A stretch of 63,498 nucleotides of DNA, the filler included, from Dirinaria sp. TL-2023a (taxonomy: Eukaryota), in the NCBI GenBank assembly GCA_051941275.1. It is 16 parts of 16 records of this genome, joined end to end, with 100 filler letters (N's around TTAATTAATTAA, not from the genome) between each part and the next. Parts side by side here need not be neighbours in the genome. Positions count along the whole stretch, not along the records: positions 1 to 3,904 come from JAVEBF010001942.1; positions 4,005 to 7,908 come from JAVEBF010001943.1; positions 8,009 to 11,910 come from JAVEBF010001944.1; positions 12,011 to 15,911 come from JAVEBF010001945.1; positions 16,012 to 19,909 come from JAVEBF010001946.1; positions 20,010 to 23,896 come from JAVEBF010001947.1; positions 23,997 to 27,875 come from JAVEBF010001948.1; positions 27,976 to 31,849 come from JAVEBF010001949.1; 8 more parts are not named here. The stretch is one strand, 5' to 3'. Within the stretch, counting starts at the first letter, position 1; each line of letters begins with the position of its first letter. Below are positions 1 through 63,498 of this stretch, piece by piece. A program made the translations under genes and the position numbers. Under the pieces are notes generated by a model. The model did not search any database, had not been told where the DNA came from, and saw only the letters and a program-made list of their open reading frames with translations.

Positions 1-78
1 TTGGTTTAGTTAGTCTTTTGGCGCTGCCGGGACTTTTACCATTGGGAAACCTATCTAACCAAGGTTGGGTCTTTGACA
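1..78 (-). mobile_element. Partial copy of the 130-bp TG...CA mini-LTR-like element, cut by the window start
   Basis: Reverse complement matches the first 78 nt of the copies at 28320 and 29966 (TGTCAAAGACCCAACC...CTAAACCAA). Confidence 0.93.
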
Positions 79-3000
79 ATTTGATGATGTTTCGTCGAGA
101 TCGTCATCGTACAATTTGAAATCAGTAGTTATAAAATCTGAGTTCTTAAGTTTCATGTTCGACATCACTTTGAAGAAAGAGATATTGTAGTTTTTGTTCA
201 TCAAATCTATGAGCGACGAAGATAAAACGACTGAAATGATGACATTTTGTTTCGATTTTCGCGACATGATAAGTAAGTTCTTGATTGTTAAATCTTTCTA
301 TCACTGTATTTTCTTAAGTGATATTGATCAGATCTGAGAGTACGTCGTATGTGATTCTCAGAAGTGATTAATATGCGCAGTTGATCAGAGTCTATGAATA
401 GTGATCAGATAACTCACTTTTATATGAGATTTATTAATAAAAGTGAGTTGTAAAACTCGCGACAATGAGCTCAACGACGACGTCAATAATCTCATTTTTC
501 ACTCATTTCGAGTGCAGCTTTAAGAAAACAACGAGAAAATATGTCAACATTTTCGTCAGATCAGAATCGACTAAAAACGCGAAGATAATAGATTTCAGTG
601 CTAGTAATCGCTGTAGTCAATGATTGTTCGTCGATTGCAACGAAAATAAAGAGTCGAAACGCAAGAAGAAAAGTCGTTCATTAGAGATGACTGCAGTTTT
701 GAAATCTTTTGAAGATAAGATGTAATGCTAAGTAAAATTAAGTTGCAAATGTTGATCTTCTAAAAGTTAGCGCGAAAAGAATATCTTAGATAAACGAGAT
801 AAATGAATGCGCGCATAGACGCGCATTAGTATATTGAATAAATCGTAGTTTAAGATCTTTGCGAATCAAATCACTCAATATCACTTGATCTTTTTGACTC
901 TTCTCTTTCTAATAGTTTGATAATCTTCTTCAGAGCTTTCGAAAGTGTCGTTCGCTGTCAAATAGTCATATCGAAGCTGAAAGATCTTCAAATCGTCCTC
1001 ATGAAACGTTTCTCGAACATCTCTGTCATTCAGTTGAGTTATTATGAAGAACACATCTCGATGTCTCTCATAATTGAAAATAATAAACGATTCTCTTCAT
1101 CGAGATTCTAATTTTTCAGTATTCTTCTGATGTAGCATTACGTAGTCGTCTAAATTGTGACGATGAGATTTAATCTCTTTGTTGTATCTGTAGATCATGT
1201 TCTTTTTTTTACGCTTGATAAATTTATACACATGATCGTGAAGCTGAGCTCGATGTTGCACATATTGATGAACTGCAGTTGCATGCTTCGCGAGATTCAT
1301 AAACTCGTCGTGTTATTGCTTGATACTTCTCTCTGACAAAGTCAGTAATGTAGTCATGATAACAGAGATTTCTTGCATCGTCTTAAATAGTATGCTCGTT
1401 GAGCTCAAATCAAGATAAAAGATAATACGATCGTTCACACTTCGAGCGATCGCTGAAATTCGCTCATCTCAATCTGAACTCGATGAATCTTTTCGTAGTA
1501 TCTCTTCAACTATGTTGTTAGATACTTCTATCATGTCAATAAACTTCGAAGCACTCGATGAGTTATAATCAATAGTCACTCTCTCATCGCGAAGATACTC
1601 TCTCAACTCTTCGTTATTAAAATGATTGTCTCGATCGCAATAAATTGCATGAGATCTTCTGTACATCGTAAAGATCAATTCGAGAGCTCAAATTACATTC
1701 TCAACGTTGTCAGTTTTGATGACAAAAGAAATCACGAATCGACTAAAATAGCACACAATATTTAGTATGTATCGACATTTGCTTTTTCTCGTGAGTTTTA
1801 AAGACTCTACGAAGTTCATATCAATAAGTTGAAATGAATGAGTAACAAGCACGAGATGTAAGAGCTGAGATCGTGTTGCAGATTCATGTTTCGCACACTC
1901 AATACATCTCGTTATGTATCGTTCAACGTTCTGAGCTTGATCGAATCAATAACATCGATCTCTAATCTTTGTCATGATACTCGTCTTTGCTCAGTGATCG
2001 TCATTATCGTGTGTTTCATGTAAAATCGTACGTACTTTGCTCTCAAATACACAGAGTAAATACTGTTCACTCTGATATTTTCACAACACGCTCTGAATAA
2101 CGCGATAGTCAAAAGCTTGCTTCAACAACGTCGAGATAAATGTCGCAGAAATCTTGTCAGCTAAATAGTGATACATCTTCTCAAATTAAGTAGATTTTAG
2201 ATAGACGTTTTTTCAGAACTTTTCTAGCGTTTCTTCAGACGTGTCAATAGCTTTCTCAGAGACAGCGATTAAAGAAAATATCGATATCTCTTCGATGATT
2301 TCATGAGAAATTACTTCTTCACGTTGAGACGACGATTGTCAGGGCCTGCACAGCGCTCAATGACATATGGGTGCTAGTAGACTAGGACACTAACTATGAA
2401 GAAGAAAAGGAAAGGAAATCTATCTACAGGAAGACTCAAATAGGGACCCGGAGCAATATCGATCCGGGGGGACGCTAGACCTAATCATGTGACCTGATCA
2501 TGTGACCTGATCATGTGACCTGACCTAAGGTGCTCCAGGTCTAGGTTCATGACAGTCGTTAATGATTTTTCGCAGTCATCACTCTGTATGAACTGATCAT
2601 CGTTTTTGCGTTCTGCATGTAACAGATTTTGTTTTTGATTTAATTCTAACACGATACTTTATAAGATCTGTGCAAGATAGATTGAACAAGTTAATCTCGT
2701 TCAGATGACGATAATGATACAATAAACACAATACTTTGTGTCGAGCAGCAACTGAAGAAACTAGCGATCTCAGAATCAATTCGACTAACTCTGCTCATTC
2801 GTTCAATTTTTTCAGCGAAATATTCGACGATATTGAAGATCGAAGAATGCGTCTGAATAAATATGAGCTGTTCGACTCGACATCGATATAGTTGTTAAAT
2901 TTTGAAACTGAGTACGACGATGTACTCGAAGTACTGAAACTGAAAACAGATCATTCTGACACGATTATATCAGTTTCATATAGTTTAAAATCATGTCTAG

Positions 3001-3904
3001 AACTCTTTAAAAAAGATGCTTAACATCTTTCATCTCGAAGTTCTCGTCGTCATCGTTCTCATTATTCGAGTTACTCGAATCTGAGATATTCTTTTCTTCA
3101 ATATTGCTCACTTTATCAGAGACTAATATTATAAATTTGAGATACATCAGAAGATTGTGATCTTTGCAAAATATCAATTTGAGATCAATCACGACTCGAG
3201 TCTGCTCATCTAGACTAATATCGTTTATAGTAATAATAGACGTTTTTACAGAGATAACTGTATTTACGAAATACAATCAGAGTAATCTCAGAATAAGATT
3301 AAGATATTCAGTACGATCAGCAGCTGTGATATTTGATATTTTCGAGATCACGAAGCATCGAATATTTTTATGAATGCTCTCTATCGCGATATGTAATCAT
3401 ACTCAATGATGTAATATCGTCTTTTTACTGTCTGCTGTCTTCATCGACAAGCTTTTAAAATTTATTTCTTTCAAAGAATGTAAGATTAGCGACAGTAATT
3501 TAATCAACTCTGTCGAAATGACATTCATGTCTGAATTTTGATCTGCTTGAATATATCTTTTTTTCAAAATGACTGTAGTCTCATCTGATTTAATGATAAT
3601 GCACGATAATCGAAATACTTTATTCAGATCAATCATGACATTTAAAAATCTCGTATGTCTTTCGAAAACTTCTGCACTGAACACGTTTCTCACTCTGTCT
3701 TGAGTTGACGAGTTCGTTTGAGATTGTGAGTACTGTGATTACATGAATGAAAATGACGACATAGTGTACGCAGATCACGATTGAGATGTCTGTTGTATTG
3801 ACGACAGCGTGATAGCAAATTATTTCTCGACTTTCTTCTTGAAAATTCGAGTACATAATCTCTTCAGCTTCTTACAAATCTGAGAGAATCACGCAACTAA
3901 ATTT
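79..3904 (-). mobile_element. Decayed Ty3/Gypsy LTR retrotransposon pol (protease, RT start, integrase)
   Basis: Protease-like QADQNSDMNVIS (~3500-3550); RT N-terminus (2597-2779); integrase H-H-C-C finger HETHDNDDH...CIEC (~1890-2025); core IYCDRDNHF...MIEVSN (1469-1678). Many stops and almost no CC/GG. Confidence 0.88.
2337..2554. mobile_element. 218-bp solo-LTR-like insertion (TGTCA...TGACA) with three 13-bp TCATGTGACCTGA repeats
   Basis: Terminal inverted TGTCA/TGACA. Normal GG/CC content inside CC-depleted DNA. No matching TSD (ACGAT vs GTCGT). Confidence 0.8.
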
Positions 3905-4817
3905 NNNNNNNNNNNNNNNNNNNNNNNNNNNNNNNNNNNNNNNNNNNNTTAATTAATTAANNNNNNNNNNNNNNNNNNNNNNNNNNNNNNNNNNNNNNNN
4001 NNNNCCACTCCCCTTCCCCTGAACAATCGAAAGAGAAGAAAAGTATTCAACAAGACCGAAAGCACCTCCAAAAGCACAATCAACTCGAGCCAAGAAGTTG
4101 CAAACGTGCGGAGGCATATGGGTCTGAGGATTGTGAGTATAGGGATGACGAGGCTAAAGTGGAAAGTGTGGGAAGTGTGGAAGATGCGGTGGATAATATA
4201 TGTCCGAGGAGGTGTATAGGAGAGGGGGAAGGGGGACAGGCGAGGGAAGACGGAAGACGGGGGAAACATAGGAGTGTTGATCATTTAGCACGCCTACCAT
4301 TTGCAGATTGAGCTTTGATCTAGAGATATTCAATGACAGCATATTGTTTTCAGTCATCTGCATTTTGTTTTCCGATACGGACAATTTCTTGCTTGATTAT
4401 GTACACGTGTCTAGCGGAATGGCGCTCTTAAACATACCGGGGATTATCGGAAAGGTCGTTGATCTACAGTCGAATTGTGCTATGTGAGCCAGTCCTTAAT
4501 GCAGGGGGCTTCTTGTCGTGGGAGATCAGGACAATATGTTCTATGACATCGAAAAGGTGAATAAGGCAGCAATCAATATTATTTAGATAGTGCTACTGAG
4601 TTTCCGGTCCATATTGAAACTATGAAGAATAGTGAATAGGATTTGTCTAACAGATTAATTTCTTCATATTGGGAACGAACAGATCAACTCAGTCTTGTGG
4701 ACTAATTATTAGTCTACTTAGACAATTTTGCTAGCAATCATACATTAATGATCTACTTCAGGATCACAAACACGAAAAGAAAAGACCATCTCGCAGTAAC
4801 GCCCCAGCCGATTGAAA

Positions 4818-6457
4818 TCAACACATGCCCATTGCAGGACCTAGGCCGAAAGCAATTGGATTAGTCCCTGCGTTATTCCAGCTAGACGAACTATCGTTGT
4901 ACGAGTGAGTCGAATGAGTCGGCAATGCTTGAGACACCATCTGCTGGGTTACGGAAGTATTGATTATCTGATTCAGAATATTCTGCTGCAAGGCATGCTC
5001 TTGGCTATTCATATGTGCCGCATGACTTCGGTGACTGACGTGCGTTGTTGCATTGTGAAGTCGATGCTGAGGAACTCTGTGGTCCGGTGAGGATTCGACT
5101 GGAAAGTAGTAGCGATGCATGGCTTGCGGTGGGACGATCTTGTCGTAATTGATGTACTTTTCCTTTAGATCCCAAGGAATCGCATCCGTAGATGTTGCAT
5201 TGATTCGAAGACTTGAAGGGCACCGCGCCCCCATGAGTTGAATCCAATTGCAATAGATCCACTGGCTGGCTATCCAGTTTCGTGCTGCAAATGGTGGTTG
5301 GCAACGTGAAAAAGTGCATTGATCTATTCTCCCAATGCGCGTAATGGAGAAACATAGCTCTAGCACGAAAGCGTGGCAATTGTAGTAGTAGAAATCGTAC
5401 TTTCGACTGAAGGAGGATTGGAAGATGTGCACTGCTCGTTCCACGACTTTCTGAGGTTTGACGTATGTAGTCCCACAGGATATGGACTTGATGTTGCGAA
5501 TCCGGTTCCAGTCCTTGCCTTGGCTTATCTGCAGGGGTACCCTGTTTCCTTGCACCGTCCAGACTTCAGTAGAGTGAGTTTTGTAGCTGTCCTCCGAGAA
5601 CTTCAAGCCCTTGGTTCCCTTACTCACTATTGATTCGAGGTTGTCCAGGTCTGAATCGTCGTCATCATCTTCATCATTATCATCATCATCATCATCATCT
5701 TCTTCTTCTTCTTCTTCTTCTTCTTCCTTGGTATCTGAGAGATCTTTAACAAGCTCGTCGGCAATTTTGAGCTTGATGAAGTCTTTGGGCGGAGCTGCAA
5801 CCTCGTAGAAAAGATCACCAACCTGAAGAGCCCAATGTGCGAACCGTATAGAGTTTGGAAGTGGGGTGTTTCTCAGTCTACGATGGTGTATCTTGATGGT
5901 TTGGGCTTCTGACCCAATGTCGCTGTGAAAAAGGCCCATTTCCTGATATGATTGATCCAATTTGATAGAAAAATGATTGTCAAATTCACTTCTTATACAT
6001 GATGATATGATCGCTAAGCCGCAACATTGCGCTTTCAAAGCCTCCGAGCCCTCCGGCAGTGCGCCTCAGTGTGGTTACACAAGAGAGGGGTTCCCAGATG
6101 TCATTGGTTATATGGGCGACTATCTGCTGCAAACTCCTGCATTGCCTGCCCATAATTAGCTCTGCCAATCGAATCCTTCCGTGATCCAGGCTTCCAAGAA
6201 ACTCGAGTGGCGTAATCTTCAGCTAAATCAGTAATAGAGCTGAGGGATATGTCGAGTAGCTTTACCAACGAAGTGTACATCCTAAACTTCCAATCTCCGC
6301 CGCTTTGATTCGTGCAAGAATAACACGTGCAGACTGTGAGCCAATAGTTGGGGTCATCGACTTTCACATGGACCGGGCGAAAAGAAAGGAATGGATCGCT
6401 TGTGTCGTCGACTGCCTCGATACCCTGTGGAAACTTACTATGAGTATCTTGCTCCAT
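4818..6457 (-). CDS. PPPDE/permuted papain-like peptidase domain protein with an acidic insert; 5' exon structure approximate
   Basis: AHWALQVGDLFYEV and YDFYYYNCHAF (His...Asn-Cys) in ORF 4818-6038. (GAA)n/(GAT)n poly-E/D tract. Candidate ATG at 6457 and GT-AG introns near 6225-6280 and 5945-5990. Confidence 0.62.
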
Positions 6458-6509
6458 ATTTTCGCTTTCCCATATTACGCAGCGCTGAAATCGAACACAC
6501 TGGATGTGG

Positions 6510-7908
6510 TAGAAAACTCGATGATGATATGATAAACTTTCATTACTCAAATAGAACGAGCATTGAGTAAAGCGGTAAATCATCGAAAAAGTCTTGACAC
6601 TTGCGTCACAGTCGTTTGCGATATTATCAGACTTCTCTCGCTTGATGATCATCTTGAGCTGATCACGGCGCTGAGTTTTCCGTCGTCGACACAAAGTCGT
6701 TCGAGTATCGATTGTCTGAATTCTTCGTCGAAATTGTATTTCATAAAAGAGACTCTCATCGAGACTGCAGATCAATTGAACGATCGTGACTCGCTCGAGA
6801 ATGTTGTAAACGATCGGCTGAGTAGATTGTGTAAGTTGTGTGAATGTAAAAGAAATCGCCGCAGAAAAGAATTGAGCGTCAAAGATATAAGTATCAGCGA
6901 TTCGAAAGTGTCGCTTTCGAGTCTATACAATCATCTTAACTCGCAGTCTCTTTTTCGTAGCATTCAAGCGAGTCTCTGCTTTTTTCTTTTTCTGGAATAA
7001 GATCGTGTCTTGAGTATTCGCGATGTTTCTAAATCTCGCTCTGTGAATTCGTCGTGTGAGAATTTTATTGCGTTGATCAAGCTTGATCATCTTGAGATGA
7101 GTGATCAGTTTCGACTTCTGCTCGAAAAACAACTCTGTCGATACACTCGTATCGATCGTTAAACTGATAAGTTTGATCATCTTCTGTATCACCTCGTTGA
7201 ATGAGCGATCAAAATAACAGATCTATCAAAGACCCAACCTTGGTTAGATAGGTTTCCCAATGGTAAAAGTCCCGGCATGGCCAAAAGACTAACTACACCA
7301 AGTCAAGGGACTTGGTGCCTATCTTACTACTTAGGTGTTCCAGGGTCGTAACAAGATCTTGATGTCAAATCGAATCTCTTGATTTAAATAATAGCTCACT
7401 GCCTCTTGTTGATAATCGAAGATCTGATCTCGAACGAAGAAGAAAGTTTTATCTATTGCGAGTATCAGATCAGCGATTGAAAAGCAATCGTAATTATTTC
7501 GAGTTCGTAAATCAAAAAAAAAACAGACATACTATTGACGACATTTGAAAGATTACGACGAAGTTCATATTAAATAAAGAAGTGTTGAAAACTCGCTTTC
7601 ACCTCAAATCGCTTCAGATAATTAATTCAAATGCTCGCAAGTAGAGATTTCGTTCGCGATGTGTCGAACTCTCTCACGTCTCGTAATTTCTCACGAAAGA
7701 CTGAGAGATTTAGAACGTCGCGTTTTCATTTCAGTATCAAACTTTTCCTATTCGACGCTATTCTGATCAAAAAGATATTCTCAACATGTTGAGCTGACTT
7801 GATTTCGAAGACGTCATCGTGAGCCGCAAAAGAAAACAGATGATCGAGAAACGAGAACAACGAGTCGTCATTTTTTTTATCGATGATCATCGTTTTTCTA
7901 TTTACATT
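6510..7908 (-). pseudogene. DUF3435 tyrosine recombinase (Starship captain-like), mutationally inactivated; 5' part beyond the contig end
   Basis: Manual translation: SLILK*KRDVLNLSVFR...YLKRFEVKASFQHFFI*YELRRNLSNVVN, intron 7453-7532, VRDQIFDY..YYLNQEIRFD...LISLTIDTSVSTEL...TQCSFYLSNESLSYHHRVF. This matches recalled DUF3435 motifs (L.WK..L..PVFR, RLG..GF..Y.LRRG..N, SLT.DP.AP..L, QC.FCLGD..LP) after P->S, G->D/E/S/N, W->stop. Confidence 0.8.
7224..7353 (+). mobile_element. 130-bp mini-LTR-like element inserted in the DUF3435 relic; TSD AGATC
   Basis: TATCAAAGACCC...GGGTCGTAACA flanked by AGATC (7219-7223, 7354-7358). Removing it restores the DUF3435 reading frame. Confidence 0.93.
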
Positions 7909-8008
7909 NNNNNNNNNNNNNNNNNNNNNNNNNNNNNNNNNNNNNNNNNNNNTTAATTAATTAANNNNNNNNNNNNNNNNNNNNNNNNNNNNNNNNNNNN
8001 NNNNNNNN

Positions 8009-8129
8009 GCACGGATGAGGGGCGGGCCGAGGTTGCCCGTTGCTTGGAGGGAGGAGTGAGATGGGCGATAAAAAGGAAAGAGCTGAGACTTACGCCTATT
8101 AGGAGGACGTTTTTGATTTCTTGGGTCAT
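8009..8129 (-). CDS. 5' fragment of an NmrA/isoflavone-reductase-like NAD(P)-binding protein
   Basis: MTQEIKNVLLIG|GTAAGT intron|ATGNLGPPLIRA (GxxGxxG motif). The in-frame acceptor reads CCAA rather than CCAG. Truncated by the contig end. Confidence 0.55.
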
Positions 8130-9245
8130 GATTGGAGAGGTGTGGAGACTACACTAAAATAGGAAACTTCGAGTCAGAATTATTCTAACGAAAGATATCC
8201 AGTGGCGTAGTCCAGAAAACGATGTCATTCGTGATTCCTGGCTGAAGATTTCGGGAGTGCACAGAAGGATGATAGGAAATTTGATGAAGGAATGAAACTG
8301 GAGATACGAGGGACCGTACGAAAGGACGACTGTCTCAGTGGAAGAAACTATGACTTCTGATAGAGGGAGCTAGCAACAAACAGCTCGTTGAAGGATCTCG
8401 ATGGCAATGATGGAGAATTCGAGGCATGTTTCTAGACTAACCGTAGGATGGCTTTCGGGTTGTTGGACCGATACCGGGGGATATTTGAGAGGATCAGCTC
8501 AAGAATATTGAGCGAAAGCCGTCAAACAGCTCGAGAGCGAATAGTGACTGCCTCCAAGGGGTATGTATCACGGTTTTAAATAGTCTTCAATGTATGAGTC
8601 GAAGTTAACACGAGGTCTTGGGCAATCTTCTGAATCTTAAGAGCGCCAAAAAGACAGAAATCTGCCCCGACTTCACCCCTGATCGGGCCTCGGGGGAGCG
8701 CCGTCTTAGGTCGCGCGACCCAGGGTAGCTGCGCCCCTTCTCCGGGGTGAGCTGCTGCCTCATTCCCAGTCTATCCGAGACCAAATCAGCAGGTCTTTCG
8801 GGCGAAGCGGATTCGCAATACTCAGATTGATCGCGTAGCACGAAGTCTTCAAGTGGCTGTTAAAAAGCGATGACAACGAAGAGAAAAAAATATCTATCTA
8901 AAACTGTCCTTCGATGTGAAACTACGGTGTTAAAGGCAACGGTCGTTGTACGCTGTCAACCTGCAGCAGCTTGACGAGGCTATGAAGCACATAAAGACGG
9001 CCCTCCCTAGAGTCTCCGCGTACCGCAGGCATGAGAAGCGGATAACCAAAAATTGCCCTTGAGGCTCGGGAAAGATTTTTATCTCTCATAGGCTTGGATC
9101 GAAGGTTATGACTAGCCGCCATCAGGCCGTGAACGCAGGCTCAGACTCTACTGCGTGCCTTGACTGCGTATTGCCAGATTGGTTTCAAACAAGGAATGAT
9201 TTGGCAATCCGAGGGTGTCGTGAGCTTGGCAATCATCGGAGCTGC

Positions 9246-11812
9246 TTATGACACTAAAGCAACAATAGACGTTGTTACTGTCCAGCCTGCTAACGCAAAC
9301 GGTAGCCAGCAATTCCTCTCGACGCTTGTCTGACCAGCCGTAAAAGCTATTGGTGTCGCCGTCCCAAAAGCACTCGCACCTTCCGTCGGCAAGCCGGTGC
9401 CAAATCCACCCATAATCAAACTCCCCAGATGCACATCCTCCGTGCTACTACCCACGACGACGTCAGTGCCCGCTGCAGCGAACGAAATAGGCGTTCCAGT
9501 GACGGTGATCTTCCCGCCCTCGGTCAACGTCTGGCCTCGAATAATGAATGCGGAGGCTAAGGCGGTGTAAGTCGAGCGTGCGAAGGTCATTACGGGCTCG
9601 TCGGTAAGGCTGGAGAGGGTCTGGGTGCTGGTGCCGATTACGACGATGTTGCTGCTGGAAGGGTAGGCGATTGGGGTGCCATCGATGGTGATGGTGGCGC
9701 CTTTGGAGAGGGTCTGGCCGTCGATGATGAAGGCTGAGGAGGCTTCGGTAATGTTTGAGCTAGCGAAGGTCATCACGATTTCTTGTGCGCCGGCTGCGGC
9801 GACGGTGGACAACGTCTGTCGGCTGCTGCCAATTTGGACAAGATTGCTCGAGGGGTAGGCGATAGGGGTGCCATGGACCGTGATTGTACCTCCGGGAGTA
9901 AGGGTCTGTCTTTGGATGACTAGGTCAGATGAAGAGTCGAGTGTGTACATTGAACCGGCAAAAGTCATGATTGTCTTCTGTGTAGATGGAGCGGGGATCG
10001 TTGATAGTTTATGAGTGCTTGTGCCGACTACAACACCCTTGCCACTGGATGCATAAGCGATTGGTGTTCCATGAACGGTGATAGTTTTTCCTGGTGTCAG
10101 GATCTGACCTTCGATGGCTATTTGGGAAGAAGAGCCCACACTGTAGGCTATCCCAGCAAAGGTCATTACGGTTCTCTGAGGAGTTGAAAATGCAGCTGCT
10201 GTAAATCTGTGGGTGCTTGTACCCACAACCACTCCGTCCCCTGCCGATAAATATGCGACAGGGGTACCGTGCACCGTGATCGAGCCACCCGGCTTCAGAG
10301 TTTGGCCATAGATAACCAACCTTGAGGAAGAATCTACATGGTAAGCTGACCCAGCAATTGTCACGACGGGCTCTGGTACTGAATCGAGCATAGAAGATGC
10401 TATTCTTTGAGTACTTGTACCGATGACAACATTGTGCCCGCTAGGCAGATAGGATATAGGCGTAGAATGAACCGTAATTGCGCCACCTTTCGTCAGAGTC
10501 TGACCCTCTACGACAAAATGCGAAGCGCCGTTTCTGGTATATGTCGAGCTTTCGAAAGTGATGATACTAGCTTGGGTAGGCTTCAGGGAGGCAATCGGAT
10601 GCTTTGCGTAGCTTGTGCCATCCACGACAATGGCATTGCTGGCTTCATTGGGGCCAGTAGCGCCTTGTATAATTGCGTGACCATCGGCCTCAATGGAAGA
10701 GCCTCCAGCCACAATAGTCCCTTCTGCTGCAGTTTGAATTCGCTGACCCCCAAGCGAGGTTAGAGTAGGTGCTTCTTCAAATGCGTTATCTGGAATTGTG
10801 GTAGGGTCAGAGTGCTCGTCTGCGTGGCCGCTTCCGGCTCCGGACACTGCGCCTGACTCACTAGGGACAGGTCTATTTAGATAATGGGATTGTGACGCAC
10901 CCCCTTGGATTGGGTCGCCGTTGTCGTCGTTAGATCCGTGCCCGGTTTTAGGGTCCGATGATGGAGTCGGAGTTGTTGTAGGGTCTGGAAGATCAGGAGA
11001 CGCAGTCTGTTGAGGTATGGCCGAAGAGGTAGTAGTCGCTTCGGTCTGAACTGAAGCCGACCATGTTGGCGTTATGAGCACATTCACTGGTGTCAGAGCT
11101 CTTGGAGGATCGTAGGCTCCATAGAATGGTTGTGCGCGATAGCCTGTACTGCGCCATGCAGAGCATTGCGAATATATTGGCTGAGCAACGTAAAGCTGAG
11201 GAGGAGGTGAAACAATAGGATGATACGGTGGTCATATTGTCGAAGTCAATGTAGAGAAGAACCCTGAATTATACGGGTCGTTGATCGTCGTCCAAAAAGG
11301 ATTTGACCAGCCGAAGGTCGGGCAAGCGTCGAAATCGAAAGGTTTGTTCGTGTAATCCTCGGAGGAGTCGTCGGTATTCCATTCTATAGAGGAAACCATA
11401 TCAGCCTGAATTGGAATTGTTAGGCTGGTCAATGCACTCCCAAGAGTTCCGCAAAGGTCTGAAACCCAGACAGCACCTTGGAACGCCATGTATACTGAAG
11501 GCGAGGTCCTATTCTCAACGTTAGCGAATTTGTAGATAACCCAGCCTTGATTGAGATATACAAGGTCCTTTCACCATCAGTTGCATACTCGAAGCTTCCA
11601 TTGGCGCTAGGAATTGCCCGGACTCTAATGTTACCTCCTGGCGGTAGTGTTGCTTGCGAGATGATGTCTTCTGAAGTGACTGGGCCATCAGAGCAGGTAG
11701 GTGTTGTTCCTCCTTTCGGCCAATAAAGCATACTCAGCGTTTGCGCGACGATCTGACATGGGCCACAACAAGTCGCACTGTTGGCGCCAAGACCAACCAG
11801 ATGGACTACGCT
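9246..11812 (-). CDS. Thr/Ser/Gly-rich repeat cell-wall protein, probably GPI-anchored; contains one in-frame TGA; 5' end incomplete
   Basis: CCGPCQI..LYWP; intron 11509-11561; TSPSVY...YDPPRALT; about six I.GQTLT.GG.ITV.GTPI.Y repeats; hydrophobic C-terminal tail. Stop codon at 11232-11234. Confidence 0.75.
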
Positions 11813-12010
11813 CTAAGGGCTAAAGGGAACACCTAATACAGCCAGGTACGAGTCAAAATAGATCTGGCGTTTGGCGACCATAGTATTATTATCATGGATC
11901 TTTTTTGCCTNNNNNNNNNNNNNNNNNNNNNNNNNNNNNNNNNNNNNNNNNNNNTTAATTAATTAANNNNNNNNNNNNNNNNNNNNNNNNNNNNNNNNNN
12001 NNNNNNNNNN

Positions 12011-12053
<43 letters not shown>

Positions 12054-12418
12054 TGTGAAATAATAAATAACCTTGATCTTTCTTAATAGAGCAATCGGTG
12101 AAACTACAGTACATACAACTGGCTACCTAGCTAGGCTCTAGAAAACTAAGGTAAGGTACCTAGACAGTGTATGCCACAAAAAGTGTGTGAATTACTCGTT
12201 TTCGATTACCTTAGGGTAGTTTACCATTTGGTTCCGCTAGTACAGTAGTCTGCTAAGAAAGCTGCATTAAGCTGGAGTCTTTGGTTTTTTCTTTTCCGTA
12301 CGCAATAATCCTTCCTACCTTAGAATCCACAAAGCTGGGGTGGGGTGGATTTGGTTAGCACTTGCACTTGTGATTCGAGTACCTTTCAACCCACCCGGAC
12401 TGAACATTTATCTAACGC

Positions 12419-14538
12419 TTACGACGTCTCCCCCACCACCGCAACCTTCTGGTGCTCCGCGACCGCGCCCTCGAAGCGGTAAAGCGGTTCCAAGCGGGCG
12501 TTCTTCTGGCGCAGAACATGACGCTTGAAGAAGTAAGGCAGCGCCTTGGTGAGCTGGTAGGACATGTGCTTGCGGGTGGGGACGGCGAAGACGTAGTCGA
12601 GTTCCTCGAGCGTGCGCTGCTTGGTTTCGGGGACCCAGAAGAAGATCATGACGAGCGCGGTCAGGTTGAGCCCGGCGTAGAAGCAGAAGGCCCCGACTGG
12701 GTGGAAGGCGCGCAGCAGGCGCGGGAAGGTGATGGAGAGCACGGCGGCCCAAAAGAGGCACGTGGCCACGGCCCAGGCCATGCCGACTTCGCGGTGCGAG
12801 AGCGGGAAGACTTCGGCGCTGTACGTGAAGGGCACCGGACCCTCGCCGGGGGAATAGAAGGCGGCGAACAGGAAGATGAAGAAGGCGATCATGCCCAGAT
12901 GCGCGCGCTCCTGTTCCGGGATGATGAAGCAGAGACCGGCGGCGAGAAGGGTCCACGCCATTTGCGGGAACGTGAAGAGCAGCAGTGCCCGTCGGCCGAA
13001 GGTGTCGATGGTCCACACGGCTGGCCAGGCAAAGACAAAGTTCACCAGGCCGAAGCCGAAGGAGGCAAGCAAAGCCTCAAGTCTGCCGGCGCCCGCTTTG
13101 ACGAAGACCGTGGAGCTGTAAAAGGCAATGATGTTAATCCCGCACATCTGCTGAGCCAACATGACCGTGAAGGAGGCGAGCGTGGCACGGCGAACACGCG
13201 GGATCGTGAAGAGCTCGATGAAGCGGGTGATGTAGTTGCTCTGACCAATAATGTCTGATTCCTCGAGGATTTGCGCGTAGATGTAGTATAGATCGCGGGC
13301 TGCCTGCAGAGGGGTGTTCCGTAGGCGACAGAGCGATTCGAAAGCCTTGTCGTAGCGACCTTTCTTGATATACCAACGGGGGGACTCGGGGCAGAAATAG
13401 ACTCCGACCACGAGAGGTACCGCTGGGATAAAGGCCGAACCGAGTTGAAGACGCCAGGCGATCTTTCCCACGTTATAGACAGCCAAGTTGGCGCAGAACC
13501 CCAGGAAAATCCCGAATGCAGTCCACATCTGCCAGCTCATGACCAATCCACCACGAATCGCAGCGGGGCAGTTTTCGGCCGCGTAGATGGGCACGGTGGA
13601 GGCTTTCGAGCCCATACCAACGCCCAGCAGCAAGCGAGTAACGAAGAGTTGCTGCCAATTTTGGGTCACGCCAGATCCGATGACGGAGAGCAGGCAGAAG
13701 ATGGCGGAGAAGAAGATGGTGCCGCGTCGACCGAAGAAGTTGTTCAATGGGTCGGAGAGCCAGCAGCCACTGACATGTTCGATTAGCAGCCGCATAAGCA
13801 GGGACTAGGACGGGAGATCTTGCTTACAGTCCAGCGGAGGCAATGTAAGGGCCCGCATTCACCACGCCAACGATCCAGCTGTTGTAGTCGTAGTTGACAC
13901 CGGGGAGAGGGCCGCTATCGGGAGCAGTATCGGGCACGCCAAAAGCTTGAGGCCATGACAAGTTGGCGCCGTTCGACCCGGTCTGGTCCCAACCTTGCAC
14001 GGCAGCGCCGATGGAGCAGAGGATGACGGTGAAGTAGAGAGCGCGAGGCTGACGCCACTTGTGAAGGACCTCGTTACGAAGGGCATCGCGTTCATACTCG
14101 TCCAATTCGGGGATCTGCTCGAAAGCGGGCGGGTCTTGAGCGACCATGGCACCTTTCTGAAGCAAGGGGATCTTGTCGGTCATGTTGGCTTCGCGGGCGA
14201 AGTCTTCGACATTGCGCAAGAGTGTGTCGCGCGGAATGCCGGCGAGAGGATTCTGGATTCTGTATTGAGGTGGTCAGTTTGCATTTCTCTATCAAGAGTG
14301 TCGGGATTGCGGTGTGGATGCGTTCGTACCTGGCAGTGACATTGCGGTTCAAGCTCACAGACTGCTGACGGCTACCGGAGCGAGAAGGTGGCTTCTCATC
14401 GTAGGCCACCTCACTGTGCTGATATCAGTAATGATGGCCATCTTCTGGGCAGTCGCAATTCAATGCTAATGCGACCTGGCGATTCATCACTGACCCTTTG
14501 CTGTCAAGATGATCCGCGCCAATCTTCGTGTCGGCCAT
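12419..14538 (-). CDS. MFS sugar-porter transporter, polyol/inositol-transporter-like clade
   Basis: [46 protein letters not shown] motifs. Three introns; ATG at 14538 (MADTKIG). Confidence 0.92.
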
Positions 14539-17235
14539 CGCGAGAACACACTTCGGTAGTTGAGAGACAACCGAGTGCCGACAGCTTTGTGACTAATCCG
14601 AGAAAACTAGAGCGGAAGGTCAAAAGGAGTGAGCAGGAGCGACCTTGTTGTGATACAAGGCGTGTGGGGAGGGAAGAGAAAAAGAAGGAAGGAAATGGAG
14701 ACAGGGGGAAAGTGAGGATAAAGGAAGTGCGGGCAGCAGCAGAGGCGCGTCGAGTGATATTTAATATGGTTCCGGTGTGAAGGCGATTCTTTGTGGTGCA
14801 AGCAAACAAAACTGAATGAATGCAGCCGACTCGGGCCTTGGAAGAACTTCGGGGGAAAAGAAAGATCACACTCGCTTCTTCATCACTACCACCACAGTAC
14901 AGTAGTAGACAAGAGTGCTTAAGGTCACTATTTGACACTTACTACTACTACTGACTCGACACTTACCAATCGTGCTACCGACTCTAGGCTTGATCCCGGG
15001 ATGATCAAGCCTTGGCTCTGTCTCAAGGCTCATCTCACTACAGTCACTACTGTACACTCTCCTTTTACACGTACTAATGAGACGGTAGAGCTAATGCATG
15101 CTGGCAACGATTACGCAGGGTTTTGGCAGATCCATTGCCTTCCCAAGTTCCCATGTGTTTCACTGCGCTGTGACTGGCTCCCTGGCAACAACCGACCTGC
15201 TGCTGGATGCACGATACCATGTTACCTTGCAACCGGAAAGAGTCTAGACTCCCGTCCTGGGGTTGCGCCGACAACCAGCCCATACGACGGTGCACAATTC
15301 AATTTTTTTGACCTCACTACTACTAAACCCGAGCTCTTGCAATTCTTCTCCATCTTGCGAAACACATATATTATTTTTCTCACATCCTGAAGTTCATCGG
15401 GAATGATGACGGTGCCGTAGTGGGGGCCGAATGGACTGGAGTCGGTAGCGTTCTCGGAAGGCAGCGAGGCGTCGGGGCAATTGGATGATTTTGGGTGAAA
15501 TCGACCCTGCATCTGGATACATTAAATGCTTGGCACTGCATGCAGAGGGAAACCTGAAGGCTTGGACCGAGAGATTCAAAAAGCAACTGCCGTTCGGCCT
15601 CGTGGTTTCGTGCGACACCCGTTGTAGGTGTGTGTCATTGTAGATAAGGTAAGGTAAGTATTATTCCGTCCTCCATAGCCTTGGTTGCCTTGAGCTTTGT
15701 TGTCGGAATTTGGTGAGGGAGCACTGGACAGGCTCGTCAGTTGTCAGTCGACACTCGACAGAGCACAGATCCACAGGCCTGCATCTACAGTAACTCCGTA
15801 CGTGTAGAATATCAGCCCTGCAGCCATGCGGTGCAGCTTTGTTTCTGGCTGCCCTGGCCCTCAATAATCGGTCCGTAAACAGCAGAGCTCAAGGCTGATC
15901 AGAGCTCCACCNNNNNNNNNNNNNNNNNNNNNNNNNNNNNNNNNNNNNNNNNNNNTTAATTAATTAANNNNNNNNNNNNNNNNNNNNNNNNNNNNNNNNN
16001 NNNNNNNNNNNTGCGGATGGGGTTTGGGATAGTAGGTAGGGTGAGGGGATGGTGGTAAGAGTATGAAAATCGCTGGATTACTGCAGAGAGACGAGAGGAA
16101 GAAGAAGAAGAGGTTCTGTCATCAGAGGATGGCAGTGGAAATTTCTAAGATACAGTATGTGAAAGTTTGGATGAGGCGGACTGATTAAAAGCCAATCTGA
16201 GTCAGATTGATAAAGGCGTGCCAGAAACAAGCCATTGTGTTGGTTCGGAAGTGCCGACCTAAATATTATTGAAAGGAACAAGACATTTGACAAGGTGAGG
16301 TGGTTTTCGCAGATATGGAAAAGTACCGAGACGACGGACCAAAAGTAGATTTATTGTGGAGCCGGGAGATATGGGTTCGACTCGAACCGGAAATGGCCCG
16401 CGGGTTTGCGAACAAGCCACTACCTTACCGGGCCAGCCATGGTTCACCGACAATCTCATTCAATTTGAGGTTTGAGGCAGGGGATGCGATGGATTCGTGG
16501 ACCGTGCGTTCAATGTTGGATCTGGATCCTCCCTACTATGGTGTTGCGCAAAGCATGGATTGCTGTTGAGGAAGTTTGGTTGCTAAGAGGCGGGCAGGGA
16601 AAATTCTTGTGCTGTGTGCGCAGTAGAGACGTTGTGCAGGTTCCACGTGAGAGAGTTTGTAGGATACGCTGTCCTTGGAGGATCAATGGATTGCATTGAA
16701 TCTGGAAGCATCGTGTACAGTACAGCCTTCTGCCGTACGGTTGATCAGCTTTGCGATCTCATTGAACAGCAGTTTCGCCGGCTTTCCAGTTGTAAAGCAG
16801 AGTCACTTGAGCGGAGGAGAACCTGATGCCTTCAACCAACTCATGCAACTTGATTGCAAGAGTATCGTTTGACGAAGGCAAACGAGCATCTCTAGGTCAT
16901 GGACTATTGATGGAAGAGTTGATGATACTCTCTTGACCCTCAATCGCAAAATCCTGGGCGGGCAATTTTTAGGCGAGGCGGGCTCGGCTCAAGTTGCCAA
17001 GTTCATTTCATTGAATCAGTGAACTACGCGTCTGCAGCTTTTGCTGTTTCAATGTAAGGCCGAGCCTGTATGAGGCCCAGCTTTTCAAATCATGATCATC
17101 GATCTTCTCGCGATCTTTGAGGACGCCGCATAGCTTGACAATCTCTCGCGTCTACAGCGCAAGCACATCCAGGAGACTCCTCGATGGTCAGCTCGATGAA
17201 AACTAATCGAGCTGCATCGCCATTGATTGCTCGCC

Positions 17236-19909
17236 ATGGAGCGTTTCATGTTTCTGTTCATCTGCATCCTATTCCATGGCGTGTATATATGGACAATCTT
17301 TGACGTTTACTTCAAAAGTCCTATCGTTCATGGCATGAATGCTTATGAAGTAGACCGACGGCCTGGAATTGAAGCTCCTGCGCAGAGGCTTGTACTTTTC
17401 GTTGGCGATGGTCTCCGAGCAGACAAAGCCTTTCAGTCCTTCCCTGATCCATCACCCGCAAATTCAGATGCGCCAGGTGCTCTCGATCCCCGACCACTGG
17501 CGCCCTTCCTTCGCTCCTGCGTCCTGAAGCGCGGTACCTTCGGGGTGTCACATACGAGAGTACCTACCGAGTCAAGACCGGGCCATGTGGCTCTGATAGC
17601 AGGTCTCTACGAAGATGTATCCTCTGTCACCACAGGATGGAAGCTCAATCCTGTTAATTTTGATAGTGTCTTCAACCGGAGCAGGCACACGTGGAGTTGG
17701 GGGAGCCCGGATATATTGCCAATGTTTAAAGAAGGGGCTGTCAAGGGCCGAGTCGATGCCGAGACGTATGGGGAGGAGTTTGAGGATTTTACTCGAGGTA
17801 CAAAGTCCGACAATATCGGAAAATGGGAACGAGCGCTGACGAATGCCAGATGCGACGCAATTGGATACTTGGGTATTCGACAAAGCTAAAGGGCTCTTCA
17901 ATGCAGCTGTCAAGAATTCCACCTTAAATGCCATCCTTCGGCAAGACAAGAATGTATTCTTCCTACATCTTCTCGGCCTCGATACCACAGGGCATGCGTA
18001 CCGACCGTACTCGAAAGAATACCTACATAACATAAAAATTGTAGATCAAGGAGTTGAAAAAGTTACAAAATTGATAGAAGACTTCTACGCTGATGGTAAA
18101 ACCGCATTTGTGTTCACTGCAGATCACGGCATGAGCGACTGGGGAAGCCATGGAGACGGTCATCCAGATAATACCCGCACACCTCTAATCGCTTGGGGAT
18201 CCGGCGTTGCAAAGCCTCAGCTCGTTGCGCAAGGGAAAGCACCGGGGCATGAAGATGGCTTCTCTGCGGACTGGGGTCTCGACCAAGTACCGAGGCATGA
18301 TGTTGCACAAGCAGACGTAGCCGCTCTGATGGCTTACCTTGCTGGTCTTGAATTCCCAGTTAACTCAGTGGGAGAGCTCCCACTTTCATACATCGCCAGG
18401 AACACCAAAGAAAAGGCCGAAGCAGCATTAACAAACGCTAGAGGTGTGCTTGAGATGTACCATGTGAAGGAGGCTCGAAAGAAAGCCGACGTGCTTCGTT
18501 ATAAACCCTTTCCGCATCTGGGTGATGAAATGCATTCAGTCGAGCGCCGCGTACATGAGATAAGAGATACGATTGACAGGGGTGAGTACGAAATAGCAAT
18601 TGGCATGAGTCAGCTGCTGCTGCGTCTCGGCCTCGATGGACTTCGTTACTTGCAAACTTACGACTGGCTTTTCCTTCGAGCGCTGGTCACCTTGGGTTAC
18701 CTGGGATGGATTGCATTCGCGGCCGCAACTGTTATTGATATGCACGTGCTGCAAGGCCAGACAGGCCCTTCAAGGACAGTCTTTACTTCTGGTGTATTCG
18801 GCGCGATCGCGGTAGCAACTTTATCTTCCCTTTTCCTACGAAATTCGCCTGTAACATATTATGTTTATGCTGCGTTCCCTCTTTACTTTTGGGAGGAAGT
18901 CTTAGCACGACGAGGGTCTCTGTCTCTAGGATGTCGGCAGCTCTTTCGAGATGTACAATCGAGCAATGATTATATCATATTAGGACTAAAAGCCTTGGGA
19001 TTCGTGGCTATTTTGGAGGCCCTTGTAAGTCTCCGAATAGGCTGTTAATGGTTTCAAGACATCGCTCACATCCAGTGCAGGTATTATCATATGCTCATCG
19101 GACGGTATATACAGGTTGCTTTCTGATAGCAGCGTTCTGGCCCTTCTTCTACGGCCGCACATTTGCCACCAACAATAAAATCCTAATTGCGACGTGGACC
19201 GTCGCTTGTCAATGCATGAGCGTTTTTACCTTGCTGCCCGTCATCAAGATAGAAAGTACAAACCTAATGTACGCTCCACCATTCAAAACCATTTCGCATT
19301 GCTAATCAAAGAAATCCTAGATTACTGGGAGGCCTCCTTATGACACTGATAGGAGTTCTCTATCTCCTGTTCGAGACAAGCCTTCTTGCCTCGCTAGCCA
19401 GCGGCGGCTCTACAGCCACTGCCAGCGATGGGTTCTCTCGAACCATCCTTGGTGTGCAAATCGGATTAATCATGCTGGCCATGATCGTCACCCGATCAAG
19501 CATCGCCTCTATCCAAGCCAAAAAAGGTCTTCCAGCAGGAAATCAATTCACGGGCTGGTTTGTCCTGAGTACGCGATGCCCACCAAGCACATTCAATCCA
19601 AGCTTCCCACATATAATGACTAACTCTCGCAACAGTCGCATCCCTGACGATCCCCTTCCTCCACAGCCTGCGCAACAACACACACTACCTGCATCGTCTG
19701 GTGATAATCTTCCTCACCTTCAGCCCCATCTTCATCATCCTCACCATCTCCTACGAGGGGCTCTTCTACTTCGTCTTCGCCAGCACAATCGTCACCTGGG
19801 TCCGCCTCGAACACCACATCTACAGCTACCTGCACCACTCCCAACCTTCTCCCCACTCTCCGCCGCCAACCCCAAAACCCCTCTCCGCCGCCCTCCCAGC
19901 CATCAAAGC
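17236..19909 (+). CDS. MCD4: GPI ethanolamine phosphate transferase 1 (Mcd4/PIG-N), 3' truncated
   Basis: [51 protein letters not shown], followed by a multi-TM PigN region with introns. Confidence 0.96.
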
Positions 19910-20047
19910 NNNNNNNNNNNNNNNNNNNNNNNNNNNNNNNNNNNNNNNNNNNNTTAATTAATTAANNNNNNNNNNNNNNNNNNNNNNNNNNNNNNNNNNN
20001 NNNNNNNNNCCTCCCCCCTGGTCCCTTTCTTTTTCATCCAACACCTC

Positions 20048-22073
20048 TCACGCAGCAACGCCGTTCTCAGTAACCCTCTTATTCTTATTCTCCAAGGAAC
20101 CCCTAACGCCTCCCTTACCCCCAACTTCCCTTGCCGTAATCAGCACATCCAGATCCGCGCCCACATTAACCGTGACCTCGACTTTGGCTCCCTTCTTCAC
20201 GCCGCGCACCGCCGCCTCCGCGAGCACGGTGCCGGCTTTCCAGGTTTTCTCTCGGATTTCTTTTTCCTCTTCTTCTTCCGCGGATGAGGATTCGACTTCG
20301 CTGCTGTCTTCATCGGCTTCTTTCCGGGCTTTGCCATTGATTTCCGGTTTCGGGTCCGGTTTGCGGATCCGGATATCTCCGATCCCTTCGCACACTTTCA
20401 CGATCACGTCGCCGCTTTCGCGGCCGCTTGGCACGGCGAAGATCCCCGCCCGTCGACACGGTACTGCTGTCTCGGCCGGCAGCAGGCCTTTGAATACGCC
20501 TCGCGTCTCGTCTTCGCTTACTACGAGCACCCCGATTGCGTGTTGCAGGTGCGGTGTCGCGGTTACCATTGGGTGGATGGACTGTGTGATGTCATCGAGC
20601 TCGTAGTCGCTGATGAGAGAGGCTTGGATGGCGGCGCCGCGGGCGGAGAGGTCGGATGGGTTGATGGCTGTTGGGGAAGTGGAGGGGGAGAGGATGGTGG
20701 TTGTGGGTGGGAAGAGAGAGGTGAGGCGCCGTGCGATTAGAGGTGTGTGGGATGTGCCGCCTGAGAGGATGACCTGCGCAGTTTGTTAGGAAGGTCATAT
20801 GATTATGTGACTTTAAGGATCGCGAGAGAGTTGTTGGCCTGGTAAGAGATGCTCAGGTAGACATACCTCGTCAATATCCAGAACGTCAAGATCAGCCTTG
20901 CCAACCGCTTCTTCGATTAATCGCGTGAAACCGCCAAAGACTTTCCCTGCCAACAGCTCGTAGCGAGTTCGGTTCACGGTGGAGCTGAAATCGATGCCCT
21001 CTGCCAGACTCTCGATACTGCAAGCCGCGTTCCCACCCAGACTTAGCGCTTTTTTCGTGGCCTCGGCCTCCAGCTTCAGCTTCGCCAGGCTCCTAGTATT
21101 TTGTCTCGGGTCCGTCTTGTGTTTCTTGATGAATTCTTTCGCGAAATGGTCGATCAGAATCTGGTCTAATTGCGCGCCTGCCGTTTCATAGTCATGCGCC
21201 GTGGCTAGTATGCTATATATCCCTCCTCTCGAGGCAATCACGGCGATATCAGACCTTATGCCACCTAGATCTGCGACCAGAATGATCTTGTCACTTATTT
21301 TCGCGTCCGAGCGCGCATCGTATGCCAGCACTGCAGCAACAGGCTCGGATATGAACTGTAGGACTTCGACTCCAGCGTCCTTGGCTGATTTCGACAGAGC
21401 GGCTTTTTGTTCGTCGGAGAAATTCGTAGGAATGGTAATGACAGCTGCATTGACTTTCTTGCCCAAGAAGTCGGAGGCGGAGGTGGCGAGGCGACGAATA
21501 TGCCGTGTAGTGATTTCTGATATAGGTACGATGGAGGGCGTGGAGGACGAGTCCGCAATGGAGAAAGCGATTGTGGACTCGTGTTTCTGTGGATGTGCGG
21601 AGGAATGGGAGGGCGTAGGATCTATGGAAGTAAAGCTAGGCGACGTTAGTATTCCTGATTCCCATGTAAGGCTTCAGAGAGAATACTCTTTGCCGATGTA
21701 ATCTCGGAAGTAGGCGACAGTGTTCAGGGGATTGCGGACGAGTTGCGATTTTGCTTGGGTACCATGGTATTCTTCGCCTTCAATGTAAGACAGTATCGAG
21801 GGTATTTGTCGGTCTGATTCGGAGATGGTTGTCAGCGACTGCGAGTAAGTGCACGAAGAGTGGCTGTCCTACCTCCTTCTTCGTTTGCTATTACTTCAGC
21901 CTTCCCTTCCTGTGCACATATTCGAATTAGCAGAGTCCCCACGCACGATTCCGATAATGCTAACGGTGGCTTACTCCAGAGGTATGTGCAATTGAGCTAT
22001 TCGAATTGCCGAATGATATGCCAATTGCGCAGACTTCTGCGGGAGCAGCCTCCTTGCTTTCGTCTGCGCTCAT
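20048..22073 (-). CDS. SSZ1: Ribosome-associated atypical Hsp70 (RAC subunit)
   Basis: IGISFGNSNSSIA, IANEEG, VADLGGIRSDIAVIASRGGIYSILATAHDY; short C-terminus GKGGVRG. Confidence 0.93.
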
Positions 22074-22379
22074 AGTGACTGAGCAGAAATTGGGTGCTTT
22101 GAACGAGTGTCGAAGCTTTCTATGGGAGCTGCGACCGGTTTGGCGTTCTTAACATGATTGTAAAAGTCTCTCTTCGTCGAGCATTCAAACTGCTATTCTG
22201 GCTGTGAATATTAATTAATACCTTCTCGAAGTCACCCAAAATTTTGGCAGTAGCAGATCCCACGGGAATAAAAAAGTAAGCTTTTCTACATACGACGGTT
22301 AAACTAAGCTCGATCAGGCAGACTTCTAGAACACGCCTGATCTGCCAATAATCCCAACCTTCTAAACCTCTACCAAGCA

Positions 22380-23173
22380 ATGTCGACGCTGGTTCTTCCT
22401 GGCGAAGAGATACCACCCGATGTGCTACCAGTAGCACCAAGCTCCTCAGCGACCCTCAAGCTTGGCCCCGGTCTTCGCCATGTTCCACCATCCACCATAA
22501 CCCCTACTTTGGCCGGTCCGCTTTGCGTAGACCGTAGGAAAAACACAGTATGGGTCGAGAATAATAATGGCAGGGTCAGAGCGCGATCCCACTCACGGAG
22601 TTTTCTACGACCATAGACTAAAACTGCTCGGTTTCCCAGTACATACCTCATGCCAACGATATCATCCTCGCAACTGTCCATCATTCTTCGACAGATTACT
22701 ACCATGTCTCCATCACGCCCTACACGACTTTGGCTCTCCTTCCCCAACTGGCCTTCGAAGGTGCGACCCGCAAAACACGCCCTCAATTGCTCCCTGGTAG
22801 CCTTATCTACGCTCGCATTCTGTCGGCTCCAAAGCATATGGACCCGGAGATTGTATGCTACAACCCATCAACAGGCAAGGGTGAAGGCATGGGAGAGCTC
22901 AAAGGCGGGATGGTTTTTGAACTTGGCCTTGGCATGTGCAGGAGGCTGTTGATGAATCGACAGAGAGAGGACGGAGGTATAGCAGTGCTTGAAAACATAG
23001 CGGAAAAGGTAGCCTTCGAAGTTGCTGTGGGAAGGAACGGTCTTGTTTGGGTCAAGGCTGGGAGTGTGAAGGAGACTTTACTAGTAGGTAACGCACTGCG
23101 CGAAACAGATGCAGATGTATTGGGAGTAGAGCAGCAAGAGAAGCTTGCTAGGACGCTATTAAAACAGTTTTAG
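22380..23173 (+). CDS. RRP40: Exosome cap subunit Rrp40
   Basis: LKLGPGL, LPQLAFEGATRKTRPQL, GELKGGMVF, FEVAVGRNGLVWV; one intron at ~22575-22640. Confidence 0.94.
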
Positions 23174-24716
23174 TGCCTAGTCAAGCAGGCTCTATGTTCA
23201 GGCTGGCCTACAGCCAACCCGGTAGGTTGAATTCTCAGAGAATGCTCGGAGATGGCGGCCCATTCTCTTCTGGGTGGTTTCTGTAGTGATCTCATATATG
23301 CAGAACAGTGTAAAATTCACTGTATGTGGTTCATTAAATTGCTTTTATCGATCAGTTTATGCTCAAACTGGGAAAGATTTTTTTACTCTATTCTTAAGCT
23401 ACAGTGATCATTATCCAATCCATGAGAAGCAGCCCAAAAAGTAACATCGCAAAACTGAACAATAATCTTGCTTGAATCTGACATGCATCCGAGGTCAGCT
23501 GTAAAAAGAAGCAGCAAGTAGAACGAATGCGAATCTGTATTCTAGTCTCCTCCAAAATGGCCATATCCTATTTCCTTGTACAGGACCCCAAAATGAGTCG
23601 GAAGGATTTAAGCACCTCTAAAGTAGGCCTTAAGCTGGAGGTTCTTCCAATTGGGAGCGAATGGCGAGTTTGTCCTTCCTCTATTTCGACATCGTGATCC
23701 AGGATGTAATGATCTGCCCTTCTAACCAGCTGGTTCCTTGAAAATGGGAGTTCTTCTCCAACCTGTCATGCTTCTTTCCACACAAACGATCAGTGTTGAA
23801 TGCCGTGCGAACTCAGTTAGCTAAGCCATCTGCGGGACTATTGATATCTTGACTGTGTCTCCGCATTGAATGATCAATATCCCGCTTAAAGGCTGTNNNN
23901 NNNNNNNNNNNNNNNNNNNNNNNNNNNNNNNNNNNNNNNNTTAATTAATTAANNNNNNNNNNNNNNNNNNNNNNNNNNNNNNNNNNNNNNNNNNNNGAGA
24001 GAGAGAGAGAAAAAGAGGGCGTGTGGCTGATATGGATTATAAAACAGGGCCTTCGCGGATTTCCTCCTCGGCAGCCTGATCCTGCATTTCTTCTGCGTCA
24101 ATTTCGTTAATTGAAACCCCTCCCTTTCCAAAAAAAAAACACCAAGAAAAAAGGTCCGGAGGGAAGGGGATGGTGGGTAGGCCGAGGGAAAGAAAAGAAT
24201 ATCGAGCAGGGCGTGAGTTGGTTTCTTCCACACTGGAACCGGGATTCGTTGAATGTAACTGTACTGTATAATATACATGGGGTTTTCAGAAAGATTGAGG
24301 TAGTGAGGGACACAGGTTCGGATTTTCACACAGGCACGCGAATAATATTAGGTGGTGGTGGTGGTGGAATTATGTGGCGTGGTAATGAATGGTGTATGGT
24401 CTTACAGTTATGGGTACTGTAGGTACAAGTAGAGACCTGCCCCCAAAAAAAACTTATTTCCGCCTGGCGATATTTGATGAGGTCACTCAAGCTTGTATCT
24501 ATTTATGTATGTATGCAATGCAATGCATGCAACTTCCAGATCCATGATTAATGTACGTAAAGTACCATGACTGATCTAGTCTCTACCGGCCCTCTCTCAT
24601 CCAAAAAAACACGTTACTCACCTCAAAACCCCCTCAGCAAACCAAAAACCATCCCCATCCCCACCCATTGACCAAAGTATGTAGGAATGGAAAGCCAGCA
24701 TTTATCTTTATCTGAG

Positions 24717-26838
24717 CTAATGGCCATTGACAACCCCATTGACAACCCCATTACCATCCCTCTCCTGCTCCTCCAACCCAAAAACAGCCCCCAACGCGGC
24801 TCCAAAGCGAGCCACCGCTTCCCGGACGGCCTCGGAACTCGCGGCCGCGAAGGTCATGCGGAAGAACATGTCGTCCGACTGCGTGGGCTCTGGTGCGTCC
24901 TGCTGCTCCGCGCGGAACCAGCTGCCTTTGGACGCCAGCACGCCGCGGTCGATGCACGCGAGGTGGATCTCGTCTTCGATGGCCAGGAGGCCCTTGGTGG
25001 TGGAGGCCGCAGGATGTTTGTGCCAGAGGATCTTGATCCAGAGCTAAAGAAAGGAAAGAATTAGACAAGGCAGGCGTTAGTGCACGATTGCGTCGAAAAG
25101 AGGGGGGTATTGAGAATGCAGGCGCAGAGAGGATGTGGAGAGACGTACGAACATGCCTGCCATGGGCGGATCAAAGGTAGCCACTGCCTTCGGCAAGCAC
25201 CGCTCACACGCTTCGCAGATGTTGTCTCTGCGGCTGGTGTACTCGACCCTGAGGTTCATCAACCAGTCCAAATATCCGTCGTGGCCCCACGTCTCCTCCA
25301 GCAGCTTGAATAGGATAAGCTGACTTGGTCCGCTGGGGCTCTGCGTCGAGACTTCGGCGTGTCGTACATAGCGCTCTATGATCTGTTCGGAAGCAACGAT
25401 CCAGCCCGTTCTCAACCCAGGCGCGACCACTTTGGAGAACGAGTCCATTCGCATGACCCGGCCGTCGGTGTCCATACTGAGGTATGAGGGCACGAGGGAA
25501 GCTAAGAATTCTCCATGGGATGATGGTGGGGGGATAGAGGGGGAGTCGAGACCGGTGTAGGGTTGCATTTGCAGGTAGTAGTAAGGCTCGTCTTCTAGGA
25601 TATAAATATCGTGTTGTTGGGCAATCCTGTAGATGTCTCTCCGTCGCTGCTCGGATTGTGTAGCACCCGTCGGATTCTGGCCTGTGGGAACGGTGTAGAG
25701 CAGCCAGGGTTTCGACGCACCTTGGTGTGCGGACGGATCCCAGTTGGCGAGGATATTCTCGAGCGAGGAGGGGAGCAGGCCTTCAGAATCCATGTCGATG
25801 CCAATGCATTTCACACGCATGGGAATCGCGGTTTCAAGAGCGGAGCAGAACATGTAGTTGTCTGTGAGCACGTAGTCGCCCCGAACGGTGAACATCCGCA
25901 GAGCCATATCAAGAGCAGAGGTGTTGCCGACAGTCATGGCGCACTGCCAGTCTTGATAAGGAGGATTGTGAACAATCTGACGATAAGATCAGATCCAAAC
26001 CGATGACGCCAGGACAGAAACAGGAACTTGTACCTCCGTATGCTCCGTGATGAAGCGAAGAAGCTGCGCCGAGCCTGTTGCTTGTCCATAATTGAAGGCA
26101 ACATGCATGTCTACCAGAACCTGAAGTTAGACAGACCCGATCTCTTATGGTGAGCTTCCAGGAATCATTACCAAAGATACTCTTGCCCTCGGCGATGTCT
26201 CGCTTTCCTGCACTCTTGACAATACCAGACTCTTTGGTAGCAGCCTCGGAGAAATCAGGTGGCGCAGGTACTTTGATATCGATCCGTTCAAAGGGGAAGT
26301 ATTCGCTCGAAGGCAAGCCTCCACCGAGGGAGATCAGACCTGGAAGTCTCATTGTAAGCTCGGGGCATTACATGGATGAAGAGGCTCAAGGGCTGACCTG
26401 GCTGTTGGAGGTATCTCGCGGCCCCTTTCAAGGACGATGGCTTTTTGTACTCATCAGCCCATTCCCTGCACTGCTTGTGTGTCAAGTGAATTCTCACTTT
26501 CCTCGACGTGCTCTCTTCATTCAATCGGTCTATGCATGATCAACTTTAACTACGCCTTCTCTTCCGATGTGTACCTGTGGACATACGATCCCATTTCTTC
26601 GCCTTCGGCTTACCATAACCCTGTCAATGCATCAGCGACCGCGGCGTCAACACCCTTACCACTCGCTTATTCCTACCGGACTCTTGAACATGTCACTGCT
26701 TGCATGCGCAGCCACGGCCTTGCTGATGGGCGAGTGCTTCGAGCGTCGAGCCTCGACCCCATTGACGCTCATGCGGTCGGAGAAGGTAACAGCCTGTGTG
26801 TCAGTATCCGCCTGGGGATCCATCACAGAAGGAGCCAT
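24717..26838 (-). CDS. ARO8: PLP-dependent aromatic amino acid/2-aminoadipate aminotransferase (Aro8-like)
   Basis: ISLGGGLP, YTVPTGQNPTG, ILEDEPYYYLQ, RMDSFSKVVAPGLRTGW, FFRMTFAAA; multiple introns. Confidence 0.88.
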
Positions 26839-27386
26839 GATAATTGGGAAGCGAAATGAGATTAAAGGAAGTTCGCAATGACCAGACAAGCAGAGCAATG
26901 AGCTTGTCCGAATGGGAGAGTATGAATTAGCTGTAGAGTTCGGAAAAGTCACAATGGAGCTTGAACACATATAAAAAGTTTGTTTATTCATATAAATCTA
27001 CACGTTTCACCGGGCTCGGGAAGGCCATTGCATTCAATTGAGTCACTCGTTTTCAGATGATCAAGGGAACGTCATTCTTGACGAAATTCCAGCGGTAAGG
27101 TAAGGGGAGAAGGAGACCCTTATCAGGAAGCTCCATTTGTCGTGCCGATAATAACCGACACGCTACCGTGCTTTGGTTTGTGGAGGCGATGATGTTTTTC
27201 GAGGGGCAAGAAAACAGTTGACGAATAACGAAATATAAGAAGAACCATAATAAGGGAAGGCATGTTCACATGACGACATGATTGACCGATAAGCAAGATT
27301 GTGGGTTCTGGTTCCAGCAGGTGCGGTTAAGGTGGGAGGAGGCCAGGGTGATTGGCTGTTTCCGGGAAAAGGACAGGATAAGGTGG

Positions 27387-27831
27387 TGCATAAAGCTGCA
27401 TAAAGCTGCATAAAGCTGCAAATGCAAGTGCGATGTGCGTCGAACACTCTCCAACAGACCAACACTCGGACCTCGAAAGCTGCTGGTCCTGCCTGGCCTG
27501 CTTTTGATTGGTACGGGTAGCGCACACCCAAGTGTCTCTAGCGTGGCCGGCTGACCGGCGACCACACAGCCAGCACGTGCTGCTTACAGCATATTTCGAA
27601 GTCTAAGTAATCTCCGTCCACTGCGTACGGCCTTCCAAGTTCCAGGCTTCCAGGCTGCCAGGCTGCCACTGCCAGGCTTCAGCTGCTACTGTGCTACCTT
27701 ACCGTTGCATGTACCCAGTGCCCTGTACCCAGTGCCCTGGACCCAGTGCCCTGTACGGAGGTACCCAGTGCCCATGGTAAAATGAAACAAGTGGAACCAG
27801 TGGAACCAGTGGAACAAGTGGAACAAGTGGA
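27387..27831. repeat. Cluster of short tandem repeats upstream of the ARO8-like gene
   Basis: (GCATAAAGCT)x3, TTCCAGGC-type repeats, GTACCCAGTGCCCT-like x4, GAAC[A/C]AGTG x5. Confidence 0.85.
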
Positions 27832-27975
27832 GATCAAGCACTCACCGTCAACATATATGTAAGCCACAGCTTACCNNNNNNNNNNNNNNNNNNNNNNNNN
27901 NNNNNNNNNNNNNNNNNNNTTAATTAATTAANNNNNNNNNNNNNNNNNNNNNNNNNNNNNNNNNNNNNNNNNNNN

Positions 27976-28144
27976 TTGACGATATGCGATATGCGCAAGT
28001 TGCTTCGAGAGCATTGCTTTGCAATCATTGCTTGGATATTCAATGCTTGGAAATCAATGCTTTGAAATCAACAAAGCATTGCTTAAAAATCAACAATGCA
28101 TTGACCTAGATGGCAATATCAGCAACGCACCCGATAGGCATCTA
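27976..28144. repeat. Repeat-dense terminus, possibly a DNA-transposon (hAT-like) end
   Basis: Multiple CAATGC/GCATTG motifs in both orientations ending in ...GGCATCTA. The partner end is not in this contig. Confidence 0.35.
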
Positions 28145-28319
28145 GGCACTTCCCCCTAGCCCTGCTAGACACTATCTTGTCCCTACATTCATGCGCGGTG
28201 CTTTTCGTCCGAGGCATAGCAGAGTCATCGCTTTCGACAGAATTAGAATGTCGCTGCTGCCGCCTCTTGAGATGAACAACACCCCTCATCTTCTAGCTGT
28301 TCTGAGTGCGCGACGAGAG

Positions 28320-28449
28320 TGTCAAAGACCCAACCTTGGTTAGATAGGTTTCCCAATGGTAAAAGTCCCGGCAGCGCCAAAAGACTAACTAAACCAAGTC
28401 AAGGGACTTGGTGCCTATCTTACTACTTAGGTGTTCCAGGGTCGTAACA
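28320..28449 (+). mobile_element. 130-bp mini-LTR-like element; TSD GAGAG
   Basis: TGTCAAAG...CGTAACA flanked by GAGAG (28315-28319, 28450-28454). Confidence 0.95.
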
Positions 28450-28865
28450 GAGAGAAGAGTGAGAAGTTCTGACATTCGTCGCGACTGATTCATGTATGAC
28501 AGAAACTTTTAACTGTGTGATAAAGATAAATCTCACTTGATCGAGCGTAAAATAAACTATTCTCGCTGTACTTTTGAAACTCTGTAGAACATATGCCTGG
28601 AGAAATGCTCCAAGATTAGTAAGTCATGATTTACAAGTTACTTAATATTGTAGATAGAGAACGTTAAATCTTCAAAACCGAAGTGCCTGAACTGAGTTTC
28701 ATTACGTAGGGTGTTTCACCACGCCAGGATAGAGTTTACTAAGTTATTCCATTTCCCCTACTGCTAAGCTTAACGATGTAGCGTAATGCGCCCACAGCGC
28801 CTAAGCACCTCTACGTAACTACATATCCTGCATGTTTAAGAGAATCTAACTTACCTGACATACTA

Positions 28866-29460
28866 TGTCGGTCGTGGGGCCCGCAAACCTTCTCAGATTG
28901 CCTGTAATAAAACTCACAAACTGCTGCTCAGCCTTCAGAACACCAGCAGGTTCACGTCGTGGCACCACGATCACCACCAACCTTCACGAAAAAGTCAAAT
29001 CTTGCTCCTATGTAACTTCTCCAGTCAACGACCCATTGGCAATCGCCGTTGCTACTTTATTTTTGCTCTTCCCCCAACCAGTCTGCTCTTCGCCGTATCG
29101 TATAATGACCACTTTTCTCTTCAGTACTCTTCCCAACCAAGTGCAAATCTATCCTTCTTGCGCCAAAAGTCATAAGACGTGACCTCAGCGACCTTAGCGA
29201 CCTCCTGACCTTCAATAGAAGCAGACGCTTTCTTCTCCAAAACCCCGCAGGGTTCTGCGGCTGAAGAACTGTGAGCCACTCCTGACTAGTGAGCAGATAC
29301 GTCTAGATATCTGATTATAAACCTTTTATCAATACCCATAATGATGTTTTCTTCTGTCTTCTGATTCTGCTTGTCGATTTGTTGCAATCACTGTCGAATT
29401 CGTGAGTGCTCAACAGTCGAAAGACGATGAAAGAATCTTGAGTGCTGAACGTGTCTGACA
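28866..29460 (+). mobile_element. Possible ~595-bp LTR
   Basis: TGTCGG...CTGACA ends and it lies among repeats. No TSD; the 3' part is CC-depleted. Confidence 0.35.
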
Positions 29461-29965
29461 TTTTTCAGCTTTCGATCTTATTTTTGTGAGATTGAGATGA
29501 GTCTTGCACAAATCTACGACTGAGTAAATCTGATGCTCTGCCACGTTCGTTACGGCCAAAGTGTCAAAAGTAGTGTTAGTAAGGATTCAAATTCTAAACA
29601 AGCGCATAATAGAAGAATTCTCCGAAATGCTATCTGCTGAACTCAACATGCATTTAACTTTATACAAAAAGACAACTTGCATGTATTTCTGACTCATCAT
29701 TGAAAATAACAATACATGCAAGAAGGTTTTATACATCTATCGCGATTCTTGAGAATATCTTCTTTCTATCGATTACATTCTCGTTCGAACAAAAGTATCT
29801 TTTGACGATTGAAACATTTTCATTCTTCGAGATTCGAATGATCTGAGAGCGCTCTAGAGAAATAGAGCAGTCTAAAATATTTTACGCATCGTCAGTCTCG
29901 TCACAATCATCTCACAGTATAGCATGAGTAATGTGACATATTTCGAGACAGACTTTAGTAGATGA

Positions 29966-30098
29966 TGTCAAAGACCCAACCTTGGTTAGATAGGTTTCCC
30001 AATGGTAAAAGTCCCGGCAGCGCCAAAAGACTAACTAAACCAAGTCAAAGGACTTGGTGCCTATCTTACTACTTGGTTTTGTTTCCAGGGTCGTAACA
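29966..30098 (+). mobile_element. 133-bp variant of the mini-LTR-like element; TSD GATGA
   Basis: Same sequence with a small 3' indel, flanked by GATGA (29961-29965, 30099-30103). Confidence 0.95.
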
Positions 30099-30579
30099 GA
30101 TGATGAAAATATTCAGTACATAAAAAGATTCGTTGCGTAGTCGCAGATTATCTGTATGTCGGAGATTTGCACTTTTCGTTGAACATCGTTTTACGCAGCT
30201 ACTCGTGAAGACTTGCAGAAGCTCATGTTTGATTGAGAGATGTACAAGTCCTTGGCATATACGTTCGAAACGTGATTGTTTAAGATCTTCTATAGAGGAA
30301 CAAGAGGAATGTGACTGCTAGAGACAATTGTACTTAAAAGACGTATGAATTTCGATCACGGTCTAATACGAATTTATCAAGCCATAGAAGCGCTTGCATG
30401 AAAAATTTGAGGGATTACGATGTAAACGCCCACACTTTAATTAGTTAATGTACTTGGATTCAATCTCATAGAGCAAGTTTGATATTTCTTAGCAAACGCG
30501 CGGAGGCTATTCTCATCACTGTATCTGGCTAATCCATAGCATAGTGCTTTTTCTTCTTCAGGGGTAAGCCGTTGCTCGT

Positions 30580-30721
30580 TGTCAGAATCTCACCCGTGAT
30601 TAGATAGATTTATCACATGGAAGTCTTGAATTAATCAAAAGACCAACTAAACCAAGTCTCTGACTTGACTGCCTATTCTAATACATACATACCTGCACTT
30701 CTTGGATGCAGGCCCGCGACA
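30580..30721 (+). mobile_element. 142-bp diverged relative of the mini-LTR-like element; TSD CTCGT
   Basis: TGTCAG...GCGACA, shares TTAGATAG and CAAAAGAC.AACTAAACCAAGTC...GACTTG..GCCTAT. CTCGT on both sides. Confidence 0.88.
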
Positions 30722-31021
30722 CTCGTGTGTATGAGCAATATTCAATATCTATAATCGTTGAAACTTCGTAATTACAGACTCGAGTCTCTGATCTCGCGAT
30801 GCATGATTCGAAATAGATACTTCTGCTCGAGGTATTATTTGTAGAAACTGTAGAAGAGGGTATGTAGTAGATAATATAGAACCAGAAGTAGAGTAAGAAG
30901 CAGAACATCTCAGAAAAATTGAGTGTAAAAGCATACGAATTGAGAAAAGATATATTGTCGTATATTCGTCATCATATCATGCATGCTGCTGCAGCATTCG
31001 AGCAATTTCAGAATCACATGT

Positions 31022-31849
31022 TGTAACAGTGATACCTGATACATTGGTATATATTGACCAATGCAGGCTAGCGCCGCTTGGCAGCCGGGGGTGCCCAGAG
31101 GCAATCCTTCGGGGTCTGAAGCATGGCTAGCGTCGTCTAGAAGTCAGCGTCGGAAGGTTGAATCCCGAGACTAACTAGAAGTCAGTGAGCGATTGACGCT
31201 TATAGAGCATTGTGTCTACGAGCGCTCGTGACCCGTCAGCGCGGGGCTCGTCACGGTGAGGTAATGTTAACGCTCGCGGTTAAGTATAGAGGATCACTCA
31301 CCCTTTCGAGAAAAGTTCTTAGTGATTAGTTCTAGCAGAAACTACAGTATGAGGTAGTCATATAATCTATTACACTGCTACGTCTTTCACACACGTACTG
31401 CGTCGACGGGTAATCGACGCATACGACCTTACAGTTCTAATCACTTCAATCTTTTGAAGGGAAAGACTCGAAGTGTAATAATGATGACGTCTTCGCGTGA
31501 AGTGTCAGAGTCTCAACAATCGAAAGACGATTTTGAAGTCGTTTCGAACGATCGCTCGCTCTTCGTCGCCGCGACTCTATCAAACGACGCTGAGTCAAAC
31601 AATAGTCCGAATATCTTACGAGATGAGCTCGCTCAACGCATTCATGACTTGAAATCTCAAAATCAGCTGTTACGAAATCAACAACGATTGCGAGATCTGA
31701 AAAAAGAGAATCGTCAATTAAATAACGATTTTTGTCTGAATTCGTCGATTCGACGACGTCTTTCTCTGTTAGAAATAAAAGCATTAAATCAGAGAAAATG
31801 CGTCTCTACAAAGAAAAGAGTCAAATCGAGCATATTAAATGATTTAAAG
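31022..31849 (+). mobile_element. 5' LTR (31022-31433) and decayed gag start of an LTR retrotransposon
   Basis: TGTAA...TTACA with a TATA-like motif, immediately followed by a Pro/Gly-poor coiled-coil ORF running into the contig end. Confidence 0.65.
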
Positions 31850-32595
31850 NNNNNNNNNNNNNNNNNNNNNNNNNNNNNNNNNNNNNNNNNNNNTTAATTA
31901 ATTAANNNNNNNNNNNNNNNNNNNNNNNNNNNNNNNNNNNNNNNNNNNNAAAGATATATGGTAACAATCACTCTACGGTGTCAGGCTGTTTCATTTCTAG
32001 CATATGCTCTTTCCACGGTTCCGACTTGTCCACTAAGCTGGATGAGTACTTTGGCAGGATTCCTGCGATTTTTGATTCAGCAGCTTACCATCATCCGTAT
32101 TATCACACTACCACTCTTTTCACAATTAATTGTGCCCAGACATTATCAAGCATAGCGGAGGTTCTCTTAACGGACCAAACATAAGTCTCCATTTTGCTAT
32201 ATGTTGCCGAGCGAATCACTGATCAGGCTGGCCGGTGCCGAGCAAAGCACAGCAAGCCTAACCGAAAGCGCCTCATCGGACCTGTGCTCTTTTTCTCATT
32301 TGACCTATTGGAAGTGCTGCCAACGGTGATTATTTCAGTATTCAACCCTAGACGGCATAACGAAGCATGAGCAGAAATTCGAGAGTGAATAATTCACTAA
32401 TTAGGTTAGAATTGAGGTTGTTGTAGAAATTGGGGAAGCACTCTCGGCTACGCTTACTATTTTGCTCACGGCGAGGCTGACTCGAAGATGGTGCAAAGAG
32501 TGGGGTTCGCCAATTCGTTGCCTGGATGTTGATCATATATGTCTTACTTCGTCACTTGAACCAATTTTCGACTCCTCCCTTGAGTTACAAGTAAC

Positions 32596-35019
32596 ATGAC
32601 TCCCAACAGAACCCATGACATATCTAATACACCTTATCATGTCAAAGATATTGAAGCGTTCGGAGATATTTTGAACAATGCCGCCACCGCGGCTTTTCCT
32701 AACCGCGGACAATCTCGGTACAAAGAAGTCCACGCCTTGTTGCTGAGCTGGGAAGATGACAACCTCGGTGTTATCAATGAGGTCACTGAGTTAGATGGTG
32801 TTTTCCGTGATTTGTATTCCTTCGAAACTGAGGAGTGGAAGATCCCGAGCGATAGTTCCCATCTCTCGCTAGCTGCAAAGATCATTGGCTTTGTAAAGGA
32901 CCACGGGTCAAATGAGAATCTGTTGATTGTTTATTACGGTGGACATGGAGAAATGAATGATGACAGACAATGCGTGTGGTCATGGTCAGTACAATTCAGC
33001 GTTATCTGTCCTAAAGCGCATCATACTCCCCGGATTCGAGTGGACTAGCACGACTACCTTGGCAAATGTATGATGCTGCATGTAGGTATTAATACACTGC
33101 ATAGCTGCATCGAAGTCTGGCAGTCGATAAGCTTTAGCTTTCAGGCATACACGGCATATTAGACCCCAGCTATCAGTGAGCATATGACACTGAGACGCTT
33201 GTTACAGCACCGAGAAAAGAGACTCCCCAAAGATCCAATGGTTCGGGCTTCAGACTATGCTGGAGCAGGCGAAAGCCGACGTATTGCTACTTTTGGACTG
33301 CTGCGCTGCTGCTAGCTCAGCCACAGGCAGTGGTAACGGTGTTACAGAGATAATAGCTGCTTGCGGCTTTGAAGCGTGGGCGCCGGGTGTGGGGCAGCAC
33401 TCCTTCACTCGGAGTCTCATTGACGAACTAAAATACCTTCATCGAGGCTCTCCATTCTCAACATCGTTCCTCCATAACAAGGTTCTATCTAGGGTCAAGT
33501 ACTGGAAACCTAGGTATGCTCCAGAAGCTACACATCATGAGATGAGAAAATCACCTATCTACATTGTGGTCTTAAATGAGACTAGACCTAGAAGTATAGT
33601 GTTAGAATCCCTCAAACAGCCATTCCGGACCAATGCGGTTAGCAAAGCCTCTTCTTCAAGCTCACTATCCCCAGCAATTGCTTTTTCCTCGCTATCGAGT
33701 TGCGAAGGCGAAGCTTCGACGGCTGAGACTGCTCTGGAGTCTAGTAACTCGTCCATTGGTGACGTCTGGCCAGACGGTGGTTTCAGCCATCCCAAGGTTC
33801 TTATCTCTGTAGCCCTGGAAGAGGAACAATGGCTCTCCCCCCACCAATGGACCGATTGGATGCGCTCCATCCCTGCATTGGTAAAACAGGCGAAGGTGGA
33901 AGGCGTCTATAAGAGCGACTCTACGCTGCTTCTGGTATCGTTACCTATAGCAGTCTGGAACCTCGTACCGCCACACCCAGCGATTCTATTTGTCGGCTTC
34001 TTACGGTCCCAGAATCTGCTCACTACTGGAACGACCATTTCACCGACTGATCAGGCTCATATGACGCCGGAGGACCCGAACCTATTTTATATGGCAAACC
34101 CATCAGATTATTCAACCAAGACTTACGCCCGGGCTTTGTGTGACTACAAGCCTAAACGGAAGGCGGGTCTGCAATTTGGCAAGGGCGATATGATACTGGT
34201 CGCGCAACGATTGGGGAGTGGTTGGTGGAATGGATTGCTCGGTGGTACCAGCGGATGGTTTCCAGGCGCTTGCTGCGAAGTGGTCATAGAGGGTAATGCG
34301 GCAGTTAAAGATGGACAGATGGAAGCTTCAGAGGTTTGGATACAGCACCTTAGAGAACTCCTCGAACGGTTCCAAAATCGGAACCAAATACCCGTCACAA
34401 CTATTGGAAACCTGTCAACCGGATTGCGTGAGTGCGAGACTACCCTGAGGGCACTGCAAGAATATGTCATACCAACCCCAGACCCTACAGACGGCCTACT
34501 CATTCAATCCCTCGTGAGTATTGATATAATCTTACGAAATTTACTTAGAACTAATAGAAGTACTAGCTGCGCCGAAGTAGTCGGCGGATGGAAGAAATAT
34601 CGCGGCTACCAGGAGCGGCTGATGATGGTAGCAAAGACTCAGAGCGGGCGACCGCAGGCTCTGCGAAGGCGTACAGCAAGTATGGAGAGAAACGGTATTG
34701 GGCCGCACCTACATCCCCTGGGGCGCAACATTCACAGACGAGAGATGCACACACGCTAGATGCAGCCGCTGCGGAGTTTCCAATAGTTTCAAGATCTACT
34801 GAGATGCCAACTCCATACAAGCGTGAAAACGAACAGGAAGGACTTGACCGTAACGTTTATGGGACACCCATCAAAACCAAGTCGAACCAATGGTGGTGCT
34901 CCAATTGCCTCAAGGGTCCTATGACCCATAAATTTGATGTTGCGTGCGTTTTTTGTCACCTTAAGAAAGGCACAAAATGGCATTCCGAACGTCCACCTAG
35001 GCCTAAGAATAAGAAGTAG
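32596..35019 (+). CDS. Caspase-like (clan CD) domain + SH3 + C-terminal C4 zinc-finger protein
   Basis: ALLLSWEDD, LLIVYYGGHG, VLLLLDCCAA, FTRSLIDEL; SH3 YARALCDY...GWWNG...GWFP (~34124-34290); WWCSNC...CVFC. Introns at ~32985-33207 and ~34514-34566. Confidence 0.72.
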
Positions 35020-36017
35020 TATACCTACGCAAAAGGGGGCTCAAGTACGGTTTTTTGTCACTGTCTTTTCGATCATGTATGAAGATTTGGACATAATAAC
35101 ACAATCGAAGCACCTGTACTGTTTTGAGTAACTACCGTCCTCCCAGTTGCACTATGACACAACGCCAGAGCACCTGTTGGCCATGAGCTAGATCCTATTC
35201 TCTGAAACATCTGTATTATACCACAACTTTCATCTATTAGTTAAATCTATGATGTCTTACACTACGAAATTAATAGCTCGTATCCTGAGCATTGTCATCA
35301 CGAAAGTCTTCCTCAGCCAGTGTAGGTTCAATGGCTCCTATCCTGTTCTCCCTTCATTGAATTTCCAACATTATTCCCTCAATCTTTCTTTCTCTTTCCA
35401 AGCGTAGCCCGGACCCAATTTGGATCTTGTCTAAGCACGAACGTCCCATCGAAGTTCGTAAACATTCAGAGTATACTTTAAGTACAGTATATATAAAAAA
35501 ACTAAGTGAAGCTGAAACTTAGCAAATGGTATTCCAAAAAACCACAACAGGAAAGAATCCGACACCAGTCATCCATCTCAACCTCCTAATCGTGGCGATA
35601 GCTTAGATTGATGCTCACATTATTTCAGGTCTCCCTAACGAAATTCTCTCTTTAAAACCCTCTTCACTCAAGGAACCCACTAAATCAAAATAAAACAGCC
35701 TCGCTGGGTCTAATTCTACAGGCGCTCTGTCCCTCTTGTGCATGTCCCTTCAGACTATCAGTACTTTCGACCTTTTGCTATCTCAGAATCAGACATATTC
35801 ATTTCTCTACACTTGATNNNNNNNNNNNNNNNNNNNNNNNNNNNNNNNNNNNNNNNNNNNNTTAATTAATTAANNNNNNNNNNNNNNNNNNNNNNNNNNN
35901 NNNNNNNNNNNNNNNNNGTCTAGGGCGAGTGAGAAGATTGGGGATAAGGATGCGAAGAAGTAAGGTTTTGGGGGATTTGGGGATTTGATACATGACGCCA
36001 AAACCCAAATAAAAATT

Positions 36018-37802
36018 TCAAGCTCGCCAAATCGCATCCGCCACCTTGACCACCTGTCCCATTTCCCGCACATCATGCACCCGCAGCACATCCGCTCCCC
36101 CCTGAACAGCGGCGCACACCGCTCCCGCCGTGCCCCAGACCCTCTCTCTCGCTTTCTGAACCCCCGTGATACGGCCTATGAACGCTTTCCGGCTCGCGCC
36201 CACCACCCACGGGAAGCCATTCAACCCTTCAAAAGCCCTCAGCTCCGCAAAGCGGCGCAACAGCTCTAGATTCTGGGCTTCGTTCTTCGCGAACCCGATC
36301 CCGGGGTCGAGCATGATGCGCCAGCGTCGGATGCCAGCCTCTTCGGCTACGGCGACGCGAGCCTGCAGTTCGGTGCCTACGCCGTCGAGGACGCCGTTCG
36401 GGTAGGAGGTTAGTTTGTTCATTGTCTTTGGGTTGCCCCGCATGTGCATCAGGATCACCGTGCAGCCGAGTCTGGCAACGGTGGGCAGCATTTCGGGATC
36501 CATTTGACCGGCGGAGACGTCGTTGATTATATTTGCGCCGGCTTCTATCGCTGCTGCGGCGACTGATGCGCGGTATGTATCGATTGAAATTGCCATTTTG
36601 TCGAATTGTCGCTGGGAACGGATGGATTTGATCGTAGGGATTACGCGGTTCAGTTCTTCTTCGGTTGTTACCTCTGCGGCGTGTGGTCGCGTTGACTGGC
36701 CGCCGATATCGAGGATCGAGACACCGGCTTCTAGGGATGCTTCGAGGGTTGGGAGAAGAGTGCGGGGGTCGGATGTGTGGATCCCGCCGTCGGAGAATGA
36801 GTCTAGTGTCATGTTCATTATGGCCATTGTTTTGGTGGATTTCGTGGGTAGAGCAGAGAGGATTGGAGGTAGGGCCGGGCAGATGGGTGTGGTTGGTGAG
36901 AGCTGTTGAGAGCTTGTTGGTAAATTGTGGAGAAGCGTTCGAAAAGAGGGCATCGGTGTTTTTGAAGGGAGTATTGCATCGGGGATGAGGCTAGAATCAT
37001 CAGAGGTGTGGCTCATGGCGTATTTCTACTGACAGCTTACTCGCACAGTGGACGAAGGACGAATTCCCGCTCGGATATCCCCTTATGAGGTATACAGAGA
37101 TGCTCGAGTTCCACCCTCTCGTTGCCATATAACAGAATATCGATATCGATGCTACGAGGACCTTTATCCACCAACTTGACACGGCCGAGGCTTTTCTCTA
37201 TATCCTGAATCTTGACCAGAAGGTCTGTTGGGCTCAGGTTCGTCTCAACCTACATTTGAAAAGGCGCAATTAAATATCGGATACCAACGCTGCGTCGGGG
37301 ACTCAGGATCTCTTACCTGACAAACCCCATTGAGAAATTTATCCTGGTCCTCGACGTACATCGGTTCCGTTTCGTAGAGATGGCTGGTCCGTAGCACGCG
37401 AATGCCCCCATCTGTCATTGACTGGCAAGCGGCTTCGATCATTGCACCTCGATCTCCAAGGTTGCTTCCTAAAGCGAGATAGACGTCGCGATGCGTGGAT
37501 GATGAACCAGCCTCTCGAACCGTGCATCGCGGAGCTTTGTCGTATATCGGGCGATCCATCAATCGGTCGGTATGTAATAGAGGGACATGAGAAAAGGTAG
37601 CCCTTGGCGTTTCTTGGTTTCCGAGAGTTTTAGGCTTTCCCCTGACAATGCTGTAAGATGCTGCATTGAGAGTCGTGATGGGTGAGCCCAAGCAGATTGT
37701 GGATTTATTCTCAGGATGGTTGCCGTAAATATGTCTGACCCCATTTCTCAAGATATTGTTGTGGCGAAATCTTAGATTTTGGAAACAAGACTTCATCGTC
37801 AT
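36018..37802 (-). CDS. FOL1: Folate synthesis protein, HPPK-DHPS fusion
   Basis: HPPK YLALGSNLGDR...LYETEPMY, GPRSIDIDILLY; DHPS DSFSDGG, DIGGQSTRP, ISIDTY, LMHMRG, DPGIGFAK, GASRKAF, RVHDV. No DHNA domain recognised. Confidence 0.92.
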
Positions 37803-38342
37803 AGATGTTCTTGAACAGATATGTTGACATGCCGCTCAGCCCACTGTCAACGACTCGCCACCTCAATGGACGTGCTGTTGATACGCAAGATATTCAAATT
37901 ATTTTTAAATAGATATCTAGGCCCACTATTTCGCATTCGCAATGGGAAGCCATGGGACCGACCGTGCTGATCGCGACACCCATCAGCAGCGATTTTCTTC
38001 AATCCACGGATTGGGGAAGGGTTTCGAAGCTGCCTGGCTCGATGCTAAGGTGAAGCCGCTGTTGGTCGATACCCTCTCAGCCTCTCGGGAATATTGCTGT
38101 CGGATAGAGATTTCGGCGAAACAATTTTCCAACCCGCGTTCTGCTACGTCACAGTGCGGGCCCCTCCCAGATTTACCTCGGCAACTTTTCGATTAGTACT
38201 CGTATATTTCGAATTCTCTGCGTCTTTGCCTTGCTTCCCAAACCACCGCTCCCTCAGTATTCTGCTCTCTCATTATTAAAGGGAAAAAGTCTCACTGTAC
38301 GTCTCTGAATAACGCCAGACTCGTTCGATCACCTACGCCAAA

Positions 38343-39645
38343 ATGGCCTCACCACGTAAGCCAAGATTCTCTCATATGCCCCATGAATCTGACTGATAAC
38401 TTGTTTAGAGCAACTCCGTACGACAACAACCGATCTTCTCAAGATCAATCACCCCGTTCTTCTCGCCGGAATGAACGTCGCGGCCGGACCCAAGCTCGCC
38501 GCGGCCGTGACGAACGCTGGTGGGCTCGGAGTCATCGGTGGAGTCGGTTACACGCCAGATATGCTGAGGGAACAGATCGCCGAACTCAAAGGTTTCTTAA
38601 AGGATAAAAATGCGCCATTCGGCGTAGACCTTCTCATTCCACAAGTAGGCGGCAGCGCACGAAAGACGAAGTAGGGCGTTCTCAAGCATCAGCCCCGACG
38701 AGGAGATGACTGACTGTATCTTGTGCAGCTACGATTACACTAAAGGCAAACTCGATGAACTTGTGACTATCATCATTGATAGCGGAGCAAAACTGTTCGT
38801 TTCTGCGGTAGGGGTTCCACCGAAGCATGTCGTCGAGCGGCTACACAAAGCCGGTGTCCTGTACATGAACATGATTGGGCATCCAAAGCACGTGCAGAAG
38901 TGCCTTGATGTCGGGGCTGACCTGATATGCGCGCAAGGTGGTGAAGGAGGAGGTCACACCGGTGATGTACCCACAACAGTACTTATACCTACGGTAGCCG
39001 AGATGGTGAAGGGCCGGAAAAGCCCTATGACGGGCGATCAAGTACAGATCGTGGCTGCGGGAGGACTGTTTAATGGACAGAGTTTGGCTGCCGCGTTGAT
39101 GCTTGGTGCAAGCGCTGTCTGGATTGGCACAAGATTCGTGCTCTCGGAGGAGGCTGGAGCACCAAAAGCACATCAGGAGGCTGTCCGGACGTCGAGCTTT
39201 GATGATAATGTCCGGACTGTCATCTTTACGGTAGGTCATCGACAGCTTCTTGGCGCCCACTTCATGGTATTCGCATGCCATACTACCTCCTTTTTTCCCT
39301 TCAAGGCCATTGTTTCTCGAACTAATTTCATTCTTCAAGGGCCGTCCCCTGCGCGTGCGCAATAACCCGTACATTGAGAATTGGGAGACAAATCGCTCCC
39401 AAGAAATCAAAGACCTGACCGCCAAAGGGACAATTCCAGTTGAGCATGATTTCGAAACCCTAGGAGACGAGATCGACGACGATACTATGGACAACGCTCG
39501 TCCGTTCCTCATGGGCAAGGCGGCTGCGGTTGTCAATGAGAAGAAGAGTGCCAAAGCAATCGTCGATGAGATGGTTGGCGATGCTGTAAAGTGGCTAGGG
39601 AAGGGGGGCAGTATGTGTACAGGGAGTGTGAAGAGCAGGCTATAA
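38343..39645 (+). CDS. Nitronate monooxygenase (2-nitropropane dioxygenase) family FMN oxidoreductase
   Basis: LAGMNVAAGPKLAAAV, AQGGEGGGHTG, VAAGGLFNG, VWIGTRF, PFLMGKAAA; three introns. Confidence 0.93.
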
Positions 39646-39961
39646 CAGGGACCGGGAGCAGGACGGGACATGGTAGGTAGGGTTGGGTGGAAACACTGAT
39701 AAACTGTAAATAGGACTTTTCGCGTTGAGTGAGCTGTACCTCATTGCCTTTGAAACCTTTTTCTCATCACCAACCTTTGACANNNNNNNNNNNNNNNNNN
39801 NNNNNNNNNNNNNNNNNNNNNNNNNNTTAATTAATTAANNNNNNNNNNNNNNNNNNNNNNNNNNNNNNNNNNNNNNNNNNNNGGGATGAATGGTTGAAAC
39901 TACTATACATATGCCAACGCATCATCCAGATATATTCTTCAGCCGAGAAAAACGAAAAAAA

Positions 39962-41839
39962 TCACCAATTCTCCCAAACCCTATCCGGAAGCACACTCCT
40001 CATAATCCTCCAATGCCCCAGCGCGCTCTCCCTCTGCGACTTCTCCAGGACCTGCGTCCGACCTTGCCTTAGAACATCCCCCTCCCCCAGAAAACCCTTA
40101 CGACCGAAGAGCCTCGGATCGATCTCATGCTTCGGGAGCAGATGATGTTTCCGCGCATGGCTGCCCAGGAAATCCGCTGGCGCGGGCCTCCGGAACGAGA
40201 TTTCACTGCTTGCGGAGGATTTCCGGCAGAAGAGGACCATGTTGGTGAAATCCTTGATCGGGTTGGGGGTTCCGGAGCGGGCTGCTTCCTCGCGGAACAT
40301 GCGGCAGCGCGGGAATACGGACTTTATGGTGTTTACTACTAGGCTGGTGGAAGGGAGGAGGAGATCGCCGGCGTAGTTCTGTGCTTGGTTAGTTTGCCGG
40401 TTCTCAGTTTGTTGTAGGGGTTCTACTTACGATTGCGATGATTCCGTCTTGCTTGAGCAGGTCATCCAATCCGGAGAGGAATTCTTGTGTAAAGAGCGCG
40501 GCGGGCTCGGCTCCTCCTGTGAAGACGTCGTGGATAATATAATCGAATCTGTCATCCGATTGGTTCTTTCGCCTTTCTTCGACGAAAGAGATGGCGTCTT
40601 GTATCACAGCGGTGTGATTTGTGGGAAGGTTGAAATAACTGGAAGCGTACCGGTGCACAACCGGGTCGATTTCTACAATCGTGGTTTGGATACCAAGAGC
40701 AATCAAGGCTGATGGTGTAGTCCCAATGCCTACACCACTGCAGTATTTGGTCAGTACATTGAAAAGCGATGGCGAGCGGTCAAAACCTACATCACGAGTG
40801 CCTCCTTCTCCTTGTCTGATTTCTCAGTTGGGCCGGAGTCAGACTTCACAAGCCTGACAGCTTCGAGCATTGTGAATATGGCGTAGATAGGCTCTTTCAA
40901 TCCGGATACGGCATTCCTTGGAGTACTGAGCCATTCCCCACCAAGAAGGCTGTGATCACACCGCATCACCCGAAATCCATCTTTGATGTTGTCCAAAACA
41001 GAAATGTAGCCGGTCAGCGACTCCTGCCGAGCCACAAGCGAATAATGCTGATTGAGTAAAGTTTCATTGAGAGCTTTTGTGTGCGCTGCCGAAGGAATAT
41101 GGGAATCGGTAGCTAGTAGATACGTTAACAGCAAAACAGCGTATCCTATTTTCCTTGACGGAAGTTTCAGTGCATAGATTATTGCAAGAAGGTATTGCAA
41201 GCCCGCACGCGAGAGCCAGGGTCTGGATCCAATGCAATCCTGTATCTTTTGCGTCATTATATTCTGCACCAGTACGATAACAGCAAGAGCCAGGCTCGCG
41301 GACACAGCTGTCGCTAAAACTGAGCCAAATCTACGGAGTAGGGGCTTTTCTAATTTTACTGCTGCTGCGAGCACGGATAAGAATAGGAGTGGTGCGTAGG
41401 TGCATATTTCAGTTATCAATGGCCCATACAAAGGGCCAAGACTTGCACTTTCCTTGAATAGCTGTATTTGCACCAACGGCACCGACATAGCGACGAGAGG
41501 TATGTAGGTGATCCATGTTTCCAAAGATCTTTCTATACTCTCTTGATATTGGATTTTCGTGACCCAAGCCAACAGGACCGTGAAGAGGACCAAATTTCTA
41601 TGATATATCGAAGCAGGGATCGAGCCGTAAAGGGGGGAAAGAGAAAGTTGAGAGATTGGAGAGTATGCAGCAGCGAGTACTAGTAAATCAAGAGCTAATC
41701 TGATGGGTTGTGGTACGACCTTGTTTTGTGCGTTGCTCACGGCTTTGGAGATGGCGCCAAGCCTCCTGATTATCCTGCTTCGGTTCTGCGGAGGCTGTGG
41801 GGTGGATGATCTCTCTCTGTGACCTGTTCTAGAAGGCAT
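39962..41839 (-). CDS. Membrane-anchored spermidine-synthase-like SAM-dependent methyltransferase-fold protein
   Basis: N-terminal TM segments, RQESLTGYISV, MRCDHSLLGGEW, VEIDPVV, FDYIIHDVFTGGAEP, DFTNMVLFC. Confidence 0.85.
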
Positions 41840-42075
41840 GCCCCGTCACTTCTCTATCCATACCAATTCAGTACAGAGAAAAGTATCAGTCTACAGGTGT
41901 TTTATCCGGCCCAAAGCATCGCCGCGACGAAGGAATTAACAGGAGCGATACCTTCCTGACTTGCCCCTAAATACAGTTAGCGCTCTATCCAATCTCGGAC
42001 CGAACATCTTGCGGCCCGACCCCATTCGTCATCATGTGTTTATGAAGTGCCTCGAGGTACGCTTGAACTTCTTCG

Positions 42076-42817
42076 ATGGACATGCTCAACATGTCTCTGC
42101 CATCATCATCTCCAAGTACCCTGAAAGGAAGCAGAGGGCACTCACCCGAGCCCAGCATGCACCAAATGGCAAGACCTCAGTCAAGATCCCCCGCAGCCCT
42201 TGCACGGCTTAGAATCAAGAACCGTCGCAAACGATACCTCGATTTGCATCCGGATTACTTTGCTTCGCCGTCACTAGAACTCGCAGGTCTGCCGTGCGCC
42301 CAGCAGTGCCTGCTTCAAGTGCGTATGCGCTGACTACGAGAGGATCCAAGATCCCTTGGCTTACGATCGCCTTGTACGGCGCTTTCAAAACGCAGAAGAG
42401 CGCGAGGCAGAGGGGCGTAAGAAGGGCTATTCGGGGACGTTGGAAGCTGATTTATGGCGCTCGGAAGCCAAAGTCCAGGCACTGGCAAATCCGTCTGATG
42501 CTTCGCTGATGACTTACCGGCGGGGGGAGGGTGGCGAGATAATCGCAGAAGAGAAGGATGAGATCCCGCAAGATAAGGAGGAGGGACTGCAGAGATGGAG
42601 AAAACAGATGGAGTTGATGTTCTTGCGTGGGGAAGATCCAGATTTCAACTATCCAAACGTCGACGACAGTGAGGAATTCGATGACCGAGGCATCGAAGAC
42701 AGGGAAGCGGAAGAGGATTGGTTTGATAGAGAAGAACCGCAATGGACGATTAGTGACTGTGAATCTTCAACTCCCGCCCACGCGCTTACAGGAGAGACTG
42801 GGGTGCAAGACTTCTAA
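42076..42817 (+). CDS. CCDC97-like domain protein
   Basis: IKNRRKRYL..HPDYF, DPLAYDRLVRRFQ, FLRGEDPDFNY..VD..EE.DD, EEDWFD; intron at ~42288-42350. Confidence 0.82.
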
Positions 42818-43339
42818 AGGAGGACGGCGTATCAGGAGATGGGCAATGTGTACGGGACACCATGAGGATCGGGTTACTCTGCTCTAGATAGACAGTGTTT
42901 GTTGATCATGAGTTTGAAGGCTCACTTTGGCGAGAAAGCGGCAATGTTGAGAGAGAAATGACCCAAGCAGAAATTGGACGATGCTCAACACGACACTTAT
43001 GTCTGCCAAGTGCTTGCGGAAAATTGCGGATAATCAGGCAGCCAAAGGGCAGGCTAGACCAAGCCAGAAAGCCATTGTTTCGTGCCATTTTTCAATTGTG
43101 TATTTCCGCAGTGCGGCTGACAAACGAAGCTCATGCCATGTCAGGCATAAGGTACCTTAGGATGCTGGTGATTGATTCATGTCCGGAATAACCCCAGCCA
43201 ATACATATTGAGCACGAGGTGAGCGGGGAGAAACCTGGTTAAGATGCATCACAGAGCGATGTCTTGCATATCATGATCAGGGATAAACCCAACAAAAATT
43301 GGTCTTCACGGGAATGCACCCATCACGCATCACGTTGCT

Positions 43340-43740
43340 GGGGCTCAATCCGTCAGGTACATGTACGTAAGGTACTCCTCAATGTCGTCAACTATCGGGG
43401 TGATGGTCGTACCACCTCGCACCCAAATTTGGATCATCGCTATTGAGCTGTGACCGCCAAGGCCATACTCGAGGACATCGATTCTTCAGATTGCGTGCGG
43501 ATTTCAGCCTTTTTAACCTGATCCGCGACCTTTTCCATCCAGTCGTCCCGTGATCTTGAGCAGGCATGGGCAGGTTGACATTAAGGTTTGCAACCGAGCC
43601 ATCGGTAAGGGTGAGGTGCATATTGGCGCCAGCCACACGGAAAACGTCCGTGTTGATAGCCTGCGTGAACCGACGAGTCAGAACGACGCTGCGGGGATGT
43701 GCCACTTGGCAGCCGAGCGCCCTGGCATTCTGGGCAACCG
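43340..43740 (-). CDS. Possible 3' part of an unknown protein
   Basis: Open frame from the contig end (ORF 43388-43705); no recognisable motif. Confidence 0.25.
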
Positions 43741-45460
43741 NNNNNNNNNNNNNNNNNNNNNNNNNNNNNNNNNNNNNNNNNNNNTTAATTAATTAANNNN
43801 NNNNNNNNNNNNNNNNNNNNNNNNNNNNNNNNNNNNNNNNGCGAAAGTGCCGGAAGGAACCGCTCATTGCATGTTATCAAATACAGAAACCGTCATAGAT
43901 AGATTTTTTCAGTGGCCGCATAGCTAGTCTTGGTAGAAGACGGGCTCCGAGTGCCGAATGAGATTACCTACCTACCTACCATTAGAACTTCGAACTATAA
44001 AATAACTCCTTCGAAAATCCCACCTCGACAAACATTAAAATTTGCAAGCTATATGTCGATGTCGATGGAGATGTAGATGGACTTTGGGGTTTTTATTTTT
44101 TATATATATATATATTTTTCCCCCTTGCTTTCTTGCCTTTTTGGTGGGCCAGCATCAACCCTCTCTGTACGCTACTGTGGGTAAGGTACCAGCACACTAC
44201 CATCCCAACTATGTACATACTCCTTTTCACCAGAGCCTAGAAGCTGGACAGGTTACTCGTACCCAACAATATCCCCCCCTCTTTCTCACTCTCCCCCCTT
44301 TCCAAAACTCAAGCTTGCCCATTCCCGAGCCTGATTTATTTCATCAGGCTGTCTATCGAGATTAGCTTTGGCTATCAATGGATTTGTTCCTGCGTCGGGG
44401 GGATGAGGAGCTGGATTTTAGGGTGTTGCTCGTTGATTTGATGAGAGTCTTGAGGTTTTAAGTACTGGATACCGTGGATGACTGTGCCGGTTTTTTTTTT
44501 TTTTTTTTTTTTGGGGGATGGGGTGCCGGATGAGGCAGTGATTGGGTGATGGAGGGAAGGAGTGTGGTGGGCTTTCTTTCAGGAGGGGATACGATGATGA
44601 GCGAGATTGGATGGAAAAGAGCAGATACCGGATATTCGTTCATTGTTGAATATCTTATACTCATGAGGTGTGGTGCTGTCTCAGTGCAGGTTCGACTTTT
44701 GATTCCTGTGCTTATTTGCACTACCTGTTGATTTGTCGGTGGGGCCAGAATGTATTCTTAGTATGTTATTCCTTTCAGATGAAGGCGATTTCGGGATCGA
44801 TCTCGGATCCGGCCAGTTTGTACGGTGAAGGCTCCTGCTATGGTAGCTAATGTTTGCGTTCTCGTTCGGTGGTAGATTGCTGGATCTGGGATATTTCGAG
44901 GTCTTGTACTCCGTGGCCGTTGGTGATATCCCTAATATCTGATTTCTCAGGGTATGTGTCCTATGTCCTGGCATGGGGAACTGTGAATTCCACTATCGGA
45001 TCACTTCCCCCTTTTTTTGTTTTCCAATTTCATCGTGATGCCTCTGAAGGTTCTTCTGCTGGTGCACTGATACCAACTTAATGGTTTGCCTGTTTGAGCA
45101 TAATGCTTCAAAAGTAGATTGGTCCATGGTCATGACGTTAAAACGTTGTTGTAACGAGTTGCTGCTGGACTTGAAATCAGCACTCACCACAATTTGAGAG
45201 AGCGTGCTTGTCGGTGCTGCTCGTCCGCGGTATCAGCTCCGTAAGATTGAAGACATAATACTGATCTCCGTCGCGTGATGTCGACAGACTTGAAAATACC
45301 AGACCGTCGAGCAAGCGACATGAAGGAAGACTTAATAGCTAGCAGCATCAATTTTGCTTGATCGCACCTTCGCAACCATTATTGCCCTGCTATTGCGAGT
45401 GGATAGTGTGCCAACTCAGCACCGGTCTCTTTGGTCATACAGCGAACTCTCGAGCAGTGT

Positions 45461-47097
45461 TCACGGCTCAAAGCACTCTTCCCACCGTCCTCCCTTCCGA
45501 GCGAACCCCAAACTTGCAATGAATTGCGAAAGAGTACATCGTCCTAATTCATCATCATGACATTGCAGAAGCGGCATGACTCTACCGTTGACAACTACTC
45601 GCACCATCTCTTCCTTTTCTCCACTGCAGATCATTTTTTCAACCGCCGCCCTGCCGGCAAAAGGGACTGTCTCGCTTGCTTTAAAGCCTGCCAGATCTGG
45701 CTTGTCACCTTTCGATAAGCGCGCAGACGGTGGAGATCTTGACGCGGACGGGCTACCCATATAAAGACCAAGAGCAAACAAGATGGATGTGATTGTGTTA
45801 TCGTGGGAGAAATCCGCATAGAGCGTTCTTCCTAGTGGGAACGTGGTTGGGTTGGAGTCAAGCGTATGGTTTACTGAGGTATGGTCCTCTACAGCCTGAT
45901 TCGTTAGACGGGCAATAAGCTCGTTGACCCAGCCCAACCCCTGACTTGGACCGAAGCTACTTCCGGCTCCATAGCTGAAATATTTACTCGACGACTTTTC
46001 AGCGTCATAAATCCTCCACTCTGCGTCTGTAAACAAATGGCAAAAAGGGGATAGAGCGGAAGGGTCAGGCGAAGCAATGGTGCTAAAAGGGCAGAGGTCC
46101 ATAAGAGCGGAAACTTGTCCTAAAGTTAAGTTGGCGCCTGGTACATTGGCATTGATACGAGTTGCGATAGGTTTGAGTGGTGTGAGTAAGGAATGGTAAT
46201 GATGGGCTTCGAAAGCAGGACAAAGGCCATGGGAGAGTCTACTGTTGTTAGAGCAGAGAATCAATAAGAAAAAGTAACCCACGTGTTATTACTCCCCGGC
46301 CCTTCAGGTACGACCAAGATGTCCTGGACAGCTTCGAACCTATCTGACATTGTAATAGGAGCACGTCGTTCGCTTGTGGCAACAGGATTAGATTTAGTGC
46401 CCCCTGCTGCGTAGAAGCCATTCAGGAAATTTTCTGCCGATTCGACCACTCTATCTTGTCCAGATGCCCTTATAAACGGCCTCTCCTGCGCTGTCAAACT
46501 TTGGTAGCGCTGATAAAACGCAATTCCAGCATTCATCATTTCTTGCCGGCCAAAGTCAGTGAGTTGGTCCGACTTCAGATCGTACCTATAATTTACGAGG
46601 AACGCAAAGGGTCCCGTGAGGTTTTTCGACGCTGCCTGGATATGGCGAACCGTTTCCCCATAGACATCTGACATCTTAGCAGTAGGGTATCTGGCACCAT
46701 GTCTAGAGAGAAGCTGCGCGAACGTGATGTGACAGCCTTCTGGGGTATTCCACGGGATTTCAGACGGTACACTGAACGCTGGAGAATATTGGCCCCAAAT
46801 ATGGGAAGCATTAGGATTACATTGGAAGCCTTTTCCGGGAGAATCGCAAGGGAAGGACGAGGCCAGTCGATATTTCAGCGCCTTCGCACTGTGTCTACAA
46901 AGAATAAATAAAACTTCCAGTGTAATTGAGAGTGATCCCTACATTTCTCTAATGCGCAAAAGTAGCCAAAAGAAAACGAGCATCCACAGGGTCATAACCA
47001 CAGTTCTCCCTGCTCTCGAGAGACGTCTCGAAGGCAGCACTTGCAAGCCATAGATTCTGTGCCCTTTCGAAGGGCTATGCAGCGGTTTGTAGCCCAT
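45461..47097 (-). CDS. Histidine acid phosphatase / 3-phytase-like
   Basis: QLLSRHGARYPT active site, IRASGQDRVVESA, LYADFSHDN, VPFAGRA.VEKM.C, VRVVVNGRV. Confidence 0.93.
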
Positions 47098-47798
47098 GGC
47101 CGCTATTATTGGAAGTATGACCAAATCAACTAAACACAATATGCGTCCGCACCATTACTGCCGACGGGATCTGTCGTCGCAAAGAGTTTATCGACCCTTA
47201 GGCTTGATAACGTGGGTATATTTAGGATTCCGTTATCGGTAGGATGGAAGGGTGAGCTGCCCGGATAGAGCGCCATGGTGATAAGTGTTGCAACTTCAAA
47301 TTCGAAGATGGACTCGAGGCAGTGATGTCGTGTCATGCGGATCAATCATGAGGCAGGGCTGTTCAGAACCACATCACGTGACTCCAAACTCAGCCTTAAA
47401 TCGCACTAGTTCACACTTTTACTCTAAGGATGGAATATGGACATACAGCACACAGACCATGCCCACGCCAGAGTTCGTACTTTTGTTTCTTCGCGCTTCT
47501 CACACCTGGAGGATTGATGACGCTTCATTAGCCAATTAACTTTACCTAATAAACGGTACCTAGATTAATCGGAATTATAATAATGGCTTCGACAGCGCTG
47601 GATTTCGTTCTATTATCGTAGAGCTTATACCTCTAGATATTTATTCTTTGGCATGCGTATTTTCAAACGCTCTTAGCTCCAAAAGAGGGAAATTCGATNN
47701 NNNNNNNNNNNNNNNNNNNNNNNNNNNNNNNNNNNNNNNNNNTTAATTAATTAANNNNNNNNNNNNNNNNNNNNNNNNNNNNNNNNNNNNNNNNNNNN

Positions 47799-48120
47799 GC
47801 CCTGGGACTCATCATCCTCTCTACTATTGCCCAACAGTCTGGCCAACTCATCCCGACACGCCTCCACCTGCTCCGGCCGATCGACTTCCAAACTCAACGT
47901 CTCGATGCCGAGCGCCGCAAGATCCGCGATCGTCGATGCGTTCCTCGCAGTGGCGAACACTCGTAGACCCCGCGCATAGAATTCCAAAGCTAGCGCGTGT
48001 CCGATCCCGCCTGGGGAGCAGCTGGTATGTGAATGAGCGATGGGTGGGGTTTTACGCTGGTGCGGGGGTAAGGATGTACCCAGTGATGAGAACTGTTTTG
48101 CGCGAGTCGATTGAGGCCAT
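47799..48120 (-). CDS. Short-chain dehydrogenase, Ayr1-like, 3' truncated
   Basis: KTVLITG|CSPGGIGHALALEF..GLRVFATAR...LEVD. Confidence 0.85.
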
Positions 48121-49176
48121 TGGAAAGCGGGAGTTCCGGGGGAAGGGTGGAGTGAAAGGTTGGAGAGGGAGGGATGGGGATGTAAGGTAGAATGAGCGTT
48201 TAGATTGGGTCTTGATTCGTCTTGTCCTTCAATCCTTCAGTATCAAAACCCTCCGGAGTTTGCCAAGGCGCTTAGTCAGCGAGCCATCAACAGTGTAGGC
48301 GACTTCTTGATGAGCAATTTGGAGCAAACCCCGGTTGGAAGACCTCCCAGCACTGGACACTGGGTATAAGGTCCTCCAGAAAAATTCTTCTGCTGATACT
48401 GCGATCCGGCTAGCTTGACAAGCGACCGGGCTCATGCGAGACTACCGTGAGAAATACCTCTTTCATCTCAGATCTGCCAATGTGCTGCTCTGGACGTATC
48501 GCCGGCCTTTCAGTCCTCTGATGATATTCTTAAAGTCGCCAGTCTGTCCTAATAGCCTCATTCGTCGTCTTTTCGTCCCGTTGACCGGTGTTGAAAATCA
48601 TCGTATCTTTAGCCTGAGATATTCTGATACGGCGAATGCATTTTCTTGCCCATTGCTTGAGTAAATGTATATTGCATTCTATGTATCAGCGTCTCCTTTT
48701 TTCTTTTTTTTTTCTCTTTTTCCTTCCTGAATGCGGGATATTATCCCGTGCAATGGAAGCAGCGGCTCTGAATCCCGATCCATGGTGCTATCACATTTGC
48801 CGCACAGAGGAACAATTCCTTGCTGCGCATATTCTGCGGTCCGCATACCGCAGACTGCTGCATAAGATAACTGTTTCAATAGCGCAATGTGCGCCCCGGT
48901 CCGCCCCGGAATGTTCTTAAGAGCCGACACCCTGTGCATTCAATGTCCATGTCGAGTGAGTGCTCTTGCTTGCGATCTACGAATTCTCAAGCTGCGACAA
49001 TCTTTGACGGTACTCTGTCGGAATGAGACGCAAGAGTCAGTATATCACGCTGACACAGTGCTTGCTCGGACACGACTCCTTGGTTCTTTGCCATGTACAG
49101 TTTGATATTTATCGTTCAATGTTCCAAGTTCATTGCGTGACGAACTCGGAAAAAATAGTCATCAGTGACTGTTGCG

Positions 49177-51072
49177 ATGGCCCTCACGGCTATTATCAGT
49201 CCATTTTTCCATATCCAGACAAGTCTCCTTGTCCAACTGTTTGCTGCGCTAGGTCTTTTAGCTCTCGCCGATATTGTGAGACCAGACATTCGAAGCTGCC
49301 ACCACCAGTATGATGTTTTGGACAGACCAATATGCAACATAGCGCTTGAAGCCATGCCTAAAGGAGCACTGCCAAGCATCTTCTCACCTCGCGCGAGCAT
49401 TATGGATAATGCTTTTACCCTGCCCAGATTCTACGTTGACTCTGCAGAACGTCCGCGCTGCGTCATCACCATCGAGCTTGACGGCCATTCAAACAGAAAC
49501 GTATTCGTCTTAATCCCATGGGACAAGATCAGGGATATGGCAGAGATCATCATGGATACATGTATTCCCCTTGGTGGATATGGTTGGGGAGGCACCGCAA
49601 CATTCGGCCTGCAACGTACCTTCGATGCTTTAGTCAATCTTGCTCCTTATGACCGGGAAGAAGGTCAGCTCGCAGAGCCTGCTGAGGTCACACAACCGGA
49701 CGGTTCGGGCGGTTTTGTCGCGATTCCTGCAGATGCTGCCAGTCAAGGCTATGGTAAGTCCCTCGACAGAAGGATACTTTCTACTTTTGCCTCTTCATGG
49801 TTTGAAGTGCCGCAACCGTCTCCCAACGATGTTTTTCTCTCCCTCCCACTGTCGAAAAATTGACGATGGCTTAGACGTACCGCTGTATCTGCTCGTGACT
49901 GTAAGCGGTCAAAGATATCAAGTAGAGAAGCGTCGAAACGATGGCATGATTGGGACGAGCCTACGAGAAGAGTAAGTCTTTCTACTGTAAGTTACGTATA
50001 CAAGCGATAAGGATCCTAACATTCTTTCCAAAGAATGCGACGGAAGTATCGCGACGCAACGGATGTGCATACGCAGAATAATATCCAACGAATACGGGAC
50101 GGCTTGAGTGCTCGCTTTATTTCGGATTTGTGGGCTAACCCACCGGGCTTTGGTCCCCGATGGTGGGAATTTACGCCTGGTCCTCCAACCCCCGATCCAG
50201 CAAATGTGAAATATCAGTGCGAAGCCAGGCTAGGCAACCCACAGATGGCACACTGCGAGTCAGCATTAATCCAAATGCCCCCTCATGGTCCTGTTACTCT
50301 TGATGCCGTCAAGGGACCTGTAATAATCCGAACAGGTACGTAAGCTTAACATATCTTCTTGATGGAGACGATTCTCCCACAAAGACCACGTCAACGGAGG
50401 CCCAGTGCAAACTTAGCGATGTATATTGATTAGATTTTAGGGGAGTGTGCTATTGGAATTAGAGCTCTAGAAAAGCACGCAACGTCCTGGGACATAATTC
50501 GAAGCACAGCAGAAACACTGATGGTCCAATGCATCAGCGGACCAGTGGCAGACAAGATAGGCGGTACCGCAGTTAGCGTACCTATATCCGCTCGAAGAAG
50601 GAGAGATGCTGGTAGGTCAATCTATCGGTTCCCTCCATTCGTCGATTCATACCGAGACCCCTTGATTTGTAGCTAAACTCGAACGGTGATAGCAGGCACA
50701 GACACGGCTTTACTTCCTCCAACATTTCAGATTTCGATCTACCTCCAAGAACCATTCACAGGCGCCGCAAACCAAACATGTGCTTGGGGTGTTGTTTCGG
50801 GCCTCGACGACGGCGATGTACGAGAATGTCCCGCATACAACGGACATCATCGCCGACCACCACAGCGGAATTTGGGCGACAACACCACCACTTATTTCCA
50901 TTACGACAATATGACAGAGATCATTCAGGGCAACACTCTAGAGATAAAAAGTCAAAACTCCACAGGTTTTCTACAAGGGAATTCGACCGATTTCATCGCT
51001 GATGCGCAGTTATTCGCAACAAGCGCCACTGGTTCAGCGTCTCCAGAAGGGACAACGCAGCCTCCAGCTTGA
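49177..51072 (+). CDS. Secreted Cys-containing protein with two related domains (possibly Ecp2/KP4-like fold)
   Basis: Hydrophobic N-terminus. Two C..AL..MP...C.I.I...WD.IR..AE....C...GGTA units. RRRRDA basic site; about four introns. Confidence 0.65.
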
Positions 51073-52193
51073 ACTCAATATGTGCCAATATTCAAGCTTG
51101 AAGCTTGGAAGGACAGTTGTATAAGATGCCGCCTGTACGAGCTCAAATCCATGATCAATTCTTGCGGTTATTAGATGTACATAGATAGATAAGGGGTTCG
51201 GTTGATGTACGCTTATTTGACGCCCGCACCCTTCTTTCATACCTGAGAGAAGGGTGCTAGGTGCTCACACTTGTACGATAATTTATTTTCTTTTTTTTTT
51301 TTTTTTTTTTTGAAATCACGTTCCAAAATCGCACCACCTGCGTGCAATAAATTCGTTAAAACCACCGCATGTATATATACAAACAATCAGATCCAAATTC
51401 CCGTAGAACTTCCTCGCTACTTCTTCGATGAATGCACTATTGAGAGTTTGCCAGAACACGATACGAAAGCAAACCATCATTTGTAAAAATGTTTTTTTTT
51501 TTAAGATTTCAAGACTTCGATCAAACGCAGTTCTCAATATAAAATATCAGCACAAAAAGCTGAGATAATGAATTCTATCAAAAATTGGAGTCTGATCCCT
51601 TTTACATTGTGAGCTATATATTCCTGTTTTTGGGGGCGGGCGGGGACGCGTTTGNNNNNNNNNNNNNNNNNNNNNNNNNNNNNNNNNNNNNNNNNNNNTT
51701 AATTAATTAANNNNNNNNNNNNNNNNNNNNNNNNNNNNNNNNNNNNNNNNNNNNGGGGGGGGGGGGGGGGGGGGAAGAAAATAGCAATTGTGATTGACTG
51801 ATGATGGTGATATATACATATACATCAAATCTGGATACTGAGTATACAACCTTGACCAATCGTCTGAAGTCCACTGGCCTAATTTCAATCCGATCACTGT
51901 CAGACGTGGGCTGATCTTGTATGTACACTGTAGATTATAAGATAACAGGAGAATTAGTAAGGTAAGGTAAGTGCATAAAGTAAGGTAGGTATTTGCATCG
52001 ACTTATTTTTCGCCCCTGCATTTGCTAATGCAGGTAAAACTGTCACGTGCCAGGTCCGAGTCTTTCCAAGGTCCTCAAGCGCATCTTGGGCACAATTCAC
52101 TCCAGACATCCAATCACAGCGAGGATCGCTTGCAGTGGAACACAAAAATTCTGAACAACCCTTGGCACAAAAAATAACCTCACATCATGTACC

Positions 52194-53339
52194 ATGGCTC
52201 CGTCCGTCGTCCCCAGCGACTCCTGGGTAGAATGTCTCATTGCGGACATCGTGTCCTGCTATACCTGTCTGGACTCCCAGCGTCCCGGGTTAGCTCCTTC
52301 GCCTGAAGTCAATCGTCTTTTCAGCAAGCTGGTCCGCGTCTGCAGCCAAACGCTGGATGAAGCTGCCACAGCGGCAGTACGTCCGCCACCACAAGGCCTG
52401 CTTCCCCCCCTTATCTCCGCTGACCCGAGGCGAGGGCATCAAAGATCCTCGAAGATCCCAGAATCGTCTGCATCACCAACCCGCTCAGGCAAATATGCTC
52501 CGAAGCGGAATACAAGCTCGAAGAGCACTGGGTGGACGATGCATTACGCCAAGAAAAGAACGGTCAGGGTCAGATATTACTTCGCTTCTTTGGGCGAAGC
52601 AGACAATGAGAGCAAGGTGTTAACATGTGAATTCTGAAGTAAACGAGACACTGCGCGACTTCACCTACTACGAGAATTACGTCGATCTCGTCCGCATGGA
52701 ATTGAGCGCCATACATTCTGTTACGCCTGGCGAGTCCCTCGAAAGTATCGCGGTGCTAGGATCAGGCCCGCTGCCCCTGACTTCCATTTGCATCTCTCAA
52801 TCCCTTGAAAATCGAGGTTGTAGACCTGTATGGATACACAACGTCGACCGGGACCCGGTGGCTATCACGAAGTCGCTGAGACTGTGTCGTGCATTGGGCC
52901 ACACGGAGAAGTCTATGAGCTTCCACTGCGCCGATGTCTTGTCAGAAACGCTTAGCCTTGGACAATTCGATGTGGTATATTTGGCTGCTCTTGTTGGAAC
53001 ATGTCATGGGCACAAGCACGAGGTCATTGCCAGTGTTGCAAAGCGGATGAGGCCGGGGGCGTTGTTGGTGGCTCGCTCTGCTCATTCTTTGCGCGGCCTC
53101 TTGTACCCGGTCAGTCGACAATCCATTTGTCGGCTCATCCTGTCGTATTATACTACTAATGACTGCTGCTATAGGTGGTCAAAGTCTCGGAGGACCTTTG
53201 TGGGACAGGGTTGACGCCTGTGCTGGCTGTGCACCCGTACAATCATATCATCAACTCGGTCATCATCTGTCGCGTTCAGTCTCGATTTGCGGAGAAAAGC
53301 TCTGTTGGTTCTCGCCGCTTGGCTTCGACGGCGAGATAA
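52194..53339 (+). CDS. NAS: Nicotianamine synthase
   Basis: VNRLFSKLV, LRQICSEAEYKLEEHW, FTYYENYVDLVRMEL, GSGPLPLTSI, FDVVYLAALVG, RSAHSLRGLLYP, HPYNHIINSVII; three introns. Confidence 0.93.
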
Positions 53340-54237
53340 GCCTCATAGCTTGCAGGAAATTGTAAAAAGGAGTAGGGTAGGTACAGGTTGTGAACTCTAA
53401 CATATCCTAGGCCAAAGGAGTTGGTGGTGGAGTTGGCGCTTGGCAGTGCTTGGAAGTCTTTCAAGCCTTGATGCGCTCGAGGGATCCAGGGCGTCGAGCT
53501 GCTTTGCTGAGAGCAGGTGAAGCTGTACAGGGAGATTATTTCAAAAGTATTATTATTATTGATATTCCGTAATCTCAATTCTCACCAAAATGGTTATTAC
53601 ATATATTTAGCACTTCCAGGCCAAGGCGTAAGGTAAGATGAGAGAGAGACGATGGACACAGCTTGGCTCCTTGGCTGCCTTGGCTCTTGGCGAGAGAATT
53701 CCCCTTTCGAGGCAACAGCGGGATGTGGATGGAGAAGGCGATTGGATGACATCTCAGCTCAGCCGCCACTAATCCAAAGTCAGAACCGGATTGGGACTGG
53801 CTGACCAAGTTGACCAACCCGGGCGAGGATCGCGAGTCGAGACGAATCGGCTGCTGCAGGTTTTCGATAATCGGGCAGGCATCTTTGATAGCGATTTCCA
53901 TCCAATAATTATGCACTTTATGTATTTTGGTCCTCGGGATTTTTCGTGCCTCTTCCTTTCTCGTCTTCCAGGTTTGCATCTACCGCACTCTCGCATTTCT
54001 CCAATCTCTTACTCTTACTGTGTATCTCGACGCTCGTTCTCATCTATCTGTCTTGATTTCTCTGTATCTGCTAATTATCACCTACATTCGCTTTGCTTGC
54101 TACTTGTCTATACTGTTTCATCCCATCCAATTCGGCAGTATAAAGAGCCACATTGATAATCCAAGGCATCGTCTACGAGCCAATTCTTCACATCCCCCCC
54201 TTGGATACGCCGCGGCGGTCTGCACCTCCTCTACATA

Positions 54238-55267
54238 ATGCTCATCGAAGGTCTACTTTCGCTCCTCTCCATACTCGCCGCCGCCTCAGCCCAAACCCCT
54301 TCCTCAAAACGTGGTCTCGTCTACGTACCTAATGAGAAGCATCCCAACGATGACCATTTCTGGGACTCCGCGACCAGCGATTTGACCTGGTATTACAACT
54401 ATGGCGCCACGCCGTCCCCAGCCTTCAACAACAACACTAAATTCGAATTCGTGCCAATGCTGTGGGGAGCGGATTCCGACCCCTCTTTCCTAGACGACGT
54501 CACGAACCTGATCAAAAGCGGCACGAACGTCTCCTACGTGCTAGGATTCAACGAGCCAGATGGCGGAGACAACGGTGGGAGCAACGTCGACCCCACCCAA
54601 GCGGCGCAGATATGGATCCGGGAGATCGAGCCCCTGAAGAAGCTGGGGGTGAAGCTCGGCGCACCCGCCGTCACTGGCGCCCCGTCCGGGTTCACCTGGT
54701 TACAGAACTTCTTCACGGCGTGCGCGGGTAACTGCAGCGCCGACTTCATCCCCGTACACTGGTACGGAAACTTCGAGGGGCTGGCGAGCCACGTGGGACA
54801 GGTCAATGCCACGTATCAGAACATGACGATGTGGGTGACCGAGTACGCGGACGCGAACGACAACAGCTTGAAGGATACCCAGAGCTTTTATAACCAGAGC
54901 TCGCAATTCTTCGACCGCATAGAGTGAGTGTCCCTTCTAAACCTTCCCTCCTTTCGTCCAACCAACAGTGGGCTTCGATCGAAACACAATCGAGCAATTT
55001 TGCTGACTGTAATTTGTTTGTCATAGCTATATAACGCACTACTCCTACTTCGGTGCCTTCCGCAGCAGCGTCTCCAACGTTGGCCCCAATTCCGCATTCC
55101 TGACCCAAGACGGCAAGCTGACCGATATCGGGAGCTGGTACCTGGGCGGGAAAGCCACAGGAAAGGTCCCGCACGGAGCAGCACCGGGGCGAACCGGTGT
55201 ATCTTCTGCCGGAGCCTATCTCGTACTTCTTGCCTTATCGATCAGTGTATGGAGCATTATACTATAG
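54238..55267 (+). CDS. GH128 (Asl1-like) beta-1,3-glucanase, signal peptide and probable GPI tail
   Basis: KRGL, WYYNY, EFVPMLWG, LGFNEPD, PVHWY, WVTEY, YSYFG, GKLTDIGSWY; intron at ~54924-55026. Confidence 0.92.
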
Positions 55268-56071
55268 ACGAAAGGAATGCCCGGTTGTCAAGCTAGGGTG
55301 GGCGTTAATCGGGACGGGGGTACGGATGGGGAAGTTATGGAAGAGGCAGCCTTCTTTGGGACCTACGATGCATGTTATCGGGTGGATGCATTGAGAAAGT
55401 AGAATTAGATATGCATATCCGGCGTTTTTCTTCCGGGGGTTTTATTTTCAGGTTCATAGACGGGGAGTTTGTAGATATGACAGCTAACCATTAATTCTAG
55501 ATCGAATCTGATGAAGAAATATTACAATCAACTATATTGTGAGACGGGCCTATATCAAATTACTATATCAAGGAACAGTATTGTAGGATAGACCATCGTA
55601 GTGTCNNNNNNNNNNNNNNNNNNNNNNNNNNNNNNNNNNNNNNNNNNNNTTAATTAATTAANNNNNNNNNNNNNNNNNNNNNNNNNNNNNNNNNNNNNNN
55701 NNNNNCAGAACATGATGAGACGACAGAAGCGACTTGAGAAGTTGACTAAAACAGACTCGAAGTATGCAAAGTCACTAGATATCAAAGAATGCATGCTGAA
55801 AGTGCAGAGAATGATAATGAGGAAGCTTGCTGTGGAACAAAATCACTTCGAAGAACTGACGATTCGTCTCGACTTAGATATTGAAGATCTCGAGGCACGA
55901 ATGCAAGAGACAGAAGAGACGATAAAAGCCTTGCATTATTGACGATATTGAAAGTGAAAAATGTTCAATTGATGGAAATTTACTTGCACGCACATGAGTA
56001 TATCAGACGTGTTCTTTTTAAGAATCATGCAGAGAATCAAGATGAAACGCATTCTTCATAATTCAGCTTAT

Positions 56072-58597
56072 TCAAGTAATCATATCTAATTCATCTTCAA
56101 ACTTCGTATGATCTTCGAATTGACGAATGACTGTCTCAACATTCGAATCTTTGATCTTGAGCACCGTCTGAAGTTGTTCAGAACGAGCTGCGTCAAGAAT
56201 AGCGATCGAAGATGTCATCTTTAGCCTTTTACTATTGTCAAGTGCAACAAATCGAGCTTTAGATGACAGCTCTAGCGCTGTGACCATAGACGTCTTGTCG
56301 AGAGAGTCCGCGTAACGCTTACAAAATGTGTTGTCTATCATGAGCGACAGCACGATGAACGAAGACTTCTTTCTCATGTCTCTACTAGTTTCAGAAAGTA
56401 GTCGCGAGGTCTCTGCAAAAGATACAACATCGTCATGATTCTGCTGATTGAGCGTCAAACTTAGAGGTTGAGATTGAGATGATTGAAGCTGACTTTCGTT
56501 TTCTTTCTCTGTGTTCGTTGAATCTTTTAATGTTAAAGAATGACGATTCGTCATTTGAATATCTTTATTGTCTTGATTGTCTATGCTGACATTCATTCCT
56601 TCATTGAACGTGTTCGTTGAATCTCTTAATGTTGAAAGATGAGAGTTCGTCATTTGAATATCTTCATCGTTTCGATTGTTTATGATGACATTCATCTCTT
56701 CATTGAACGTCTTAACATTATCATTCTTAATCACATCATCTCTCTCTTCGTTCTTAGCAAGTTCATTTCGAAGAATTGCTGAATGAGAATTTTGATCTAA
56801 GTCATCTTCTTCGGAGCCAAAGAAACTGTGAAAGAAGTCTCGCTTTACAGCAAAAGATGTCAGATAACGCTTAGACACGTTATCATAAGAGCTCGAGTAA
56901 ATGTGATCAAGAAAGAGACTTTCTTGATTCGCTTGAAAAGATTGATCGAATGATCTATCGCATCGATCAGAAATGTCTGATTCGCAGTCATCATGATCTG
57001 ATGTCAATTCAGAAATCATCTTCATCTTTTCGGCGTATGAAACGTTGCTTAAAAGCTGACAATTGAGCTGCACTATTCGACGCATGCGTGTTGAATCGAT
57101 CTGATAATACTTTGACGATAGAATGCTACGAACGCAATCCTCAACTGCCTTAGCATCCGCTGCTTCGCGATCTTGATATTTTCGACGAAGCTCACGATAT
57201 TCATTATCTGACGCGAGAGAAGAGAGCTCATGCCATCATCGATGCTGCATTCTCGAACGTGAATCGCTTTTCTTGACGCTCTCTTTTCGAGGCGCTTGAC
57301 GATTCATCTCGAGGAAATGACGAAGACTGAAGAGAAAAATCTGACGATACGACAGTCAGAAAGAATTATCGAAAGGCAACGGTAGATTCTTGAAAATGAA
57401 CTCGCTCGTCTGCATCTTCATGTTCGTCTGCTCATTGTGAAGAGCGCGAAATTGTTGAGATATCGAGCCCTTTTCGTTGATTGATAGAAGCTTCTTCAGA
57501 ATTCTGACGTCAAACTTCAGCCATTTCGAATCTTCGATACACATATATATAGATGAGATCATGTATTTCATCGAGCAGATACGCTCGAAGATCTCTGCGC
57601 GTTGTTTATTGTTCTTGATCGCAGAGAGAATATCTCCGACAAGCATTCGCATTTGAACGAAGACGCGATCTTCTGTCGATCGAAAAGAACATCGATCTTG
57701 CAAGATTGCAACTGTATTCGCGTCAAGTTGCAGTTGATCGTTCTCTTTGTCTTCGATGATGTGAGTTCAGATCTTCGTGATTCAACGCAAACAGCGAGTT
57801 AGTTCCTAAAAGCTTTCGTCAGAAAGCGAAGGGGCATCGAAAAGAAGTTACAAACCTTCGCACAATGCAAATTCAACAGTCGGAGAAATGTATCGACTTG
57901 CACTGACGACCATAGATCTGCAAACGAGATAAGGGCGTTCAGACTTTCTAAGAAGCTTCTCGGTAATGTCTTCAGTCGTAGAAGACACTTTCGCTTGCTT
58001 TTCGAAAGTCTGATGAGCCATTTCTCTCTTCTCAAAGAGTCATTCGCTAGCGTGAAAAATCGAATCTGTCGAACAATGTCCTCATCATATCACTTAGAAG
58101 CATTGAGGTCTTGTTCTCGCAATTCGTTCTTCACGAGAGAGTTAAGATCTAGAAATGTCAGCAAATGAGTCAGAGAATCGTAGATCAAACTTTGCATCAT
58201 CAGCGTATAGATCGACAATTCATCATCTGTCAGTCCCTTTAAGAAACTTGCGTGCCGCGTCTAGACGATGTCTTTCATGCAGAACTTGTAGAGAGAACTT
58301 CGATACAAATCATCGCGATTCTTCGAAGATGTTGATGTCGTCTCCGTCGAGGCGACTTGCATCGATTAGAGCGGAACGAGATATTAGCGCTGACACGTGA
58401 TTTTCAGACTCTCGAGACTGACAATCTTTCGCGCGAAACACGTTCAGCAATCTCGTGACGTTCTTCTCGTCTCGTTGCCTTGAATTGCTGAGAAAATCTT
58501 CACACTCGAGTTTGTCGAGAGGAATCTGGAAAGCCTCACAAAAGGTTCTGCTTTTCTCTCGAAACATCTGCAAATTCTTGATCGATAGATTTTTCAT
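56072..58597 (-). pseudogene. DUF3723-family gene (Starship-associated), mutationally inactivated
   Basis: RQRDEKNVTRLLNVF...ENHVSALI, LQVLHERHRLDAARKFL..DR**IVDLY, KWLIRLSKSKR, LISFADLW...TFLRLLNLHC match recalled DUF3723 motifs (LHGRHR, WW.VDLY, PFPGLW) after transitions. Confidence 0.78.
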
Positions 58598-61312
58598 TAT
58601 GATATCGGAATTTACATCTTACCTTCGTAGAATCTTATACGCATAAGCGATCAGTGTTGATTGTAAAGTCATCAAGAAGTGAATGTATCAGAACTCAACT
58701 GCGGTGATTTCATCTATCGTAACTCGACTTTGAATAATGAAAATCACAATCTGTGCTCACAATTCGTTCTTTCTTCTGAGTCTTAGTTCTTTTTAAAGTC
58801 TGTCACGCTGACTTGACGACGTCATTTACATGCGGCGAGTGCTCTGCATTTCTAACTATGATGTGCTCTGAAACTTCAGAGGTGTCAAAAACGACGATTC
58901 GTCATCTTTTAAAGACTGTCGTCGAAGATCAGAATAGAAGAGTCTCTGATGCGATTATAATACTTTTACAATCTCTGTCATTCGTTTTACTTCAAATTCT
59001 TCACGACGTCGCGTTGCGACATTCATGTCAAAGTATTCAAGTTCGATCTAAAAAAGATGAATTCGACACAATATTATGCTATTGTCGCAGACGACTGCAT
59101 CACTCTTTTATTTATTGTTCATACGCTGAATTATCTCAGTTGGCTTTTCGTATCATTTATGACATTACTGCGAAAACTTTTTCTGTATCCTTTTCTCCTC
59201 CGCCGACATCGATTTTTGAGGCCTTGAACTCGTGCTCAGATGACCTTCGAACTGATCTATTTTGTCGTCAACGCTTTCTGTACTTTCTTCAAGATCTCTT
59301 CTGCGAGCGACGCGGCTATTCGAGCGAGACATCTATCTTTAATCAACATGGTGTCGATCTATTTTGAATTTCATTTGAGCTTTGTTTGTACATTACTCGA
59401 TGTATTTCTATCAATCTATCGACTCTTTCATGCATCAATAGAAACGATGTCTATCATTCTTGATGTACTTCATGTCATCATCAGCGCGACAGCAAAGTCG
59501 AGTCTTGACACGAGAGGATCAAAGAAGATGTTTAAATTAACTGTTCGTTACTNNNNNNNNNNNNNNNNNNNNNNNNNNNNNNNNNNNNNNNNNNNNTTAA
59601 TTAATTAANNNNNNNNNNNNNNNNNNNNNNNNNNNNNNNNNNNNNNNNNNNNAAAGTGACGATCGCAGAGTAACGAGATTGACAGTCGCAGAGTAATGAG
59701 AGTGAATCTGATAACGATCGTGCTTCATATTCGAGTAGTAAGAGTGAAAAAATTCTAACAGCAGATATAAAAATTCTGACATGCATAAAAAAGTAAAAGT
59801 TTTCGAGTAACAAAGATGAAAAAGTTCGTGAGAGTTCGTTGTGACGTCGAAGTCGAGTATTGAAAATGATGATACTGTACAAACGTGAAGCAGATAAGAA
59901 ATCATTGACCAAGCATTTTTGAAAGTCTTCGAGTAACGAGATTAATTTTGATCATGAGGCAGACGTGAGTCTGTCGAGTAGTGAGCATATATGTATTAAT
60001 CATGATCCTGTCTTTAGAAAACGTGCTTTCGAGTGAGTGCGATTTGTCGAGTATCGAGAGTGATTTGACTTTGAATTTGACTGTTTCAGAGTGTATATTA
60101 GAGTAGCAAGCGTGCGCATAACGATGACGAGCATCTCTGTCTAGAGATATACGTCTGTGATCATGCATCGTGTCGAGCAGCAGATGTGATCTAAATTCGA
60201 TTTTGACTGTCTCGAGAGTGTTGATCGAGTAATAGACGTGATCATCCTCTAGTAAAAAACCTCAAAAAAGAATATTTTGCAAAAACGCTATGATGCGGCG
60301 TTTTATTTTGCGCATGTACGTATGTTCATGATTTTGAGATTAGATTGAACCTTTAGTACTTATAGAAAGATGTCAAACGATAGATTTGCGTTGCTTGACA
60401 TAGACAGACGTTTAAATAATGAATGTGCCTCAACTGAGTGCTTCAGTTGCTTTCGAATGAGTTCGAAGAGATCGTATATCAACTGAGTTCGTCGAGATAA
60501 TAAAGTAAAATCTAATGTGTTCATCAAAACGATCACGTGTATGTCAATGAGTTCGAGATATTTAGAACGATTTCGAGTGACAATGCTAACTATGATACGA
60601 GTATGCATCGTCTCTAATCGAGTTCGTCTTCGCGATAAAGATTTGTCTAAATGATACGCGAGAGCGTTAAAGTGCACTCAATAGATCGTTAACGAATCGA
60701 AAAATTCTATTCTTATGCACACGTTGCATGATAATTTTATGTCTTTAAATCAGTGAGATTCAGTTATTCGAAACTTTAAAATTTCAATGTAACTCGAACT
60801 TATCTGAATGCGCATAATGAAAATCAATTACAAGATTCGAGCATTTTTTCGCGTTCGTGTAGTTTTATCATATCGATTGTTAATTGTGATCGAAGTCGTC
60901 GACATAATGAATTTGATATTGAAATGAATTTCGTTGTTTTGTCGATTACGTAAAATTCGATTTAAGATCTCTTTTTCGCATGTAAGGGAACCACAGCACC
61001 TATAGATAGAAGGCATAATATTTGAAGATACTATAACTATATACGAGAATATTAGATATGAGGAGGAAAGTATTATGAATGCTGGGGACCTTATATATAT
61101 GCACTAGTGATCTAGATGTTGAACCCCCGAACCTCTAGCACTAATGATCTAGATATAGTGAACCCCTAAACACGAATATTGAATTCTGAACCCGTGACAT
61201 CATCTCTTCTTTCAAATTCGAACTTCGACGATAAATGTTTTAATTTTCTAACAATTGTACCGTGTAATATCGTATGTTGTTAACTCATAAAAAACTTTGA
61301 CGATGCAGTCAA

Positions 61313-61895
61313 TGAGATGTCTTTTGTAACAGACTTGCTACGTGATATGAGATGTTTTTGTAACAGATTTGCTGTGTGATATGAGATGTCTTTTGTAACA
61401 GATTTACTATGTGATATGTTTCTTCAAATCCGACGCTTCGACGATGATTTTAAAAATCGTCATCGTCATCGTCGTCGTTGTCGTCGTCTTCGATGCTGTT
61501 ATTGTTATAAAATTTTTTTTTCACTTCGTTTCGTAAATATTTATTCGTTTTTTGACTTGAATACTCTTTCTCGTTGTTCGAGTTTTACTCATTTTCTTGA
61601 TCTAAATGCTTTTTCTCATATTGATTTCTTTCTTTTGAGATAACTCTCTCATCGCTCGATTTTTCTTTCTCGCTTGGATCTTTCTTATCGTTTGGGTATT
61701 TCTTTTCTTCTGAGTATTCTGACTCATCGTTCGAGTAGTTCTGGTCTGAGTATTCTGTTGACATGATAAAATAAAATGTGATTTGAGAGTAAGAAGAAAG
61801 ATAAAAAGATAAAAAGATAAAAAGATAAAAAGATAAAAAGATAAAAAGATAAAAAAGAAGATAAAATAAGAAAAAAGATAAGAAAAAAAATAAAA
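61313..61895. repeat. Internal tandem repeats: ~34-35-bp unit x3 and (AAAAGAT)n
   Basis: TGAGATGTCTTTTGTAACAGA... repeated three times; 7-bp array at ~61797-61895. Confidence 0.85.
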
Positions 61896-62337
61896 AAGAT
61901 AATTTTTAGACGTTGAAGATGTTATTATGTGTTGCATAATATGTTTGTATATGATATTGACTTTTGTGTGTTATCAAGCATAAATGTGTTGCATAAAAAC
62001 AGAATTCTGAGACATGCAAATACGACTTCTCGAATTGTTGTTTGAGATCGAAAAAGTACTTTTCTTAATATTTTGTACTCATATTTTTTAAAACATGTCT
62101 CGTTTTGCATGATAGAAAGTTGTTTGATTTTTTATTGTCTGAATAATAACAATTTTTTGTCGCATGCGATATGCTTATTGTAAATGTTATTGAAGCAGAC
62201 TCATTTCTGATATTAAACATCGACATGTCGTTCGTTTTGTTTATCTTTTGACGAGAAGATTAAAATCTTTTTAAAACAGACTCACTGTTCTTTTCAGATC
62301 GCAGTTTACTGTCGAACTGCTCTTAAAACAGACTCAC

Positions 62338-62555
62338 TGTTAGGACCAGTGCAGAGCAAGTCAATGCAGGTATAGTTAACTAAGATATTATCACTAAGGA
62401 AGGAAGAAGAAGGAAAGCTAGATACAATAGGGGGTCCCGGATATATATGCGTGTGTGCGGGTGTCGGGTAGACACCCCGATCGGGTTAGCGCATTACCCC
62501 TGAGAACTCTGAGAGGTGTTGCCCCAGATAGTATACCAGGTGCATGCTCGTAACA
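62338..62555. mobile_element. 218-bp solo LTR nested in the TRIM-like element; TSD CTCAC
   Basis: TGTTA...TAACA flanked by CTCAC (62333-62337, 62556-62560); GG/CC retained. Confidence 0.92.
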
Positions 62556-63498
62556 CTCACTTTGATTCATATCTCGCGCACGAGTATATATTTAATCGAT
62601 CATTAGATTATTTTGTTTCTTCGTGTACGATGTATTCAGAATATTATTTTTTTTAAATCGCAGTCTGCTATCGAACTACTCTTAAAACAGACTCACTTGT
62701 TTTTCTCAAATCGCAGTCTGCTGCCGAACTGCTTTTAAAACAGACTCACTGTCGTTTTTTCGTGTGCGATATATTCAGAATTTTCTTTTTCAGAGCGAAA
62801 ACAAGCTTCTTTGCAAAAATTTACTGTAGTATCTTCAGCAATTTAGCTTCAAATAATGTCGATAATACGTTAAAAATACGAGACGTCTTCGATTTCTAAC
62901 AAATATCCGATATTATATAAAAGAGTCATAGTATCTATAAATAGAAAATATAATATTTGAAGATACTATGACTATGTACGAGAATATCAGTTTTGAGAAG
63001 AAAAGTACTATAAGTGCTGAGAATCCCATATATATGCACTAGTGATCTAGGTGTTGAACCCCTGAATCTCTAACACTGGTGATCTAGATGTAGTAAACCC
63101 CTAAACACGAGTATTGAACCCTCAACCCGTGACATCGCATGTTCATGCGCGAGTTTATTATGACGAGAGCATCGTGATGCGTATAACTCGAGATATGTAT
63201 CGACGACGAGAATTGATAACGCTGTTTTCTCAACGAACGACTGATGATTAAATAAAACAATCACGAATGAAAAAATGAGTGAATTGCTGTCATTGACTCA
63301 AACAACTAAAATTTATACGCGCTGTTGTTATCAATAATCTCAATAATTTAAACGAGTCGAGATTTTTATAATTCAAAGAATGGTTTGAGCGCGTGATCTC
63401 AATGTTTCGTTTATCGAGCATGATCATGTCGTCAACTTTAAATTCAGAGACGATCTTTCGCTGATTGTTAACGTACTCGACTTGCTTGACTTGAGCTC

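What the first reader, a model, noticed from the sequence alone, without database searches (positions are those of the whole stretch)
79..63498. Non-canonical RIP-like genome defence: CpC->TpC hypermutation of repeats
Seen: long repeats (79-3904, 6510-7908, parts of 28-31.8 kb, 55706-63498) almost lack CC and GG, yet CA/TG and CG remain abundant (TCGA, TCATGA, GATC everywhere). Their ORFs lack Pro, Gly and Trp. Conserved motifs change in one direction: LGPF->LDSF (GAC TCG), HPW->HS* (TCG TGA), RPN->RSN, DRG->DRD, LHGRHR->LHERHR. These fit C->T at the 5' C of CpC on either strand, with Trp turning into TGA. Known: Neurospora-type RIP favours CpA->TpA. Inference: this fungus has a RIP or methylation-deamination system with a CpC preference that standard RIP indices would score poorly. 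I cannot confirm from here whether this has been described.
Basis: partly seen in the sequence, partly recalled or inferred. Interest (0 to 1): 0.85.

Follow-up and report, generated by a model that had tools for sequence, protein, structure and literature searches.

The report
CpC-specific repeat hypermutation in lichen fungus
Dead transposon copies in this lichen-fungus genome have had almost every C that sits before another C changed to T, a repeat-mutation signature that differs from the classical fungal one and is missed by the standard tests for it.

Summary
The window is 16 separate ~3.9 kb contigs joined by N/TTAATTAATTAA linkers. One ORF is 100% identical to a protein that NCBI names as from a Dirinaria sp. 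(lichen fungus) MAG.

Contigs 1, 15 and 16, and parts of contigs 2 and 8, have CC/GG at 0.18-0.36 of expectation. One 2252 bp stretch has 1 CC/GG where 136 are expected. TC/GA is raised, CG and CA/TG are kept, and TpA is not raised, so the standard RIP indices call them unaffected.

The depleted stretches are a Ty3-type retroelement and a DUF3723 (Starship-associated) gene, both killed by Pro>Ser, Gly>Asp/Glu and Trp>TGA changes.

The best context test uses DNA of related element copies from other public assemblies. Against an unmutated copy, one 9.7 kb copy has 809 C>T/G>A changes and 9 others. CpC sites are hit at 77%, against 2.5% for CpG, 1.1% for CpT and 0.5% for CpA. A lightly hit copy is strand-biased.

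This behaves like RIP, but with the reverse of the CpA > CpT > CpG > CpC order that I recall for Neurospora. Eight literature searches found no description of it. Homology dependence, timing and the enzyme remain inferred.

The parts
79..2341 (-). Hypermutated Ty3/gypsy-type retroelement remnant (contig 1, first part). The integrase frame is 1313-2185(-).
   Evidence: 1 CC/GG in 2252 bp against 136 expected. Pfam Integrase_H2C2 E=4.6e-9; rve E=4.6e-5, which is below Pfam's cut-off. Both matches need TGA read as W. Against unmutated homologues, 43 of 57 differences at conserved columns are explained by C>T/G>A alone.
2342..2545 (.). Short island with normal CC/GG content (29 CC/GG in about 200 bp) that interrupts the retroelement. 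It holds three 13 bp tandem units at 2478-2523.
2546..3904 (-). Hypermutated retroelement remnant, continued to the end of contig 1.
   Evidence: 0 CC/GG in 2570-3904 against 74 expected.
1..78 (.). End of a short MITE-like repeat of about 135 bp. It is unmutated and 100% identical to the copies in contig 8.
6510..7908 (.). Hypermutated tract of unknown element in contig 2. It abuts normal DNA at about 6510 and carries an unmutated island at 7192-7403 that holds the MITE-like copy at 7226-7353.
28442..31849 (.). Mosaic in contig 8. CC/GG-free tracts lie at about 28442-28677, 29338-29974, 30091-30249 and 31462-31849. Between them are normal stretches and two MITE-like copies (28320-28451, the first just before this range, and 29966-30100).
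55706..59552 (-). Hypermutated contig 15. It holds a DUF3723 pseudogene at 56078-58597(-).
   Evidence: CC/GG o/e 0.22. Pfam DUF3723 E=2.6e-51 with TGA read as W. tblastn of the Lepraria finkii homologue P0121, residues 1-772. Context tests.
59653..63498 (.). Hypermutated contig 16, element unidentified by Pfam. A Ty3-integrase-like C-terminal motif stretch lies at about 63200-63498(-); that resemblance is recalled, not tested. Unmutated islands are at 60986-61193, 62343-62540 and 63025-63128.
   Evidence: Islands 60992-61201 and 62927-63136 are 84% identical to each other.

Best explanation
A RIP-like genome defence has mutated these transposon copies, but with CpC as its preferred target instead of CpA.

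An enzymatic process converts C to T on double-stranded genomic DNA. It acts on long transposon-derived stretches, working largely on one strand per event. Its nearest-neighbour rule is CpC >> CpG > CpT > CpA, with a weak 5' effect (T > A > C > G). Repeated rounds saturate every CpC site, so the DNA ends with no CC or GG at all.

The consequences for coding sequence are:
- Pro becomes Ser, Leu or Phe.
- Gly becomes Asp, Glu, Asn or Lys.
- Trp (TGG) becomes TGA.
- GC falls only to about 35-40%.
- No TpA is made.

Shown: the signature, its context specificity, its near-exclusivity over other substitution types, the strand bias of a lightly hit copy, saturation, sharp boundaries, and the exemption of very short repeats.

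Inferred: that sequence duplication is the trigger, that it happens before meiosis, and that a RID/Masc1- or DIM-2-type cytosine methyltransferase homologue with altered flanking-base preference is the agent.
For: Window composition:
- CC/GG is nearly absent on both strands over several kb, while CG and CA/TG are kept and TC/GA is raised.

The depleted stretches are mobile-element genes:
- A Ty3-type integrase and a DUF3723 gene, both recognisable only when TGA is read as W.

Codon-level test on the DUF3723 gene, against the top 14 of 55 homologues, all with normal Pro/Gly content:
- 379 conserved columns were compared and 94 differ.
- 68 of the 94 are explained by C>T/G>A alone.
- 19 of 24 inferred C>T changes have a 3' C, and 34 of 48 inferred G>A changes have a 5' G.

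Codon-level test on the integrase, against 14 of the top 30 representative homologues:
- 57 of 145 conserved columns differ, and 43 of these are explained by C>T/G>A alone.
- 12 of 15 C>T have a 3' C, and 24 of 33 G>A have a 5' G.
- 6 Trp columns are stops.

DNA-level test on the window's own gene:
- CpC is hit at 50 of 92 sites, against CpA 9 of 105, CpG 11 of 126 and CpT 21 of 111. Controls are flat.

Related element copies from other assemblies (53 loci):
- 10 of 53 have CC/GG o/e of 0.15 or less.
- 9 copies were aligned to unmutated L010 over 9.7 kb.
- L006: CpC 764/991, CpG 24/948, CpT 14/1284, CpA 6/1308. It has 809 C>T/G>A changes and 9 other substitutions.
- L003: 92 of 109 C>T/G>A changes are at CpC, with 94 G>A against 15 C>T.
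- L027: CpC 89%, CpG 28%, CpT 9%, CpA 5%.
- A second subfamily agrees: L032 against L024 has CpC 105/112.

Short repeats embedded in saturated DNA keep their CC/GG:
- Four copies of a ~135 bp element and a ~210 bp pair. This fits a minimum-length rule like that of RIP.
Against: - Copy number of the mutated elements in this genome could not be measured. No genome is held and no runs were listed, so 'repeat-induced' rests on their being transposon genes and on multi-copy relatives in other assemblies.
- The cleanest context data come from other, unnamed assemblies, not from this organism.
- Some assemblies hold an unmutated copy beside a saturated one (L009 and L026; L011 and L012). That needs copies of different age.
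- The unmutated short islands could simply be younger insertions rather than proof of a length threshold.
- From the passages I read, both known Neurospora RIP pathways (RID and DIM-2) prefer CpA (10.1101/344036). A RID-type enzyme with CpC preference has no precedent that I could find.
- Canonical CpA-type mutation occurs in the same assembly series, never on the same fetched stretch as CpC-type. So it is not settled which fungus in a lichen carries which process.
- Contigs of a metagenome bin can be mis-binned. Only contigs 2 and 8 physically link depleted DNA to normal DNA.
Confidence: 0.8

Rival explanations
1. The hypermutation is enzymatic and CpC-specific, but it is not RIP in mechanism. 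A different deaminase, for example a double-strand or single-strand DNA cytosine deaminase, would be aimed at transposons by heterochromatin, small RNA or replication/transcription intermediates. It would not depend on pairing of duplicated DNA or on a RID-type methyltransferase.
For: The context order is opposite to that of the known RIP pathways (passages of 10.1101/344036). The lightly hit copy is strand-coordinated (94 G>A against 15 C>T), as deaminase clusters on single-stranded DNA also are. Unmutated and saturated copies coexist in one assembly. CpA-type and CpC-type tracts are mutually exclusive on the fetched stretches.
Against: Specificity is set mainly by the 3' neighbour, as in CpN-type RIP. 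The AID/APOBEC and DddA-type deaminases that I recall read the 5' neighbour; that is recalled, not tested. Heavy copies are hit about equally on both strands (405 C>T, 404 G>A in L006). Tracts run for more than 9.7 kb with sharp edges, and they cover a non-retroelement gene.
Confidence: 0.13
2. Slow decay. A methyltransferase places 5mC at CpC in silenced transposons, and spontaneous deamination erodes those sites over a long time.
For: CG and CA are spared while one context is lost, as in CpG decay in methylated genomes. Copies show graded levels of mutation, from 9% to 89% of CpC sites.
Against: Copies with 77% of CpC sites changed carry almost no other substitutions: 9 against 809 over 9.7 kb. 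So the changes accumulated far faster than background divergence. The strand bias of the lightly hit copy points to bursts.
Confidence: 0.05
3. Not a mutation signature of this fungus at all. The depleted contigs would be native odd composition of foreign DNA, mis-binned DNA, or an assembly or sequencing artefact.
For: The window is a fragmented metagenome bin of short contigs. Two contigs start with homopolymer runs.
Against: The depleted frames are recognisable genes with TGA exactly at conserved Trp columns and Ser/Asp/Glu at conserved Pro/Gly columns. Contigs 2 and 8 join depleted DNA to normal DNA. An identical 78 bp repeat is shared by depleted and normal contigs. The same signature, with direct unmutated counterparts, is found in 10 loci from 8 other assembly prefixes, on contigs of up to 243 kb.
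Confidence: 0.02

Closest known systems
Repeat-induced point mutation (RIP) of Neurospora crassa and other Pezizomycotina (RID-dependent and DIM-2-dependent pathways)
   Same: Only C:G>T:A transitions. It acts on long transposon or duplicated DNA on both strands, and a lightly hit copy is strand-biased. It can saturate, has sharp tract edges, spares very short repeats, and inactivates genes through stops and missense changes.
   Different: The target dinucleotide is CpC, followed by CpG, CpT and then CpA. This is the reverse of the CpA > CpT > CpG > CpC order that I recall for Neurospora. No TpA is produced, GC drops only to 35-40%, and the Margolin-type indices used by RIPCAL and RIPper score these tracts as unaffected. 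Dependence on duplication, sexual-cycle timing and enzyme were not tested.
RIP-like CpG-context hypermutation (TpCpG) in Pucciniomycotina basidiomycetes (Horns et al. 2012, PMC3318451; I saw only the search listing and the start of the abstract, and the trinucleotide is recalled)
   Same: A transposon-directed C>T hypermutation whose context is not CpA.
   Different: That one targets CpG and depletes CG. Here CG is spared in the window (o/e 1.5) and is only a secondary target in the most heavily mutated related copies (13-28%).
APOBEC3G-type editing of retroelement cDNA
   Same: C>T hypermutation associated with CC dinucleotides that creates TGA or TAG stops at Trp codons.
   Different: As I recall, APOBEC3G deaminates the 3' C of CC on minus-strand cDNA, which gives GG>AG on one strand only and only in retroelements. 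Here the 5' C is hit (GG>GA), both strands are hit, the tracts exceed 9.7 kb, and a non-retroelement gene is affected.
Methylation induced premeiotically (MIP, Ascobolus; recalled)
   Same: It would share the repeat-sensing, RID/Masc1-family logic if the inferred mechanism is right.
   Different: MIP methylates without mutating. Here the DNA sequence itself is changed.

Membership tests
RIP (repeat-induced point mutation) | Changes are almost exclusively C:G to T:A transitions. | tested here: met
   L006 against L010: 809 C>T/G>A and 9 other substitutions over 9.7 kb. In the window, 68 of 94 (DUF3723) and 43 of 57 (integrase) differences at conserved columns are explained by C>T/G>A alone.
RIP (repeat-induced point mutation) | Confined to duplicated DNA above a length threshold, with single-copy genes spared. 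| tested here: inconclusive
   Affected tracts are transposon genes. The 11 gene contigs are unaffected, and short repeats of 78-210 bp are unaffected. Related copies are multi-copy within single assemblies. Copy number in this genome could not be measured.
RIP (repeat-induced point mutation) | CpA is the preferred target and TpA is the product (Neurospora type). | tested here: not met
   CpA is the least-hit context: 6 of 1308 sites against 764 of 991 for CpC. TA o/e is 0.47-0.75 in the depleted contigs.
RIP (repeat-induced point mutation) | Standard indices: TpA/ApT above 0.89 and (CpA+TpG)/(ApC+GpT) below 1.03 (thresholds as quoted in PMC3897900). | tested here: not met
   Contigs 1, 15 and 16: TpA/ApT 0.65, 0.46 and 0.76; substrate index 1.18, 1.34 and 1.05; composite index negative for all three.
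RIP (repeat-induced point mutation) | Single events mutate mainly one strand. | tested here: met
   L003: 94 G>A against 15 C>T across 9.7 kb. L012: 165 against 132. Heavy copies are balanced. These are related loci, not the window.
RIP (repeat-induced point mutation) | Occurs in the premeiotic dikaryon and needs RID and/or DIM-2. | not testable with these tools
   No genome of this fungus is held. No crosses or methylomes are available.
APOBEC-type retroelement editing | One-strand G>A bias tied to cDNA, specificity set by the 5' neighbour, retroelements only. | tested here: not met
   CC and GG are equally absent. L006 has 405 C>T and 404 G>A. The 3' neighbour decides the outcome: NCC is hit at 0.67-0.87, against CCG/CCT/CCA at 0.00-0.02. 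A DUF3723 gene is affected.
CpG methylation-deamination decay | CpG depletion with a rise in TpG/CpA. | tested here: not met
   CG o/e is 1.49-1.63 in depleted contigs. CpG is mutated at 2.5% when CpC is at 77%.

The most novel reading that the evidence does not exclude
Lichen-forming Lecanoromycetes carry a second repeat-mutating pathway with strict CpC specificity, distinct from canonical CpA-type RIP. The two may coexist in one genome but act on different tracts. That would imply a separate enzyme, or a RID/DIM-2 paralogue with a re-tuned flanking-base pocket, and a large class of 'RIPped' DNA that kingdom-wide surveys have missed.
Probability: 0.25. Interest if true: 0.9.

Novelty: new variant of a known kind. 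Interest (0 to 1): 0.8.

Why it matters
RIP is detected almost everywhere with CpA/TpA-based indices or with low GC. The papers on lichen-fungus genomes that I read do so with RIPper or a GC threshold (passages of 10.1101/2025.11.25.690456, 10.1101/2023.01.10.523206 and PMC12542154). A 2025 kingdom-wide survey concluded that RIP-like defences share a CpA preference (PMC12543289, section 9 read in full).

A clean, saturating CpC-specific process would have four consequences:
- A whole class of mutated repeats is invisible to those tools.
- It offers a natural specificity switch for finding what sets the target context of the RIP machinery, by comparing RID, DIM-2 and DNMT5 between CpC-type and CpA-type genomes.
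- It explains odd database entries. Public protein collections hold Pro/Gly-free 'proteins' that are exact table-4 translations of such DNA, with every Trp a TGA.
- It warns that these tracts can mimic TGA recoding.

Tried and rejected
- Whole genome: none is held for this window.
- Earlier notes of this scan: three look-ups gave nothing relevant.
- Within-window copy alignment: the long depleted contigs are not similar to each other at DNA level. The one ~210 bp island pair has too few, bidirectional differences to show a context.
- Pfam on six-frame read-through of contigs 1 and 16: only the integrase zinc domain was found. No RT or RNase H was found, and nothing credible for contig 16.
- Taxonomic placement of the normal half of contig 2: 5 hits, none named.
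- Placement of a gene flanking a CpC-type block in L051: the atlas gave only 'Ascomycota'.
- Searching the records behind the metagenome loci: they are not held. I therefore could not test whether CpA-type and CpC-type tracts share a contig beyond the fetched 6-10 kb.
- Canonical CpA RIP as the explanation for the window: rejected.
- Literature: eight full-text searches found no report of CpC-dominant RIP. I also read passages of PMC2621366, PMC3897900, PMC12543289, PMC12542154, PMC4943192, PMC5555474, PMC13535494, 10.1101/2025.11.25.690456, 10.1101/2023.01.10.523206 and 10.1101/344036. In PMC5602860 'CPC' is only a strain code.
- Subscription papers, such as Clutterbuck 2011, and supplements were not seen. 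They could hold such a report.

Full report
WHAT THE WINDOW IS

The 63,498 bases are not one locus. Fifteen spacers of 44 N, TTAATTAATTAA and 44 N split the window into 16 pieces of 3904 down to 3846 bp, in descending size. These are the short contigs of a fragmented assembly.

The ORF at 36018-37016(-), a dihydropteroate synthase domain, is 100% identical to a protein that NCBI names 'MAG: hypothetical protein Q9191_007990 [Dirinaria sp. TL-2023a]', on a contig of 3865 bp. That is exactly the length of piece 10. The next named hits are lichen-forming Lecanoromycetes.

No whole genome is held and no sequencing run was listed. Everything about this organism therefore rests on these 16 contigs.

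Strand-symmetrised observed/expected CC/GG by contig:
- Contig 1 (1-3904): 0.18.
- Contig 15 (55706-59552): 0.22.
- Contig 16 (59653-63498): 0.36.
- Contig 2: 0.78, and contig 8: 0.65. Both are mosaics.
- The other 11 contigs: 0.93-1.05.

In the three depleted contigs TC/GA is 1.38-1.68, CG 1.49-1.63, CA/TG 1.03-1.09 and TA 0.47-0.75.

Counted directly against base-composition expectation:
- 79-2330: 1 CC or GG where 136 are expected.
- 2570-3904: 0 where 74 are expected.
- 6510-7225: 7 against 56.
- Contig 15: 67 against 308.

The loss is equal for CC and GG. The tracts have sharp edges, at 79 and at about 6510.

The classical RIP indices do not flag these contigs. TpA/ApT is 0.65, 0.46 and 0.76. 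(CpA+TpG)/(ApC+GpT) is 1.18, 1.34 and 1.05. The composite index is negative for all three. No 500 bp window anywhere in the window has CA/TG below 0.72.

WHAT THE DEPLETED DNA ENCODES

With TGA read as Trp, long frames open up.

- Contig 1: a 290-codon frame at 1313-2185(-) matches the integrase zinc-binding domain (E 4.6e-9). It also matches the integrase core, but below Pfam's cut-off. This is a Ty3-type retroelement remnant.
- Contig 15: frames covering 56018-58618(-) match DUF3723 over nearly the whole profile (E 2.6e-51, 6e-14 and 2.2e-15). A full-length Lepraria finkii homologue aligns over 56078-58597(-). DUF3723 is listed as a typical auxiliary gene of Starship elements in the passages I read of 10.1101/2025.11.25.690456.
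- The integrase frame has no Pro or Gly codon. The DUF3723 frame has 10 TGA, 3 TAA and 1 TAG stops.

DIRECTION AND CONTEXT IN THE WINDOW'S OWN GENES

DUF3723 gene, protein level. I aligned the frame to the top 14 of 55 homologues; all 14 have normal Pro/Gly content. I kept only columns with at least 6 residues and at least 70% agreement.
- 379 columns were kept and 94 differ.
- The commonest changes are Pro>Ser (11), Asp>Asn (10), Glu>Lys (6), Gly>Glu (5) and Gly>Asp (4).
- 68 of the 94 are explained by C>T or G>A alone.
- Of the inferred changes, 19 of 24 C>T have a 3' C, and 34 of 48 G>A have a 5' G.
- 9 G>A have a 5' C and 1 C>T has a 3' G. These are CpG-type changes.

Integrase, protein level. 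I aligned the frame to 14 of the 30 best representative homologues, those with Pro+Gly above 6%. I kept columns with at least 60% agreement.
- 57 of 145 columns differ, and 43 are explained by C>T or G>A alone.
- 12 of 15 C>T have a 3' C, and 24 of 33 G>A have a 5' G.
- 6 Trp columns are stops.

DUF3723 gene, DNA level. I compared it with a consensus of 7 unmutated relatives, using columns with at least 4 bases and at least 80% agreement.
- CpC is changed at 50 of 92 sites, CpT at 21 of 111, CpG at 11 of 126 and CpA at 9 of 105.
- Three unmutated relatives treated the same way give flat rates of 4-14%.

The choice of the closest ancestral codon, and the use of a consensus context, both add noise. 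The CpT figure is probably inflated by sites that were CpC in the true ancestor.

DIRECT PROOF OF THE SIGNATURE IN RELATED COPIES

A profile of the DUF3723 family retrieved 53 loci from public metagenome contigs, mostly with names beginning JAABU or JAABVA.
- 10 of 53 have CC/GG o/e of 0.00-0.15, with TC/GA 1.58-1.90.
- These loci are depleted over the whole 3.7-9.8 kb fetched.

One subfamily has unmutated members and graded mutated members that align end to end over 9.7 kb. I aligned 10 of its 12 loci. I left out L011, which is identical to L010, and the short L005. Results against unmutated L010:
- L006: CpC changed at 764 of 991 sites, CpG 24 of 948, CpT 14 of 1284, CpA 6 of 1308. There are 405 C>T, 404 G>A and 9 other substitutions.
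- L004: similar, at 76% of CpC.
- L012: 26% of CpC.
- L003: 9% of CpC, with 94 G>A against 15 C>T, which is a strong strand bias.
- L013, L014 and L026: 88% of CpC, and now 13-15% of CpG.
- L027: 89% of CpC, 28% of CpG, 9% of CpT and 5% of CpA.
- L009 shows no C>T excess. Its 57 C>T/G>A changes are outnumbered by 135 other substitutions.

It is the C followed by C that changes. NCC is hit at 0.67-0.87 in L006. A C preceded by C but followed by G, T or A is hit at 0.00-0.02. Early on there is a mild 5' effect: in L012, TCC 0.39, ACC 0.26, CCC 0.19 and GCC 0.13.

A second subfamily agrees. L032 against L024 has CpC 105 of 112 and CpG 29 of 142. L033 and L034 are identical to L032, and L037 is identical to L024, so these were left out.

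The near absence of other substitutions means this is a fast, enzymatic burst process and not slow decay.

HOW IT MOST LIKELY WORKS

The behaviour matches RIP in these respects:
- Only transitions occur.
- Both strands are hit overall, but largely one strand in a lightly hit copy.
- It acts on long mobile-element DNA.
- Tract edges are sharp.
- It can reach saturation.
- Very short repeats are spared.

On the last point, four copies of a ~135 bp element are 92-100% alike and keep all their CC/GG, although three of them lie within or beside saturated tracts. They are at 1-78, 7226-7353, 28320-28451 and 29966-30100. The ~200 bp islands in contigs 1 and 16 keep theirs too.

The difference is the target rule: CpC, then CpG, CpT and CpA. 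That is the reverse of the Neurospora order as I recall it. The passages I read state that both Neurospora pathways prefer CpA, DIM-2 even more than RID (10.1101/344036).

My best reading, at about 0.8, is a RIP-type process whose cytosine-modifying enzyme has a different 3'-neighbour preference. The trigger (duplication), the timing (premeiotic) and the enzyme are inferred.

RIVALS

- A non-RIP deaminase aimed at transposons (about 0.13). The 3'-neighbour rule, the balance between strands in heavy copies, and long tracts over a non-retroelement gene argue against it.
- Slow 5mC decay (about 0.05). The 809:9 ratio argues against it.
- Foreign DNA or an artefact (about 0.02). Three things argue against it: TGA at Trp columns, the physical junctions in contigs 2 and 8, and the same signature with unmutated counterparts in 8 other assembly prefixes.

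AN UNRESOLVED POINT

The same assembly series also holds canonical RIP.
- L046 and L050 have CA/TG o/e of 0.01 and 0.04, with TA at 1.36 and 1.43.
- L007 against L001 has CpA changed at 66 of 191 sites, against CpC at 2 of 199.
- L036 shows CpA at 46%.
- L007 (CpA-type) and L004 (CpC-type) share the prefix JAABUP. L046 and L050 (CpA-type) and L006 (CpC-type) share JAABUS. Both kinds lie on contigs longer than 100 kb.
- No fetched stretch shows both signatures.

Two explanations remain. Two fungi in one lichen may each have their own rule, or one genome may have two pathways that do not overlap. I could not extend the contigs to decide.

COMPARISON WITH WHAT IS KNOWN

Eight full-text searches found no report of CpC-dominant RIP.
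- RIPCAL defines a CpC index but reports CpA dominance (passages of PMC2621366).
- The 2025 kingdom-wide k-mer survey concludes that RIP-like defences share a CpA preference, and it never mentions CpC (PMC12543289; section 9 read in full, term search for the rest).
- The lichen-genome papers I read infer RIP from GC content or from RIPper (passages of PMC12542154, 10.1101/2025.11.25.690456, 10.1101/2023.01.10.523206 and PMC3897900).
- Subscription literature and supplements were not seen, so a prior report cannot be excluded.

I classify this as a new variant of a known kind.

A PRACTICAL BY-PRODUCT

- 6 of the 55 DUF3723 homologues have at most 0.5% Pro and 0.8% Gly.
- 11 of the 30 best integrase representatives have at most 0.8% Pro and 0.3% Gly.
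- Of 9 database proteins checked (5 of those 6 homologues plus 4 members of their clusters), 8 were found to be exact table-4 translations of the CC/GG-free loci. In seven, every Trp is a TGA; the eighth has no Trp.
- Hypermutated transposons are therefore entering protein databases as if they used a TGA=Trp code.

VERDICT

The mechanism is RIP-like by behaviour but unproven as to trigger and enzyme. Interest is high: the standard tools miss this signature, and it gives a comparative route to the specificity determinant of RIP.

Noticed in passing
window 3905-4004 and 14 further spacers about every 3.9-4.0 kb: The window is 16 contigs joined by N44-TTAATTAATTAA-N44 linkers, in descending size. 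Neighbouring pieces are not genomic neighbours.
   Followed up: yes
window 1-78, 7226-7353, 28320-28451, 29966-30100: A ~135 bp MITE-like element is present in four copies, 92-100% alike. Read by eye on alignment A2, it seems to have short matching flanks, possibly 5 bp target duplications. It is unmutated although three copies lie within or beside CC/GG-free DNA. Contig 1 breaks inside it.
   Followed up: partly
proteins P0144, P0153, P0168, P0170, P0177, P0178, P0197 on loci L014, L027, L006, L034, L026, L013, L032: Public protein collections hold Pro/Gly-free 'proteins' that are exact table-4 translations of hypermutated DNA. All their Trp residues are TGA codons (2-11 per protein), so these tracts mimic TGA recoding.
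   Followed up: yes
L046, L050, L007, L036: Classical CpA>TpA RIP (CA/TG o/e down to 0.01) affects relatives of the same element family. It occurs in the same assembly prefixes that hold CpC-type copies, but never on the same fetched stretch.
   Followed up: partly
L003-L014, L026, L027 (whole loci): The DUF3723 gene sits in a repeated unit longer than 9.7 kb. The 4 kb upstream of the gene is conserved across many loci, which fits a large Starship-like element. L036 carries a second DUF3723 gene downstream at 7097-8076.
   Followed up: partly
window 12011-12030 and 51755-51774: Contig 4 starts with a run of at least 20 A, and contig 14 with a run of at least 20 G. These are probably read-end or assembly artefacts.
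   Followed up: no
window 2478-2523: Three tandem 13 bp units (GACCTGATCATGT-like) lie inside the unmutated island that interrupts the retroelement.
   Followed up: no
window 12419-13795(-), 17843-19048(+), 45461-46282(-), 33257-34759(+): Ordinary fungal genes lie on the unaffected contigs: a sugar transporter, a PIG-N GPI ethanolamine-phosphate transferase, a histidine acid phosphatase and an SH3-domain protein.
   Followed up: no
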